From an uncultured virus (IMG/VR IMGVR_UViG_3300022223_000003) (taxonomy: Duplodnaviria > Heunggongvirae > Uroviricota > Caudoviricetes): a stretch of 64,000 nt of DNA. The notes below the pieces were generated by a model. The model saw only the letters and a list, made by a program, of their open reading frames with translations. It had not been told where the DNA came from and did no database searches. Positions 1 through 64,000 of this stretch are shown here, piece after piece (the first letter of the stretch is position 1; every line of letters begins with the position of its first letter). The position numbers were made by a program, and so were the translations under genes. Location of the stretch: the IMG/VR virus record IMGVR_UViG_3300022223_000003. The stretch is one strand, 5' to 3'.

Positions 1-462
1 GACCCACGAGCGCACGAAGGCCACGGCCGCACCCGCTGCCGCCCACCAGGGCATGGTGCGGATCATTCCCGGATCTTCCCCGAGGTCCGCGGCGTGGTCG
101 CAGTCGAGCATGAAGGCCGCGTGTTTCGTCTCCGTCTGACGAATGCGCGTCACCCGTCCTTTTCGCTCCTGTTTGCGCCAAAAACCTTCGCTCTTGGCCG
201 TGCGAGGGCCGTAGGAAACGAGACGGTTGCGCTTCTTGCACACGGCCTGGGCAACGGCCTCGTACAGCGCGGTGCCAACACCCTGTCTTTCCTGAAACGC
301 TTTCACGCTGTCGATAGTCCACACCGTCTTGCCTCGAACCTTGCGGTTCATCCGGTAGGCTTTGATGTAGCCCGCCGGTTTGGACTCGCCTTCGCGGTAG
401 GCCTCGAAGCGCATCGATCGGCGCCCGCCGGTGTCCACCTCTCGGATGTCCAGCCGCGCCAT
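1..462 (-). CDS. GNAT-like acetyltransferase-fold protein with hydrophobic segment (3' partial, runs off window)
   Basis: Manual translation from ATG at 462 (ATGA overlap with the upstream gene stop): MARLDIREVDTGG...QERQGVGTALYEAV...SEGFWRK. RQGVGT resembles the acetyl-CoA binding Q/RxxGxG/A motif. Absent from the ORF track because there is no stop inside the window. Confidence 0.5.
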   Translation of the reverse strand, partial: MARLDIREVDTGGRRSMRFEAYREGESKPAGYIKAYRMNRKVRGKTVWTIDSVKAFQERQGVGTALYEAVAQAVCKKRNRLVSYGPRTAKSEGFWRKQERKGRVTRIRQTETKHAAFMLDCDHAADLGEDPGMIRTMPWWAAAGAAVAFVRSWV

Positions 463-731
463 CAGCGCTCCTCGAACGGGCTCGCTCCCCGCATGATGGC
501 ACCCAGAATGGCACCCAGAGTGCCCTGGGGATCTTCGACCAACTCGCTGCTGTCCACGTAGGCGACCTCGACCCCTCGTCTGTCCACGAAGCGGACGTAG
601 GAGACGCCTTCTGGTTCCGCCTGGGTGCTGGGGAACACGAGCTTCTCGCCGCGGACGGTGTCGATCCAGACCTCGTGGTCTTCCACGCCGGGGGGTCGGA
701 GTTGACGGCGGCGTCGCGGTTGTCGGGGCAT
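462..731 (-). CDS. hypothetical phage protein
   Basis: 89-aa ORF tightly packed with its neighbours on the minus strand. Confidence 0.6.
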   Translation of the reverse strand: MPRQPRRRRQLRPPGVEDHEVWIDTVRGEKLVFPSTQAEPEGVSYVRFVDRRGVEVAYVDSSELVEDPQGTLGAILGAIMRGASPFEER

Positions 732-739
732 ATCCTACC

Positions 740-1135
740 TCAAACAGCGGCCGTGGTCGGGATCGGGACTCCGGCCGCTGCCGGACGCGGTGCGGGCTCC
801 CCGCGGGCGATGAGGACGGGCCTGCCGCCCCCCGACCACTGCTGCCAGTTGGTGAAAGCCGCGAGGCCCAGAAGCACCCCGAGACCGCTCAAGGCGCCCA
901 CGAGCATCGGAGGACGCCCCTGACGCTGCTCTGGGGTCTCGTCCATTGCCAGGATGGCTTCTCCGACCGCCAAGACGGCGCTGGTCGCCAGTGTGGCACG
1001 AACGCTCAGTCGCTTGTCTCGGGCCACCGCGAGAAACCCGTTAGCGGCGCCGACCCCGAGACCGAAAATAGCTGGGTGCGTCGCTACCTCTCGCAGCGGG
1101 CTGACGAACTGGAGATCGTAGTTTTGGTCGTACAT
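740..1135 (-). CDS. hypothetical membrane protein
   Basis: 131 aa with several Gly/Ala-rich hydrophobic segments; operon-like packing. Confidence 0.65.
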   Translation of the reverse strand: MYDQNYDLQFVSPLREVATHPAIFGLGVGAANGFLAVARDKRLSVRATLATSAVLAVGEAILAMDETPEQRQGRPPMLVGALSGLGVLLGLAAFTNWQQWSGGGRPVLIARGEPAPRPAAAGVPIPTTAAV

Positions 1136-1138
1136 CGA

Positions 1139-1555
1139 TCAGAGTTCTTCGGCCAGCCTGGCACCCCCCACGAGCGTCAAAAGCGCCCAACCAGCCCCCA
1201 CCGCGAAGGGTGCCATGTAGGCCGCGAGCGTCCACCCTGCCACTGTCAGAGGCGGACGCCCGGTTGCGTAGAGCGTCGAGCCTAGCAGCAGCGGCAGCGC
1301 GTATTGCTCCCAGTACGCCAGGCGGTTTTCTTCGAGGATATCGGGGACGAGGAATCCCAAAAGATCGTCGAGACCGCTCAGCGTCGGCTCCGCCGTGAGG
1401 GGGTCGCAGTCGTTTCCTGAACCGATCGGTGTCCCGTCGTAGGCGACGTACTGGCGTTGATTGGGGTTGAGCTGTGGGGCCGAAACCGCCACCGCGTCAA
1501 GCGCGGCGAGATTACGGGCCGGGTCATTGATGTCGATGAAGTCCGGTAGGGCCAT
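1139..1555 (-). CDS. hypothetical membrane protein
   Basis: 138 aa with C-terminal hydrophobic helices; 3-4 nt spacing to neighbours. Confidence 0.65.
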   Translation of the reverse strand: MALPDFIDINDPARNLAALDAVAVSAPQLNPNQRQYVAYDGTPIGSGNDCDPLTAEPTLSGLDDLLGFLVPDILEENRLAYWEQYALPLLLGSTLYATGRPPLTVAGWTLAAYMAPFAVGAGWALLTLVGGARLAEEL

Positions 1556-1559
1556 TCAA

Positions 1560-2270
1560 CTAGCTTACCTGTTTCGTGCCCACAGGACGAGAACCAACCG
1601 CTGACATGTACACCAAAGGGTCAATACGGTTTGGTATGTCCTCGCCAATAATAGGTCGCCCTCTTTTGTCGAGCACCACGTTGGTTTGTACTTCCATGTG
1701 TAAATGTGGGGGCATGTGCGGGCGTGGGTTGGGGCGCACTTTACCGCCTCTGATACGTTTTTGGGTCGAACCTACGGTTCCTATCTGCTCACCCAGATCT
1801 ACCTGCTGTCCCAGGCGGACTTTGATACTGTCCAAATGTGCGTAAAAACTTCTCTTTCCGTCTGGGTGTTTCAGAAGGACCGAGTTGCCGTAGCCGTACC
1901 GCTGACCGTCGGGATATACCCCCTCCACGACACCCTTGTTGATGGCGTTGACAGGGGTCCCTCTCTTGGCAGAGATATCGATACCTTTGTGTACGTGAGT
2001 GGCACTACGTCGCACCCCAAAACGGCCAGTGAATCTTCCTACCGAGACAACCCCTGCGGGTTTCACTGGGCGCGGCTGGGGCCGTGAAGGCGGCGGGGGT
2101 AACAGAGCCCGCGAGACCGGCGGCACAGGTTGACGAACAACAGCAGGCGCCCGTCGCGGTCGTCTGACGGTCAAGACAGCCTCGTCTTCACCTACGTCGA
2201 TATCCCAACGACGTTTGGCAACAACAGCAGCGACACCGCCACCAAACAGCAATAACAGAAGTAGAGGCAT
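1560..2270 (-). CDS. M23 family metallopeptidase (peptidoglycan hydrolase) with N-terminal membrane anchor
   Basis: HKGID (HxxxD), GYGN, YAHL and PHLH (HxH) motifs of M23/LytM; hydrophobic N-terminus. Confidence 0.9.
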   Translation of the reverse strand: MPLLLLLLFGGGVAAVVAKRRWDIDVGEDEAVLTVRRPRRAPAVVRQPVPPVSRALLPPPPSRPQPRPVKPAGVVSVGRFTGRFGVRRSATHVHKGIDISAKRGTPVNAINKGVVEGVYPDGQRYGYGNSVLLKHPDGKRSFYAHLDSIKVRLGQQVDLGEQIGTVGSTQKRIRGGKVRPNPRPHMPPHLHMEVQTNVVLDKRGRPIIGEDIPNRIDPLVYMSAVGSRPVGTKQVS

Positions 2271-2331
2271 CCAGGTGTCTCCAGCCTCTCAGCCTACCCT
2301 GCAACCCCCTGCAAAAGAAACCCCAGACACC

Positions 2332-2375
2332 TAAAAAAGGGAGCGCCCCGCCGGAATGGACCAACCGGCGGGGCG
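2332..2375 (-). terminator. GC-rich hairpin followed by a T tract on the minus strand (possible intrinsic terminator)
   Basis: CGCCCCGCCGG...CCGGCGGGGCG inverted repeat at 2344-2375 with AAAAAA at about 2333-2338. Confidence 0.45.
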
Positions 2376-2752
2376 ACTTGAAAGGGACCGGATTGGCGAC
2401 CTACCACACCCGGAGGACATCCACAGGCTCGACGTCTTGCTCATAACGTAAGGCGCGTTTGCACGTTTGTCCAGCGTTGCCCAGCTTTTATATACCAACT
2501 GGTCGGTTTGTAAGCATTTCGCCCAAACCGGCAGCGTGGATCGCCCTCGCGTCTGTTGTCCAAAACGGCGGTGTGGATCACTTCCAAAAGACGTCAAACG
2601 ACCTGCACGATCACAGCCTGCTTGTGCTCCCTCCGGGAGACAACCACCAGATGTAGCGGTACGAGAACAATACCGATCCCTTTTCTTGACAGCAGCTCGT
2701 CCTTTGGTTCATGGTGCCAAGACGACCTACTGCACGATGAAGGGCTGACTCG

Positions 2753-5074
2753 ATGCAACATACTGGGGGGTCTGTCGACCCCGACACCGTCTTGCGGTGG
2801 GCGCAGTATTACGCTTTCACCATGGGTTGGGTGATTCAACCGATCACGAAACTGATCGGCTACCAGGCCAATGGCGCCCCGATCTGCTCGTGTGAACTAA
2901 CAGGGAAGCGCTGGAACAACTGCAACCCAGAGAAGCCGGGTAAACATCCATGGCGCGGGTGGAAGCAAGCTCCCATGGAGACGCCCGAGCAAGGCTACGC
3001 CACCTTCTTGGATATCTGGCAGCAGTATCCGCATGGGGTCAACATCGGAGTACGAACGGGGCGGGTGTCCGGGATCTGGGCGATCGATCTGGACATGGGG
3101 GGAAACAAAAACGGTGTCGCCGATCTGGATAAATGGTTGGCAACGAAAGGGCTAACCTGGGGGGATATCGAAACGCTCGGTGCGCTCACAGGTGGCGGCG
3201 GTTACCACTACATCTTTCAATACCCAAACGACATAGAGAAGATCACAACCGTTGCACCGCACCCTGAAATGGGCCCCGCGGTGGATATCAAAGGGGATGG
3301 TGGTTACATCCTCGTCGCCCCGTCGCTGCATGCGTCGGGGCGTTTTTATGCGTGGAACAACGACACCATAAGCCCCGAGTTGATCAAAACCGCACCACAA
3401 CAGGTGGCACAAGCTGTCCGCAAGAAGCAACGCGGGGCGGGCAACGTCGACGTCCAGTACACCCCTACAGTCGAAGAGCTGCGCGACTACGCCGACGAGC
3501 TGAGCAGGAAAAAAAGCAGCCGCTCGAAAATAGTGGGGAAGAACATGATCGCGGCGTTGCAGGGGCTACCCATCGCCGAAGACGGCGGTGCACACGACGC
3601 TTATCGGGATGTGATGTATTTCATCGCTAAACGGTGGCCGCGCTGCGATCCAGCCGAGATCCTCTCGCATTTTGAGGAGTCTGTGGCGGCGCGCTTCGCA
3701 CACAAGGCCAACGCCTCCACCGACATGAACAACCTGATGGACTCGATGTTCACCGCTCTGGAAAAAGCGAACGACGAGGCGAAGAGCTGGATTGGTCAAG
3801 TCGCAACCAGCGAGAGCGGCAACCCAGTAGCCACCGACGCGAACATGCTTCTGTACTTCCGCAACCACGAAGCGTGGAAAGACGTCATCGGCTACAACCT
3901 GCGTCGCAACCGTCCCGCCTATTTGAAGAAACCACCGCTGCCTGATCGGGAAGCGGGTGTCATCGAGATGGCCAACGACAAGGCCGAGATCTCACTTTGG
4001 TTTCAGAGCCGCGCCTTGATGCGCGGCAAGATCAGCGAGAAAGACCTCAACTCGGCTCTTGTAGGCGCGGCTCGCGAAAACCGCTTCGACCCCCTTGCTG
4101 ATCTCATCAGAAGTTTACACGGCACCTGGGACGGCATAGGACGTCTGGAGACCGCGCTCCAGCGCGTTGCAGGCACCCCTGACGGGGAGTGGCCCCGGCT
4201 GATCTTTCCCTTGTGGATGAAGAGTCTCATCGCCCGCATCATCTGGCCGGGCTGCAAAGCCGACACGATGTTGATCTTGGAGGGGCGTCAGGGACTAAAG
4301 AAGTCGACGTTCTTCAGCTCGCTGCTCCCCGACCGCCACTACTTCTCCGACTCGTTGAACAAAGTGAAGCACGACATCGAGTCCATCCGCCTCATACACA
4401 GCGGCCCCTGCATCTTTGAGTTAGGCGAGCTGAGCGGGCTACGCAAACCGGAGGTGGAGGAGATCAAGGCCTTCCTCTCGGCCTACCAAGACGACCTGCG
4501 CCCGCTCTATGAGCCGCCTCGAACGACCGACCGCCGGTGTGTCTTCGTCGGGACGACCAACCGCGCCGACTACCTGCGCGACGAGACCGGCGCCCGTCGC
4601 TTCTGGCCAGTGAAGATCACGCACAAGATCGACATCAAGACCGTCTACGAGGAGCGCGAGCAGTGGTTCGCCGAAGCTCTCCACCGCCTCGCGTGTGGTG
4701 AGATTTGGTGGATTGAAGACGAAGTCGGTGACCTGCTCGCCGAGACTGAGCAAGAGGAGCGCTACGAAGAGGACATCTGGGAGCCGCCGATCAGGACGTG
4801 GCTCGCCGACCGCCGGGTGCCGGAGCCCGAAGGGGGTGCGACCAACGCGACGGACCAGATGACCCAGATGATCAACAAGGAGAGAGCGGGCGACTACGTC
4901 ACGACCATTCAGGTCGCTCTCCACGCCTGCAAGATGGAGCTGAAGAACGCGAGAACCTCTGAAGGAATAAGAATCAATAAAATATTACGCCGGTTGGGGT
5001 GGGAACCCGGACGCGTAACGGAGAACGGGGTGCAAATAAGGGTGTGGTTACGCCCGGAAACTAATAAAAAATAG
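2753..5074 (+). CDS. bifunctional primase-polymerase (Prim-Pol) fused to a VirE/VapE-like P-loop helicase
   Basis: N-terminal CSC...PGKHP, NIGVRTG, IDLD, TGGGGYHY and DIKGDGGYILVAPS motifs; C-terminal PGCKAD, LEGRQGLKKSTF (Walker A), FVGTTN and DETGARRFWPV motifs. Confidence 0.92.
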   Translation: MQHTGGSVDPDTVLRWAQYYAFTMGWVIQPITKLIGYQANGAPICSCELTGKRWNNCNPEKPGKHPWRGWKQAPMETPEQGYATFLDIWQQYPHGVNIGVRTGRVSGIWAIDLDMGGNKNGVADLDKWLATKGLTWGDIETLGALTGGGGYHYIFQYPNDIEKITTVAPHPEMGPAVDIKGDGGYILVAPSLHASGRFYAWNNDTISPELIKTAPQQVAQAVRKKQRGAGNVDVQYTPTVEELRDYADELSRKKSSRSKIVGKNMIAALQGLPIAEDGGAHDAYRDVMYFIAKRWPRCDPAEILSHFEESVAARFAHKANASTDMNNLMDSMFTALEKANDEAKSWIGQVATSESGNPVATDANMLLYFRNHEAWKDVIGYNLRRNRPAYLKKPPLPDREAGVIEMANDKAEISLWFQSRALMRGKISEKDLNSALVGAARENRFDPLADLIRSLHGTWDGIGRLETALQRVAGTPDGEWPRLIFPLWMKSLIARIIWPGCKADTMLILEGRQGLKKSTFFSSLLPDRHYFSDSLNKVKHDIESIRLIHSGPCIFELGELSGLRKPEVEEIKAFLSAYQDDLRPLYEPPRTTDRRCVFVGTTNRADYLRDETGARRFWPVKITHKIDIKTVYEEREQWFAEALHRLACGEIWWIEDEVGDLLAETEQEERYEEDIWEPPIRTWLADRRVPEPEGGATNATDQMTQMINKERAGDYVTTIQVALHACKMELKNARTSEGIRINKILRRLGWEPGRVTENGVQIRVWLRPETNKK

Positions 5075-5370
5075 GTACCGAAGGTAATAAAAAATGTTTC
5101 TACGAATAAAAAACTCGTTTTACGCGTGAATAAAAAACACCTCAACGGATAAAATATTGATTTCCGCGTGAATAAAAAATACCTAAACGGATAAAATATT
5201 GATTTCCGCGTGAATAAAAAATGGGTTTCAAGATGAATAAAAAATGCAAAAAACTATTTTTTATTATTATTTATTCTCTTTTTAGACAATAAGACATCTA
5301 AAGACATCTAAATAGGTACCCCTCTATCGGTCGGTAATATGAAGGAATAAAATATTAATTTATATTCTTT
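5075..5370. repeat. AT-rich iteron region, probable replication origin
   Basis: 42-bp direct repeats CGCGTGAATAAAAAAyACCTmAACGGATAAAATATTGATTTC at 5123 and 5165, partial at 5207; further GAATAAAAAA copies; strongly AT-rich island directly after the primase-helicase gene. Confidence 0.75.
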
Positions 5371-5844
5371 GTACCCCTATAAAGGGCAGGGGTACCCCTT
5401 TGAGTGTCTGGCGGTGTCTTTCGAGGAAAAACCCAATGATCTCGCGTTTTTACCATTTTCTATTCGGATGTCTGACCCTTCTACGGGTGCCTTGGAGGGC
5501 GAAAAGCCGGGAACAGCCTTCGCGGGTGCACCACTCGACCCTCTGCGGAGGTAACCGACACTTGCGAGGCAAGGGCCACTGCTACGACACCAGCTGGCGG
5601 TGCATCTTCTGCGGACATCGACCGCCACCCGCCGAGCGGGTCGGTTGGGGGAAACCGTGATCGAGGACGGACCTCGGATCATCTGGGAGGTGGGAGACCG
5701 TGTCGCGCTCGACCACTGGCGTGGCGTTGTCGTCGAGGTCTACCCCATCCCTTACGAGAGCGACATCTTCGGTGTGTTCGTGCAGTGGGACCACGGGCCG
5801 CGGGGGCGGTACTACGAACACGTCGTCGAACCGGAGAAGAAGCG

Positions 5845-6180
5845 ATGACGAGTCAGCGTTGGCATCAAGGCGGTTTCGCCACATTGCGCGAAGCTCGCGA
5901 CTACTTCCGGCGGCTCTTGCATCTACACCTCGAAAAGAACCCGTGCGAGATGCTCCCCAACAACGGTTATCTGGCGTGGCTCATCGAAGACGCTCCCTGG
6001 GAGGCGACCATCGTTGCGTTCACTACCGAGGTTGATGGCCGCGGTAACCACCGCTTCGTCGCCGTCGCTCGTGATGGCACCTTGCATCCCTTCAGCACCA
6101 ACGGCGCTTTGCACGGCGACTGGACACCACCGAGGCGACCACCTAACCCTGACAACCCGATGGGAGATTTGAAGACGTGA
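5845..6180 (+). CDS. hypothetical protein
   Basis: ATG at 5845 overlaps the upstream stop; packed phage operon. Confidence 0.55.
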   Translation: MTSQRWHQGGFATLREARDYFRRLLHLHLEKNPCEMLPNNGYLAWLIEDAPWEATIVAFTTEVDGRGNHRFVAVARDGTLHPFSTNGALHGDWTPPRRPPNPDNPMGDLKT

Positions 6181-6563
6181 AGAAAGAATGGACACCGATC
6201 GAAGACCTCGCGCTCGACAAGATGCACACGTTCGAGGATGGAACCCCAATCCTGGTCGCACGACCGACCAACCCTGAGCTGGCTATCGCCATCATGAAAG
6301 ACATCGTGGGCGGCGACAAACAGAGCTGGGAGGCGGCGCAAGAACGCCTGAACGAAGAGTGTGGGCCTTACACCTTCGTTGGGTTCTGGGGGCGCCCTCC
6401 CAAGCTGCGAGGGATGACCAAGCACCGTGCGAGACAGAAACCGCCGGACGACTACCTCGTCAACGAGCGCGGGGAGAAGATAGGAGAGGTCGAACCTGGC
6501 GATTCGTTCGTCCACACCACTTTCTTCGATGGCGCCACTGCACCCGACGCGGAGACCAACTGA
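6177..6563 (+). CDS. hypothetical protein
   Basis: 128-aa ORF overlapping both neighbours. Confidence 0.6.
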   Translation: MKKEWTPIEDLALDKMHTFEDGTPILVARPTNPELAIAIMKDIVGGDKQSWEAAQERLNEECGPYTFVGFWGRPPKLRGMTKHRARQKPPDDYLVNERGEKIGEVEPGDSFVHTTFFDGATAPDAETN

Positions 6564-6772
6564 TGGAAGAGTACGATCGCAACCACGTTTCTTGCGAAGC
6601 GCGTGCTATCGCAAAAGGGGACCTAGCAATCCTCGTCGACATCGACGGTGACGAACACTGGATACCCGACTCGCAGGTACACGATGATTCAGAGGTCTAC
6701 CAGAAAGGCGACGAAGGTACACTCATCATCACGAAGTACATCGCGAAGAAGAGAGGGCTCTGGGAGGACTAG
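6563..6772 (+). CDS. small phage protein (WIPxSQ-type)
   Basis: MEEYDRN...HWIPDSQVHDDSEV; TGATG coupling to the upstream gene. Confidence 0.6.
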   Translation: MEEYDRNHVSCEARAIAKGDLAILVDIDGDEHWIPDSQVHDDSEVYQKGDEGTLIITKYIAKKRGLWED

Positions 6773-6777
6773 CCGCC

Positions 6778-8190
6778 ATGAATATGATTCTACCACAGAC
6801 AATACCAATCTTGCTGGACAAGCGCCCGCAGGGGGTGGTATTGTCTCCCTCCCAGATCAACACCTGGGATTTGTGTCAACGTCGATGGGCCTTCGAGTAC
6901 ATCCTGAAAATCAAACCTCCACCCAACGCCTCTGCGCAGTTGGGGAGCGAGGTACACAAACACCTGGAGAACTGGCTGCGCAACGCGACACCTCCGCCCA
7001 ACACCAAATCAGGAGATATCGCCCGCAGCATGATCAAAAACTTGCCGCCCCCGGGCAGCGGCGCGGTCGAGCGGCGTTTCTATTTCCAGACAGCGCTTGG
7101 GCACTTCTACACAGGTTTCATCGATCTGTCGGGGATCTTCGATCTCCCAACCGTCACCGATCACAAAACCACAGGCGACATCGAACGCTACGGCAAAACC
7201 GAAGACGATTTGCACAACGATGTTCAAGCATTGATCTACGCGGTGGCTGCTTTCGTCGGTTTCGGCACCGACACGCTCCAACTTTTCTGGAACTACGGAG
7301 AGACGAAAAAGCGCCACAACCGCTACAACACCAAGGCCGTCAAGACGGTCGTCCGTCTACCTGTCGTGCAGCAGAAGTTCGAGAACATCATCGAGCCCGC
7401 CGCAGCAGAGATTCTCTGGCACTACGGAAACCAAACCGATCCCCACAGTTTTCCACCCACCCTCAGCGCGTGCAGTGCTTACGGTGGGTGCCCGCACCAG
7501 CAACGGTGTCAAATCAGTGATCAACAACGATTGGATGGAATGATGACAGCTCCAGGACAAGGACAAGGTTCGATGGCCGATCGCATGGCCGCCCTCGGCG
7601 GCAACGGCGTGCAACAGCAACCGGGTTTCGCCCCACAGCAACCCGGAGGGCAGCCGCCGATGCAGCCGCCGATGCAGCCGCCGATGCAGCCGCCGATGCA
7701 GCCGCCGATGCAGCCGCCGATGCAGCCGCCGATGCAGCCACCGATGCAGCTGCCGATGCAGCTGCCGACCACGCAACCGATGATGAGCCCCCCGCAACCG
7801 GGGGTGCAACAGCCGACCCAGGCGCCGCCGTTGCCCAACCACCCGCCGCCGGGAGCCCAGTCACCCCAACAGGCCCAACAAGCCGCCCAACAACCCCAAG
7901 GTGTCCAACCGCCGCCCCAACAACCCTCACAAGGGGCGCAGCCTCCCTATTCGCCCCAACAGGCCCCCAACCCGCCCGAAAACACCCAGGGCGCGGCTCC
8001 GTCGCCCGCCGAGACCACCAAACGCGGACCCGGGCGCCCGCCGGGGGTCAAGAACAAGACCCTCAACGCCGAGCAGCAGGTTTTCATGATGGGAGTCAGA
8101 GCTGGGATGCGAGCGGGTCAAACTGACCCCGCGGTTCTCGTCCAAGCCGGTGATCTGGCGCTCGCCGCCTTCACGCAGAAGTTCGGCTGA
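6778..8190 (+). CDS. PD-(D/E)XK Cas4/RecB-like exonuclease with Pro/Gln-rich tail and AT-hook-like motif
   Basis: LSPSQ..W..CQRRW, GSEVH, GFIDL, DHKT and Q...Y motifs; one N-terminal Cys plus C-terminal C..YGGCPH...C (Fe-S type arrangement); KRGPGRPPG near the C-terminus. Confidence 0.85.
   Translation: MNMILPQTIPILLDKRPQGVVLSPSQINTWDLCQRRWAFEYILKIKPPPNASAQLGSEVHKHLENWLRNATPPPNTKSGDIARSMIKNLPPPGSGAVERRFYFQTALGHFYTGFIDLSGIFDLPTVTDHKTTGDIERYGKTEDDLHNDVQALIYAVAAFVGFGTDTLQLFWNYGETKKRHNRYNTKAVKTVVRLPVVQQKFENIIEPAAAEILWHYGNQTDPHSFPPTLSACSAYGGCPHQQRCQISDQQRLDGMMTAPGQGQGSMADRMAALGGNGVQQQPGFAPQQPGGQPPMQPPMQPPMQPPMQPPMQPPMQPPMQPPMQLPMQLPTTQPMMSPPQPGVQQPTQAPPLPNHPPPGAQSPQQAQQAAQQPQGVQPPPQQPSQGAQPPYSPQQAPNPPENTQGAAPSPAETTKRGPGRPPGVKNKTLNAEQQVFMMGVRAGMRAGQTDPAVLVQAGDLALAAFTQKFG
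7651..7767 (+). repeat. 12-bp tandem repeat (CAGCCGCCGATG) encoding QPPM x8 plus QLPM
   Basis: directly visible tandem array inside the nuclease gene. Confidence 0.95.
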
Positions 8191-8408
8191 TGATCGACCT
8201 CGGCAAGCTGTCGAAGCTGCGCGGCTGGCTCGACGTGGCCCTCAAGGTCATGGAGAAAAACGGCTTGCCTACCGATGCGCGGCTCAAGGGCGTCACGCCA
8301 ACTCCCAGCGGGGTCGTCCTCCACATGGAGGACGACACCCACTGGAAGGTGTCGGTCAACATCACGAAGATCGACGGCAACCCCACGCGAGAGGATTACT
8401 CGTCATGA
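8190..8408 (+). CDS. hypothetical protein
   Basis: TGATG-coupled 72-aa ORF. Confidence 0.6.
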   Translation: MIDLGKLSKLRGWLDVALKVMEKNGLPTDARLKGVTPTPSGVVLHMEDDTHWKVSVNITKIDGNPTREDYSS

Positions 8409-9044
8409 TCACCGTCACGTCGGTGCGGCTCCCCAACGTCGCGGTCGGAGAGGAGTTCACGCTCGAACTTCTCGACTGCATGGTCGCTCTTCGAGCTGGA
8501 ATCGATCCGGGTGGGGGTGTCCCTACCGTCTGGTTTCAACACGCACTCTCTTTGGAAAAAACCCCTACCGAAACTGTGGAGCGCCGTTTCGTCGTCGTCG
8601 AGCACACACTCGGGCAAACGGCGCACAAAGATGTTGGCGGACGTGTTGTCGTTCACCTCGGCATGTGGTGGGCGGCGGCTTCGACCTACCACCTATTCGA
8701 GATCTTTCCCCGAAACCCGGAACCCTGATCCAAAGCTACATCACGCGGGTCAACACCTGCGTCGTCAAGTGCGAGTGCCCAATGCAGGAGGCAGCACCGT
8801 GATGTTGAAGGTCCAGTTCGATGGTTGACAGTAAAAAACTGACATCTTCCCAGGGGACCGAAACATCTCGGCAGAAGGTTGAGACCGCGGCGAATAAACT
8901 TCGTGAAGCCATGGCTGCATTGCAGGCACTCGACGAAACAACAGACAACGAACACCTCATCGTTTACGCAACCGATGGTGTTTACAGCGCCATCGGGTAT
9001 GTAGATACGATTCTGAATCGTATCGACGCCCCGGAGGGTAGCTG

Positions 9045-9389
9045 GTGAAGCGGACTCTGTGCTACGTCTGCGGCAAGAACGTGGCCTTGAAAAGCGACGG
9101 TACGATACGCTTCCACGGACAACGCCGAGTTCAAGGGAAGCTCGCAGGTATCGGTTGCCCAGGATCAGGTCAATACCCCTCGAAACAAATGCCTACTCTA
9201 GAAACACCAGACGAACTCGCTGAGGCCATCGCAACGATGCTCGGATACTACGGCACCCACGACGACACAGGCGGTGGTTGTGATCGCGGCTGCCGCCTGT
9301 GTTTCACCACTGACATGGCCGATCGCATCCGACGCGCTCGGGACAACGAGCAGTTACTTCAAAAACAACACATTGCGAGTGCCGGGTGA
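9045..9389 (+). CDS. hypothetical Zn-ribbon protein
   Basis: CYVCGK...H...CPGSG motif. Confidence 0.55.
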   Translation: MKRTLCYVCGKNVALKSDGTIRFHGQRRVQGKLAGIGCPGSGQYPSKQMPTLETPDELAEAIATMLGYYGTHDDTGGGCDRGCRLCFTTDMADRIRRARDNEQLLQKQHIASAG

Positions 9390-11209
9390 ACGCAACCGCC
9401 TATAGCGCAGGGTCACCTTACGAGGTCCAGGACACCAAGGAGTTCCGACGTGTCCTAGATCTCCGGCGGCGTGACTGGGAAGAGACGATCCGCATTGCGC
9501 CGCCCGGTCGCACAGAACCTCTCCTTGTCTTGATGACGCGGGCGTTCAAGCTCCCGCATGGTCAACAGGAACTGCGGCCGATTCAGGCCGCATCGCTCGC
9601 CGACGCTCACGATCTCGGAGGACTGCTCGCCCCGATCCGCGTCGGCGACGGCAAGACGTTGTTGACGTTCTTGCTGCCGATGGTGATCCCGGGCATCCAG
9701 CGACCGACGCTGCTTTTACGAGCATCGCTTGTTGAAAAGACATGGCGCGAGTTCAAGATCTTGGCGCAGCACTGGGCCACCCACCCCTGTTACACGACGC
9801 GCAAAGGTTTCGATGACTGCGTCATCACCTACGAAAAACTGGGGCGGCACACCGGACGCGAAAAGCTCACACAACGGCGACCGGATCTGCTGATGGCGGA
9901 CGAGGCCCATCGTTTGAAAAACCGTCAGGCCGCCTGCACGAAGCGTGTCGAGCGTTTCGTGATCGCCAACCCCGAGACGGTCTTCTGCGCGATGAGCGGC
10001 ACCATCACGACGCGCTCCATTCACGACTACTGGCACCTGGCGTATTGGGCACTCAGACACCACACGCCGCTGCCGCGGGTGCACGCCGAGATGGAGAAAT
10101 GGGCCGAAGCCCTCGACGAGAAGAAGACCTCTGACGTTAGCCGCCGCGACCCCGGCGTCCTGATGCAGTTTTGCACCGAAGAAGAGCGGCAGTCGGTCGC
10201 GACCATCAAACGAACTGCGCCGATCGGACGCACGCAGCAGATGCCAGTCCTACACTTCCGAGAGAAGTTGAAGGTGGCCCGCAACGGCTACCAACGACGG
10301 CTTCGGCAATCCCCCGGTGTCATCTGTTCACCGGACAAAGGTATCCCGTGTTCGCTTCTAATCCGGCGCTGTGACGTCGACCCAGGTGAAGCGGCCCGAA
10401 AGAAGCTCCAGGAGTTTCGCGAGTCGATGGAGGACCCCAACGGCGATCTCGTCACGACGCCGATGGATATGTGGCGACATGCCCGGGAGCTGGCGTGCGG
10501 CTTTTACTACAAATGGGACCCCCCGCCACCGGAGCATTGGATGACCGCTCGCAGAAGCTGGAGCTGGTCGGTTCGCAACATCTTGTTCCAGGACGGCATC
10601 TTCTACCACCAATACCAAAACCTCTTCCTCGACTCCCCCATGCAGGTCGGCCTCGCCATCCACGACGGTAAGATCTCCGATCCGGGTGTTTTGAAGGCCT
10701 ATGAGCGCTGGCAAGAGGTGAAAAACGACTACAAAATCAACACGGTAGCCGAATGGGTCGACGATTCGACACTAAAATACTGTTTGGGCTGGATGATTCA
10801 AAATGAATCTGGTATTGTCTGGACCGAACACGTCGCCTTCGGAGAACGTCTGGCGGCGGAAATGGGAACTGGCTTCTGTGGACGGCACGGCAAAGACGCA
10901 AACGGCAAGGCGATTGAGGACTACAACGGCGCCCCTGTCGTCGCGAGTGTCGCAGCCAACGCCGAAGGCCGTAACCTCCAGGCGTGGAATCGAAATCTTG
11001 TTGTCACCGCAAAACCGACTGGCGCGCTCTGGGAGCAGTTACTGGGGCGCACACATCGACCCGGGCAAGAAGGGGATACGGTATACTGTGACTGGATCTG
11101 TGCGTGCGACGAGCAGAACGCGGGTTTCCATCAGCTCATGGCGGATGCCCGCTACATCCAAGACACCACAGGGCAGAACCAGAAACTGCTCTACGCTGAT
11201 CACGTGTAG
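9386..11209 (+). CDS. superfamily 2 (SNF2-like) DNA helicase/ATPase
   Basis: VGDGKT (Walker A), DEAH, MSGT, EGRNLQ and EQLLGRTHRPGQ motifs. Confidence 0.9.
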   Translation: MNATAYSAGSPYEVQDTKEFRRVLDLRRRDWEETIRIAPPGRTEPLLVLMTRAFKLPHGQQELRPIQAASLADAHDLGGLLAPIRVGDGKTLLTFLLPMVIPGIQRPTLLLRASLVEKTWREFKILAQHWATHPCYTTRKGFDDCVITYEKLGRHTGREKLTQRRPDLLMADEAHRLKNRQAACTKRVERFVIANPETVFCAMSGTITTRSIHDYWHLAYWALRHHTPLPRVHAEMEKWAEALDEKKTSDVSRRDPGVLMQFCTEEERQSVATIKRTAPIGRTQQMPVLHFREKLKVARNGYQRRLRQSPGVICSPDKGIPCSLLIRRCDVDPGEAARKKLQEFRESMEDPNGDLVTTPMDMWRHARELACGFYYKWDPPPPEHWMTARRSWSWSVRNILFQDGIFYHQYQNLFLDSPMQVGLAIHDGKISDPGVLKAYERWQEVKNDYKINTVAEWVDDSTLKYCLGWMIQNESGIVWTEHVAFGERLAAEMGTGFCGRHGKDANGKAIEDYNGAPVVASVAANAEGRNLQAWNRNLVVTAKPTGALWEQLLGRTHRPGQEGDTVYCDWICACDEQNAGFHQLMADARYIQDTTGQNQKLLYADHV

Positions 11210-11218
11210 GGGGTTGCA

Positions 11219-11689
11219 ATGCTGACACCTATCCACAAACACCTTGGCTTGTTTCGCGATCAACACACAGGCCAGGTTTTCAACAGGAGGGATTTCCACC
11301 CGTGGGAGACGTCGGAGATATTCGTGGGGCTCAGTTGGGCCAAGGTTTTTTCTGATGCGGATCTGGTGATTGCAGGGTGGCGTTTCACGGTGCCTGTTTG
11401 GCCCCAAGACGTTGTTGAAGTACAGCAGCGTGTGACGCTCGTGGCGCAAGAAAAAATCTTGTCTGTCCTGTCGCTGTCTTCCTTGCTTACGTGCGTCGGG
11501 GAGATTGACCCGCAGATCGGACCCCAGGATCAGAGCGCAGACCGATATCGCCGCAACAGAAAGGCCGAGATGTTGGACACGGTGGGGGTGCTCGTTCGTC
11601 GGCAATCTCTGGTGGAAGTACAACTCGAAGAGCGGCCTGTGGAGATAGGCCTGCGTTTGCATCTTTACGGCATGGTGCGAGCTAGGTAG
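11219..11689 (+). CDS. hypothetical protein
   Basis: 156-aa ORF filling the gap between helicase and next gene; GGGGG RBS-like run upstream. Confidence 0.5.
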   Translation: MLTPIHKHLGLFRDQHTGQVFNRRDFHPWETSEIFVGLSWAKVFSDADLVIAGWRFTVPVWPQDVVEVQQRVTLVAQEKILSVLSLSSLLTCVGEIDPQIGPQDQSADRYRRNRKAEMLDTVGVLVRRQSLVEVQLEERPVEIGLRLHLYGMVRAR

Positions 11690-11713
11690 CTCGCTGAAAG
11701 GATAAGACAGGCA

Positions 11714-12661
11714 ATGACAGATGGACAAGGAAACGGTTGGCAGCCGCCTCCCCAGGGCGGTGGTTGGGGGCAACAGGCGCCCCCGCTGCCACAGCAGCCT
11801 GCCCAGCAGCAGGGCTACCCGCCGCAGCAGGGCTACCCGCCGCAGCAGGGCTACCCGCCGCAGCAGCAGCCGCCTGGGCAATACCCGATGCCTCAGCAAC
11901 AGCAGCTCCCGCCGGGTCAGGATGACGTTTTCGCCGGGCTCAACAGTGGCGAAGGCGTCACGCGATACCCCTATCTGAATCCGGGCTGCGCCTACAAGCT
12001 GCGCATCTCGTCGATCCGCTTCAAGAACTCCCGCAAGGGTAAGTCGCTGTTCATCATCGAGCACGACATCGTGGAGACGAACGATCCGCAGCTCCCCGCC
12101 GGGACACGCAGCACGAGTTTCATCGACATGAGCAATGTCAACATGCGTGGCATCAACATGGCGAAGTTCGTCTCGGCGATCCATGGCGTCGATCCGTCGA
12201 CGATCCCACAGAACAGTGACTACGCCCCGTGGGCTGACCCGAACACCGGCCAACCACGTAGCTGGACGGATTACGCCCGCGAAGCGGTCCATGACAGCAA
12301 CCCGTGGGTGAACCGCGAGGTCGGCTGTTTCACGGACAACACCACAACGCAGGCTGGGAGAGATTTCACGGTCCACAACTGGGTACCCATCGCGGGTATG
12401 GAGATCCCGGTGCAGACGGCCGCTTTCCCCGCAGCCCCGCCCCAGGGCTACCAGCAGCCCCAGCAGCCGCCCCAGGGCTACCAGCAGCCGCCCCAGGGCT
12501 ACCAGCAGCCCCAGCAGCCCCAGCAGCCGCCCCAGGGCTACCAGCAGCAACCCCAGGGCTACCAGGCGCCCCAGACACAGAGCTACCCCCAGCAGCAGCC
12601 GAATCCGAACGGGATGCCGCCCCCCGGCGGTCAGGGCGGCTGGAATCCCCAGGGCGGCTGA
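11714..12661 (+). CDS. putative ssDNA-binding/replication accessory protein with PQQGY low-complexity tails
   Basis: beta-rich central domain flanked by YPPQQG and PPQGYQQ repeats; lies between helicase and polymerase. The SSB role is inferred from context only. Confidence 0.5.
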   Translation: MTDGQGNGWQPPPQGGGWGQQAPPLPQQPAQQQGYPPQQGYPPQQGYPPQQQPPGQYPMPQQQQLPPGQDDVFAGLNSGEGVTRYPYLNPGCAYKLRISSIRFKNSRKGKSLFIIEHDIVETNDPQLPAGTRSTSFIDMSNVNMRGINMAKFVSAIHGVDPSTIPQNSDYAPWADPNTGQPRSWTDYAREAVHDSNPWVNREVGCFTDNTTTQAGRDFTVHNWVPIAGMEIPVQTAAFPAAPPQGYQQPQQPPQGYQQPPQGYQQPQQPQQPPQGYQQQPQGYQAPQTQSYPQQQPNPNGMPPPGGQGGWNPQGG

Positions 12662-12741
12662 GCCGGAGGCAGAACAGAAACGGGAAACAACTTGCCGCCC
12701 GGCGCCGAGAGCGGGTGCCGGGCGGCAGGGAGCGGGGAGCT

Positions 12742-13032
12742 ATGCGATCACGTGAGGATACGAACGCACTGTTGAAACACGCCGTTGTAGCCAACGGCAC
12801 CGAAGCGCAATGGGAGCAGGTGGTCGAAGAGTGCGCCGAGTTGATTGTCGCGATCAAACACACGAAGCGCGGCAAGGCCACGGTGCACGATCTGCTTGAA
12901 GAGATCGCCGACGTCATCATCATGTCGCAGCAGGCGCGTTTGATGGCCGGCCCAAGTTTGGTCGACGCGGTGGTCGAAGCGAAGCTCGACCGTTTGGAGA
13001 AGCAGCTCGGCGAGAAGGGGGCTCCGAAGTGA
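12742..13032 (+). CDS. MazG-like NTP pyrophosphohydrolase
   Basis: EECAEL...EEIADV (ExxE...ExxD) motif; ATG at 12742 after GGGGAG. Confidence 0.8.
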   Translation: MRSREDTNALLKHAVVANGTEAQWEQVVEECAELIVAIKHTKRGKATVHDLLEEIADVIIMSQQARLMAGPSLVDAVVEAKLDRLEKQLGEKGAPK

Positions 13033-13228
13033 TTCACAACGCCGAGATCCATATTTTTCGTGCTGACCCCAACAAACACGACGGCCAAGAAGGTTTCCTA
13101 TTCGCAGTCGATCGAGAGCGCCATCTAAGGGTGCGTTCCACACGGGTGTACGCTTCACGAGCCCAGGCTGCTATGGCTGCGGGGCTCTGGCTCGATGCTT
13201 TGGAAGTCGAACTAAAGGTATCTGCGCA

Positions 13229-13735
13229 ATGAGGTTTTTCTTTGACACCGAGTTCATCGAGGATGGCCGCACCATCGACCTGCTGTCCATCGGTATTGTC
13301 GCTGAAGACGGCCGCGAGCTGTACCTTGAAAACGCGAACGCGGATTTCAGACAGGCCGACCCGTGGGTGCGCGAGAACGTTTTCACGTCCATGTTGTGGA
13401 CTCCGGCGGTTCAGCGAGATGGGCTAGAAATCCAACATGAGGTGCGCCTGTTCTGCGATCCCGAGGAGTACGGCAAACCCGAGTTCTGGGCCTACTATGC
13501 CGATTACGATTGGGTCGTGCTCTGCCAGCTCTTCGGTCGCATGGTCGACCTTCCCAAAGGTTGGCCGAAGTTCTGCCTGGACTTCAAACAACGCCTCGTC
13601 GAGCACGGAGATCTGCCGATCCAAAAACCCTCAGATGAGCACGCACACAACGCGCTCGAAGACGCGAGGTGGCTAAAAAGCGCATTCGAGCGCACCGAGC
13701 GCTTGATTTCCGACATGCTCAGGGCGGGGGCATGA
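13229..13735 (+). CDS. DEDDh 3'-5' exonuclease (Rv2179c/RNase AS-like)
   Basis: FFDTEF, LSIG, YDWV and HNALEDARW motifs. Confidence 0.88.
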   Translation: MRFFFDTEFIEDGRTIDLLSIGIVAEDGRELYLENANADFRQADPWVRENVFTSMLWTPAVQRDGLEIQHEVRLFCDPEEYGKPEFWAYYADYDWVVLCQLFGRMVDLPKGWPKFCLDFKQRLVEHGDLPIQKPSDEHAHNALEDARWLKSAFERTERLISDMLRAGA

Positions 13736-14005
13736 CCACAATGAAGGTCGTCACGCTCGATGCCTACGAGCAACACGGAACGGCAATCATCGCACCCGAT
13801 GACACCGTCTGGATCGCCTACTGCCCGCGGCCGTGGGACTTGGCAACGCGCCTGTGGTGGTTCTTTTGCCCGGTCGACAAGAAGGGGTGGATGACGCTCA
13901 CGACGAAAGACGGTCGCAAGGTGCGAACCCGAGCGATTCGCGTCGCACATCGCCACGTTCGCATCGGACAAGCTCAGGTGGAGATGGGTTTTCAAGGTTG
14001 AGGAG

Positions 14006-17000
14006 ATGCTCGCCTGGGACACCGAGACCGCGCCGATCAAGGCGGCACAGCTGGCCCCGCCGTTGGCGTGCATCACGTTCAGCGACGGCGACCGCTCGGA
14101 CATCGTCCACTGGAAAGATCCAGGCGCTGAAGGGTGCGCCCGCTGGTTACTCGAACAAGAGACCACGACCGCCAACGGCCCCGGCTTCGACTTAGCGGTG
14201 TTGTGGGCGGCGTTCCCCAACCTGCGCGATCTAGTCTGGGAGGCTCTTGTCGAGGGCCGCGTCCACGACGTCCAGACGCGACAGAAGTTGATGGACATTG
14301 GGGCCGGGAAGTTCCGCCGCGCCTTCAAGAAGCTACCTGGCGCAGAGAAGGTGTCTCTTCTTGGCTACAGCCTGAGCGACTTGCACGCTCGCCACTTCGG
14401 AACTTTCATGGAGAAGGACGAGTGGCGTTTGCAGTACGGCCGTTTGCGTGAGTATCCGCTTGAACAGTGGCCCGATGGCGCCCTGAAGTATGCGACCTTC
14501 GACGCGGTTGCGACGAGTCGCGTTCATGTCGCGCAAGACACCGCGGCGGCTTCATTCGACAAGCACAACCTGTGGGACGAACCGAACCAAGTGCGAGCCC
14601 ACTTCGCCTTGCATCTGATGAGCTGCTGGGGTTTCGCCGCTGACCCGATCCAGGTCAAGCGCGTCATCGACGCCATCGACGCGGAGATGCCCGACCTAGT
14701 TCGCCGTCTACGTGTTGCAGGCCTTGTCCGTTACGAAGGGTGGGGCAAATACGTTCGCAGTGAAAAGCTCGCCAAGAGGATGATGTACGAGGCCGTCGGT
14801 GACGCAGGGGAGCTGACTGAGACGGGCTACAAGAAGGTCAAAAAGAAGGAGATGAACAAGGATGAAGCCCTGCGGGCGGGCTACATCAAGATCGACGAAG
14901 AGTGGTGCGAGATCAGCAAGAACCCGGCGCTCATCGACTACTATCACTTCCGCCAGAATCAGTTGCTCAGAGCAAAGTTGGAGCACATCCACACCGCGGC
15001 GCAGCGACGGCTGCCGATCCAGACCGGCTTCGAGCCGATCATGGAGACGGGTCGTACCAGCAGCCGCGAAAACAAGATCATCGAGAACTCGATGGCACTC
15101 CAGAACCCTCCTCGCAAACCGTTGTTGGAGAAGGACGGCAAGACACCGCTCAAAGACGAACACGGCAAACCCGTCGGCGGTTTGCGCGAGTGTCTGGTGT
15201 CGCGGGAAGGTTGCACGCTCATCGCGGCCGACTACGGCCAGGCAGAGCTGGTGTCGCTGGCGCAGATCACCTACGCCGCTTTCGGTCACAGCAAGATGCG
15301 TGATCTGCTCAACGCAGATCGAGACATCCACGTTGATTTTGGTTCCCAGGTCATGGCGACGCAGATGGGTGTTCCCGTCACTTACGAGAAAGCCTGGGCT
15401 CTTCATCTGGCTAAGGACAAGCAGATGAAGGAGATGCGGCAGATGGCCAAGTGTTTTCATGGAGACACGGAGGTATTGACGAAGACGGGGTGGACGAAAA
15501 TATCGGAACTACCGATGTTGACTGAAGTGGCGGCAGCACGGTTTCACGACGGAGGAAAAACTACTATTCACTGGGAAGTACCAAGACGTCTGACAACAAG
15601 AACAGCAGACGAGCTGGTTCATATCGAAAACGAGAACATAGATTTGTGGATAACACCTGACCACCGGATGGCAGCGTGGAAGAACAAGATCTCAGAACCC
15701 TCAGACCTACGAGATCCCGAAACGGGGCGAATGTTACCCAACGGTGGGAGACAGTGGAAAAAACGACGTCTGGTACACGAGGTTTGTCTACCGGAAGAAC
15801 TTGGCAAGAAACGAGCGTGGCCAAGCGCCGGTTTATGTGAAGACACATTCGCGACAGCAGGGGAGCTGTGTTTACGTTTGGCAGTAGCTGTTCAAGCTGA
15901 CGGCAACTACAGCAGCGGAAATACAATCCGTCTCGGATTCACGAAGAAGCGGAAAATAGAGCGTATGCGATCTCTTCTTCGCGCTGGAGATATACCACAT
16001 GAAGAGAAATCTGTTGGTTCTGCAAAGGTAACAACTTTCTACGTCCGTGGTGAGGCGTCTGATCAGATACGTCGGCTGTTAGATCTAGACAAAACGCTGC
16101 CTTGGTGGTGGTTAGAGCTGGGAGTCAATCTCAGGGAAGCAGTGTTGGATGAAGCCCGACACTGGGACGCCCACATACCACCTAGAGGTAAGAACAACTG
16201 GAACTACTCCTCGACGATCAAGAAAAACGTTGATGTTGTCCACGCACTAGCGTCGATTACTAACCACAAAGCAACCCTGAAACTGGACGGAAGTTGTTGG
16301 AAACTGAGTGTGAAAGACCGTGCCAACACACGCGGCGGAAACCTGAACGCTACGCGGGTTCCATGGGGAGGCGATGTTCACTGTCTAACGGTTCCTTCAG
16401 ACGCGATCCTCGTCCGTTACAACGGTAAGACAACCGTTACACATCAGTGCGCAGATTTTGGTTTTCCTGGGGGTTTGGGGTGGAGTAGTTTTCAATCCTA
16501 CGCGAGAAAAGCGTGGGCCGTCGAGCTGACCGGCGAGCAGGCCAAGCAGCTGAAACGCTACTGGCTCGCCCACTTCCCCGAGATGGTCGACTACTTCCGG
16601 TGGATGTCAGATCTGATGGAAGCCGGGGACGGACAAGCCGCGGTGCAGCAGTTCATGAGCAAGCGCTGGCGCGGAAAGTGTTTCTACACGCAGGGCTGCA
16701 ACACGCTGTTTCAGGGGCTCACCGCCGACGCGGCCAAAGCCGCACTCTTCGAGGTCAGCCGTCGGTGCTACACGGTGCCGTCGAGCGCTCTCTATGGCTG
16801 CCGCCCCGTGCTCTTCGTCCACGACGAGATCATCACCGAGGCACCCCGGGAGCAGGCCGCCGAAGCCGCGCTCGAAAAAGAGAAGGTCATGGTCGAGATC
16901 TACCAGCGCTACACACCGGACGTTCGCATCACGGCCGACGCGCACTTGATGGATCGATGGAGCAAGGACGCCGAGGCGACCTATGACGAGCGCGGCAAGC

Positions 17001-17068
17001 TGGTCCCATGGCAGCCGCCAGAGGACAAGGACGAACAAGCCGAGTGGGACTTGTTGGTGGCGACGTGA
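14006..17068 (+). CDS. polA: family A DNA polymerase with 3'-5' exonuclease domain, interrupted by an intein
   Basis: WDTET (ExoI), YATFD (ExoIII), TGRTSS, QNPP, ADYGQAEL (motif A), RQMAK|CADFG (motif B split by intein), NTLFQG, VHDEI (motif C). Confidence 0.93.
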   Translation: MLAWDTETAPIKAAQLAPPLACITFSDGDRSDIVHWKDPGAEGCARWLLEQETTTANGPGFDLAVLWAAFPNLRDLVWEALVEGRVHDVQTRQKLMDIGAGKFRRAFKKLPGAEKVSLLGYSLSDLHARHFGTFMEKDEWRLQYGRLREYPLEQWPDGALKYATFDAVATSRVHVAQDTAAASFDKHNLWDEPNQVRAHFALHLMSCWGFAADPIQVKRVIDAIDAEMPDLVRRLRVAGLVRYEGWGKYVRSEKLAKRMMYEAVGDAGELTETGYKKVKKKEMNKDEALRAGYIKIDEEWCEISKNPALIDYYHFRQNQLLRAKLEHIHTAAQRRLPIQTGFEPIMETGRTSSRENKIIENSMALQNPPRKPLLEKDGKTPLKDEHGKPVGGLRECLVSREGCTLIAADYGQAELVSLAQITYAAFGHSKMRDLLNADRDIHVDFGSQVMATQMGVPVTYEKAWALHLAKDKQMKEMRQMAKCFHGDTEVLTKTGWTKISELPMLTEVAAARFHDGGKTTIHWEVPRRLTTRTADELVHIENENIDLWITPDHRMAAWKNKISEPSDLRDPETGRMLPNGGRQWKKRRLVHEVCLPEELGKKRAWPSAGLCEDTFATAGELCLRLAVAVQADGNYSSGNTIRLGFTKKRKIERMRSLLRAGDIPHEEKSVGSAKVTTFYVRGEASDQIRRLLDLDKTLPWWWLELGVNLREAVLDEARHWDAHIPPRGKNNWNYSSTIKKNVDVVHALASITNHKATLKLDGSCWKLSVKDRANTRGGNLNATRVPWGGDVHCLTVPSDAILVRYNGKTTVTHQCADFGFPGGLGWSSFQSYARKAWAVELTGEQAKQLKRYWLAHFPEMVDYFRWMSDLMEAGDGQAAVQQFMSKRWRGKCFYTQGCNTLFQGLTADAAKAALFEVSRRCYTVPSSALYGCRPVLFVHDEIITEAPREQAAEAALEKEKVMVEIYQRYTPDVRITADAHLMDRWSKDAEATYDERGKLVPWQPPEDKDEQAEWDLLVAT
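15452..16447 (+). mobile_element. intein with LAGLIDADG homing endonuclease (332 aa), C-terminal His-Gln
   Basis: Starts CFHGDTEVLTKTGW; block B ITPDHRM; LAVAVQADG endonuclease motif; ends VHCLTV...TTVTHQ followed by Cys+1; lower GC than flanks. Confidence 0.92.
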
Positions 17069-17541
17069 CGCTCGAAGAAGCCAAAAGAGCTTTTTTTGAA
17101 GAAGCGAAACAAGACGGCGCCGTGTGTCCGTGTTGTGAGCGCTTCGGGAAGGTGTACAAGAGAAAGCTCCATAGCTCGATGGTCGCCGTGCTCCTGTTGC
17201 TGTATCGACACAGGTCACTAGGTTTCGTGCATGTACATACGCTCATCAACCAGATGAGCGACCCGCGTGTAGCAGCCGCTATTCGGGGTGATTTTGCAAA
17301 ACTCCGCTACTGGGGTCTAATCGAAGAGGGTTTTGAGGTTCAAGAAAACGAAGACAAAAAACATAACGGCACGTGGCGTATCACAGAGAACGGATGTCTA
17401 TTCGCTGAAGGAAAACTCAGGGTTTACAGCAGGATCTGGTTGTACAACACAAAATACTTAGGTGTTGCGGATTACAACACTGTGGATGTGCACGAAGCAC
17501 TTAGAGACAAGTTCAGTTATAGAGAGTTGATGGGGTTGTGA
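17065..17541 (+). CDS. hypothetical protein with CPCC motif, possible winged-helix DNA binder
   Basis: GTG start overlapping the polymerase stop; CPCC and LRYWGLIE motifs. Confidence 0.55.
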   Translation: MTLEEAKRAFFEEAKQDGAVCPCCERFGKVYKRKLHSSMVAVLLLLYRHRSLGFVHVHTLINQMSDPRVAAAIRGDFAKLRYWGLIEEGFEVQENEDKKHNGTWRITENGCLFAEGKLRVYSRIWLYNTKYLGVADYNTVDVHEALRDKFSYRELMGL

Positions 17542-18773
17542 ACCTTGAAGACTGGGAAGCGCTCGTCGCGCTCTGGCAAGGACAAGGACGCGACATCCGA
17601 TACCTCGACATCCCGCCCGAGATTGCAGAGAAACTTGGAGTTGACCTACCCCCACCACCCCCACCTGTACAGGAGAGACCGATGACAGAAGAAACGATGC
17701 AGAACGCCTTCTTGGAGTGGAAACGCAAGAAGTATTTTCCGGCCGACAAGTGCGGTCTCAAAGGCTGCCAGCGAGCCGCTGAGGGCTACATCTCGGACAT
17801 CAAACCCACCAAGGGCGGAAACCCCAACGGACGGCTTTGGTACGGCCCGGCGTGCAGCAAGTGCCCGCCGAAGCAGAAGCCGGGGACCACGGTTCGCCCC
17901 ATGACGTTCGCCGAGCTGGCCCACCAACGCAACGGGGCGAGCGATCTGGCGTTCGTGCTCGACATCGAGGTCGGCGAGGTTCTCAAGAGGCTCGAAGCCG
18001 CGAATATCGACGAGAGGGGGCAGCGCGTAGGCGGCCAGCCCCAGCTCCCGCACACCAACCCGCAGGCCCCGCCCCAGGCACCCCCCATGGACATGACCGC
18101 GCAGCCCCAGGCCCCGCCCCAGGCGCAGCCCCAGGCCCCCGCTGCCGCCGTCCCGCAGATGCAGCAGCAGACTGTCGCAGCGGCCGAAGGGGTGATCGTC
18201 CCGGTCGATACCTTGAAGGCGTCCTACGACGAGAGCGAGGGTCTGCTCGTCGCCCTCGGGTCCTTCCACGTCACGAACCAGCAGCAGATGAACGCCGCCG
18301 GAGAGTTCCTCAAGGAAGTCAAGAGCAAGTGGAGGGCCATCGACCAGCTGCGCAAAGACTTGGGCGAGCCCCTGCGCGGCAAGCTCCAGGAGATCCAAAA
18401 CTACTTCAAACCCGCGCTCGACTCTTTGGCCAAGGCCGAGGGCGTCCTGAAGCTGAAGATCTCCGAGGGCAACACCCGCGCCCAGCAGGCGCAGCAGGCG
18501 GCTCTGGAGGCCGCCCAGCAGGCCCACGCCCAGGGCAACGTGCAGGCGACCGCGGCGGCGTCTCAGGCCGCGGCACAGGCCGACGTGGCGATGCCCCAGG
18601 GTGTCCACCAGAGCAGCCGGATCAAGTTCGAGATCGTCGACCCGAGTCAGCTCCCGGGCAACTTCTGGAGCCCTGACGTAGCCAAGATCCAGGCAGCCAT
18701 CAACGCCGGGCATCGCCAGATCCCGGGTGTGCGCATCTGGGAAGATCAGGGCGTCGTCAGCCGGGCGTCGTGA
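17538..18773 (+). CDS. hypothetical protein: Cys-rich N-terminus, P/Q linker, coiled coil, phage IPGV-type C-terminus
   Basis: 411-aa ORF ending IQAAINAGHRQIPGVRIWE. Confidence 0.65.
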   Translation: MNLEDWEALVALWQGQGRDIRYLDIPPEIAEKLGVDLPPPPPPVQERPMTEETMQNAFLEWKRKKYFPADKCGLKGCQRAAEGYISDIKPTKGGNPNGRLWYGPACSKCPPKQKPGTTVRPMTFAELAHQRNGASDLAFVLDIEVGEVLKRLEAANIDERGQRVGGQPQLPHTNPQAPPQAPPMDMTAQPQAPPQAQPQAPAAAVPQMQQQTVAAAEGVIVPVDTLKASYDESEGLLVALGSFHVTNQQQMNAAGEFLKEVKSKWRAIDQLRKDLGEPLRGKLQEIQNYFKPALDSLAKAEGVLKLKISEGNTRAQQAQQAALEAAQQAHAQGNVQATAAASQAAAQADVAMPQGVHQSSRIKFEIVDPSQLPGNFWSPDVAKIQAAINAGHRQIPGVRIWEDQGVVSRAS

Positions 18774-19017
18774 AGAGCCACGACTACCTTCGCTACGTCG
18801 TCAAACACGACGGCGAAATCATCGGCGCCAGCAACCAGCTAGACGGCGCCGTGAAGATGGGCCTCACGGTCAAGACTTTCGAGATCTTCGACAAAGAAGA
18901 TGATGTCGATCTCAAGGTCCCTGGGCCGTGGAAGATCGCGAGCTGCGACGGCTACACACTCATCATCAACAAACCCGGTGGTGGTCAGGAGATCACCACC
19001 CTCGACGAGAACTGAAC

Positions 19018-19401
19018 ATGTATAAACCCACAGTCATCACCCTCTGCGGCTCCAGTCGCTTCCAGGCCGAACACGAAGCGATGCAGGCCCGAGAAACCCT
19101 ACTCGGGAAGATCGTCATCCCGATGGGGTTTTACCATCACAACCAGCTGGTCCCGATCACCGCGGAGCAGAAGAAAGCGCTTGACCAGCTCCATTTTCGC
19201 AAGATCGACCTCAGTGACGGCATCTTGGTCATCAACCCCAACGGCTACATCGGCGAGAGCACTCGGAACGAAATCGCCTATGCCGTTGCTCAGGGTAAAG
19301 ACATCGCCTTCTACGATAGAGACGAGGGTGAATCCTTCATGGAAAAGAACGCCCACGCAATCGGGGCCCTGGTTGCCGGGTTCGCAGAGACAAGGTTGTA
19401 G
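19018..19401 (+). CDS. nucleoside deoxyribosyltransferase-like (Rossmann-like) protein
   Basis: ITLCGSSRF...HFRKIDLSDGILVIN..GYIGESTRNEIAYA. Confidence 0.7.
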   Translation: MYKPTVITLCGSSRFQAEHEAMQARETLLGKIVIPMGFYHHNQLVPITAEQKKALDQLHFRKIDLSDGILVINPNGYIGESTRNEIAYAVAQGKDIAFYDRDEGESFMEKNAHAIGALVAGFAETRL

Positions 19402-19464
19402 CGTATAACTCAGAGATGGGTTGGAGGCCATGGGTTTTTATCACTACAAACAAAAGTATGAACT

Positions 19465-19827
19465 ATGATCCGAGTCGTCATCGAGAGCCCGCTGGCGGGC
19501 GACTTCGAGCGAAACCGTCGCTACGCGCTGTGGTGCGCCTACCACTGCTGCACCCGAGGCGAGGCGGCCTACGCCAGCCACTTGGTCTTCCCGCAGTTTC
19601 TAGACGACCAGAACCCAGAGCATCGCGAGTTCGGGATTCAGGCCGGGTACGAGTGGGCGCAGTGCGGCGGCATCATTGCCTTCTACTTGGATCTGGGAAC
19701 CAGCTACGGCATGAAGCGAGCCTACAAACGCTGGGAGAACAAGGTCGTCGACGAGCGACGGCTGCCGCGGGAGATGTTCGAGGCTTTCGAGCGCGGCGAA
19801 TACCCTGGAAGCACGGCTGGTTTCTGA
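19465..19827 (+). CDS. DUF4406-like / NDT-like protein
   Basis: VIESPLAGD..RN..YA...ASHL.FPQFLDD...R..G. Confidence 0.65.
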   Translation: MIRVVIESPLAGDFERNRRYALWCAYHCCTRGEAAYASHLVFPQFLDDQNPEHREFGIQAGYEWAQCGGIIAFYLDLGTSYGMKRAYKRWENKVVDERRLPREMFEAFERGEYPGSTAGF

Positions 19828-20558
19828 TGCTCTCTTTTCTTCGTCGGTGGATCACCCCGCGTGTCCAAGAAGAAGAAGAACTGCTGCCGTGTTGCGTCTG
19901 CGGGGTGCGGCCGTGCATCAACTGCGGGTCCTGTTGCGGGTCCGAGGCGTGTGCAGCAGAGTGCGGCCGTTTCATCTTCGAGAACAAAATAACACTGCGC
20001 GAGGCCTCGGAGGAAAGTAAATGAAACCGACACCTCTACCAAAATCCGCGATGCCGATGCAGGGCAAGATCCTGCAACAAGGAAAGTGCGACTACTGCAA
20101 AGGGCGCTACGTGTTGCTGCAACCGAAGGGTGCAGATAATCAGAAACTGATGCACAGCAACCCGCCGTGCAAGAAGTTCGAGGAGGACCCGCAGGCGTAT
20201 TTGCAGTGGCACAGCATGACACGCAGGCAGCGCAGGGTTGCGAAATCGAAGAAGAAAGGCCCTTCGCAGGCGGTCATGAGCCGAGGCCGACGGAGGAAGA
20301 AACAGTGAGTGAAAATAAAGAAAAACACGACGGGCCGTACCCCATCCCTGACGAGTGGGAGTCGGTCTACCACCCCGAGAGCCGTCTATCGAACGGGGAG
20401 CGGGTAGACGATGTAATCAGCGAGCATGACGACGAGATCATCTCACTGCGCCACCGCGTCAAGGATCTCAAAACCCAGGTGCAGGTGACGCGATTCGTTG
20501 TGTTGTTTCTCCTCGCGTCGAACATTTTTCAGGTCATGAGAGGAGCAGGGTGGCTCTG

Positions 20559-20714
20559 ATGAGCGAAGCCAAAAACAACATTTTGGTGCAGACGCGTCTC
20601 TCGAAGACGCCGTACAACTACATCAGGAAGAAGGCCAAGGCTGAAGGCATCAGCGTCGCGGCCTACATTCGTCGAATGATCATCCAAGAGTACGAGGCGC
20701 AGAAGGCGGGCTAG
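20559..20714 (+). CDS. ribbon-helix-helix (CopG-like) DNA-binding protein, 51 aa
   Basis: Manual translation MSEAKNNILVQTRLSKTPYNYIRKKAKAEGISVAAYIRRMIIQEY fits the RHH pattern; TGATG-coupled; below the ORF-track cutoff. Confidence 0.65.
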   Translation: MSEAKNNILVQTRLSKTPYNYIRKKAKAEGISVAAYIRRMIIQEYEAQKAG

Positions 20715-20988
20715 CCGTGTCGGACGGGATCACCAAAAAGGGATGCGGACCCGAGCACGGCCCTACTACATGGCGTTGTAAATGCGGCGCCAAGAAGAGT
20801 ATGCCCGCGTTCATTTTACCCAAGGGTTGGATGGTGCTCACCATGCGCATAGGCACAGGAGAACTGTTGGATCGGAAAGAGGAGCACACCTACTGCGAGT
20901 CGTGTGCCTTCGCGCAGCGTAATGCCTCTACGATGGCAGAAGCGCGCAGGTTGTTGGGCTCAGGGACCAAGAAACTAGGTAGTCGCTG

Positions 20989-21666
20989 ATGGGCTACGTT
21001 GACCTCAACGAAAACAAGCGCACCGATTGGGTAACACCGCTTGACTGCCGTAGGCTGCTCGCGCAGCTGGGGCCGTTGAAGCTCGACGTTTGCACCAACC
21101 CCGACAACCCCATGGGGGCCGAGCAGTTCTACACCTCCAGCGTCAACGGTTTGGAGCAGAGCTGGCAGTGCGGCGGGCTCGTCTGGTGCAACCACCCCTG
21201 GTCGCGCAAGGACTCACCGCTGTGGGTCAACAAGGCGGTGTGCGAGGGGGAGTTGGTGCACAAACGAGCACACGAGGGTGGGATCGCACTTTGTCTTCGA
21301 TGCGGCAAAGATCTAGACGTCCACGTTTTTCTAGGAGATGGGTACTACGTTTGTAGGGATCTCGACGGGTGTTTCGAGCTAGGTAGCACCGAGATCGTCT
21401 TGCTCGGGCCGAGCCGCCCCGATACCGCGTGGTTTCGCAACATCTGGGGGAGCGCCGACGTTATCTACTTCTGGAAAGGTAGGATGACCTTCTGGGACCC
21501 CAGGACGGGAATGCCGCACATGGCGTGGAACAAGAAGACCAAACGCTGGGAAAACCAGCCGGTTCCGGTCCCGGTGCAGCTTTCGTACTGGGGGCACCGC
21601 CCGCACACCTTCGTGGATGTGTTCATGCAGCAGGGCGGTGCGTTCGCATACCCTACACCGTTCTGA
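20989..21666 (+). CDS. phage DNA N6-adenine methyltransferase (Dam-like)
   Basis: DWVTP, LDVC, GL.QSW, VWCNHPWS (variant NPPY), SRPDTAWF and KGRMTF motifs. Confidence 0.8.
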   Translation: MGYVDLNENKRTDWVTPLDCRRLLAQLGPLKLDVCTNPDNPMGAEQFYTSSVNGLEQSWQCGGLVWCNHPWSRKDSPLWVNKAVCEGELVHKRAHEGGIALCLRCGKDLDVHVFLGDGYYVCRDLDGCFELGSTEIVLLGPSRPDTAWFRNIWGSADVIYFWKGRMTFWDPRTGMPHMAWNKKTKRWENQPVPVPVQLSYWGHRPHTFVDVFMQQGGAFAYPTPF

Positions 21667-21756
21667 GTTCGATCAAAAAAATGATTTTTTCTGATGCAAC
21701 TCGATTGCATCACTGGTATTGTTCGGTTACACAGGAAGCAGACAGGAGACAGGCTC

Positions 21757-22623
21757 ATGGCAAAAACTTCTTTCAACGCAGCCCGCTTCTCGGGCTTCAT
21801 GTTCGATCCCGACGACCTCGTCATCATCGGCCACGACACCGACGACGGCGAAGAGCACCCGCTCTGGGACGAGCGCATCAAGCTGGCTCTCGACGAGGCG
21901 ATGGTCGTGTCGATCATGGCCATCGGTGTCAAGGAACCGATCCTCGTCGTGAAGATGAAGATCGGCAACAAGGAGGTTGCCGTCGTCGTCGACGGCCGCC
22001 GCCGTGTTCTGCATGCCCGTGAGGCCAACAAGCGGCTCAAGAAGCTCGGGGAGCCGCTCGTGAAGGTCCCAGCCAAGGTCGAACGCGGCTCCGATGAACA
22101 CCTCTCGCATGTCGCGGTCGCGCTCAACGAGATCCGGCGCCAGGACGAGGTGCTCGTCAAGGCCAACAAGGCGTTGCGCATGATCAATCGCGGCAGCACC
22201 GAGGCCGATGTCGCGGTCGCCTTCGGCGTCAGCCAGATGACGATCAAAAACTGGATGAAGATCGTCGAGCTACCCGCCCCGGTGAAGAAGGCCGTCAACC
22301 AGGGGGTGTTGTCGGCCAATGCCGCGAGCAAGCTCCACGGTCTCGAACGCGCCGAGCAGCTCAAGCAGCTAGAAAAGCTAACCGAAGAGCACAAGAAGAC
22401 CGGCAAGAAGGTTTCGGGGACCAAGGCCTCGGCCTCGGCATCGGCCTCTGGTTCGGACAGCAACGGCAAACCCAAGAAGCCCTCCAAGAAGGATCTGAAG
22501 AACGTCGTCAGCATTCTGTCGCACGAGACCGACCCCTTCATCGCCGGGGCCATGGCGGGTATCCGCTACGCGCTCGGGGAGGACATCCCGGAGGTCAAGA
22601 AGGCCATCGAGAAGGTGGGGTGA
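21757..22623 (+). CDS. ParB-like protein with HTH
   Basis: SI...GVKEPILV, VVDGRRR, NEIR and HTH (VAVAFGVSQMTIKNW); ATG after AGGAG. Confidence 0.85.
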   Translation: MAKTSFNAARFSGFMFDPDDLVIIGHDTDDGEEHPLWDERIKLALDEAMVVSIMAIGVKEPILVVKMKIGNKEVAVVVDGRRRVLHAREANKRLKKLGEPLVKVPAKVERGSDEHLSHVAVALNEIRRQDEVLVKANKALRMINRGSTEADVAVAFGVSQMTIKNWMKIVELPAPVKKAVNQGVLSANAASKLHGLERAEQLKQLEKLTEEHKKTGKKVSGTKASASASASGSDSNGKPKKPSKKDLKNVVSILSHETDPFIAGAMAGIRYALGEDIPEVKKAIEKVG

Positions 22624-22804
22624 TGGCGAAGAAGATACCCAAAAACCACTACCGTATTGAGGTAGTGGAATACGAGACCGACGAGGTGGTGCGGACGCTG
22701 GACGGCGGCGTCTCCGAGAAACACGCAGAGAAAGTCGACGACGGTCTCAACCGAAACCTCAACCACGAGCGCTTCTATACTCGATTGATGGAGACTGACA
22801 TCCG

Positions 22805-23353
22805 ATGACCCACCGCGGCGACTGGTTTTGCACAGCCTCGGGTCGTCAGGTCTACATCTTAGACCCGGCGCCCGAAGACATCTGCATCGTGGACATCGCA
22901 CACGCGCTGGCCAACACCTGCCGCTTCGGCGGCCACGTCGACGACTTCTACAGCGTCGCGCAACACAGCGTCCTCGTCAGCCGGATGGTGCCCGAGGACA
23001 TCGCACTCGCAGGTCTGTTGCACGATGCTGCGGAGGCCTATCTAGGAGACGTCATTCATCCCCTGAAGATCTCCTTGCCTGACTACCGCGCGATCGAGGC
23101 GTTGTGGGAGGCCTGTATCATCTCGGCGTTCGATTTGACGGTCACCGAGCACGCGAAGAATCTGATCAAGGTAGCAGACAGACGAGCGCTCATCACGGAG
23201 CGACGCGATGTCGCACCGGACGGATGGAGCCGTTTTCCCTGGAAGGCTGACGAACAAGGGTATCGACCTTTCAGCGAGAGAATCGAACCGCTGCCGCCGA
23301 AGGCAGCGAAAAGTCTTTTCTTGACCCGGTGGTACCAGCTGACGAGGAAGTGA
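22805..23353 (+). CDS. HD-domain phosphohydrolase (YfbR/5'-deoxynucleotidase-like)
   Basis: DIAHAL...CRFGGH, YSVAQHS, LLHDAAEAYLGD. Confidence 0.88.
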   Translation: MTHRGDWFCTASGRQVYILDPAPEDICIVDIAHALANTCRFGGHVDDFYSVAQHSVLVSRMVPEDIALAGLLHDAAEAYLGDVIHPLKISLPDYRAIEALWEACIISAFDLTVTEHAKNLIKVADRRALITERRDVAPDGWSRFPWKADEQGYRPFSERIEPLPPKAAKSLFLTRWYQLTRK

Positions 23354-23792
23354 CGTGGTCGGCAAGAACATCGATGAGCACATGGTTGAAGATCTGGGAC
23401 ACCGCGCCGAGATCGAACGGACAAATGCAGAGACAGCAGCGCGTAAAGCGGTAGCCAAGACACCCGAGGAGTTAGAAGACATCCGTCGAGAAGCGATCGA
23501 GCGCTATCGACAAGCAGACTACGCACGCTACGACAAGGCCAAGCAGAAAGCGCTACGACACACGCGCTGACGGGAGAATGACATGAGATCGAAGCACGAA
23601 ATCGAAGACATGATCGCGAAGGCCGGTCTCTACCTCGAAAACGGGGCAACGGCAGTCGGAGGTATGACCTACGAAGAGGGGGTCGACGCCGCTCTTCGTT
23701 GGGTCTTGGGCGAAACCGAAGATGAGCCCATCGAAGAAGAGTTCGACGACGACAACGTCTCCGAAGACGAGCTTGAACTGTAGGAGCATGCC

Positions 23793-24794
23793 ATGGCCTT
23801 TGGAGCACAGATACTCGCTGACTCGCGGGCACCTAACGGGCGCCGCCTCACAACGTTCGAGATCGCCTTTCCCCGGTACATCCAGGCCGAGGTGAACACA
23901 CACACCATCCTGTCGAAGAACAGCGGCAGCAGCCGGGCCATCCCGGTGAACAAGATGCTCGCCCGGCTCGAAGAAGATCCCTACTACCCCGTCTACTGGG
24001 GCTCCAACAAGAAGGGGATGCAGGCGGGGGCGGAACTGGAGGGACAAGTCAGAAAGGCGTGTGAGGTTGTCTGGCGTCAAGCGATGACGGACGCCATGGG
24101 ACACGCCAAAACCCTACGAGATCTCGGCCTGCACAAGCAGGACGCCAATCGCATCCTGGAGCCATGGATGTGGCAGACGGTCATCATCACCGGGACCGAG
24201 TGGGACAACTTCTTCCACCTGCGCAATCACCCCGACGCGCACCCGGCGTTTTCGACGGTGGCTGCGCAGATGCAGGAGCTGTACGAAGAGCTGGAGCCCG
24301 TCGAGCTGGGTCCCGGGCAATGGCATCTGCCTCTGGTGGACACCAAAGCCGTCCGCCCTGAGACCGCCGCACCGTCGACGGGTGACTTCACGCAGGCCGC
24401 TCTCATCGCCAAGGAGTTGGAGCCAGAACTATGGGAGAACAATGCGACGAGCGCCATCCGGCGGCTTCTGATCAAGGTCAGTGCCGGGCGCTGCGCCCGT
24501 GTCTCGGTCTTGACCCACGACGGTGAGCGTGACCTGAGAGCCGACGTAGGCCTGCATGATCGGCTGCTCGCGTCGGGACACATGAGCCCGTTCCAACACC
24601 AGGCGCGGCCTATCATCGAATCGGATTTCGACGACTACGCGCTACCGTTGTTGGTACATCACAAACACTTGAACAACATAAGGTTCAAGAATCCGAAGGC
24701 TCCGATCGAAGATACGTGGTGCGGCAACTACCGGGGCTGGGTACCGTACCGCAAGACGATCCCCGGCGAGTTCGATATCATGGGGAGCCGCTGA
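23793..24794 (+). CDS. thyX: FAD-dependent thymidylate synthase
   Basis: NTHTILSKNSGSSRAIP (variant ThyX motif), HKQDANRILEP, NFFHLR, HMSPFQH. Confidence 0.82.
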   Translation: MAFGAQILADSRAPNGRRLTTFEIAFPRYIQAEVNTHTILSKNSGSSRAIPVNKMLARLEEDPYYPVYWGSNKKGMQAGAELEGQVRKACEVVWRQAMTDAMGHAKTLRDLGLHKQDANRILEPWMWQTVIITGTEWDNFFHLRNHPDAHPAFSTVAAQMQELYEELEPVELGPGQWHLPLVDTKAVRPETAAPSTGDFTQAALIAKELEPELWENNATSAIRRLLIKVSAGRCARVSVLTHDGERDLRADVGLHDRLLASGHMSPFQHQARPIIESDFDDYALPLLVHHKHLNNIRFKNPKAPIEDTWCGNYRGWVPYRKTIPGEFDIMGSR

Positions 24795-25069
24795 GGCAAA
24801 ACCTGGGATGGGTTGTAGGGATGAGCTGGTTCACGAGCATCTTCTCGAATCGCAAGACCAAGACGTCTTTCATCACCCGTGCTCTGCGACGCGCTCGCAA
24901 CACTGGCGAGAGCTACGCCGAGGCGAAGGCGGCACTCTTGCGAGAAGCCGACCCGGAGTGGCAGGACAGCCAGGAGAAACGGATCAAGAAAGCGGAGATG
25001 CGGTTTCTTGATGACACGAAACCGGACTTCGAGAAGTTGCCCTGATGTCGTGCTCGGATACGACGTGGA

Positions 25070-26184
25070 GTGAAAGGAGACAAAAAGATGTTGGCCTACA
25101 TATCAAAAAAGGCGTGGGCGGTAACCTTGTTGGTGTCGCTGTTTTTAGGAGCGCTCGTGTTCGGTATCGCAACATGTCGCGAGTCGACGATCAAGGCGCA
25201 GCGGGAGGCCTGGGTCGAGGACTGGAAGAAACGAGAGAAGGGTTGTGTTCGTACCTGCGCCGCTTTGGGTGGCAAGAAGACGTATTTTCAACGCATGCAA
25301 CGTGCTGGTTCCTTAGAGCATGATGAGCGCTGCATCTGCAAGACAGCGGCCTGTGCCTACGTCATCACAAACGGGCGTTCGACCGCGTCATGCAAAGAGG
25401 GTCAGAGGACCGACTGATGTCGAAACGCAGCTACACGATTCGCTTGTCCGACAAGGAACTAGCGCGGGTTCTGGACGCCCTGGAGTACCTGCGGTCGTGC
25501 CACCGGCGGGGGATGTTCGAGGCCGCGAAGGAAAACCGCGAGGCATCGGCGATCCACTACGAGCGCGAAATGAACGCGGACCAAGAAGTGTGGGACGCGA
25601 TCGTAAAGAGATTCTGTGACGAGGCGGCGAAAGGAACCGACTGATGCCGAAAAACAAACAACAGCCACCCCGCGGTGAAGTATTGCACGAATACAACCCC
25701 GGGTGCCCTATGCCAGGGGTTGGCGGGCGGCACTCGGATACATACGGGATTGATGGTACAGGGCGCTGCGTTTGGTGCGGTGCAGCGCCAACAATGCCAG
25801 ACGAAGGAACCGACTGATGCCGAAAACCAAGAAAGTACGGATCGCGGTAGCTATCAACTCACGTGGCGAATGGAACTGCGGTGGCTACTGTTGGTTGAAG
25901 ACGGGGGAGCAGTTGGAGACGCTCCCCGACGACGAAGCGGCGGGTAACGCAATCGAGGGGTTGGAATCCGATGAGTACGTCATCCACTTCGTTGAAGCAG
26001 AGATCCCGCTTCCTGTGTCTACGACTGTTCAGGGAAAGGTGACCGACTGATGCTGGCGGTGTACATGGAATGGTGGGCCGCTAATCACCCGTGGTCCGAT
26101 TTCATCGCGATGGCGATGGGGTGGGGCGTGGGTTGGAAGCTCGTTGATCTCGGCTTGTGGATCATGGACCGGAGCACCGACTGA
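25070..26184 (+). other. run of five small hypothetical genes joined by an identical ACCGACTGATG stop/start junction
   Basis: ORFs 25070-25417, 25417-25644, 25644-25817, 25817-26050 and 26050-26184 all end in ...TD*. Confidence 0.8.
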
Positions 26185-26712
26185 TGTCGAAGACCGGAAC
26201 TGCGCAGAGGTTTGAAGAGCTGCGAACAGCGCTGGAACGTGTTCAGCAAAAAAGGCTCGAAGGATGACGATGCACATCAACTTCATTCGTCAACGGTGTG
26301 ATCTGTGCGGACGGTACATCTCGCGCCCCAACTACAGTCGCCATGTAAAGGCGTGCGAGCGTCGATCGAATCAGAAGAAAGGGCTCGACAATGGGGCTTA
26401 GCAGAGTGGACGGTGAGCAGCTCACCGAGTTGATGCGTCTGTCTTGGTCGTTGGCCGTGATCATCAACGGAGGTCGCATCGACAGCGTGGAGGGAGAGTG
26501 GCCCGTCGAAATCACATTCAGACCGGCGATAGCTGACTACGGCACTTGGAGTTGTAAACTCTCGATCGACTTCACCAAAGAGGGCAGAGGTCGTGGTTCG
26601 AGTTTGCATAGCGGCACCGTGTCTTCGATGCTCGACCTCGTGCGCAAAGAGCTTTCGGAACGCCTCGGCGACGGTTACGTGCGTTATTAGCCCCGCAGCA
26701 GAAAGGCCCCAA

Positions 26713-26931
26713 GTGATCGCAACCCTCGGCTACTTCGCCTTCATCTTGAACGCTGTAGGCAACCTGATGCTAGCCCGGCGCAACGTGTGGGGATGGATCG
26801 TGCGCCTGTTGACCAACGTCGCATGGATCGCTTACGCGGTGCAGGTCACCGACGGCGAGCCGATGGCCCTGAACCATGCCTTCTTCCTGGGCGTCAATCT
26901 GTACGGCTTCCAGCAGTGGAGGCGGTCGTGA
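26713..26931 (+). CDS. small PnuC-like membrane protein
   Basis: three hydrophobic segments with WGW...N.AW...N.YG...W pattern. Confidence 0.5.
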   Translation: MIATLGYFAFILNAVGNLMLARRNVWGWIVRLLTNVAWIAYAVQVTDGEPMALNHAFFLGVNLYGFQQWRRS

Positions 26932-27492
26932 CCGATAAGAAATACGTGTTGCCCATCGTTCCTCAGGCTGTAGAGGAGATGGAGGCCGAAACCAGACGTC
27001 TTCAAGAGGAGACTCGACGCATAGAAGAGGACACCCAACGTCTTGAAGATCTCATCGCAAAAATCAAAGCTGAGACGGCAGCATTTGAGGCAGAGAGTGC
27101 AGCAATACGAGCTAGCACGAGACGGCTCAAGATGTTCAATGTTGTTTTGTTTTCAGCGACGTTTGTTGTCCTCGCGATCATCGTTTTGGTGGAGCTGCTG
27201 TCGTGACCCAGGTTGTTGTCAAGTGCCCGCGTTGCAGGAAGAAGACTCTACGGGTGTGGAAACACGAACACAGCCGTTTCGTGTGCAGCGGTCCAAGATG
27301 CCCGCGTTATGAAGGGGAGTGCGATAACCCAAAATGCGAATACCCTATGCCTCGTGGAAGCCGTGCGTGGGCCGAAAAACACGGAGCTGTGTTCTGGGAT
27401 AAAGGCCAGTATGTGGATCGAGAGGCAGAGCGTATTTGGAGCCAGAAAATCGAACCGTTGCCAAAACCTTTTCGTGGAAAGTTAGCTGATCC

Positions 27493-28086
27493 GTGACCTC
27501 CCTGCCCGACGCCTACCCGCTTCAGTGGCCCGAAGGTTGGCCGCGCACCCGCCAACCCAAGGACTCGCGCTACGCGAAGAACGGCAAGCTAACCGAAGCG
27601 AAGATTCGCACCGAGCTGCTCAACGCGATTCGTCTGCTCGGCGGCTCGCTGCCGATCATCAGCAGCAACGTCGCGCTGCGCCTCGACGGGCTCCCCTACA
27701 CCAACCAACGATACCCAGAAGACGGTGGTATTGCGGTATACTGGGTCCGCGATGGCAAACAAGAGGTCATGGCGTGCGACCGCTGGAAGCGTCCGTGGGA
27801 GAACATGCGCGCTGTCTACCACGCAATCGAAGGTCTACGGGCCATGGAACGCGCCGGTGCTACGCAGATTCTGGAGCGAGCCTTCCAAGCGTTCCGGCTC
27901 CCCGAGGGGGGACCATCCGGTCGTTCGTGGCGTGACGTGTTGGGCCATGATCTTACCGATGCCCACTCGGCGAGTGTGCGGTTCCGCAAAAAAGCCGTGA
28001 AGCTCCATCCCGATGTTGGAGGTGACGTCGAGGATTTCCAGGAGTTGGAGCGGGCGTACCGAGAGGCTCTCGACGAGCTGCGGTAG
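27493..28086 (+). CDS. phage DnaJ-domain protein
   Basis: AYPLQWPEGWPRT N-terminus; C-terminal J-domain with HPD (KLHPDVGG). Confidence 0.85.
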   Translation: MTSLPDAYPLQWPEGWPRTRQPKDSRYAKNGKLTEAKIRTELLNAIRLLGGSLPIISSNVALRLDGLPYTNQRYPEDGGIAVYWVRDGKQEVMACDRWKRPWENMRAVYHAIEGLRAMERAGATQILERAFQAFRLPEGGPSGRSWRDVLGHDLTDAHSASVRFRKKAVKLHPDVGGDVEDFQELERAYREALDELR

Positions 28087-28389
28087 GGTATTCCTTTTGG
28101 GAGTCATTCCTGGTAGAGAACAATATCAAACGGGAGTCGTTTCGTATGTCAGGGAAAAGCCATCTCGACGCCTTGGCGGGCCTCATCAACAACGGCGAAA
28201 CGTTGTCCGATGAGCAGATTGCTCAGATTGACGAACAGGATGCAGCCGTAGTTGCAGAAATCAACGCGGTGCTCAAGTTCGTTTCGAGGCGACCGGGTGT
28301 TGAAGCCAACATCTTCGCTATGCAGGAGCTGGTCGAAGCGTGCGCCGAAGAGCTGCGTAACCAGATCCGCGAGATGGTGGAGGGTGACG

Positions 28390-28944
28390 ATGAGCGGTGA
28401 AACAGGAATCCGACCGCAGAGTCGAGATAGCGCGGAGAGCGAAGCAGACGGTCCCCCCGCTTGGTGCGAGAAACACGAGATCTACTACGGTGAGGACGGG
28501 TGTTTCAAATGCAAGCAGAATGTGAAAGGCGTCTTGGAAGTAACTGAAGAGGTCAGAACCGTTGGAGGCATCCCGATCGTAGACTCGCTCGAATCTGTCG
28601 AAAACCAGCCGACTGTTCCCGACGGAACCTTGTTGAAGCCAGTGCCGTTCGGACAGGAGATCAACGCCATCCTCGATCTGGGTGCCCCCAGTGCTGAGGA
28701 GATCATCGAGCAGTGCCTGGTGTTGGCCCGCTTCCTGACGGAGAAGAATAAGGCTTACGGGGATTCAGCTCTCGACCCGGTGCGCATCTTGTCGAAGGCG
28801 GACGTCGCAGAGCAGATCCGCATCCGAATGGATGACAAACTCTCCCGGCTGGTACGCGGCGAGCTGGCAGGTGAGGATGCGGTGCAGGATTTGGTCGGCT
28901 ACTATATCCTGCTGAAGATCGCCGAGAAGAGAGGATCGCGTTGA
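28390..28944 (+). CDS. nucleotide-modification-associated domain 1 (DUF1599-like) protein
   Basis: KNKAYGDS...IRMDDKLSRL...ED..QDLVGY. Confidence 0.7.
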   Translation: MSGETGIRPQSRDSAESEADGPPAWCEKHEIYYGEDGCFKCKQNVKGVLEVTEEVRTVGGIPIVDSLESVENQPTVPDGTLLKPVPFGQEINAILDLGAPSAEEIIEQCLVLARFLTEKNKAYGDSALDPVRILSKADVAEQIRIRMDDKLSRLVRGELAGEDAVQDLVGYYILLKIAEKRGSR

Positions 28945-29770
28945 TGGGACAAGACTTTCTCGACGCCAGCATGTTCGTCGGCCAAGGCGGCAACACCGAG
29001 CTGCTGGCCTACCTCGAAAACAACTTGCCGCTGCTGGGGGATGAAGATCGAGACTTCGTTCTCGGCTGCAAGATGACGCTGGAGATCGGTGGTGTTCTTA
29101 CTGCGGAAAACACCCAACGTCTGCGTCAGATCGCCAAAGGGATTCAGGCCGCGGGTCACGACGTCCTCGGAGGCGGTGTCGAGCCGCCGCTGTCGCCGGT
29201 GAAGGTTCTCAAAGACCTGGTGCAGAACATCCATACGCTCAACGCGCAGGAGAAGACATACGCCAACAACATCGCCAAGAAGCTCAAGAAGAAGGAGCCG
29301 CTGACACCGAAAGAGGTTGAAGGTCTGCTCCAGATCTATTTTGACAAGGGTTTCTGAGCAGAAGCTGGGATGGGACGTAAGGAAAGAGACAGGGCGTGGT
29401 CAGTCAAGAGCTAGGGCGGTTGGGTGTCGATGTCGTCAACGCTGCACGACGGTGGGCACATACACGGGCGCGATGTCGGCGTCTACTCGACAGCAAGAAG
29501 GCATCCCCCCACGATGTCGCGACAGCCAACAAGGTCTACTTGAAAGCTTCAGACGAGCTGGAGATGGCAGTGCGTCGACTCAGTGCTGCGATGGTGCGCG
29601 AAGGGGCGAATGTCCCCATGAACAAGCGAACCAGAGCACCTTTTCCTTGGAAACCTTTGATCACCGCAGTGGGTGGCATCACCAAGGCTCTCGAAGAGGC
29701 TGTTCGTGCAGGTGAGCAGCCGTTGGAAGCGGAAGTCATCGATGTGACTTCACCACCGAAAGGGAAATAG

Positions 29771-30343
29771 ATGTTTTTTGTGAGAGTAAGCAATGAGGGT
29801 TTCGATCACCCGCCTTTCACTTACGAGACGCTCGACGAAGCTCTCGCGACCGTCGAAGACGCGCTGGCGAAGGACCAGTTCGTGTACAAGAACCCAGCAG
29901 GCAATCTCACGATCCAGCTCGGCGGCGGGACCATCATCAAGGTCTCGAGCACCGAGGCGATCGAGCTGTCAGCGAAAAAACTGGAGGCGATTCGTAGAAA
30001 CCCTCTTCTGGCATGCGAGGACATCGATGCCCCTTGGCAGCTGATCCTGCAAGTGGGGTCGGTGCAGCTAACCCCCGTGGATGTTGCTTCGGAAGAAGCG
30101 GCAGACACGCTGATCGATCAAGCGGTTCGTGAGGGGGTGTTTCGCTTCACGTTGAAGGCAGAGCATGAGTATCTTTTTGTTCAGACGATGCCCGGGACGG
30201 TGTGGATGAGTCTCCCGACAGAGATGTACGTCCAACGGAGACGACGAGCCGTCGAAGATCAGATGCGAGCGATGGCACAGCAGCCTCAAAGCGGGCAAGG
30301 ACCCCTCATTTTCACGCCCTCTGGCGGCCGAGACCGAAACTGA
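29771..30343 (+). CDS. hypothetical protein
   Basis: 190-aa ORF in packed operon. Confidence 0.6.
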   Translation: MFFVRVSNEGFDHPPFTYETLDEALATVEDALAKDQFVYKNPAGNLTIQLGGGTIIKVSSTEAIELSAKKLEAIRRNPLLACEDIDAPWQLILQVGSVQLTPVDVASEEAADTLIDQAVREGVFRFTLKAEHEYLFVQTMPGTVWMSLPTEMYVQRRRRAVEDQMRAMAQQPQSGQGPLIFTPSGGRDRN

Positions 30344-30356
30344 GTAGTATCGGGTT

Positions 30357-30728
30357 ATGCCCGACATCATGATGACGCGGATTGCAGGGACGACGCGCCA
30401 CTTCCGGGCGCTCATCGACGTGGACCCCGCGAACCTACAACCTTCGATCGACCTGTTCGAGTATCTCGACCCGGATGGCGCCACACTGCGAAGGATGCCT
30501 GCGGGGTCCCTTCAAGGCCCGAACGTCGAAGCGACGATCAAAGCCTCGTTCGAGGCCAAGACCACGTCTTTGGTGGACTGCGAGTTCTTAGCCGATTCGT
30601 TGGACCGCACCTACGCCCCGAACCCCGGTTGGGCGCAAGGCGGTTCTCTCACAGGTGCTTCCATCAAACTCGACATCACGACCAACGCCATCGCTGTCGA
30701 AGCGGACGCTATCGAGATGCAGTTCTAG
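30357..30728 (+). CDS. hypothetical protein
   Basis: 123-aa ORF in packed operon. Confidence 0.6.
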   Translation: MPDIMMTRIAGTTRHFRALIDVDPANLQPSIDLFEYLDPDGATLRRMPAGSLQGPNVEATIKASFEAKTTSLVDCEFLADSLDRTYAPNPGWAQGGSLTGASIKLDITTNAIAVEADAIEMQF

Positions 30729-30755
30729 TTCTTGCACACGGACATGCGGTAGCCT

Positions 30756-31445
30756 ATGACCCTTCCTGAAGGCGCAATCTTCGAGGACCAACCGGCAGGT
30801 GGCGTCGCTATCTACGACGTCACTGCGTTGCTTCCGAAGCACAAGAAACGTCGGTACGAGGAGCGCGACGCTGGGGGCATCGTCCGCGTCTACAACCACC
30901 ACAGCGGGGCGCTCGGCAAGAGCGGTTACGCCGGTCTTCTCGGCAGCACTCGTTACGGGATTTCCGACAAAGAGAAGATGCGCACGATTCGCGGGAAGAA
31001 GCGCAAATACATCCAGAAGGGGTGGCCAGGACAGCCGTACACCTTCTGGTACTCCTTCGAGCCCGACCGCGACGAGGAGGGCCGCATCGTCATCTACCGC
31101 GCCAACTTCGACGCGACGCGCAGCTTCCACACCGGCAAGGATGCCAACGGCCACGGCGTCGGCGTCGCGTGGCAGGGAAATCTCACGAAGCAGAAGCCCA
31201 GCGACGCGCAGATCGAGATGGCTGAAGCGCACTACCCGTGGTTCCTGGCGCGATACCCGCTCTCCGACGACAGACCGTTCAGCTACCATGCCGAGGCCGG
31301 AGACTTCGGCGGTAAACCGAAGCCGACGTGCCCGGGACCTCATGTCAAGCAGTTCGTGCGTGACTACCGCGAGCGCATGAAGTCAGTCGGTTTTGATGAG
31401 GACGAGGTCGACCCTGTGGGAGCGTCGAAACCAGGTCTGGTTTAG
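30756..31445 (+). CDS. N-acetylmuramoyl-L-alanine amidase (Amidase_2 endolysin)
   Basis: NHHS, SFHTG..AN..GVGV..QGN, YH and TCPG zinc-amidase motifs. Confidence 0.8.
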   Translation: MTLPEGAIFEDQPAGGVAIYDVTALLPKHKKRRYEERDAGGIVRVYNHHSGALGKSGYAGLLGSTRYGISDKEKMRTIRGKKRKYIQKGWPGQPYTFWYSFEPDRDEEGRIVIYRANFDATRSFHTGKDANGHGVGVAWQGNLTKQKPSDAQIEMAEAHYPWFLARYPLSDDRPFSYHAEAGDFGGKPKPTCPGPHVKQFVRDYRERMKSVGFDEDEVDPVGASKPGLV

Positions 31446-31915
31446 ACGAGGCCTCGTTGTCGCAGGATCTCGTAGCTCCGATAGAGGACCCTACGCCCGT
31501 CGTCGGTGAGCTTGTCGACGAGCGGTTCGGCGCCGGGGCTCATGGCGATCTTCCGGCCGTCCAGCGTCATGATCTCCAGCGGCCCCGAGCGGCTTCGGAG
31601 GATCTGAAGTTCGGCCATGAGCAATCCGCCGAGCCCACAACCCCGATGCAGGGGGTGCGTCCACGCCTGAACGCTCGACGCGAAGGCTATGACGCGGTCA
31701 CCGCCTCGCACCACGCCGACGGTAACAGGGCTCTTGTTCTGCTCGACGAGCGCAGCGTGTTTCGCAGGGTCGGCGTGGTAGAACCCGACGTGCAGATCGT
31801 AGTCGCCCACCGAGAAAAGCGGGTCTTGGTCGACATCGAAGGTCAAACTCCGGGCGACTCGGAGCATACGAACGTCGCTGATGGCTTCAATCCGGTTGTA
31901 GCGCAGCTCTCGCAC
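31442..31915 (-). CDS. GNAT-like protein
   Basis: WTHPLHRGCGLG acetyl-CoA-binding-like motif. Confidence 0.5.
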   Translation of the reverse strand: MRELRYNRIEAISDVRMLRVARSLTFDVDQDPLFSVGDYDLHVGFYHADPAKHAALVEQNKSPVTVGVVRGGDRVIAFASSVQAWTHPLHRGCGLGGLLMAELQILRSRSGPLEIMTLDGRKIAMSPGAEPLVDKLTDDGRRVLYRSYEILRQRGLV

Positions 31916-31919
31916 CCGT

Positions 31920-32837
31920 TCAGCTTAGCAGACCCGGGTGCACCCCCGGAAGCTCGCCGAGGCCCCTGCGGGGCCCCAGCGGCCGTCTCGGGGTGGTTTC
32001 GGGGGTCTCCGGGGCTCGATCCGGTCGATCAGGGTTACCCCTGGTGGGGCTCGGGTCGAGCCTACGGGCCAGGGGCTCGGGTTTTCCGGGGGGTACAGAT
32101 CGACCCGAGCCCCTACCTAAAAGTTGGCATGATTTTTGATCTTGCCAGGAACAAAACCCGAGCCCGCCAGAAATCAACAACGGCTAAGTAGTTGAAATCA
32201 TTGGGTTTTTCGGGATTTTGGGCCTCGACCAGAAACAAAGGTTTCCGGCAGGGGTTGACAGAACAATACCAATCATTATGTTGGGATCTGGGAGCCTGAA
32301 CTCCCGATCGGGACCCTCGGACCCGAGCCCCGCCCGTGCGGGGGCCGTGCGATCTCCATCGCGCACGGGCCGGACCCGAGCCCCGACCACGATCTTTGCA
32401 GCCCCGCGATCGAACAGACCCCGCGCACACGTGCGCGAGCGCGAGCCATGCTCGCCAGCGAGAGCGATCGAGCCGTCGGATCAACGTCATGATCCCGACA
32501 GCGCCGGAGCTGAGGACCCCTGTAACCCCGCGAGTCAACGCGGGCGGCCGTCGCCTATCTCTATCGGGGCACGGCGCCCACGGGCCGTTCACGGGGCTGC
32601 ACGTCACCCCGCGCAGGGGAGCCGAGCGCGCCGAGCGCGACGCTACAGCGCACCACGACGATCCCGCCCGTGGGACCCACGATCACGGCGCGGAATATTC
32701 CGTGGGATACCGATCCTATCCCTAATCCCTGCGCTCGCCCGGGGCTTATGCCCCGGGCGGTCGCTTGGAGCTGTCGAGAACACTCGACGGTTGCAAGCGA
32801 CCCGCGATCGGGCGGTTCGCAACAAAGGGATTGACAA
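31920..32837. other. large non-coding region between divergent genes with six ACCCGAGCCC copies
   Basis: decamer on - at 32047 and 32073, on + at 32103, 32156, 32321 and 32374; no convincing ORF. Confidence 0.65.
32255..32282 (+). promoter_or_regulatory. sigma70-like promoter with operator half-site
   Basis: TTGACA-N16-TATGTT with GAACAATACCA between the boxes. Confidence 0.6.
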
Positions 32838-33515
32838 ATGGAAAACAGGATCAAAACAGGATCGCAATACGATCGTTACTTCGCTCGCAAGTGGCTTGTG
32901 TTGTATGACGGCGGATCTGATCAGTGGCTCTATGTCGCAAAGTCCGGATCCGGAAGCACGTATGTGTTTTTGGAGATCATTGATTTAGTCGCGTACTGCG
33001 GTCGCGACGCAACGGATCAATGGTGCGCAGAAGTGGCCAGTGTCGACATAGACACTATGCCGCTAGAGCAGATCCAAGGCGCGCTGTCATACTGTGGCGT
33101 TGAGGACGATCCTCCGGACCTCAGAACCGAGTCCGGTTGCGTTGCGCTCGCCGAAATGCTCTTCTCCTACGGCGCCAAAAGCCCGTTGTGGGGGGATTGC
33201 TCCGGTAATCCGAGAGAACACGCGAGTGAGGACTCCAAAGACTTCCGCTCGCTTCGAGCGGAGGCTCGGAGGCAAGCGGAGGCGATGCTTGACGACTCCA
33301 ATCGCGATCATGTGTTGGACACAAAGATCGTGAATGGAATCGGGCAAACATCCCGCGAGTATTCGCAAGGCACTGCCGCCTTGTGGGATACGCTCCGCAA
33401 GATTCGCGACAAAGGCGACGATGCAACCCCAGAACAAAAGCTCGTACTCAAAATGTACGGCAAGTGCAATACGACGTTAGGTGCGGGACCCGTGCCGAGT
33501 GATCTACGTGATTGA
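32838..33515 (+). CDS. hypothetical protein (first gene of early-type region)
   Basis: 225 aa; AAGGGA RBS. Confidence 0.7.
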   Translation: MENRIKTGSQYDRYFARKWLVLYDGGSDQWLYVAKSGSGSTYVFLEIIDLVAYCGRDATDQWCAEVASVDIDTMPLEQIQGALSYCGVEDDPPDLRTESGCVALAEMLFSYGAKSPLWGDCSGNPREHASEDSKDFRSLRAEARRQAEAMLDDSNRDHVLDTKIVNGIGQTSREYSQGTAALWDTLRKIRDKGDDATPEQKLVLKMYGKCNTTLGAGPVPSDLRD

Positions 33516-33593
33516 GACCAGGACCCACACTCGGGGCACATGCCCCGAGTGTGGATCGTGCACTCACTCTGAGTCACGGAAAGGGATTGAAAA

Positions 33594-35204
33594 ATGGCAA
33601 ACACCACGATCGGTATGGACGAGATCAAGAACTATGAGATCAAGCTCGGCGAGCACGGCTCGATCACGTTCGAGGGCACCCAAGAGGCCATGTGGAAACA
33701 CGTTACCTCGGAGATCAACGCCCGCGGACTCGCGGACTCGGGAGTAATCCCGCACCCCCGTGTGATCGAGCCCGAGCGCGCCCCGGAACCGGCCCCGGAG
33801 CCCATCACGACCCCGGAACCGGTCTCGCCCCCCGTTACCCACCGTGAGGCCGTGAGCGCCGGTGTGGACGCGGAGGGCGCGGCCCGGAGCACGACGGATC
33901 TGCTGGCGCTACAGGCCAGCGGGTTTGCCCCGGCGCGACCCTACTTTGATCGCGGTACCCCCGTGATCGGAATGGGTGTCGATAACGCCAGGGCGAGCGC
34001 TCGGGAGCACGAAGCCAAACCCCGCGTGGGTGAGGCCGTGCAGGCATTTGTCGATCACGTCGCGTCGGAAAATCGGAGGGACGTGGTCTACCCGCTGTCG
34101 CGGCTACTCATGCGGAGCACGGGCCAGCTTTCGGGCGATAACCCGGCCGGTTGGACCGTCGAACCGCAAGCACTCCCGCAACTCGCCTCGCGTCTCGGAA
34201 TCGAGCAACCCTCGTTTCTGAATCACGTCTGGCCCGATCTGCGGGCGCAGGTGTGGAATCAACACATTGCGACGGCCGTGCGCCACCCCAAGTCGACGTG
34301 CCCCGAGACCCACCCCGCCTACGGGCGGTTGGGCGCTCGGGCCGATAACCAGGTCATGTGCAGGTTGCGCGACGACACCAACGGCGATCCGTCGCTGTGG
34401 GCAGCTCTGTCGGAGCGATACACGCCTTTTGACGTGGATCGAATCGCACAAGCATTGGAGATCGGGATGCGTGGCCAACCCGACGCGCGTTGCGAGATCC
34501 AGTATGATGGAACCGGAGCGACATTCGACGTGCTGTTTCACAGCGACGTCGAGCCGGCGCGCTACGTGGCGGGCGAGTTTTTCAAAGTGGGTCTTCGGGT
34601 GCGTACTTCGGACTCGGGTGGCGGCTCGGTCAACATTGGGTTGTTGGCCTACCAGAACCTTTGCTTGAACTTGATCTGCATCGACGTCGGCGAATACCAG
34701 CTCGATCGGCTGCGCCACATGGGCGACGTCGACAAGCTGGCCGATCGGTTTCGCAAGGCGATCGAGACGGGTAACTCCAAACTCTCACACTTCCTGCGAG
34801 CTTGGGGTTACGCGACGGATGCAGCGCTGTGCGAGAGCACGAGCGACGGGTACCGACCCACGGAAGCGTTGCGATTGCTCGACGAAATGGAGACTGAGAC
34901 GATTTCCGAGGCCGATCTGCTTACGGGGATCTTCACGGGGCTCGCGAAGAGCAAGCAAGTAAACCTCGGCAAGCGAGATTTGCCGGGGCTTGTCGCCGCA
35001 CACGCTCGCGATACGTCGGGTGCAGTGCAGGTTGCCCCGGTAACCCGGGCGAGCATTGTCAACGCGATCACGCGCCACGCGCACGAGCATGTGGGTCGTA
35101 CCGACCCACAACGCCAAGCGGAGCTCGAACGCGAGGCCGGCGCACTGATCGCCAAACCCTTGGCGTTGCCGTTCATGCCCCCGCGTGAGACGGTTGCAGT
35201 CTGA
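33594..35204 (+). CDS. DUF932-family-like protein
   Basis: LSERYTPFD, GLRVRTSDSGGGS and YQNLCLN...RHMG motifs. Confidence 0.7.
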   Translation: MANTTIGMDEIKNYEIKLGEHGSITFEGTQEAMWKHVTSEINARGLADSGVIPHPRVIEPERAPEPAPEPITTPEPVSPPVTHREAVSAGVDAEGAARSTTDLLALQASGFAPARPYFDRGTPVIGMGVDNARASAREHEAKPRVGEAVQAFVDHVASENRRDVVYPLSRLLMRSTGQLSGDNPAGWTVEPQALPQLASRLGIEQPSFLNHVWPDLRAQVWNQHIATAVRHPKSTCPETHPAYGRLGARADNQVMCRLRDDTNGDPSLWAALSERYTPFDVDRIAQALEIGMRGQPDARCEIQYDGTGATFDVLFHSDVEPARYVAGEFFKVGLRVRTSDSGGGSVNIGLLAYQNLCLNLICIDVGEYQLDRLRHMGDVDKLADRFRKAIETGNSKLSHFLRAWGYATDAALCESTSDGYRPTEALRLLDEMETETISEADLLTGIFTGLAKSKQVNLGKRDLPGLVAAHARDTSGAVQVAPVTRASIVNAITRHAHEHVGRTDPQRQAELEREAGALIAKPLALPFMPPRETVAV

Positions 35205-35224
35205 TCGTTTCGTCCATATCCACG

Positions 35225-35270
35225 GCCCCCGTACCAGGCTCGCCCGTCTGGTACGGGGGCTTTTTTGTTT
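35225..35270 (+). terminator. intrinsic terminator
   Basis: GCCCCCGTACCAGGC / GTCTGGTACGGGGGC stem followed by TTTTTTGTTT. Confidence 0.85.
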
Positions 35271-35395
35271 CTAAGGTTGTGAGGTGTCGGGATCACGAGA
35301 CGGCGCAGCGGCATTGCGATCATACCTAGTCAATCCCTTACTAGTCCGCCGCTGCGCCGTCTCGTGCTACCGACAACACGAAGGGAGACAAAGGT

Positions 35396-35605
35396 ATGGA
35401 TAGATGGCAGGCGTTATGGGAGTTGGGCACCGACGAGGATCCGATCCAAATCGAGACCACCGACGATCCAAACTACGTGATCGTGAACTATTGCGACGGC
35501 AGCAAAGGCGCTCTTAGTTGGGATCACGACACCAAAAGCTGGCGTTCTGTTGAAGGATATTCGACGGACGCCGCAACAGCTACCGGCATGTACGACGGCT
35601 GGTGA
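35396..35605 (+). CDS. hypothetical protein
   Basis: RBS plus ATG; stop lies inside a hairpin element. Confidence 0.6.
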   Translation: MDRWQALWELGTDEDPIQIETTDDPNYVIVNYCDGSKGALSWDHDTKSWRSVEGYSTDAATATGMYDGW

Positions 35606-35682
35606 GACCAGGACCCACGATCGGAGCTACGGCTCCGACCGTGGATCGTGCGCTCACGCACGAAGGGACCAAAGGAATAGGT

Positions 35683-36024
35683 ATGGACACGCAACAGCAA
35701 GAAACAGAGCGCGACGAAGCTCGTGCGCTCGAAACCATCTACAACCGGGTCTACAACCGACAACCGACCTACAACCGGGAAACGGGCCGTGTCAACGAGC
35801 GCGGGATCTTGACGCAAGAACGCTTGCGATCGATCTACGCGGTAGCGCGTCTACTCGGGGGTAAATCGCTCGCATCGTTCCGGCGTTCGCTCGAAACGGT
35901 CGATCGGTACGAGGCGATCTTGTATCCAGACGGCGCCGATCTATCGTTGTGCTGGGAAGGTGCAGGCATGTTCGGTGGATTCATCTTCCACCAGTACACG
36001 CGAGAGTGGTCGATCCACACGTGA
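35683..36024 (+). CDS. hypothetical protein
   Basis: AAAGGA RBS; bounded by hairpin elements. Confidence 0.65.
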   Translation: MDTQQQETERDEARALETIYNRVYNRQPTYNRETGRVNERGILTQERLRSIYAVARLLGGKSLASFRRSLETVDRYEAILYPDGADLSLCWEGAGMFGGFIFHQYTREWSIHT

Positions 36025-36102
36025 GACTACGACCCACGATCGGAGCTACGGCTCCGACCGTGGATCGTGCGCTCACGCACGAAGGGATGAAAGGAAACAG
36101 GT

Positions 36103-36333
36103 ATGAAGTTTGTATTAGTCACACCGGGTACGCCCGTGTTCATCGAGGATGACGGTACCCCCAGTACCGGCGGTGTTTTTGGTGGCACTGTCACGGATGA
36201 AAACGCTTACATACGAATCTACGGGGTGTTTGACGGCAAAATGCCGATCGAGCTGCGAGTGGGTGAGCGGACGTTGGGTGTTTACAGGTTGAGCGGCCAA
36301 CGAGGCGAGTACGAAGTGGTGCGCGTCGCATGA
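36103..36333 (+). CDS. hypothetical protein
   Basis: AAAGGA RBS after hairpin element. Confidence 0.6.
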   Translation: MKFVLVTPGTPVFIEDDGTPSTGGVFGGTVTDENAYIRIYGVFDGKMPIELRVGERTLGVYRLSGQRGEYEVVRVA

Positions 36334-36633
36334 AAACGAAGGTGAGGAGGGTATAACCGTGGGTGACGTCGAGCATGTAATCCAGGCTATTCGTAGAGAG
36401 TTTGAACTACGGAAGTCTTGGGAAGAGGCCGCTAGGGTTGTGAAAACACGCGATCACAAACGGTGTGTACGTGTGATGGAAACAATCGGATCGTGGCCTA
36501 GCTCCGAGCTGGAGCTAGCCGCGCTTCAATCCGTGTGGCCGTGAGATCAGGACCCACGGTCGGAGCAAAAGCACCGACCGTGGATCGTGCGCTCATCGTG
36601 AGGCACGCGAAAAGGGAAAAGGAAACAGGGAAA

Positions 36634-36966
36634 ATGGAAACAGAAACACATACGCTCACACGCGACGGGGCACCAGACGTGCGTTTTCGTGGCGCGAAAC
36701 TAGCGGCGGTTTCGTCCTTCAACCACCGAAACAACAACACGCGCTGGACCGAGATCAACATCTACCAAACCTCCCTGCGCGGTCAATACCTCGTGCAAGT
36801 GGTGGGACGGACGCAATGGGTGAATGAGTCCAACCGGTTCGCGGTGCATGTCTGCAAAGACGAGAACGCGGTAATCGAAGCGCTCACCGTCGACGGCTAC
36901 TTGAGCGACCTCGCAAAAGAGGCGCTCGACGACGCTGGGATCGAGTGCGTTGAAATCGTGAAGTGA
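36634..36966 (+). CDS. hypothetical protein
   Basis: bounded by hairpin elements. Confidence 0.65.
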   Translation: METETHTLTRDGAPDVRFRGAKLAAVSSFNHRNNNTRWTEINIYQTSLRGQYLVQVVGRTQWVNESNRFAVHVCKDENAVIEALTVDGYLSDLAKEALDDAGIECVEIVK

Positions 36967-37043
36967 GGCCAGGACCCGTACCCGGAGCAGTGCTCCGGGT
37001 GCGGATCGTGCACTCACGCACGAAGGGATGAAAGGAAACAGGT

Positions 37044-37661
37044 ATGGAAACACCAGCACAACGAGAAGCCAAACAGGTTCACGATCTGGCGCGTAGTGTC
37101 GCCGAGCACCTAGACGGTTGGCGCTATGATGCCGAGCGCGGGCGCGACCGTGACGACAGCTCGCTTTTGTGGTGCGCGTATCTCACCGATGGCGAGCGAT
37201 CGATCGTCGTCGATATGTGCCACTACGGAAGCAAAGCAGGAACGGTTGAGTTTCGAGCCGAGCTGCCGCGTAGGACCAAACGCGGTAAATGGATCGAAAT
37301 CGGCGTGGAGACGCCCAGCATTCGTTGCAACAGGTCGCGAGACCCGAAAGCGATCGCGAAGGACGTCAACCGCCGCTTGCTTCCGGGTCTCGCCGAGGCC
37401 CACGACAAAGCAGTTGCAGCCGTCGCGCAACACGACGCATACGACGCGCAGGAAGACGCAACCCGCGCCAAGCTCACGTCCAGCCCGCACTTCGGTACGG
37501 GCAGCCGTGACAACACCTTGTATTTCCACAACAGCAAGATCGAGGCCTGTGGAGACGCTACGCTTGAGGGCGGTGGCACATGTCGAATCAAGCTGTCTAG
37601 GTTGACCGCCGAGCAAGTGATCGCGATTCTGGATCTGGTGGTCGACACCAGCAAGCAGTGA
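37044..37661 (+). CDS. hypothetical protein
   Basis: bounded by hairpin elements. Confidence 0.7.
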   Translation: METPAQREAKQVHDLARSVAEHLDGWRYDAERGRDRDDSSLLWCAYLTDGERSIVVDMCHYGSKAGTVEFRAELPRRTKRGKWIEIGVETPSIRCNRSRDPKAIAKDVNRRLLPGLAEAHDKAVAAVAQHDAYDAQEDATRAKLTSSPHFGTGSRDNTLYFHNSKIEACGDATLEGGGTCRIKLSRLTAEQVIAILDLVVDTSKQ

Positions 37662-37739
37662 GCCCAAGACCCACGGCCGGGGTAGATGCCCCGGCCGTGG
37701 ATCGTGCGCTCACGCACGAGGGAAAATGAAAGGACCGAT

Positions 37740-38096
37740 ATGTCAAACAAGAAGAAGAGCACAAACAACGTGGTGCCCATCGTCGACGAGGAGATCGCCC
37801 CTCACGAGGCTTTCGTCGGCGACCCCGAACACATCGTCGGTGACGATCACCTGATTCGTGGGTGCGACGGCGAGCAGCACTACGTCTACCTCGCAACGCG
37901 AGGCCCCAAAACCAAGCGTTTCAAGGTGGTCGAGATCTACCCGGCGACCCTGAAGAAAGAGACAGACTTGCGCGAGGGCTGTGAACCGGGAGATCTTCTC
38001 GTGGGCAAGCGTTTCGTGGACATGGACGAGGTCCAGGCGCACATCCATGACCTGCTTCTGGGCGATCTGGAGCTGGACACGGCCGCGTCCGGCTGA
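37740..38096 (+). CDS. hypothetical protein
   Basis: AAAGGA RBS after hairpin element. Confidence 0.65.
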   Translation: MSNKKKSTNNVVPIVDEEIAPHEAFVGDPEHIVGDDHLIRGCDGEQHYVYLATRGPKTKRFKVVEIYPATLKKETDLREGCEPGDLLVGKRFVDMDEVQAHIHDLLLGDLELDTAASG

Positions 38097-38192
38097 CCGG
38101 CCCGCACGAGGGTTGGACCGGACCCTGCGAACGTGGTATTGTTCGCAGGGTCCGATCGTACACTCGTGCACAGGGAGAAAGGACACAGGCTT

Positions 38193-39080
38193 ATGAAAGA
38201 AGCGTTTACCGCTTGGCGACCCCGCGAAGACACCATCGTGAGAGTCGTGCAGTGCGCGAAGATCATCGAGGAGTATCAGGCTCAAGGTCTCGTGCTCACG
38301 TTACGCCAGCTCTTCTACCAGCTCGTGTCTCGGGATCTCATCTCGAACACTGAGCGCAGCTACAAGACGCTGGGGACCATCGTTGGCAAAGCCAGGATGG
38401 CCGGGTACCTCGATTGGGATGCCATCGAGGACCGAGGTCGGCGCCCCGACACCCCGAACCAGTTTACCGGGCTCGACCATCTTGTAGAGGTCGCACTCCG
38501 GGCCTACCGCCTTGATCGCTGGAAGGGCCAAGAAACCTATACCGAGCTGTGGGTCGAGAAATCCGCCCTTGCGGGTGTGCTCGAACCGATGGCCTCGCGC
38601 TACCACGTCACACTGATGGTCAACAAAGGCTACAGCTCGCTTTCGGCGATGTACGAGAGCGCTCAACGCATCGTGCGCAACGCCGAGGACAAAGACGGCG
38701 CTGTGATCTTCTATCTGGGCGACCACGACCCTTCGGGCAACGATATGGTTCGGGACATCCGAGACCGTCTAAACACGTTCGCGTTCGACAAGATGGCTTG
38801 CGACATCGAGGTCAAGAAAATCGCTCTGACCATGGACCAGATCGAGGAGTACAACCCTCCGCCCAACCCCACCAAGCTCACCGACTCTCGGGCCCTGGAT
38901 TACATCCGGAAGTACGGTCGCGAGTGTTGGGAGGTTGACGCGCTCGATCCGGCAACCCTTCAAGCCATCATCGCAGATGCGCTGGAAAGCGTTGTCGACA
39001 TGGATCTCATGGAAGAGATCAAAGAGCAGGAAGAGCGCGACAAGAAAAGGTTGCGCAGAACCGTGAAGGAGCTGAGCTGA
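38193..39080 (+). CDS. Toprim-domain protein (topoisomerase VI-A/JetD-like)
   Basis: TLRQLFYQLV, ELWVEK, YLGDHDPSG.DM and WEVDAL motifs. Confidence 0.8.
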   Translation: MKEAFTAWRPREDTIVRVVQCAKIIEEYQAQGLVLTLRQLFYQLVSRDLISNTERSYKTLGTIVGKARMAGYLDWDAIEDRGRRPDTPNQFTGLDHLVEVALRAYRLDRWKGQETYTELWVEKSALAGVLEPMASRYHVTLMVNKGYSSLSAMYESAQRIVRNAEDKDGAVIFYLGDHDPSGNDMVRDIRDRLNTFAFDKMACDIEVKKIALTMDQIEEYNPPPNPTKLTDSRALDYIRKYGRECWEVDALDPATLQAIIADALESVVDMDLMEEIKEQEERDKKRLRRTVKELS

Positions 39081-39083
39081 TTG

Positions 39084-39761
39084 ATGCGACAACTGAAACA
39101 CCTTTTGCTTCTGGTGCTCGTGGCGTGCAGCTCCGAGGATTCGATGGTTCGAGTCCCTGACACTGATCGAACAAGATCGGTCCAGGTGCTCGGAGACACC
39201 GACCGCGACGTAGGCCGACTTGTTGCACCCGTCGACGACTCGGGTGCTGCGCTCGAAGACGCGAGCGTCGAGGCCGCGGATGACTTCGTACCCGATGCGG
39301 GTGTACTGGAACTTCTTGACGCTGCGACGAACGTCGACGCGATCGACGAGCAGCTCGCGGAGTTCTGCGCGCCGTTCGTAGGCGAGTGGGAGTGGATCAT
39401 GGGGTCCGGGATTACGCAATGTGACGGGTCACCCCCCGATCCGGACACAATCGCGGGGATGTTGGTGTGCAATCCGTATTGCACATGGGATGAAAACCTG
39501 TGGATTTCCGATACCTGCGACGTGTTCGCCGAGGACGAGCTGACACAGGAGCGGACCCTCGTCTATACCGGAGCGCGCCTCGAAGGCAGCGTGTTGCATC
39601 TGCGCAGCGCCCAGCAGGATGACCCCGAGGCGAAGCTGATCGAAATGGAGAATCGAGGCGAGGAAACCTTGGGGCAGTTTCTCGGCACGTATACGCGACC
39701 CAACAGCGACTGCCCGGATCAGGTTCTGTCGCTGCAAGTACGTCGGATCGAGGAGCCGTGA
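39084..39761 (+). CDS. putative lipoprotein
   Basis: signal peptide with LVAC lipobox. Confidence 0.65.
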   Translation: MRQLKHLLLLVLVACSSEDSMVRVPDTDRTRSVQVLGDTDRDVGRLVAPVDDSGAALEDASVEAADDFVPDAGVLELLDAATNVDAIDEQLAEFCAPFVGEWEWIMGSGITQCDGSPPDPDTIAGMLVCNPYCTWDENLWISDTCDVFAEDELTQERTLVYTGARLEGSVLHLRSAQQDDPEAKLIEMENRGEETLGQFLGTYTRPNSDCPDQVLSLQVRRIEEP

Positions 39762-40075
39762 TGAATGAGTTAGACACTCTGGCCTTCAAGCAGCTTCGAT
39801 GCCCGAGCTGCGGTCTCACCGACGTCGAGGTCTCGCTCTTCCGAGAGCGCTTCAAGTACGGCGACGAACGCGAGCCCGACAAACAGGTAGAGCTGAACAC
39901 AATCGTGCTCGTGCAGCACTGCAAGAGCTGCGACACGACCTGGACCGATGAAGCAGCATCGGCTGCGAGAGACGCAACCGTGACGATCCATCTGATGGAG
40001 CGCACTCTCACCAACATCGAGACCTTGTTGACCGATCATCTGACGGGACGCACTCCCACCGACACCAAGGGTTGA
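39758..40075 (+). CDS. Zn-ribbon protein
   Basis: CPSC...CKSC. Confidence 0.6.
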   Translation: MMNELDTLAFKQLRCPSCGLTDVEVSLFRERFKYGDEREPDKQVELNTIVLVQHCKSCDTTWTDEAASAARDATVTIHLMERTLTNIETLLTDHLTGRTPTDTKG

Positions 40076-40325
40076 AATGACCGTCGACGAAGCCATCGAG
40101 AAAGCTGAGTGGGTTCGGATCAAGAACGACCCCGGGTCCGTGAACGCGGAGTTCTACCAGGGCGCCACGAAGGGGGGTTGGGTCCTCAATGCCGCCGTAT
40201 TCGACATCGAGGATCAGGGCTTCCCGAAGGGCACCAGAGGCTACGACGGGGCTGTTGCGCTACCGGATGGTATATGGTGCGTCTGACCCGAGAGCAGGCT
40301 GAGAAGGCCGTCAAGGCGGCGGGAG

Positions 40326-40877
40326 GTGAATAACATGTACTACTCACAGGCGCTCGATTCACTGTTCCGGGAGTTCCCTGATGCAAGATTCGTTGAGAAG
40401 AAATCGAGTTTCTTCATGCGTGTGATCGACGTGTGTTTGCGGATCATCACCCTCGGCGCCATGCGACGGTTCATGACCAACTTCGTGACAGTTGTCGGCA
40501 GCACCGTCTACTTGCCGACGAGCTGGGATGAACGCACCCCCACTCAGAAAGCTGTTTCGATCCACCACGAAATGGTGCATCTACGTCAACGTCGACGCTA
40601 CGGTGGTTTCTTCTTCACGTTGCGGTATCTGTGTTGGCCTCTGCCGACCATCTACGCTTTGGGTAGGCTCCGGCTGGAGCAAGAGGCCTACGAAGAGACG
40701 TTGCGAACGTGGGTGAGATTTCGCGGCCAAACGGTACTCGAAGACGCCGATCTCAGAGAGCATATCGTCTCGCATTTCACCAGCGCGTCGTATTTCTGGA
40801 CATACCCTTTCAAGAGGGAGCTAGAAGTCTGGTACAACCAGACAGTAAAAAAGCTGAAAACTGAAATAAAGGTTTGA
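40326..40877 (+). CDS. HExxH zinc-metallopeptidase-like protein
   Basis: HEMVHLRQ followed by EQEAY. Confidence 0.65.
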   Translation: MNNMYYSQALDSLFREFPDARFVEKKSSFFMRVIDVCLRIITLGAMRRFMTNFVTVVGSTVYLPTSWDERTPTQKAVSIHHEMVHLRQRRRYGGFFFTLRYLCWPLPTIYALGRLRLEQEAYEETLRTWVRFRGQTVLEDADLREHIVSHFTSASYFWTYPFKRELEVWYNQTVKKLKTEIKV

Positions 40878-40901
40878 CAGACAATATCAGTGTGGTATTG
40901 T
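40874..40901 (+). promoter_or_regulatory. promoter of the tracrRNA/cas12 unit with palindromic operator
   Basis: TTGACA-N16-TATTGT with extended -10 TG; ACAATATCA-N3-TGGTATTGT inverted repeat. Confidence 0.7.
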
Positions 40902-40907
40902 TCAAAC

Positions 40908-41110
40908 AGTCGAAAGACAGAGGTTCGAGACTACTGCAATCGGGGTGTTGTGTGAAACTATTTTAGGTCACCTCCATGACCTGAAGCTGAGAAAGTAACT
41001 GGACATGCCCAACATGTTGGGGGAAGTCAGCCCAGAAGCGCTCGGCAATAGCAGCGATGACGCTGCGCCCATCCCTAACACACGACACCTCGATTGGAGC
41101 AGTCTCGGAC
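40908..41110 (+). ncRNA. putative tracrRNA / scaffold RNA for the Cas12 effector
   Basis: Hairpin 40962-40985 with loop CCTCCA complementary to repeat 3' end TGGAGG; GCCCATCCC at 41067-41075 complementary to repeat GGGATGGGY; long closing stem 40923-40954 with 41079-41110. Confidence 0.75.
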
Positions 41111-41126
41111 AAGAAACGGGAAACAC

Positions 41127-42611
41127 ATGGCAGACGGTACGGTGAACCAAGAACCCGCGTTGCAGGGCTCGATTGAGATCGTTCGTGCAACGATGAAAAT
41201 CGCGGTTGAGCCGTGGCGTGTGTTGGACGACGCGACGGAAGAGCAGCGTAAGGCGCACGACAAAAAGAAGTGTGGAGGCAAGTCCAAGTGCGAGGCATGC
41301 GTTTTGATCGACAGCCTCTACTCGGCTCAGCGTATGTGTGCCGCGACGGCAAATCTGATAGCTCGTCATCACGAGCGTCGGGATGGTGCCACGTTCGAGG
41401 AGTTGAAGCTTCAGGGCGAGAAAATCAAACTGGAGCGGATCGTTCGAGACGGCTATGCGCTGGGTCGTGCAGCCTATCCCGAGCTGAATGCTGGCATCAC
41501 AGCAGCTATCTCGAAGCAGGTGGAAGACAAGTGGAACAGCGAGCGCATCGCAATCTTAGCTCGAAACGAGCGGTCAGCGGCGCGCTGGAACGCGGACAAC
41601 GCTCCGATCCCACTCCGGCACGCCGACGTCGAGCTGGTTGAGACCAGCAACCGAAACCGCTTCTTGCTTCGGTGCACGTTGCAACCTGGGCTCAAGAAAG
41701 AGCGTCGAGGCAAGCAGTGGGCGATTCCGCTCTACGCCAAGGATCAGAAGGCCTACAAAATGCTCCACGCTATTACGACAGGCGAGTGGCGCATCGGCCA
41801 GCTTCAGCTCCAACGAGATCGCCAAAAGAAGTGGTATCTGCGCATTGCGTACAAGCGCCGTGTCGAGTTGTCGGACAACACCGTGAAGTGGGCCGCGGTC
41901 AACCGCGGGATCTTCTATTTCTTGGCTGTCGCAACCGAAGACGCAAACGACAAACCGTTGCTTTACGATGGCAGCGACATCGAGGCCCATCTCAAGCAGA
42001 CCCAAGACCGGCGCAAGCGGTTTCAGCGTGCCTACCCTCTCAGCGGTCGAAAAGGTAAAGGCCGGAAGAAGGTGTTGGCCCCGACAAACACGCTCGCAGG
42101 GAAGACCGAGCGTTGGCGCAAGACCCGGATTCAGACGATTGCCCGGCGCGTAGCGCAGTGGCTCGCCTCGAACCACGTGACACATCTGGCCATCGAGGAT
42201 TTCTCCGGTATCCGGGACGGGAAGATCGAGCTACTGGAGGGCGGCAAGAAGGTCTGGGACAGAATCCAGACGTGGCCCTATTTCGAGATGGGCACCCGGT
42301 TGAAAGCCTGCTGCGAAGAGTTTGGAATCGTCGCGGTCGAGATCGATCCAAACTGGTCTGCTCGGACATGTCTCAAGTGTGGGCACAGACACGAAGACCG
42401 TAAGGTGCGTCGGTGGTTCAACTGCGAAGCCCCCAAATGTGGGTACAGTTCACAGATCGACATCCTGACCGCGAGAAACCAAATCCTGAAGGCCCGCGAG
42501 CGGTTCAGTGACGAGTCCGAGGCAACCGCGGAATACGTCGAGAAAAAGAAGCCCAAGAGACTTCAGAAAAAGACCGCTCGCAAAAATGGCGGCAACAGCT
42601 CGAAATCGTAG
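41127..42611 (+). CDS. cas12: compact type V effector (Cas12f/TnpB-like, about 494 aa) with substituted RuvC-I residue
   Basis: RuvC-I WAAVNRG (Asn where Asp is expected), RuvC-II IEDFSGI, WPYFEM...K, SARTCLKCG...CEAPKCG zinc finger, RuvC-III IDILTARN; abuts a CRISPR array. ORF track starts at TTG 41094, but ATG 41127 lies just past the RNA stem. Confidence 0.9.
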   Translation: MADGTVNQEPALQGSIEIVRATMKIAVEPWRVLDDATEEQRKAHDKKKCGGKSKCEACVLIDSLYSAQRMCAATANLIARHHERRDGATFEELKLQGEKIKLERIVRDGYALGRAAYPELNAGITAAISKQVEDKWNSERIAILARNERSAARWNADNAPIPLRHADVELVETSNRNRFLLRCTLQPGLKKERRGKQWAIPLYAKDQKAYKMLHAITTGEWRIGQLQLQRDRQKKWYLRIAYKRRVELSDNTVKWAAVNRGIFYFLAVATEDANDKPLLYDGSDIEAHLKQTQDRRKRFQRAYPLSGRKGKGRKKVLAPTNTLAGKTERWRKTRIQTIARRVAQWLASNHVTHLAIEDFSGIRDGKIELLEGGKKVWDRIQTWPYFEMGTRLKACCEEFGIVAVEIDPNWSARTCLKCGHRHEDRKVRRWFNCEAPKCGYSSQIDILTARNQILKARERFSDESEATAEYVEKKKPKRLQKKTARKNGGNSSKS

Positions 42612-42627
42612 CGTTTTTGAGGTAACC

Positions 42628-44117
42628 CTGGAAACGGGTGCAGAGCTTGGGATGGGTTGGAGGAATGGATGGCGTGTATTGGACGTCGACGTTGCCGGCT
42701 GGAAACGGGTGCAGAGCTTGGGATGGGTTGGAGGTTATCGCCGACCACCAGCCCTTCGCCGGGTACCACCTGGAAACGGGTGCAGAGCTTGGGATGGGTT
42801 GGAGGATGTGCTCCGTCTCCGCCTTTTTGAACGCCGCGAGTCTGGAAACGGGTGCAGAGCTTGGGATGGGTTGGAGGATCACGGGACCCGTTGCTCCTGC
42901 GCTCTCGCGGTGCCTGGAAACGGGTGCAGAGCTTGGGATGGGTTGGAGGTCCAGGGCAGTGAACATGGAGTCCATGAGGTTGTTCCTGGAAACGGGTGCA
43001 GAGCTTGGGATGGGTTGGAGGCTTTCCGCCCAAACGGGCGCACGGGTACGGTCACGCCTGGAAACGGGTGCAGAGCTTGGGATGGGTTGGAGGCTCGTCG
43101 GGGTGATCGAAGACGCAGTGCGCCGATTTCTGGAAACGGGTGCAGAGCTTGGGATGGGTTGGAGGATAGCCAAGCGCTGGCCACGCTGCGATCCGGCCGA
43201 GATCTGGAAACGGGTGCAGAGCTTGGGATGGGTTGGAGGTTCTCCGGCCACCATGGCCATGCCATTCCATCCCGAACTGGAAACGGGTGCAGAGCTTGGG
43301 ATGGGTTGGAGGGCAAGAAGACAAGGGGTGGAGCGTGGGTCTCCAAGCCTCTGGAAACGGGTGCAGAGCTTGGGATGGGTTGGAGGGTTACCGCCGTGCA
43401 GGTTGGTCGGTGGGCGATCGGGCTGGAAACGGGTGCAGAGCTTGGGATGGGTTGGAGGCAGCCGAGCCTCGATCGAGGCCTTCGCACCCGTGAACCTGGA
43501 AACGGGTGCAGAGCTTGGGATGGGTTGGAGGAATGTGTCACACCCCCTTGAACCACACATTTCCACAATACTGGAAACGGGTGCAGAGCTTGGGATGGGT
43601 TGGAGGGGATGGGAACCAGGTCGCGTAACGGAAAACGGGGTTCCTGGAAACGGGTGCAGAGCTTGGGATGGGTTGGAGGTCCGACTCGATCAACAAGCTG
43701 ACGCACGACATCGAGCTGGAAACGGGTGCAGAGCTTGGGATGGGTTGGAGGCCCAAGGTCAGAAGCCAACCGCCAGGAGCGCTCCGATGCTGGAAACGGG
43801 TGCAGAGCTTGGGACGGGTTGGAGGTCGACGATCTACCCGCACCCACGACAAAGGATGCCAAGGTCGAGGTCGGTGCAGAGCTTGGGATGGGTTGGAGGT
43901 GTGGGTGGGGAAGGGAGCATGGGCCCTCTTTGACAGGTCGAGGTCGGTGCAGAGCTTGGGACGGGTTGGAGGCCTGGCGCGAGATAGGGGTGGCGCTTCG
44001 GCGGCGGAGAGTCGAGGTCGGTGCAGAGCTTGGGATGGGTTGGAGGCGTGACGCCATCGTAGCGCCGGGCGAGAGTCGAGAGTCGAGGTCGGTGCAGAGC
44101 TTGGGATGGGCTGGAGG
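42628..44117 (+). CRISPR. CRISPR array, 21 repeats of 36 bp (CTGGAAACGGGTGCAGAGCTTGGGATGGGTTGGAGG), 20 spacers of 35-39 bp
   Basis: Repeat starts 42628, 42699, 42770, 42842, 42914, 42986, 43058, 43130, 43204, 43277, 43351, 43423, 43496, 43571, 43644, 43716, 43790, then 5'-variant GTCGAGGTC repeats at 43864, 43937, 44011, 44082. Orientation inferred from 5'-TTN flanks and distal degeneration. Confidence 0.98.
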
Positions 44118-44345
44118 CAATACCGGGCGGCGCAAACAAGAATGGGCTGGAAGCAATAACTCGTGTGGTACGTTGAAAACGGATGCAGTGTTTGGGATGG
44201 ATCGGAGGTAGAGGTTAGGCGGGTGGCACGCAGGCGACACAGCTCGGGATGGGCTGGAGGACCGGATACGGCACATTTAGGATGGGCTGGAGGGGGCGCT
44301 ACCTGTGTCCTCGGATGGGTTGGAGGGAGGCGCAGACAATCAACA
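44118..44345 (+). CRISPR. trailing degenerate/half-repeat units with short spacers
   Basis: GATGGGYTGGAGG-like ends at 44153, 44208, 44260, 44293 and 44326. Confidence 0.8.
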
Positions 44346-44357
44346 CGAAAACGGAGC

Positions 44358-44387
44358 TTGACAGACAATACCACTCTGGTATTGTCT
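44358..44387 (+). promoter_or_regulatory. promoter with perfect palindromic operator
   Basis: TTGACA-N16-TATTGT; AGACAATACCA-CTC-TGGTATTGTCT. Confidence 0.75.
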
Positions 44388-44398
44388 ACGGACACAGC

Positions 44399-44602
44399 AT
44401 GAAAGACGCACCTTGCAAATGGTCAGTGGTTTCGATCGACGCGGCGCTCATTGCGCGCATCGTATTCGGCCCGACCCTTGACGAAGATGCCTGCGACACC
44501 GCGGCTGAGGCTTACCACATGTGTCGCGCTCTTCCGGGAGAAGAGGTACACATCGTGTGCGATCACCACCCTGTCGTGCAGAGCATTCAACCTGCGAACT
44601 GA
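44399..44602 (+). CDS. hypothetical protein (67 aa)
   Basis: ATG immediately downstream of the promoter. Confidence 0.5.
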   Translation: MKDAPCKWSVVSIDAALIARIVFGPTLDEDACDTAAEAYHMCRALPGEEVHIVCDHHPVVQSIQPAN

Positions 44603-44612
44603 AAGGATTTCT

Positions 44613-44700
44613 GGGACGAACGGTTGCCGAAACAAGACGTTGGTTCTCTCATTCTCCGGCGTTGGCCTTCGGGTTGGAGGTTCGATTCCTCCTCGTCCTT
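44613..44700 (+). tRNA. atypical tRNA-like RNA, anticodon undetermined
   Basis: acceptor stem GGGACGA/TCGTCCT, canonical T-arm GGAGG-TTCGATT-CCTCC, variable arm GGCC-TTCG-GGTT; non-canonical D and anticodon arms. Confidence 0.6.
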
Positions 44701-44845
44701 CCGGGTTGATATTGTGCGAGTCGCACGACAACCCGCTGGCAGCTGCCCGGCTCGCTTGATCTCCCCCTTCAAGTAGAGCCGGGCAGCCCCAGCCCTTATC
44801 AACGGCCCCCTGTAGGGCTATAGTGCCAACAGGAGAGGAGCCGTT

Positions 44846-45475
44846 GTGAAAAGAGTTGTCGATCTAGAGCCCTACGAAGTGTGGTTGAAGTCTGAAGGTT
44901 ACCAGGACAGCACGATTTTGGTGACGCTGCGACACATCCGAGGCGTCTACAACACCTTCAAAGACTACCCCGAGCGCGGCAAGAGCCGGGACAAGGCCCC
45001 CCACGTCCGACGATACCTGCGCTTCGTCGCCAAGACCCGCAAGAACCCTCTCGGGCGCAAGTTCACCGAGACGATGCTGGGTCTCGGTCTCGAACCATCG
45101 ACAGCAATCGAGAAGCAAGGCAAACGCGACGGCCGGTGCCTGACCCCCGCACAGTGGAAAGCGTTGCGGCAGCAGCTTCAGGCCGGAGACGACATCGCCA
45201 AGCTGCTCGTCGCGTACATGGAGAGCCCCTACCGCATCGGCGACTTCCTGAACCTCCGGGCGTACGAGGTCACGTCCGACGACGTCTCTCACAAACCGTC
45301 TCTGGAGTGGATCAGAAAAACAGGAGGTCGTCGACCCCTGTACCGACTCTTGTGTTCGACGCAGCGCTGCGCCTACTACCGTATGCGCAGTCGATTGCAG
45401 CGCCTGAGCGAGAAACTGAAGTTCGAGACCAATCTCGACAACCTCTACAAGACCTACCACCAGCAGGCGGCATAA
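44846..45475 (+). CDS. degenerate tyrosine-recombinase-like protein
   Basis: N-terminal WL..EGY..STI core-binding-like segment and box I-like PYRIGDFLNLR; HxxR and the C-terminal catalytic Tyr region are absent. Confidence 0.55.
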   Translation: MKRVVDLEPYEVWLKSEGYQDSTILVTLRHIRGVYNTFKDYPERGKSRDKAPHVRRYLRFVAKTRKNPLGRKFTETMLGLGLEPSTAIEKQGKRDGRCLTPAQWKALRQQLQAGDDIAKLLVAYMESPYRIGDFLNLRAYEVTSDDVSHKPSLEWIRKTGGRRPLYRLLCSTQRCAYYRMRSRLQRLSEKLKFETNLDNLYKTYHQQAA

Positions 45476-45737
45476 CTCGATGTTCGTGAAGTTCAACCAA
45501 GTTGTGTTACGGGTGGTGAAAAAACACCCTATCGAGTTCACATCTAAACCTGAGCTGAACGGAGAAACTTACATCAAGGTGGGAGACGTGTCGTGTGTCA
45601 ACGACATGGATTCGTCTTGGAGTGAACACGGTCTCGTTTTTTCTGTCGTGTGGTTCACCATGGGAAGGAAAGTTCTGGTAGAAGGGACTGCGGAAGAAGT
45701 GATCCGCAAACTGGGGCTAGGGGCTAGGTAGCAACGA

Positions 45738-46145
45738 ATGAGAATCTTGACCACACACCATGTCGACGCCTTCAACCGGATGCACGTCCGTGTGACGTCT
45801 TTCCCGAAAACACATGTCCCGGGAGACGACAAATACCCCAACGATCCATACGACTGTTGTGATCTCTACACCCTCGAAATCGCAGGTGACGCCGTAAACG
45901 GCGGTGTACACGAGACCGAGCTGTCGTTTCAGACGGGGCCAGTCAAAGAGGCAGGGGTCAACGGCATCAGCAACGAAGCGCTACTTGCGGTGTTGATCGA
46001 CCGGCTTCAGTGTTTCCAACGTGGCCCGCAACGCTGCCGAGAAAACTCGATCGCGCTCACGAAGCTCGAAGAGGCGATGCACTGGCTCGCAGCCAGATCC
46101 CGAGATCGTGAGGCACGGGGCGTCGAAGGGGCCTCTGACCCGTAG
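45738..46145 (+). CDS. tad1: Tad1-like (Thoeris anti-defence 1 / Acb2-fold) signal sponge
   Basis: FQTGPVKE..VNG...LL..LIDRL..FQ.GP..CREN..ALTKLEEA.HW...R..DRE.RGVEG follows the Tad1 family pattern as I recall it. Confidence 0.8.
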   Translation: MRILTTHHVDAFNRMHVRVTSFPKTHVPGDDKYPNDPYDCCDLYTLEIAGDAVNGGVHETELSFQTGPVKEAGVNGISNEALLAVLIDRLQCFQRGPQRCRENSIALTKLEEAMHWLAARSRDREARGVEGASDP

Positions 46146-46336
46146 CCGGGCACAGGGGCTTCGTTTTTTCGACCTGAAACGTCGGCTTTTCAGAGAGATC
46201 CACGTATGTTAGGCTAGACACGGAGCCCTGAAACTCTGTTGCCATGGTTGTAGCCAACTTCCATCCCTTTGGTGGGGTCTCAAACCCGCCCTGCGACGGT
46301 GTGTGGCGATGCTAAGCAGCGTGAAGGTGGTGTAGC

Positions 46337-46612
46337 GTGTCTTTTCCGAATCTACAGCTCAAACCTGGAGGTGTGTTGCATTCCGTCGCGACGGGTGTTC
46401 CTGTCGACGGTGACAACACGTTTGAGCTTGGGTTCGATCTCGAAAACATCAATGACGAGTGGCTCCGCATTGATGTCTTCGCGCTAGGTTCTCAGGTCAC
46501 AGGGGCAACCTATGTATCTCGCTCAGGTACGCAGGTGACAATGAACTTCACACAGCTCGGAACAGATCAAGCCCGAGTTGAGGCAAAGATCATTCACTCC
46601 TCTGTTCGGTAG
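46337..46612 (+). CDS. small beta-rich hypothetical protein
   Basis: 91 aa ending HSSVR. Confidence 0.55.
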   Translation: MSFPNLQLKPGGVLHSVATGVPVDGDNTFELGFDLENINDEWLRIDVFALGSQVTGATYVSRSGTQVTMNFTQLGTDQARVEAKIIHSSVR

Positions 46613-46884
46613 TAACTGTGGCTGCGGTGCGGGGATGTTGACTCAAGAACAGCAGGAACTACTGCACGACATCGCCAGCATTTTGGCGGGTGTCGTCTTT
46701 GTTTTAGAACTCGACAGACCTCCAACCGAACGAGAGTTGGAAGTGATGCGGGTTTGTCGAGACAAGTTGAAAGAGCTGAGAGACAACATCAGGTGACAGT
46801 AGATAGGTAAAGGTCGAGAGGAGCGCAAGCGCAAGGAAAACGGTTGTAAGATGGGTTGGAGGAAGAGGAAGAGGAGAGTCTACG

Positions 46885-47589
46885 ATGCGATGTCCGTTGT
46901 CTCTATTCCTGTCACTTCTAGCGGTGGTGTTTCTACTGTTCTATCCGTTGCTGTTGAAAGCCAACCCGCCTCCCCTGCTGACCCACGACTCTAACCCGGA
47001 GTTCCCCGAGACTGCGCTGACTGATCTGGAAGAAGAGCTGGCCTGGTCAATCAGTCTCGTCGCGGCCAACGAGGGTGCACTTTGGGGTTTGATGGACGTC
47101 GCACTGGTGCACCAAGTCGTCGTAGCCAACGTGTCTCAGCGTCCTAACTACCCTACTGAGACGTTGGAACGCCACATCGAGTTCTTGAAGAAACACAGCG
47201 GCCGGGTGCTTGGAGCCAAACCGTGTTTTGAGACAGGTAACTGCCAGTGGGTGCGCCAGCTCTCGAAGACGGCCCACAAACTACCGGCCTCGGTAGCCAG
47301 TGGTTCGGGGGGACCGAAAGACTGGGAAGCCTACTGGCGCATCGAGATGGCCCCGCGCTGGCAGAGGGTCATGGACTTCAGCCGAGCGCTCGTCTCCGGC
47401 GAGGTCGTCGTCAAACCGTGTCGCATCGAGCCCCGTACTTGGGGCAGCCTCAAAAACGGGCTCCCGGATCTCGAAGTCGCCTTGGCCAACGGTCTGTGGC
47501 CCATCGGTTGTAAAGGCACCCGCAACGACGGGTTTGCACCGCTTTCGGGCTGGCCTGTGGCACGTTTGGACACGAATGTCCGGTGGTAG
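46885..47589 (+). CDS. secreted/membrane-anchored hypothetical protein
   Basis: N-terminal signal/TM segment; AGGAG RBS. Confidence 0.6.
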   Translation: MRCPLSLFLSLLAVVFLLFYPLLLKANPPPLLTHDSNPEFPETALTDLEEELAWSISLVAANEGALWGLMDVALVHQVVVANVSQRPNYPTETLERHIEFLKKHSGRVLGAKPCFETGNCQWVRQLSKTAHKLPASVASGSGGPKDWEAYWRIEMAPRWQRVMDFSRALVSGEVVVKPCRIEPRTWGSLKNGLPDLEVALANGLWPIGCKGTRNDGFAPLSGWPVARLDTNVRW

Positions 47590-47726
47590 TACCCTCGGAG
47601 CAGCGGAGCCGATCTTCTTCTCCCTGTCGAGGATCTCGCCCTCGTGCTCGATGCACCCGTTTCTTCCCGTTTCGGGGTTTCTGTTCACGAGGGCGACCGC
47701 TTTTTGATATGGGTTAGAGGGCTGCC

Positions 47727-48119
47727 GTGGCTCAGTGGACCAAAAATCGACGCAGACACCGCAAGGTCAAAGGGGTCCCACCCGGATGGAAGGGATGCCG
47801 CTGCCCACGGGGTTCGAGGCGCGTCGCGACGTTTCGGTACGACGCGAACGGGAAAAAGGTCAAGACCGGCAGAGGGTGGGGGTGTCTGGGAGTCGGCCCT
47901 TCCCAGAAGGGCAAACCATCGCCCCGTTTCGTGAAAGCAGAATGCCCCCCGGCACCCGAGCTGCCGCTCGGGCCTCCTGAACCACCGAGACTGCCACCAC
48001 CACCTCCGACACCCAAGCTGCTAGTAGTCCCTGCACCCAAACTGCTCCCGGCTGCATCCCCTCCGACCAAACGCAAAAAGAGAGTCGCAGCTCGGGCAAC
48101 GAAAAGAACCAAACCTTGA
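47727..48119 (+). CDS. basic Cys/Pro-rich hypothetical protein
   Basis: 130 aa, K/R-rich with Cys pairs. Confidence 0.5.
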   Translation: MAQWTKNRRRHRKVKGVPPGWKGCRCPRGSRRVATFRYDANGKKVKTGRGWGCLGVGPSQKGKPSPRFVKAECPPAPELPLGPPEPPRLPPPPPTPKLLVVPAPKLLPAASPPTKRKKRVAARATKRTKP

Positions 48120-48225
48120 GCGTTCAATCCAGGCGGTACCCGACGTGTGTGGTTTGATTTGCATCACCACCCCGAGTACAATACCAGTACGTCGCTAGTG
48201 GCCAAAAACCGTTCTGAGGTAGCTC

Positions 48226-48717
48226 GTGAAACACGTACCCATCGACGCGCACCGCATCTTGCCCAAGCTCTGGATCGGCAGCTATCCGAGGGTGCCTGAA
48301 ACACGCAACCACTTCGATGCTGTCGTGCTGTGCGCCCAAGAGCTGCAAGAGCTGCCGTACTCCGGTGTCCACGTCGTCAAAGCTCCGATGGACGACGCAA
48401 CACCTACGGCACGCGAGCTGAAGACGGCCGTGAGCGCGGCTCAAACCGTCCACGCCCTGCGCAAGCGAGACAAGCGGGTGCTCGTGACGTGTGCCCAGGG
48501 CGTCAACCGATCGGGTTTCGTCACGGCCTTGGCCATGATGCTCGAAGGCTACAACCCTGAAGACGCGCTCTACTGCATCCGAAAGTACCGACACCCGCCC
48601 ATCGGCATGATGCCGCTCAGCAACCCGGCGTTCGTCCAGGTGCTGACTAGGTTGGGACGCAACGCGGGGCGCGAGCGTCGTCAACTATCCAGTTTTTCTG
48701 GTTTTTCCAGGGGCTAG
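48226..48717 (+). CDS. dual-specificity / tyrosine protein phosphatase
   Basis: LWIGS, DD loop and VLVTCAQGVNRSG (Cx5R). Confidence 0.88.
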   Translation: MKHVPIDAHRILPKLWIGSYPRVPETRNHFDAVVLCAQELQELPYSGVHVVKAPMDDATPTARELKTAVSAAQTVHALRKRDKRVLVTCAQGVNRSGFVTALAMMLEGYNPEDALYCIRKYRHPPIGMMPLSNPAFVQVLTRLGRNAGRERRQLSSFSGFSRG

Positions 48718-48774
48718 GCCATTCGGGTCCGAAGTGGTAGACTGCCAAGGACACCCTCCTGAAAGGGGCGACCC

Positions 48775-49098
48775 GTGGCCGCATACGAACTCCGAAACCC
48801 TGACGACGTCCGGCGCTTGTTCAGCGCCCTGGGCGACCAAATGGAGCACGAGGCCGGGGCTCTGAGTGTCGCGGAGTTAGACCAGATGGCTCTCCAGGCC
48901 GTCGAAGATGATGGGAGCATGTTCGCCCTCGGGTTGACCCTTCTGGTCGCCGCAGGAGCCGCCTGGTCGGCCGTGCGGGGCTACCAGCGCAACGACGGGT
49001 CGGTGCCGTGGGGAGTCGCCTGGGGGGCGCTGGGATACCTGTTCCCCGTCCCGGCAATCGTCTACTCCGCGGTGGCGCAGCGTCCCCTCGAACTGTAG
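48775..49098 (+). CDS. membrane protein
   Basis: two C-terminal hydrophobic helices. Confidence 0.6.
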   Translation: MAAYELRNPDDVRRLFSALGDQMEHEAGALSVAELDQMALQAVEDDGSMFALGLTLLVAAGAAWSAVRGYQRNDGSVPWGVAWGALGYLFPVPAIVYSAVAQRPLEL

Positions 49099-49927
49099 AG
49101 GGGCTCCCGCATGTTCTGGACGGTTGGGAGATGAGATGGGTTGGAGTAGGTGGAACGCAGTAGAGCGCAGTAAACGCCCATCCGACCTCGGAGTCTGGCG
49201 AGGCCAAGGGCGATGGGGGGTCTCAACCCTCAACCCGACGGCCGTCGGCGACATCTACGTCACGCTCTCCGAGGATCTCGGCAGCGCCATCTCCTACGCG
49301 AAGGAGCGGGCCTACCAAAGCGGTGAGCCCTACGAGCGCGATCCCGAGCGCCGACCGGGAGAACCCCCACACCCGAGCGTTCGTGGTCGCATCTACTACG
49401 TGTTCGAGGCTCCTCGCAGAGAGATGGCCTACGAAGACATCGTGCCGCTGTTTCGGGCGCTGCGCGGGCGCCGCGGCGGGGTTGAGACCCTCATCGTCGA
49501 GAAGAACACGGGGTTGACAGCGCACGACCCGCCGAAGATCCGGTGGAAGAAGGCTCGCGGTCTCGAAGAACGTGTCCCTGACTACGAGGCCGAGATGGAC
49601 ATTCGAGCGGCTCGACGTAAAACCGAGCAGATTGCGCCCGAAGATCGAACCCTACGGAGAAAGAGGTGAGACGGTGACCACTCGAGGTCACATGCTCGTC
49701 GAGAACGAGTCACCGCCCAGCTCCTACGCCATTGCCGATCTGGTAGCGGGTGAGCCCGGCGCGCTCAGTCGGACGTTGAGCCTGACATTGCAACGCGCTT
49801 TCTTCGTTGCACCTGGTCTCTACGTCGCAGGTATTCGAGACCGACAGCTGTTGCTAGGGTCGTTCTACGGGTCGATCGGTATCTCGCTCTGGCTCGTTGG
49901 TCTCTACAGCTTGAAGGCTCGACGGGC

Positions 49928-50299
49928 ATGAGTTTCTGGCAACACGTCTGGAACCGGCTCAAGGCCATCCCAGTGGGAGTGTGGGCAGCCCTGGGTGTGG
50001 GTTTGACGCTGCTCGGGCTCTATCTACGAGGCCGACGTCTGGAAGCGGAAATCGCTCGAACCAAACTCAAAGCAGAGGCTGCCAACGCCAAGGCTCAAGC
50101 AGCTCGATCGGGGGGTCGCGCAGAGGTGCACCTCGATGCCGCAGCGAAACACCGAGAGCGTGCGATCGCTCTGGAACATAGCTCCAAGGTAGTGCGTGCA
50201 GAAGGAGAGAAAGAGCAACGACGTCTCGCGGCACTACCGCCTGACAAGATCACCGAGGAGTATCTGAAACTCGCGATGAAAAAGAGATTGGAGCAATAG
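49928..50299 (+). CDS. membrane-anchored coiled-coil protein (spanin-like architecture)
   Basis: N-terminal TM plus helical Ala/Glu/Lys-rich body. Confidence 0.45.
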   Translation: MSFWQHVWNRLKAIPVGVWAALGVGLTLLGLYLRGRRLEAEIARTKLKAEAANAKAQAARSGGRAEVHLDAAAKHRERAIALEHSSKVVRAEGEKEQRRLAALPPDKITEEYLKLAMKKRLEQ

Positions 50300-50376
50300 A
50301 CCGTGCCCTACGACCTCAACATCGACCTGAGTGGAGGGTTGATGGGACTGCCGAGCTGGAAAGGGAAGAGACGCCA

Positions 50377-50949
50377 ATGAGCAGAGCGGACAAACACTTC
50401 GAGGAGTTCATCGACGCCTACTTCGAGACCGCGTTGTGGTCCAGCAACGACGAGTCAACGCCCGAAGGCGGTGAACCGATGGACAAGAACTACGGTGTCG
50501 AAGATTTCAACCCGACGGTTTACCAAAACCTGCGGAACGATGCTCGACGTTTCTTCGACGCACACTACGACAAGTTCCACGGAGGCCCTACCGGACCCAG
50601 CGGTGCGAGCCCGTATGCGATGGCCGGACACGACTTCTGGTTGAACCGCAACGGGCACGGCGCCGGTTTCTGGGACGGGGACTGGCCCGACCCCGAAGCA
50701 ACCGCACTGGACGCAGCCAGCAGAAGCGCGGGTGAGATCGACCTCTACGTCGGCGACGACAACAAGATCTACGCGGGGGGTTTCGAGACCGCACAGCCCG
50801 CACGCTCGATGCCCGCCACCCGACAACGTCCGCGCACTGAGGGAGAGCGCATGACCGATTTCTTCTTCGGTCGACGCGGTACGCGCAAGCGACGCGGTTT
50901 GAGCGGTGGTTTGCTGGGACTTCCAAGCTGGAAGGGCCGGAGACAGTGA
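50377..50949 (+). CDS. conserved-looking phage hypothetical protein
   Basis: AY...ALWSS and AGHDFWLNRNGHGAGFWD motifs. Confidence 0.7.
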   Translation: MSRADKHFEEFIDAYFETALWSSNDESTPEGGEPMDKNYGVEDFNPTVYQNLRNDARRFFDAHYDKFHGGPTGPSGASPYAMAGHDFWLNRNGHGAGFWDGDWPDPEATALDAASRSAGEIDLYVGDDNKIYAGGFETAQPARSMPATRQRPRTEGERMTDFFFGRRGTRKRRGLSGGLLGLPSWKGRRQ

Positions 50950-51392
50950 TGATCGTGCGGCTCTGGTACGCTAAGCTGTCGGTCCTGCTCGTCCCCGGCC
51001 TGCTGCTGATGCTCCCCCTCTCAGCACAGGCTGACGACAGGACCGACCCCTACGCAACCCCGCACGTGGAGACCGGCGAACCCGGGGTGTGGATTCCGCT
51101 CTGGTTGCAACAGGTGCACCTACAGACCGACGCAAAACTCCAGACCTGTGTCGAGTCCAGCAACAAGGACCGCCAAGCTCTCGCAGAACGCTCCGAAGAG
51201 GCCACGACCGCCTCCCAAGCCGCCGAGGAGCTGCGAGAAGCCAACACGAGCCTCCAGCGATCCCTGGAAGCCTCAGAAGCTGCTCACGCCCAGCAGCAGG
51301 ATGACGCCGAAACAAGGCTCGTATGGGCGTGGACTTCCACCGGGGCCGCGACTGTGGCAATCTCGGTCTTGGTCTTGGTACTGGTGAACTGA
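50946..51392 (+). CDS. protein with signal peptide, coiled coil and C-terminal TM
   Basis: hydrophobic ends, helical middle. Confidence 0.6.
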   Translation: MMIVRLWYAKLSVLLVPGLLLMLPLSAQADDRTDPYATPHVETGEPGVWIPLWLQQVHLQTDAKLQTCVESSNKDRQALAERSEEATTASQAAEELREANTSLQRSLEASEAAHAQQQDDAETRLVWAWTSTGAATVAISVLVLVLVN

Positions 51393-51940
51393 TGCCCAAA
51401 GATCCCGAAACCGTCACCTGGGGGGAGGTCTGCGAAAACGTCCGGTTCGGAGACGGCCTCTACTCGAAGTGCCGTGAGAAAGTTTCCGACTACCCCGCTG
51501 GCGGACGTCGAGGGTTCGCCGGTGGTGCTTTCGACGAGGTCCCCGGTCACGACACGGGACCGAGTTTCGAGCAGCAGCTCCGAAAAACAGCTTTGAAGGT
51601 GCCGGAGCCCCCCAGCGCCGAGGACTTGGCCAAATACCCACCCGGGTACGGCGAAGGTCCCGAAATCTTCGGGATGCCTTTGAACCAGGTGCTGATGTAC
51701 GGCGGGGCTGCTCTCGTCCTGGCATGGCTTTTGATGCGCAACAAGATGCCACAGGCCACCAAAAAAGAAGCTCCAGACTCGGGACGGGTTGGAGGGAGCG
51801 TGACATCACCCAAAGCGGCGTGATAGGCTCCTCGTAAACCCGGCCTCCGTGGTGGAGCCCGGATGTAGCAGAGGAGAGAGCCCTTCCCCCCAGCTGAGCG
51901 CGTAAGAGGTGGAAAGCTCCACGTTCTAGGAGAATGAGAA

Positions 51941-52228
51941 ATGGCATATCGCCGTCGTCGTAGATCCCCGACCAAGGGACGTCGCTGCACCCGCTACAAG
52001 CGCGTGCGTGTTCGAGGAGTGGGCATGGCTCGCCGTTGCGCGAAGTACGGCCCCAAGCGTGCCGCGGCCCCCCGCAAGCGCCGTCGTGCCACGACCCGGC
52101 GCCGCACCTACCGTCGGCGCAAGCCCGCGGGCATGGCCCGTCGCGGCAGCAAGTGCGTGCGCTTCAAGCGTGTGCGCGTGCGCGGTGGCGGCACCCAGCG
52201 CCGCTGCGCGAAGTACCGCGCCCGCTGA
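51941..52228 (+). CDS. Arg-rich Cys-pair repeat protein
   Basis: AGGAG RBS; two C.R[YF]KRVRVRG...RCAKY units. Confidence 0.7.
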   Translation: MAYRRRRRSPTKGRRCTRYKRVRVRGVGMARRCAKYGPKRAAAPRKRRRATTRRRTYRRRKPAGMARRGSKCVRFKRVRVRGGGTQRRCAKYRAR

Positions 52229-52261
52229 TCCACCGACCTCCAGCCGAAAGTTCGAGGTGAT

Positions 52262-52756
52262 GTGATGGCTCAGCGTTGCACGAGGTACAAGCGCGTACGT
52301 TCCAAGTTCGGTGGCACCGTCCGGCGCTGCGCGAGCTACAGCGGGCGATCTGCCAATGGCCGGAGGCGGCGTAGGGGCTACCGCCGACGTCGCGGGGGTC
52401 TCCCTCGCGGAAGCACGTGCGTGCGCTTCAAGCGTGTGCGCGTGCGCGGTGGCGGCATCCAGCGTCGCTGCGCGAAGTACCGCGCCCGTGGCGGTCGCAG
52501 GCCCGCAGCTGCTGCGCGCCGTCGGACGGCCCGAGGTCGCTATCGACGCGGCCGAGTGCCCTACAACAAGGGCAAGAAGTGCTTGATGCGCAAACGCGTC
52601 TACAGCGAGCGCCTGGGTCGTCACGTGACCCGGTGTGCGAGCTACGGCGCCGGTCGCATCACGCGCAGGGAGCGGATGCTCGGTCCCGGACGTCCCGGAA
52701 CCGCCATCGTTCGGCGGAACGGCGACGATCGATTCCCGGGGTTCTTCTCCCGGTAG
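52262..52756 (+). CDS. Arg-rich Cys-pair repeat protein
   Basis: GAGG RBS; three C..KRV...RCA.Y units. Confidence 0.7.
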   Translation: MMAQRCTRYKRVRSKFGGTVRRCASYSGRSANGRRRRRGYRRRRGGLPRGSTCVRFKRVRVRGGGIQRRCAKYRARGGRRPAAAARRRTARGRYRRGRVPYNKGKKCLMRKRVYSERLGRHVTRCASYGAGRITRRERMLGPGRPGTAIVRRNGDDRFPGFFSR

Positions 52757-52767
52757 GGTGATGTCCG

Positions 52768-53226
52768 GTGGCAAGGCGTAGCTCCAGACCAGCAAACTAC
52801 GGACAGCGCTGCAAGAAGTGGCAGCGCATCCGAGGTCAACTACGCTGCAAGGCCTATACGTACCCGCGACGGAGACGCCAGATGGGTTTCCGTCGCGGGC
52901 ACGTTCCGGCCAACCGCGGCTCCCGGTGCGTGCGCCGCAAACGTGTTTTCAGCCCCTGGTACAACAAGACGGTCTGGCGGTGTGCCAAGTACGGGCCTGG
53001 GCGCCCTGGACGTCCCACCAGACGGCGCCGACGTGTTCTCGTCACACCTGCACCGAAAGTGCTCAGACCCGCCAAAGGCACTTTCATTGTGCCTCTGCGG
53101 TTTTTCCTTGGTCCGCCTACAGAAAAAACCCGAGACCGGCGTTTGCGCGAACCCCGCGTCGAGGGCTACGTCCCGATGAGTCTCCCCTCGATGGAGCGGT
53201 TGGTCGCCGGTCGCACACCTGTCTGA
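52768..53226 (+). CDS. Arg-rich Cys-pair repeat protein
   Basis: two related C...RC..Y units. Confidence 0.65.
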   Translation: MARRSSRPANYGQRCKKWQRIRGQLRCKAYTYPRRRRQMGFRRGHVPANRGSRCVRRKRVFSPWYNKTVWRCAKYGPGRPGRPTRRRRRVLVTPAPKVLRPAKGTFIVPLRFFLGPPTEKTRDRRLREPRVEGYVPMSLPSMERLVAGRTPV

Positions 53227-53241
53227 GGTGGCCAAAAACTG

Positions 53242-53754
53242 TCAGTCGAGATAGCGTTCGAGCCCCGCTCGAATCGATCTCCCGGCCCGAAGATTCTCCA
53301 GCGCTCCGTCTCTGACCGTCTTCCACACTTCGCGGCTTCGTTGTGGGCTACGGACTCTGTCCGCGGCCCGATCAGCCAGACGCTCTGCGCGATCGGTGTC
53401 TAAGTCGAGCTTCACGGTCACGATGACCTGGTAGCCTTGTTTCAACTCCTCGATGTCGGCGCGATACTTCTTCTGAGCCTTGTGCTGCTCTCGTACCGCC
53501 CGCGCCATCGGGATTGGCTCTTGACCGGGCTCCAACACCACCTGATGGGCGGTCTTGGTCGTGTTGTGGTCGCTGAGGTCTTGAACCTTCGCGAGCCCCA
53601 GGGCCGTCCACAGAGCCCCCGAAGCGACGAAAAAACCCAGGATGCTCCCGACCACCTTCCACGCCATCGAAACACCAGAGGCGTCCACGATGACAGATCT
53701 GCCAGGCGGGTGGGCTGACGGTCGATCAGGATTATAGACTCGATGTTCGGTCAT
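53242..53754 (-). CDS. membrane-anchored hypothetical protein
   Basis: single TM plus helical domain. Confidence 0.55.
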   Translation of the reverse strand: MTEHRVYNPDRPSAHPPGRSVIVDASGVSMAWKVVGSILGFFVASGALWTALGLAKVQDLSDHNTTKTAHQVVLEPGQEPIPMARAVREQHKAQKKYRADIEELKQGYQVIVTVKLDLDTDRAERLADRAADRVRSPQRSREVWKTVRDGALENLRAGRSIRAGLERYLD

Positions 53755-53850
53755 ACCCTATTGTCCGACACCTCACACTCTAGCACGGTCATTCCAAAAA
53801 ATAGAGTACCGCGGTAGGATTGACTCGCACCCCTGTAGGTGGAGATTACC

Positions 53851-54450
53851 ATGCGCGTGAATCCTTGGCTCTTGGGAGGTGGTGTCGCTGCCGCAGCTCT
53901 TCTTCTCGTCGGCGGCAGGGCCCTCGCCCGGCCCATCTCACGGCCTGGTCGCGTGAGCAGCCGTGATCTCGACGCTTTGGCCAACATGCTCATCACCGAA
54001 ACAGGTTTTCGGAAGAGCAAAAAAGAGATGGCTGCGATCGTGTTCATCGCGGTGAACCGCTCACAGGGGCAGAACAAACCTCTTTGGTATGTTGTTCAAC
54101 CAGGCAATCGACCCAAAGGCAGCTGTCCAGGTCGTCGAGAGGATCGCTGTCTCCAGTGGAACGCGGGGGCAAACTATCGACGTCGATTCGAGAACGCCCG
54201 AAGCAACTCGCGCTGGATCGCTGCTCGCGATTTCGCCGCATCGATCGTCAACGGCACGAGCGGCTTCCGCAACACCGGCGCCACCTCATTCGTCCACCCA
54301 GGCCACCCAAACTTCAACATCCCGTGCAAGGATAACCCACAGGTACGTAAAGGGTGGTGGTCCCCTAGCTACGTGCCTGGTTACGGCACCCGCTGCATCC
54401 CGAAGTGGGCTCAAAAAGGCACCGTCATCGGGACGGGTCTCTTCGCGTAG
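53851..54450 (+). CDS. SleB/Hydrolase_2-like cell-wall hydrolase with N-terminal anchor
   Basis: DLDALANMLITE...AAIVFIAVNR...GATSF pattern. Confidence 0.55.
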   Translation: MRVNPWLLGGGVAAAALLLVGGRALARPISRPGRVSSRDLDALANMLITETGFRKSKKEMAAIVFIAVNRSQGQNKPLWYVVQPGNRPKGSCPGRREDRCLQWNAGANYRRRFENARSNSRWIAARDFAASIVNGTSGFRNTGATSFVHPGHPNFNIPCKDNPQVRKGWWSPSYVPGYGTRCIPKWAQKGTVIGTGLFA

Positions 54451-55329
54451 ATCGAGGCTACCTGTGCGTTTTCCCACAACACTAGACGGCCAATATCTGG
54501 TCTACCACCGTCTCACGGGGTTGCACAACGGATCGATCGCAGATGTTTTTCGTCTGATCGCAAACAACTTCTCGTTGACGCCTTATAACGAGCGCGGAGA
54601 GCCGATGGACGAACTCCCGCCTGAAATGCACGGCATCGATGCGATCGATGTGGCCGCAGGAGACGGGGGGGCTGTTTTCTGCACGCCGTTCAAACCCGTG
54701 ACAACAGGTATGTGGGGCAAACCGGGTTTCAACCGGACACCCGGAATCGCGTTTCGGTTGTCGGACCTATTGGCGTGTTGCCCTGTCTCGGTACGTCCGC
54801 GTGACTACCAGGTGTTCTACAACGACTTCATCGACCGCAGCGCACTCGCTGAGGCTTTCAAGTGCATGACCCGATCCGTCGAAGACGTGGACAACCACCC
54901 CTTCTATTTGGATATGCTTTCAACCTCGTTGGAGCTACTTCGTACAGCCGAGCAGTGGAACGAGGATGTGTTCACCGTATTGGACGCGGCTGAGCGCACT
55001 GGGCGCGCTCTACCCTTCGAGATGCCTCGACTGTATGCCAAAGACGCGGAAAAAGCTGTCGACGGAGCAGTCGAGTTTGTCTCAGAGTTCAGCTACTGCG
55101 ACAACAGCGACCCAGACGAGTTCTACAGCAACGCTGCCTTGGTGGGAGAGGCCACAGAATCCATCGAAGCCGCGTTGATCGAGCAATACGAAAAGGTGTG
55201 GGAGGCGTGGGACGAGATGCGAAGAGATCAGATCGAGGTCTTAGCGTGGGGTTCCCTTCCTCTCTCTAAAGCGTGCATCGTGTTTGACCAACAACAAATC
55301 GTTCGTGGTCCCTGCAAACTGGTGGAACA

Positions 55330-56054
55330 ATGAACAGCCTCGAAGCACCTCCCTGGGTCGAACGCGCCATCCGCGGTACTTGGCAGCAGATTGAAGACAT
55401 CGTCGGGCGCGACATGATGCCGCGAGTCGAAGACGAGTTCGGGTGCGGCCGTTACGGTTGCGTGATGCCTACCCTACAGGCCAGTGACACGGTGGTGAAA
55501 CTCACCTCTGATGTGACCGAGAGTTTCTTCGTCGCGCACTTGCTCGACAAAGACCTCCAACCTGAAAGCGGGTTGGTGCACTACGATCGTATTATCGGGA
55601 TCCCTGGGACCTACTACGGTCGACCGCTATTCCTGATCTGGCGGGATGAAGCATTCGACGTTGGCGCCATCCCCGACATTATTTCTCCCGGATCTGGGCC
55701 TCACGCAGACGTGGAACCGTGGAGACGCCGGGCCTACCAAGAAGGCTACCGCTACATGCAGCACTTCAGGTTCGCAGCTGCCGACGTGCGAGACACTACC
55801 GCGGTTTTGATCGCATCTTGGTTGGCCTCGACATCTGTCAGCAAAGCGCTGATATGCTCGCCAACACCGACCAATGGTATCCGATCGGCAGCGCGCTCAG
55901 CTCTATTCTCGACTCCGGTTTCATACTCGCCGACGTCCACCTCAACAACATTGGTTTCGACGCCGACGGTTATCTGATCATCACCGACCCGGGCCACGCC
56001 CAGCCTTTCAACCCCGCACTCGCTGCGCCCCCGGCCATGGAGATCCTGCGGTAA
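55330..56054 (+). pseudogene. protein-kinase-like gene split by a frameshift near 55790
   Basis: GCGRYGCV and VVKLT..E in frame 55330-55977; DVHLNN and ITDPG in frame 55719-56054. Confidence 0.65.
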
Positions 56055-56382
56055 AACTGCGGTTTCGTCCTAGACCGAGGTTGTGGTATAGTTCGGACAC
56101 CTGCGTCCACGAGGCGCGGAGGCCCCGTCAATCCTGTCGGGGCTGACAGGAGAATGGGTATGCCCAAGAAGAAAGCACCTGCCAAGAAGGGGCCGCACTG
56201 CAAGCGCGTGTCCAACGGCAAGGGCGGTAAGCGGACGATGTGTTTCGACGCGAAAGGGAAGATCACGTCGAAGGCCAAGGTCGACGCCTACAACAAGCGC
56301 AAGCGCACTTCCCGCAAGAAGGCGGCCTAGCGCGCTCTGGTCCTACGGGGCGGCCTCTCGCCGCCCCGTAGCTCCGTCTGGG

Positions 56383-58107
56383 ATGGACTGGAAGACTGTG
56401 ACCCTGGGTATCCACAACGACAGCTACTACGCGCCACAAGGCGCTCTCAGCGCAGTTCTGCCGATTCCACCCCAGTTGCAACAACAAGCTGAGGTCTGGG
56501 TTCGTGCAGAAGCCAAACGTCGTGGCATCCCTGTTACAGAAAAACAGGTTCGAGACTTCGCGCTCGACCTCGCCCGCAAGGAGTTGAGCAAACGAGTTGG
56601 TGTGCCGATTCCGAGCAAGATTCCCACCACCCGAAAAGAGGCCGAGAAGCTCATCAAGAAGGAGGTCAAAAAAGCGGCCAAAAGGGAGGGTAAGAAGCTA
56701 GCCAAGCGAGCGGCCAAAGAGGTGCTCACCTCACAGCAAGCTCAGGCTTTGGTAGGCAACATCGCGAAGAACTACCCGTCGGGGATGCCCCCGGTGGTGT
56801 TGCCCAAGAAACTGACCGTCGGAGCTGTCCACGAAGCCGCCATGGAAGCTGGTGCTCAATGGACAGAGAACTGGATCAAGACGCAGACCGGCATACCGAT
56901 CACAGTGCCTCGAAAACTGTCCGTCAACGCAATCGAAGAGAGCATCACAGGCGTACTCCCGAGCGACGCCGCCGAAGCGATGGAGATGACGTTGACGATT
57001 GGCGCACAGTACGCTGCGAGTGCTCTCGTAGCCGCAGCAACAGGCGCTGCCATCGGTTCCGCAGTCCCGGGTCTCGGGACCGTGGTAGGTATCGGTGTCG
57101 CGTTGGGTATCCAGGCTCTGAAGGAAGAGTACAAAGAGGACCCGGTGCTTCCGCGATGCAAGGTGAAGTACCCGTGTCCGCCACTTCCCAAAGTGAGTCC
57201 TGTTGAGCTGTTGCCGGTGCTCGCTGTCGCTGAGCAAAACGCAAGGAATGTCGTAGCGACACAAGAAAAACATCCGCGTTGTGTGGGCGGGGCGAACTAC
57301 TGCGCTGCTGTTTTTTCCACGATCAGCAGACGTTCTTTCGATGTTGTGAAAAACACGGCTCCAGTTCTCGGCTACTACCAGACGTTGAACCTGATCCCGA
57401 AATATCAGAGGGCCGCTAACCTGCCGCTGACGCGCTCAACACAGAATGTTCGCAGCATCCTGTCGGTACTCACGAGACGTCGAAACAAGTTGTCGGCTCT
57501 TGTCGCCGAAAGCAGCAAAATAGAACAGCTGTCCCCTGCGAAACTCGCGTCACTGCGGTTCAAACTGGTCACCGAGCTACAGAGCGCGGTGCGTCAGTAC
57601 GAGTTCAACCAGAGCAACGACACTCGGCAGTGGCTAGCGACGTTGGGGCGTTTTATGCAGCGTTTGATCGCGGCCGAAAAGAAGACCGCGGCTCGAAGGG
57701 TTCAAGAACGCGCTGAAGGGGAGCGCCGCTTCCGGGAAGCGATGAAAGACCCGGCCAAACAACGGGCGCACGAACTCCAGATTCTGCGCTTCCAGTGCAG
57801 CGAAGGTGATCAAACAGCTTGCGCCAAGGTCCGTGAGCTGCTCAAAACAGCACCTGCACCCCCGAGACCAGCCCCCAGGAAGCCCTCACCGGCACCAGTG
57901 GCCGCCTGCAATGCGCTGGTGGCCCAGTGGCGCGGCAAGCTGCCTCCGGCCGCCAGAGGCTGTCTGGTGCCCAGCGACCTGCGCAGAGTCCACAGCCTGT
58001 GCATGCGAGCCTACGGCCCCCGGAAGACCCTCACCCCTGCTCAAGCGCTCCAGAGCGCCAACCAGGTCGCCCTGCTCGCGTGTCGACGCAAGGGTGTGCG
58101 CATCTAA
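56383..58107 (+). CDS. large hypothetical, probably virion-associated protein with glycine-zipper TM
   Basis: 574 aa; GAAIGSAVPGLGTVVGIG segment. Confidence 0.7.
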   Translation: MDWKTVTLGIHNDSYYAPQGALSAVLPIPPQLQQQAEVWVRAEAKRRGIPVTEKQVRDFALDLARKELSKRVGVPIPSKIPTTRKEAEKLIKKEVKKAAKREGKKLAKRAAKEVLTSQQAQALVGNIAKNYPSGMPPVVLPKKLTVGAVHEAAMEAGAQWTENWIKTQTGIPITVPRKLSVNAIEESITGVLPSDAAEAMEMTLTIGAQYAASALVAAATGAAIGSAVPGLGTVVGIGVALGIQALKEEYKEDPVLPRCKVKYPCPPLPKVSPVELLPVLAVAEQNARNVVATQEKHPRCVGGANYCAAVFSTISRRSFDVVKNTAPVLGYYQTLNLIPKYQRAANLPLTRSTQNVRSILSVLTRRRNKLSALVAESSKIEQLSPAKLASLRFKLVTELQSAVRQYEFNQSNDTRQWLATLGRFMQRLIAAEKKTAARRVQERAEGERRFREAMKDPAKQRAHELQILRFQCSEGDQTACAKVRELLKTAPAPPRPAPRKPSPAPVAACNALVAQWRGKLPPAARGCLVPSDLRRVHSLCMRAYGPRKTLTPAQALQSANQVALLACRRKGVRI

Positions 58108-58113
58108 GCGCGC

Positions 58114-58641
58114 TCAACGCCAGCCGTCTTCGTGTGTTGCCAGAAGTCGCATATCCGCCACACCCCGCGGTGCCCAAACACAACCCGAGGCTACATCCCA
58201 GGAGTGATACCAGGACAGCGTCCTATCGCGCCCTGCGCCGCGTTGGTACGGGCAGATCTCGATCCCCGCGTGTCTTTCTGCCACGGCTCCCCAGTTCACG
58301 TCGAAACCTCGGCTATCCGCCCACTGCTCACTGAAGGCCAACAGCTCTCGGGCGGTCGGCAGCGCGAGAATGTCCACGCCTAGCCGGATCTCGTAGAGAT
58401 AGCGGTAGCGTTTTCGGGCGAGCTGTATGTAGATGTCTTCGTTGCTGGCGAGGAGATCTGCCCAACCCGACCCGCAGGCATACCACAGCCCTGCGGGTTT
58501 CATGCCCCAACACCCTTTGTTTGACTCTACGTGAAACCCTGTAACAGGTCTCGGTGTGAAAAAATACCGAAGATCCTCCTCTTCGAGCCTGTCCCCTAGC
58601 CGCGCTAGCTGCGCCTGCGTAATCGTGATTTGGGTGCCCAC
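58114..58641 (-). CDS. Trp-rich hypothetical protein (KPxGLW / WDVxSG)
   Basis: KPAGLWY, VNW..VA...GIEI and WDVASGCVW motifs. Confidence 0.6.
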   Translation of the reverse strand: MGTQITITQAQLARLGDRLEEEDLRYFFTPRPVTGFHVESNKGCWGMKPAGLWYACGSGWADLLASNEDIYIQLARKRYRYLYEIRLGVDILALPTARELLAFSEQWADSRGFDVNWGAVAERHAGIEICPYQRGAGRDRTLSWYHSWDVASGCVWAPRGVADMRLLATHEDGWR

Positions 58642-58654
58642 AAAACGCGCTTCT

Positions 58655-59098
58655 CTAGTTCGACGGCGTCTTGGGTCGTTTTCGCCGCAGTGGGGTCGTC
58701 TCGTCGAGCGACTGCTCGGGCGGCACGCTCTGTCCTGGCAGCGTCAGCTCGATCCCGCGGTGTTTGGCAAAACCTCGTACGAAAGCCCATAGGAACAGAC
58801 CTACGCCGCCCGCGACTGCGAAGTACATCTGAGACCCGATGAGCGGCCACCCCTGACCTTCTGGGTCCCGCCACATGTTCCCGAGCACGAAACCGGCTAC
58901 GACCGGGTGGAGGATTTGCGACTCGCGCATCCAGTACCAGAAGTGGTGTTGCCACCTCGACGGCCACTTTCGATAGGCGCGCTCGCGTGTGAAGAGGCTT
59001 CTGCTGGTGAACAGGCCGATGAACATGAAAACGAACGCGGCCGACCAGAAGGGCCAGCGTTCGAGGGTGAGCATGCTTCCTAGAAAATCGTCGATCAT
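58655..59098 (-). CDS. multi-pass membrane protein (holin-like architecture)
   Basis: three hydrophobic segments and a charged C-terminus. Confidence 0.5.
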   Translation of the reverse strand: MIDDFLGSMLTLERWPFWSAAFVFMFIGLFTSRSLFTRERAYRKWPSRWQHHFWYWMRESQILHPVVAGFVLGNMWRDPEGQGWPLIGSQMYFAVAGGVGLFLWAFVRGFAKHRGIELTLPGQSVPPEQSLDETTPLRRKRPKTPSN

Positions 59099-59421
59099 GA
59101 CGCGGTTATTCTACCGCATCTACGCGCCGGTGACGACCAAACCTTCTGGCTGCTCGTGATCTTCCAACCAGCGTCGAATCTTGGCCGCTTGTAGAAATGC
59201 TGTCTCGGTTCCGATTCGCTCGCGCCAGCCGGGAGAGAGCCCGTCGACGGGGCGTTTGCCGCCCATCCCGGCGACGGGCGTCGCGAGCATCTGGACAGTG
59301 GTTCGGAACTTGCGCCCCATCCGGTTGATGGCCATCTCGAAGGCCTGGGTCTGAATGCCGCTCGGGAGACGGCCGGGCGGCACCTTCAGCTCGCTGTCCA
59401 AGGTGTAGTTGAAATGCAGCA

Positions 59422-59748
59422 TCAATCCGCCTCTTCTTCCTCGTCGCCGAGTAACATGGGTGCAGGCCCCGGCGGCGGTCTCGTCATGCGATCGAGCAGG
59501 ATGTTCCCGACTGCATAGGCTCCAGGATACGCCACTGCGTAGCTCCAGTCACCCGCCCACCAGATGGGTACCAAAACCATCGCTGCTGCCGTGTAGAGCG
59601 GCATGCAGACGTTGCAGGCCAGCGGTTTTCGACCCTCTCGTGTGAGTGCTGCCAGGCCGGGGGTGTTGCGCAGGATGATCGTCAGCCCATACGCTCCGAG
59701 ACCGCCCAAAAGCGACCACAGCAGCAGATCCTGGGGCGTTGGTGTCAC
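59422..59748 (-). CDS. membrane protein with CxxC (DUF1360-like architecture)
   Basis: KPLACNVCM between TM segments. Confidence 0.5.
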   Translation of the reverse strand: MTPTPQDLLLWSLLGGLGAYGLTIILRNTPGLAALTREGRKPLACNVCMPLYTAAAMVLVPIWWAGDWSYAVAYPGAYAVGNILLDRMTRPPPGPAPMLLGDEEEEAD

Positions 59749-59752
59749 CGCA

Positions 59753-60070
59753 CTACCTGATCGCCGAGTGCAGGTACCAAAGTTCGATCTCGATCAGGTT
59801 CGCCGCGTCTGTGGAGTCAAGTGTGAAATCCATGCTGATCGGAACGCCATTTGCGTCGTAGGAAAACGACGCCTCGCTGCTCACGTTGGAGATACCGGCC
59901 CCAGGTGACACCAAGATCTGAAAGTTGTCCTCGAACGTGGAGTCTTGTTTCACACCGTCTGGTAAGGAGCTGAGATCAACCGATTGGGTAACGCCAGACC
60001 CTGAAACCCCTATCTCCCCTGAGTAGTTGAGGCGGTAGCTGGAACCGGCAGGTGTTGTAGGGCTCAACAT
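59753..60070 (-). CDS. small beta-rich hypothetical protein
   Basis: 105 aa ending HSAIR. Confidence 0.6.
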   Translation of the reverse strand: MLSPTTPAGSSYRLNYSGEIGVSGSGVTQSVDLSSLPDGVKQDSTFEDNFQILVSPGAGISNVSSEASFSYDANGVPISMDFTLDSTDAANLIEIELWYLHSAIR

Positions 60071-60084
60071 GTTTCGATCCTACG

Positions 60085-60962
60085 CTAAGCGATGGGTCCG
60101 ACTGCGGCTGCAATGCGATCCAGCGCGTCTTTGATGGTTGTCGGTGCTGATCCGCTCCAGTTTGCTGGAACCGCTGCCGTATACGCATCCGTTGTCGCCC
60201 CTGCTGCGATCCCATCGAGCTTGCTCTTATCAGCGCCCGTCATGAAACCGTCTGCACCCCTGCAACGACATCCGCATGGAGAGTGCCGCCAGCTTGATCG
60301 CCGTGGCCGTGGATGTGGTCACCACGCGAAAACTGTGTGCTACCTCCCCCCGAACTGCTTGCCCCTACGTTATTGGCTGATGCCGAGGCGAGAACCTGAT
60401 GGGTGTGATCAGACCTGGCAGGTGTCGTAGAGGTTCCAGCGGAACCGACGTTTCCTGATACGCTGGGCGGAGCGCCTGGTGTCCCGAGGTCATGTTTGTG
60501 ATCGGCGCGAGCGGGCACAGCACTCGCACCTGCCGAAGCTGCGGCAAACGTCGAGTTTACAGGGGCCGCGGGGGCACCGAGGTCGTGTTTGTGGTCGGCA
60601 CGAGCAGCGCTTGTAGCCGTACCTACCGCAGCTGCTGCAAAAGTAGAATCCGCGGGTGTTGTGGTAGCGAGCGGTGTCGTCGGGATCTCTGCCCAGCTCC
60701 CGTCCCAGACGTAGATTTCGCCCAGGCTCTCGACGTAGGTCGAGTACCCTTTGTTCGGTGTGATGTAGCTCCAAGCAGAGCCGTTCCACTGAGCGATGTC
60801 GCTGGCATGTCCGACCCACGCTCCTGTCGGAACAGTGTCTACGATGTAACGATCCCCGTCCGCCGGGGCGCCCGGGGGATCGTTGATGATGTCCAATACG
60901 CTCTCTTGCCAGTCGAAAGCAGAAATAGAGCCGGTGCCAACAATGTTGATCTTGCTTCCCAC
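60085..60962 (-). CDS. DUF2793-domain fibre/spike protein with ARxDHxH repeats, apparent frameshift at 60257-60260
   Basis: PPGAPADGDRYIV...TGAWVGH...IA.W motif and four DHxH repeats; the shifted frame continues GFMTGADKSKLDGIA to a stop at 60085. Confidence 0.75.
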
Positions 60963-61360
60963 GCTTCTACCTCATCGGTCGGCTTAGGTTCCACCACGTA
61001 CCTGCGAGCAACGCCGCGGTGAGCAACCACATCCCGGGGGTCATCCCTTCGGTCTCGCCGAGGCCTTGGTAGCCGCAGTTGCAACGACCGAGCCCTGTGA
61101 GGTCTGAGTAATCCCTGTCGCCGTCGATGGGTGTCCTCAACGGTACGTAGGTCGTGGTCTGTTGCAGCACTCCGAGCATCACGTCGACTCCGTTGTGTGT
61201 GGTGTCACCCACGCCCAAATCATCCAAGCCCCGATCACACCCCCCAAAACCCAAAACATCGCGGTTTTGGGTTCGCCTTTCTCCAAACCGTTCCGAACCG
61301 CATCGCCATAAACATAGCGTTGTGGTTGGTAAACCTCGGGTTGTTGCAACACCCCGAGCA

Positions 61361-61828
61361 TCACGCTTCCAACAGTTTCTCGAATGCGCTCTGAAACATC
61401 TTGAAACGCACGGGGTAGCCGCGGTTCAGCTCGTCGACGAGATTCGGAGGGAAGTTCTTGAGCTGTTCGATGCGCACCTTCGCGTTGTGTTTCCCGAGAC
61501 GTTGTGCGAGATCGCGTCGTGCGCGGACGTCTGCGAGTGTGAGAACGGTGCTGCCGTCCTGCGCCTGCTCTGCTTCGACCCACACCTTCTCTTCTCCGAC
61601 CCGCGCTTCTAGAGCGGAAACACGCTTGTTGCTTTGCATCTCGCCAACTCCGTCGAGGTATTTGATAGCAGATAGGGACGGAACGCTCTTCGGCATACGA
61701 AAATGACGAGCTTGGGTAGTGTAAAAACTTACAGTTTCACCTGTCCTTGTGTCCCTATAGCTATCGTCGCACGGATACTCTTTATCTGCTCCAATCAGAC
61801 ACCCCCCACCCGTGTGTTTCCAAGGCAT
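61361..61828 (-). CDS. hypothetical protein
   Basis: 155-aa ORF coupled to its neighbours. Confidence 0.55.
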   Translation of the reverse strand: MPWKHTGGGCLIGADKEYPCDDSYRDTRTGETVSFYTTQARHFRMPKSVPSLSAIKYLDGVGEMQSNKRVSALEARVGEEKVWVEAEQAQDGSTVLTLADVRARRDLAQRLGKHNAKVRIEQLKNFPPNLVDELNRGYPVRFKMFQSAFEKLLEA

Positions 61829-62682
61829 TAGATCCTCTCCGACCCGATATGCGGTGAAAGCAGGTTGTAGGCGAAGAGCAGAAGAAGCGCGGCCGACCCG
61901 GTCTTTGCCACCGAAGCCTTGGCTACTGGTTTGATGACCTTGCCGAACACCTCGGACGGACAGCTCCGAACGGTTGCGATGACGTGTGCGTAGCTGCCGA
62001 CACCCGCATTGGCCATGTTGACCATCGCTTGCTTGAGCAGCGTGATGGTCTGAGCGCCATCGGCGTCACTCATCGTGTCATACGCCGTCGTCAGCGCGAC
62101 GGTGTACACCCAGAGCTGGGTCGGGAGCTTGCCCAACAGCGCCGCATCGGGTTCGTAGACGGGTCCGACACCGAGGGCTTGCCCGGCGTAGCGCATCCCG
62201 GCCCACTTCTTCGGCGTCTGCACGACGGCCATGTAGAACGTGCCGCCCTTGTCCTGCTGCCAGCGCCACGTCACAGGTTCGCTCTTGAAGCTCGTCACCT
62301 TGCTGGTCTTGTACCCGGCCTTGCGCATCAGCTCTCTGACCTGCGCGTCCAGGACGCTCTTGTTGGCGCGTCCTCGGTCGGTGAAGACAAAGCGCACGAC
62401 CATCGACGGGGTCTGACCCGAGACGAAAGGTTCTTTCTTGACGGTGAAAGGGCCGCGACCGAGCACGAGCAAAGGATCGACCGTGATTTCCTCGTTGGCC
62501 GGAGCCGCGTGAAAACCGCTGATGTATCCCATTCCGCCGCCGGGTGCCGGGGCGAAGGGATGGGGTACGGTGCTCGTCCAGCGCGTGGAAGCCAGAGCGC
62601 CCCCGGGCGCACGGCGGAACGGCCGCGGCGAGTTGCTCGTCCAGCGCGACCCTGCGATCCCTTGTCCGACCTCCATCACCAT
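61828..62682 (-). CDS. hypothetical protein with C-terminal TM
   Basis: 284 aa; duplicated RWTS..P.PF..APGG N-terminal motif. Confidence 0.65.
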   Translation of the reverse strand: MVMEVGQGIAGSRWTSNSPRPFRRAPGGALASTRWTSTVPHPFAPAPGGGMGYISGFHAAPANEEITVDPLLVLGRGPFTVKKEPFVSGQTPSMVVRFVFTDRGRANKSVLDAQVRELMRKAGYKTSKVTSFKSEPVTWRWQQDKGGTFYMAVVQTPKKWAGMRYAGQALGVGPVYEPDAALLGKLPTQLWVYTVALTTAYDTMSDADGAQTITLLKQAMVNMANAGVGSYAHVIATVRSCPSEVFGKVIKPVAKASVAKTGSAALLLLFAYNLLSPHIGSERI

Positions 62683-62695
62683 TTCGTCACCTGCT

Positions 62696-62923
62696 TCAGA
62701 TCATCTGGCACGGGCAGTCGTTGGCCGCGTGGAACGTGACGATCGCGTTGTTGCCCTTCTTCATGACCAAGATCCAGTTGCCGAGCGCCGGTACCCAGTA
62801 GACGTGCCCTTTTTCGCTGGAGCTGTCCTCTTTGAACTCTGCCTGGTACTGCCCCAAGAATGCGTGGAGGGGTTCATTCCCTCCTTTCAGTGAAATCACC
62901 TTTTTCGATAAAGACCTTGCCAT
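62696..62923 (-). CDS. hypothetical protein
   Basis: 75 aa; AGGA RBS. Confidence 0.6.
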   Translation of the reverse strand: MARSLSKKVISLKGGNEPLHAFLGQYQAEFKEDSSSEKGHVYWVPALGNWILVMKKGNNAIVTFHAANDCPCQMI

Positions 62924-62947
62924 TCCTGTTTTTCCCGTTTTTCCATG

Positions 62948-63517
62948 CTACCTGAAACCGGAGACTTCGCTGTCGGTTTCTGGCGAGCGTGAGAGCATCC
63001 ACCAGACGAGGCCTCCAAGCGCCAGTAGCGGAAGCATGGCCACGGCACCGCCTGTTTGGCCGAACCCGGGCCGTAGCTCGGACGCGGGCTCGCGGTAGGA
63101 GCCTCCGCGGAGGGCTCCCAGACCGTCTGTGAGCGGCGCCGGGGAGTAGTTCATGGCCTCGGCGTAGCTTTCACCGCCGATGGACACATCCCGGTAGGGA
63201 GCCGCCTGGACACGATAGCCGGGCGGCGACCCGGGTTGCGCTGCGGCGTTCCAACCGACGTTGATGTTGCCCTTCCGGGAGTCGACGGTGGGCCGGAGCT
63301 TGTAGGGGTGCCAAGGCGTGGGCCACGACACCCCAGCCTGTGAGCGAAGGTAGTCGTTGGTGTTCTGGATCTCGGTCAGAACGTCATCGCCCCGCGTGAT
63401 GGTCAGGGCATCGCTCGCGGGGATGGTAGCCGACAGCGCAGACGCAAGACCGCGGTCGTGGAGCGCTTGGTTGGCGCCCACGGTATCTCGCTGCGGCTGT
63501 CCGGTCCCGAGGGTCAT
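62948..63517 (-). CDS. hypothetical protein with C-terminal TM
   Basis: likely start MTLGTG after GGAGG; hydrophobic C-terminal helix. Confidence 0.6.
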   Translation of the reverse strand: MTLGTGQPQRDTVGANQALHDRGLASALSATIPASDALTITRGDDVLTEIQNTNDYLRSQAGVSWPTPWHPYKLRPTVDSRKGNINVGWNAAAQPGSPPGYRVQAAPYRDVSIGGESYAEAMNYSPAPLTDGLGALRGGSYREPASELRPGFGQTGGAVAMLPLLALGGLVWWMLSRSPETDSEVSGFR

Positions 63518-63527
63518 CGACGACCTC

Positions 63528-64000
63528 CTACTGTGCCCACATCGGCTGGCGCACGGCGTACCGACCTCCGCGGGCAACCTCCCGGCGGATCTGCCGCGCT
63601 CGGGCGAGCTTCTGACCGAGTACGGCGATACGGTGCACCTCCTTGGCCCGCGCCCGCCGCGTCATGCGCACGCGCTGGAGCCTCTTGGCCGCTGCCTGGG
63701 CCTTCTTCTTCAGGGCGACGACGGTGCCCTTGCCCGCGACCTTTCGGACGTTCTTGGGCAGCGGTAGCGCGGCGTTGTCGAGATCGTCGGCGGTTTGGAG
63801 TTCGGCCAACGCGCCCTGGAAACCGGCCAGGCCGATGCTGCTGGGCATCAACGGCAACCCCGGAGCCGAGGACGAACCGCCCGAATAGTTGGCTCCTTCC
63901 GAGGCGTCGATGACGTTGGAGCGCGCCAAGACCCCCGGCATGATGGGCTTGCCGTACTCGTCGACCTGTGCCCGCTGCTGACCGATGCGACCGTCCGCGG
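63528..64000 (-). CDS. basic hypothetical protein (5' end probably outside window)
   Basis: ORF 63528-63941 appears open to the window edge; K/R/A-rich C-terminus. Confidence 0.5.
   Translation of the reverse strand, partial: ADGRIGQQRAQVDEYGKPIMPGVLARSNVIDASEGANYSGGSSSAPGLPLMPSSIGLAGFQGALAELQTADDLDNAALPLPKNVRKVAGKGTVVALKKKAQAAAKRLQRVRMTRRARAKEVHRIAVLGQKLARARQIRREVARGGRYAVRQPMWAQ

Follow-up and report, generated by a model that had tools for sequence, protein, structure and literature searches.

Orphan half-repeat handles outside the CRISPR array of a phage Cas12f-type system

The last ~13 nt (13-16) of the 36-nt repeat of a phage Cas12f-type system recur six times outside the CRISPR array, within a 64,000-nt stretch of uncultured Caudoviricetes DNA (IMG/VR record IMGVR_UViG_3300022223_000003; hereafter, the window). 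We give roughly even credence to the reading that these six sites are orphan CRISPR handles, the single-unit ends of a process in which arrays shrink and scatter, and we regard them as largely inert, with guides arising from them incidentally if at all, rather than as a dedicated regulatory network. Ectopic repeat copies as such are already known; the present case combines a minimal, tracrRNA-contacting piece of the repeat lying in sense orientation within operons, scattered arrays of minimal units in relatives, and a conserved change of a catalytic residue.

Results

Effector, candidate tracrRNA and array

Judged by its sequence, the effector is a compact protein with a TnpB/Cas12f-type RuvC domain and a zinc ribbon, as expected of type V-F (Table 1). 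It matches the Pfam families Cas12f1-like_TNB (7.6e-10) and OrfB_IS605 (7.6e-06), its top sequence match in the PDB is the Cas12f1 chain 9i8y (1.2e-25), and its family has no match in 185,579 species genomes. The intact RuvC catalytic triad (Asp, Glu, Asp) of type V-F effectors is not present: the RuvC-I motif reads VNRG where Cas12f chains have V/IDLG, and across the effector family the RuvC-I aspartate is replaced by asparagine in 14 of 15 members and by histidine in one, with E or D at RuvC-II (Gly in 1/15) and D at RuvC-III (Glu in 1/15). The RuvC-I Asp-to-Asn change suggests that the family may bind DNA without cutting it.

A tracrRNA with an anti-repeat, as in type V-F, is also predicted. 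Its unpaired anti-repeat, CCCATCCC at 41068-41075, is complementary to GGGATGGG, and a hairpin loop, CCTCCA (40971-40976), is complementary to TGGAGG. Core motifs of this candidate are kept in relatives, and the anti-repeat co-varies with the repeat in ~10 of them; for 11 loci a script recovered complementarity between the loop and the final 4-6 nt of that locus's repeat, and alignment added 2 more, the 13 loci together covering four distinct sequence states.

The array begins 16 nt past the effector stop codon and, as judged from the TTN flanks that lie 5' of five near-protospacers, is oriented with the repeat 5' of the spacer when transcribed, which is the type V-F arrangement. Five of its 20 spacers match the phage's own primase-helicase gene imperfectly, at identities between 27/35 and 32/36; the mismatches are of the wobble type, and TTN flanks the near-protospacers. 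The repeat was found neither in 185,579 species genomes nor in IMG/VR. Along the array runs a gradient, from full units to units in which the 5' part of the repeat is changed (the last five array copies) and on to the last two units of the tail, 33 nt each, which consist of a 14-nt handle and a 19-nt spacer. A twin copy of the promoter-like element lies just past the array, at 44358-44385.

Table 1. Features of the CRISPR locus and of the orphan handles in the window
Feature	Position	Strand	Description
Orphan handle 1	19415..19427	+	GATGGGTTGGAGG, 0 mismatches
Orphan handle 2	24804..24819 (core 24807)	+	TGGGATGGGTTGTAGG, 1 mismatch to GATGGGTTGGAGG
Promoter-like TTGACA-16-TATTGT	40874..40901	+	upstream of tracrRNA and cas12f
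Candidate tracrRNA	40912..41093, ends approximate	+	upstream of Cas12f-like gene; fold -94.2 kcal/mol, z -7.2
Cas12f-like effector gene	41094..42611	+	505 aa from TTG start; alternative start ATG 41128
CRISPR array	42628..44117	+	21 copies of 36-nt repeat, spacers 35-39 nt
Array tail	44118..44326	+	decayed units, finally three half-repeat units
Orphan handle 3	46850..46862	+	GATGGGTTGGAGG, 0 mismatches; 22 nt before ATG 46885
Orphan handle 4	47708..47720	+	TATGGGTTAGAGG, 2 mismatches
Orphan handle 5	49135..49147	+	GATGGGTTGGAGT, 1 mismatch to GATGGGTTGGAGG
Orphan handle 6	51781..51795 (core 51783)	+	GGGACGGGTTGGAGG, core 1 mismatch to GATGGGTTGGAGG

Six orphan copies of the repeat end

Every site and coordinate of the original prediction was confirmed, including the exact copies of GATGGGTTGGAGG at 19415-19427 and 46850-46862 and the identity of GGGACGGGTTGGAGG with the end of two GACGGG variants among the array repeats; a further copy at 29366, already described as weak, has 4 mismatches in 15 and was left out of the count. 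The handle core is identical at 73 of 78 letters over the six copies (5 mismatches), with GGAGG damaged in three (GTAGG, AGAGG, GGAGT), while the flanks are unrelated among sites and the flanking genes are not paralogues. Most sites had been placed at gene boundaries, and five of the six are indeed intergenic or at a gene start, the exception being 51783, which falls in the final 40 nt of ORF 51323-51823, where a block of + strand coding signal ends. The first handle stands between ORF 18928-19401 and ORF 19465-19827 (DUF7768), 37 nt ahead of the ATG of the latter, and the second between the stop codon (24794) of a thymidylate-synthase-like gene and an ATG at 24821; 47708 is downstream of a terminator-like hairpin (47665-47677) and is followed by weak coding potential, and the 49135 copy contains an ATG (49136), 5 nt after GGGAG, in frame with an ORF that runs to 49669.

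The 46850 copy is preceded by GGAAAACGGTTG, in which a likeness to the repeat 5' end had been seen. That likeness proved not to be significant, there or at any other site (P 0.12-0.66 for the 5' 23 nt), and for this reason we regard the sites as true half repeats. Upstream of the same copy, CCTCCAACC at 46719-46727 on the same strand is complementary to it; the copy is also preceded, at 700 nt, by an Acb2/Tad1-like anti-defence gene.

Distances of 37, 1, 22 and 6 nt separate four handles from the next start codon, a fifth has its start within the motif, and the sixth has none; with spacing so irregular, the sites are not a uniform ribosome-binding device. A Shine-Dalgarno layout, with a GGAGG-like core 5-10 nt before the start, fits 47708 only, and the core is weakened there. 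A consensus scan found no sigma-70-like promoter beside any of the six handles.

Enrichment over chance

Allowing ≤2 mismatches, the handle has 33 matches where 1.72 would be expected; the array region accounts for 25 of them, and the 8 that lie elsewhere divide into 6 on the + strand and 2 on the - strand. When 12-mers were slid along the repeat, only its last four were enriched outside the array (4-6 hits on +, 0 on -); the other 21 gave 0-2 hits each, both strands summed. Under a Shine-Dalgarno-aware null, ≥8 of 10 upstream matches occur at 3 of 76 GGAGG sites (+ strand, outside the array) versus 0.04-0.10 expected. The repeat-end 15-mer has 8 matches on + and 0 on - at ≤3 mismatches; at 4 mismatches the strand counts are 26 versus 11, and the G-rich + strand explains part of this bias. 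All six handles are on the transcribed strand (two-sided P ~0.03). Copies of the handle are thus far above chance, including on the Shine-Dalgarno-aware background against which the motif was to be judged.

Pairing and potential targets

As originally proposed, what survives of the repeat is its portion complementary to the putative tracrRNA. The anti-repeat faces GGGATGGG, and the loop CCTCCA, which co-varies with the repeat end in relatives, faces TGGAGG. Anti-repeat pairing is weaker than that of the canonical repeat at five of the six orphan sites. The 24807 copy pairs like the canonical repeat (-23.0 kcal/mol, the strongest of the six), four others rank near the 5th percentile of GGAGG controls, and 47708 is at background; at four sites the block that pairs, GGGATGGG, is short of one or two G.

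Sequences downstream of the handles have no PAM-plus-seed targets within the window. Their best PAM-proximal seeds, in the window and the compared loci, are 7-8 nt with a TT flank, which is chance level; the TTN/seed search thus agrees with the earlier statement that the window holds no convincing targets for them. BLAST of the downstream 30-mers against the window and the compared loci returned self-matches only, and no spacer of either matches these sequences. Nor did the window or the compared loci reveal what characterizes crRNA-like regulators such as CreA, CreR, crlRNA and regulatory mini-arrays, namely a spacer next to the degenerate repeat that part-matches a promoter or gene with a PAM.

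Related phage loci

In relatives, arrays shrink to units of a 13-16-nt handle and a 15-25-nt spacer, found as co-oriented mini-clusters between genes. One locus (L004) displays a gradient from 36+38-nt units down to units of 18-50 nt, and in four others (L005, L024, L013, L082) the repeats found are mostly 27-70 nt apart, with no regular ~72-nt array. L005 and L024 have 5-6 clusters each within ~6 kb of the cas gene, with 61 of 62 matched units on the cas strand, and the clusters examined begin directly after stop codons; a 3-unit cluster in L024 separates two genes that abut (TGATG) in L005, which shows that such clusters are gained or lost at gene junctions. Arrays in L016 and L017 are split by 2.7-4.7 kb of genes. 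Because whole arrays of relatives consist of half repeats with short spacers, half of the repeat probably suffices as a crRNA handle.

Conservation in related phages, which had been suggested as a check, therefore extends to half-repeat units in several loci, but not to far dispersal as a general trait: one whole relative (G002, 105 kb) has no handles outside its array, and in another (G001, 182 kb) a single 3-unit cluster lies far from the array, at a distance of 52 kb; it is co-oriented with the gene downstream and carries that phage's own handle variant. No syntenic close relative of the present phage was found, and hence no ancestral cluster at these junctions.

Discussion

In the account we prefer, older array units would be trimmed at both sides, giving up the repeat's 5' half and the distal part of the spacer; units, singly or in small clusters, would end up between genes and oriented with them; and deletion between direct handles may, as a presumed last step, leave a single handle. 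Judging from strand and position, the orphan handles would be transcribed inside + strand mRNAs and could remain able to pair with the tracrRNA, in most cases less strongly than the array repeats do; guides loaded from them would match their own locus only, with the handle in place of a TTN PAM. That only the 3' half recurs, and that the retained piece comprises both tracrRNA contacts, with the anti-repeat and with a predicted hairpin-loop pseudoknot, supports this account. So do the gradients in the window's array and in L004, the co-oriented clusters of L005 and L024, the remote cluster of G001 and the excess of ectopic repeats reported for CRISPR-bearing genomes (PMC10120712), together with the failure to find PAM-plus-seed targets in the window, sigma-70-like sites beside the handles or paralogy among the flanking genes. 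Against it, the high conservation of the core fits selection or a very recent origin better than slow decay, the location of all six copies on the transcribed strand hints at a role at the RNA level, two copies are 18-23 kb upstream of the array, in a region without clusters in any of the relatives, remains of a second unit beside the orphan handles are not demonstrated, and the full relative G002 is empty outside its array.

In line with the original prediction, the handles may be functional RNA elements in phage mRNAs that recruit the tracrRNA and the Cas12f-like protein, such that the downstream 15-25 nt become non-canonical guides or the leader of the next gene is cut, stabilised or occluded. 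We judge this possible, on the unlikely side. It would suit the shared strand of all six handles, the boundary position of five, the well-kept core, the presence of both tracrRNA contact segments, the canonical pairing of 24807 and the place of four more near the 5th percentile of controls, and the relatives' half-repeat arrays, from which the handle is probably sufficient. The RuvC-I Asp-to-Asn change likewise suggests a binding-type effector, for which self-derived guides would be harmless, and a phage Cas12 structure resolves only 10 nt of repeat and a 17-nt guide (10.1101/2025.01.20.633832). However, no targets were found in the window or the compared loci, distances to start codons are irregular, one site is within a coding end, four sites lack G residues of GGGATGGG while 47708 pairs at background level, and genome-wide dispersal is not kept in the two full relatives. 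The more specific proposal of a binding-not-cutting effector served by a 13-nt handle sown in operons, with mRNAs acting as guide precursors or regulated leaders, strikes us as rather unlikely.

Recombination offers a quite unlikely origin, in which a repeat-spacer junction of the phage's own or a competitor's array recombined with a matching protospacer in the genome, the repeat end replacing the PAM, or in which repeats served as joints for the exchange of gene cassettes. Such scars would account for the fact that every copy ends exactly at the repeat-spacer junction, with upstream likeness lost in 6/6; the gene-interrupted arrays of L016 and L017, the way successive handles (46850/47708/49135/51783) bracket one to several genes, and the five spacers homeologous to the phage's own primase gene, which show that spacer-genome homology exists, are also in keeping with them. 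They should nevertheless occur on both strands, yet 6/6 are on +; moreover, handle-downstream sequences match no spacer in the compared loci, and there is no relative in which the ancestral junction could be seen.

It is highly improbable that the handles are decoys of the kind represented by Racr RNA anti-CRISPRs (Camara-Wilpert et al. 2023, PMC10651486), titrating a Cas12f effector that belongs to the host or to a rival phage. The two share intergenic solitary repeat units in a viral genome, one of them here near an anti-defence gene (the Acb2/Tad1-like gene before 46850), and such units often lie near acr genes (PMC10651486). The Racr units described there are whole repeats that mimic the host's and have their own promoter, in elements without cas genes; here, effector, tracrRNA and array are the phage's own, so that units matching that array would titrate its own effector, 13-16 nt are retained rather than the whole repeat, no upstream promoter was found at any of the six sites (sigma-70 consensus scan), and neither the repeat (species genomes and IMG/VR) nor the effector family (species genomes) was found elsewhere. 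Chance, or plain ribosome-binding sites resembling the GGAGG end of the repeat, is scarcely credible: 47708, 6 nt before a GTG, could act as such a site and the G-rich + strand explains part of the strand bias, but GGAGG is damaged in three copies, spacing is 37, 1 or 22 nt or none at four sites, and the 12-mer, Shine-Dalgarno-aware (3 observed versus 0.04-0.10) and 15-mer tests rule this reading out save for a partial contribution.

Cas9, as reportedly found by Jiao et al. in 2021, can acquire non-canonical crRNAs from cellular transcripts through pairing with the tracrRNA. A Cas12 counterpart has been described (PMC11246509), and here too a guide could arise from a stretch of mRNA that pairs with the anti-repeat; in those systems complementarity is reportedly fortuitous or engineered, whereas the present sites are true copies of the repeat end. 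Genomes with CRISPR-Cas carry an excess of partly degraded ectopic repeats, which Shmakov et al. (2023, PMC10120712) interpret as dynamic gain and loss. Like those, the orphan handles are degraded forms of the genome's own repeat that stand apart from the array; in that study the copies are mostly of type I and V-A and within the cas locus, with mini-array spacers part-matching promoters, whereas here a phage Cas12f-like protein and tracrRNA are involved, what is kept is the 3' handle of 13-16 nt alone, in copies that lie within operons at distances of up to 23 kb, and no promoter target of the downstream sequences was found in the window. Virus-borne mini-CRISPR arrays acting in inter-viral conflict (Medvedeva et al. 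2019, as cited in PMC10120712) are likewise virus-encoded and aimed at close relatives, a likeness seen here in the primase-helicase-matching spacers; they reportedly have whole repeats and use host Cas proteins, unlike the effector, tracrRNA and lone handles of this phage.

Nuclease-dead Cas12f homologues (PMC12259090) share with the present effector a RuvC active-site change; one such clade lies near CRISPR arrays, and one locus has interspersed repeat-like guide units. They come from bacteria (Bacteroidetes), have a truncated C-terminus and are in many cases associated with a sigma factor, whereas the phage-borne protein is full length and retains the zinc ribbon and the RuvC-II and RuvC-III residues, only the RuvC-I Asp being changed to Asn, with a presumed loss of activity.

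A layout of minimal units (13-16-nt handle and 15-25-nt spacer) scattered between genes had no description in the literature searched. If the minimal units work, no smaller natural crRNA handle would be known for a protein of the Cas12f type, and the units would show the trimming to a functional core of arrays that have no adaptation module. Should the lone handles also be active, phage mRNAs would serve as a source of guides as well; if they are inert, they provide a clear example of the decay and dispersal of a CRISPR array in phage genomes. Were handles indeed sown in operons for use, they would add a layer of RNA-guided gene control or inter-phage warfare that resides in intergenic junctions rather than in one array.

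Half-repeat copies outside the array

The last 13-16 nt of the 36-nt CRISPR repeat recur outside the array as lone copies, here called handles, and every site quoted in the original prediction is present at its place. The 13-mer GATGGGTTGGAGG is found outside the array exactly at 19415 and 46850, with one mismatch at 24807, 49135 and 51783, and with two mismatches at 47708; all six sites lie on the + strand, while - strand matches outside the array (two, each with two mismatches) are at chance level. Across the window, 33 matches to this 13-mer with up to two mismatches compare with 1.72 expected, and 25 of the 33 lie in the array region; a 15-mer allowing up to three mismatches gives eight matches on the + strand and none on the - strand. 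When all 25 12-mers of the repeat were tested in a sliding scan, enrichment outside the array was confined to the last four (4-6 matches on the + strand, 0 on the -). The predicted excess persists under a Shine-Dalgarno-aware null, in which conditioning on GGAGG takes account of ribosome-binding sites: of the 76 GGAGG sites on the + strand, three match the repeat at 8 or more of the 10 upstream letters, against 0.04-0.10 expected.

Likeness to the repeat's 5' 23 nt is not significant upstream of any of the six handles (P 0.12-0.66), which are therefore true half repeats; the idea that those at 46850 and 49135 are decayed repeats of nearly full length was rejected (P 0.12-0.14). Handles were placed relative to genes (see table) using ORFs, a codon-usage score with 11 long genes as its training set, and family matches. 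No paralogy was found among the flanking genes, nor does a sigma-70-like promoter adjoin the handle at any of the six sites. Long-range pairing of 46719 with 46854 proved no more stable than in shuffles (z -0.39).

Positions of handles, effector locus components and spacer matches in the window
Feature	Position	Strand	Description
Primase-polymerase/VapE helicase	2753-5074	+	Family match
Spacer 1 match	3438-3472	-	27/35; 5' flank TTC
Spacer 8 match	3623-3660	+	32/38; 5' flank TTC
Spacer 5 match	3727-3762	-	32/36; 5' flank TTT
Spacer 15 match	4346-4381	+	31/36; 5' flank TTC
Spacer 14 match	4997-5033	+	32/37; 5' flank TTG
Handle	19415	+	Between two nucleoside-deoxyribosyltransferase-like genes; ATG 37 nt downstream
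Handle	24807	+	Occupies the 26-nt gap from a thymidylate-synthase-like gene to the next ATG
Promoter-like TTGACA-16-TATTGT	40874-40901		Upstream of candidate tracrRNA leader
Candidate tracrRNA	40912-41093		Upstream of the Cas12f-like gene
Cas12f-like ORF, 505 aa	41094-42611		Pfam Cas12f1-like_TNB, OrfB_IS605
Promoter-like twin, near-identical	44358-44385		Directly behind array
Acb2/Tad1 hairpin-domain gene	45738-46145		Accessory region 3' of array
Handle	46850	+	ATG 46885, 22 nt downstream
Handle	47708	+	3' of terminator-like hairpin; weakly coding stretch next
Handle	49135	+	Holds the next gene's likely start codon
Handle	51783	+	In final 40 nt of the stretch's last ORF with + strand coding signal

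Separately, 44660-44700 contains TCGGGTTGGAGGTTCGATTCCTCC, a handle-like run leading into a hairpin that resembles a tRNA T-arm. A tRNA or Rfam origin was considered for this hairpin (44669) and for a D-arm-like run 3' of 47708; ARAGORN called no tRNA at 44660-44700, and neither element gave a tRNA or Rfam match. The handle-like run at 44660-44700 may be a tRNA-end remnant.

Effector, array and candidate tracrRNA

The Cas12f-like ORF, whose best match of known structure is a Cas12f1 chain (1.2e-25), is followed 16 nt past its stop codon by an array of 21 copies of the 36-nt repeat, with spacers of 35-39 nt, that ends in two 33-nt units composed of a handle and a 19-nt spacer; the window ORFs that were scanned showed no evident cas1, cas2 or cas4. 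With 14 relatives at 33-55% identity, the effector family is small, its members being seen on metagenome or viral contigs only, with none found in species genomes. In 14 of the 15 family members, asparagine stands in place of the RuvC-I catalytic aspartate (VNRG, residue 270 of the window's effector). The other two catalytic positions, RuvC-II and RuvC-III, are conserved in 14 of 15, as are most of the zinc-ribbon cysteines across the family. Judging from the role of the substituted residue in RuvC-type nucleases, the effector may have retained DNA binding but not cleavage. One study describes Cas12f clades that are nuclease-dead, including one located near CRISPR arrays (PMC12259090).

The leader of ∼180 nt upstream of the effector gene folds at -94.2 kcal/mol, far beyond shuffles (z -7.2), leaving GCGCCCAUCCCUAA unpaired. 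Among loci with related effectors, the L018 leader has the same architecture (z -6.0), and the fold of the L022 leader is not significant (z -1.2); aligned leaders have the core motifs GGGGGAAGCAAGCCC and GCGCTCGCCAA in common. As energy scans were too noisy in G+C-rich DNA, the candidate tracrRNA was defined by comparative analysis of anti-repeat and loop. In about 10 relatives, an anti-repeat in or near the leader fits the repeat of the same locus. A hairpin loop upstream of the anti-repeat is complementary to the 4-6 nt at the end of the locus's repeat: CCTCCA or ACTCCA faces repeats ending in TGGAGG (the window, L024, L022, L011 and L015, with L003 and L004 by alignment), CCTGCA or ACTGCA faces TGCAGG (L014, L016, L017, L007), ACTGCC faces GGCAGG (L020), and ACCGCAC faces GTGCGGG (L018). 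Scripted placement found no such loop in eight further loci, L003 and L004 showing the hairpin in the alignment and the other six remaining without placement. By these comparisons, the leader is a putative tracrRNA with two repeat contacts.

Both contacts fall within the repeat's last ∼15 nt, the segment retained by the lone copies, bearing out the proposal that the retained half is the tracrRNA-complementary part. A preprint describes Cas12 tracrRNAs as typically forming a pseudoknot with the repeat 3' end, and one phage Cas12 structure in which the resolved part of the crRNA is limited to 10 repeat nucleotides and 17 guide nucleotides (10.1101/2025.01.20.633832). Pairing energies between handle and anti-repeat at the six sites are -23.0, -16.7, -16.5, -15.3, -15.2 and -9.7 kcal/mol, compared with -20.9 kcal/mol for the canonical repeat and a mean of -10.6 kcal/mol (5th percentile -15.8) at 73 other GGAGG sites used as controls. 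The promoter-like pair (TTGACAGACAATAyCAsTsTGGTATTGT) brackets the tracrRNA-cas12f-array unit.

Spacers matching the phage's own primase-helicase gene

Of the 20 spacers in the array, five (1, 5, 8, 14 and 15) have imperfect matches in this gene of the phage itself, and from the 5' flanks of these matches follow a TTN PAM and the orientation of the crRNA. In the clearest cases (5, 8 and 14), mismatches fall at each third base; the matches suggest an array aimed at the replication gene of a close relative of this phage. Self-targets of the spacers in the relatives G001 (182 kb) and G002 (105 kb) were limited to short matches, none with a TTN flank.

Gene content and relatives of the phage

The window is phage-like DNA, in which all family-matched ORFs from 2.7 to 52 kb lie on the + strand; further products assigned by family match include a family A DNA polymerase, Dam, and ParB-like, thymidylate-synthase-like, amidase and Acb2/Tad1-like proteins. 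Acb2/Tad1 proteins are a family of anti-CBASS and anti-Thoeris sponges. GenBank phages gave no match in a DNA search and distant TnpB-like matches only in a protein search, in IMG/VR the primase had no relative and the effector no close one, and the repeat was found neither there nor in species genomes. A 4.9-kb metagenome contig (L001) is identical to window DNA. Searching three DNA sequencing runs with 44341-52340, a stretch that leaves the array outside, recovered the identical phage in two and short identical pieces in the third, with no informative variants over this stretch in their contigs.

Other repeated elements were also observed. Tandem repeats of 23 and 42 nt, rich in A+T, lie at 5063-5257 directly 3' of the primase-helicase gene and may be an origin of replication. 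A ∼76-nt intergenic element with a G+C-rich hairpin (e.g. CCACGATCGGAGC..GCTCCGACCGTGG), present in six copies at 33512-37733 among flanking genes without a known family, is a second boundary-repeat family. A short motif, (A)GGAACCGACTGATG(C/T)CGAA, occurs in 4-5 copies at 25398-26191, apparently at small-gene starts.

Shrunken and scattered units in related loci

In the L004 array, units of 36+38 nt beside the gene give way to units of 18-50 nt that progressively lose the repeat's 5' part, and in L005, L024, L013 and L082 the repeats found are mostly 27-70 nt apart, in contrast to the ∼72 nt of a regular array. L005 and L024 have five to six clusters of such units no more than about 6 kb from the cas gene; 61 of their 62 matched units lie on the cas strand, and the clusters examined start directly after stop codons. 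L004, L005 and L024 are syntenic (71-96% DNA identity), with a few mini-spacers exactly in common and the remaining cluster content differing; beyond this array-to-array sharing, no mini-spacer targets were found among the related loci. A three-unit mini-array in L024 (13282-13361) lies between genes that overlap (TGATG) in L005 (about 14040), so that the mini-array is present at this junction in one locus and absent in the other, a presence/absence polymorphism. Genes inserted between array parts in relatives have no Pfam match at the curated cut-off and four weak matches below it.

G001 carries a three-unit handle cluster, its spacers 19 and 15 nt long, at 10020-10105 (L084 numbering) on the - strand, 52 kb from its array, ahead of a co-stranded gene and with G001's own handle variant; G002 has no handle copies beyond its array. 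Seen across the relatives' loci, short handle units and their dispersal between genes are a family trait. Our literature search found no account of arrays with 13-16-nt repeats and 15-25-nt spacers, although supplements may list some.

Relics or working elements

The six handles may still be functional, whether as the non-canonical guides or the translational control elements originally proposed. Their strand bias, core identity of 73/78 over the six copies and preserved tracrRNA contacts argue for function, as do the relatives, which imply that half a repeat suffices as a handle. However, the earlier impression of no convincing targets inside the window holds, as the sequences downstream of the handles have no target there that combines a TT flank with a seed of more than 8 nt; in addition, their 30-mers match nothing else in the window or the related loci, the distance from handle to start codon is irregular, and five of the six sites pair with the anti-repeat less strongly than does the canonical repeat. 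The simplest account would make the six sites single-unit products of the shrinking and scattering of units in this family; single units scattered over tens of kb are so far seen in the window only.
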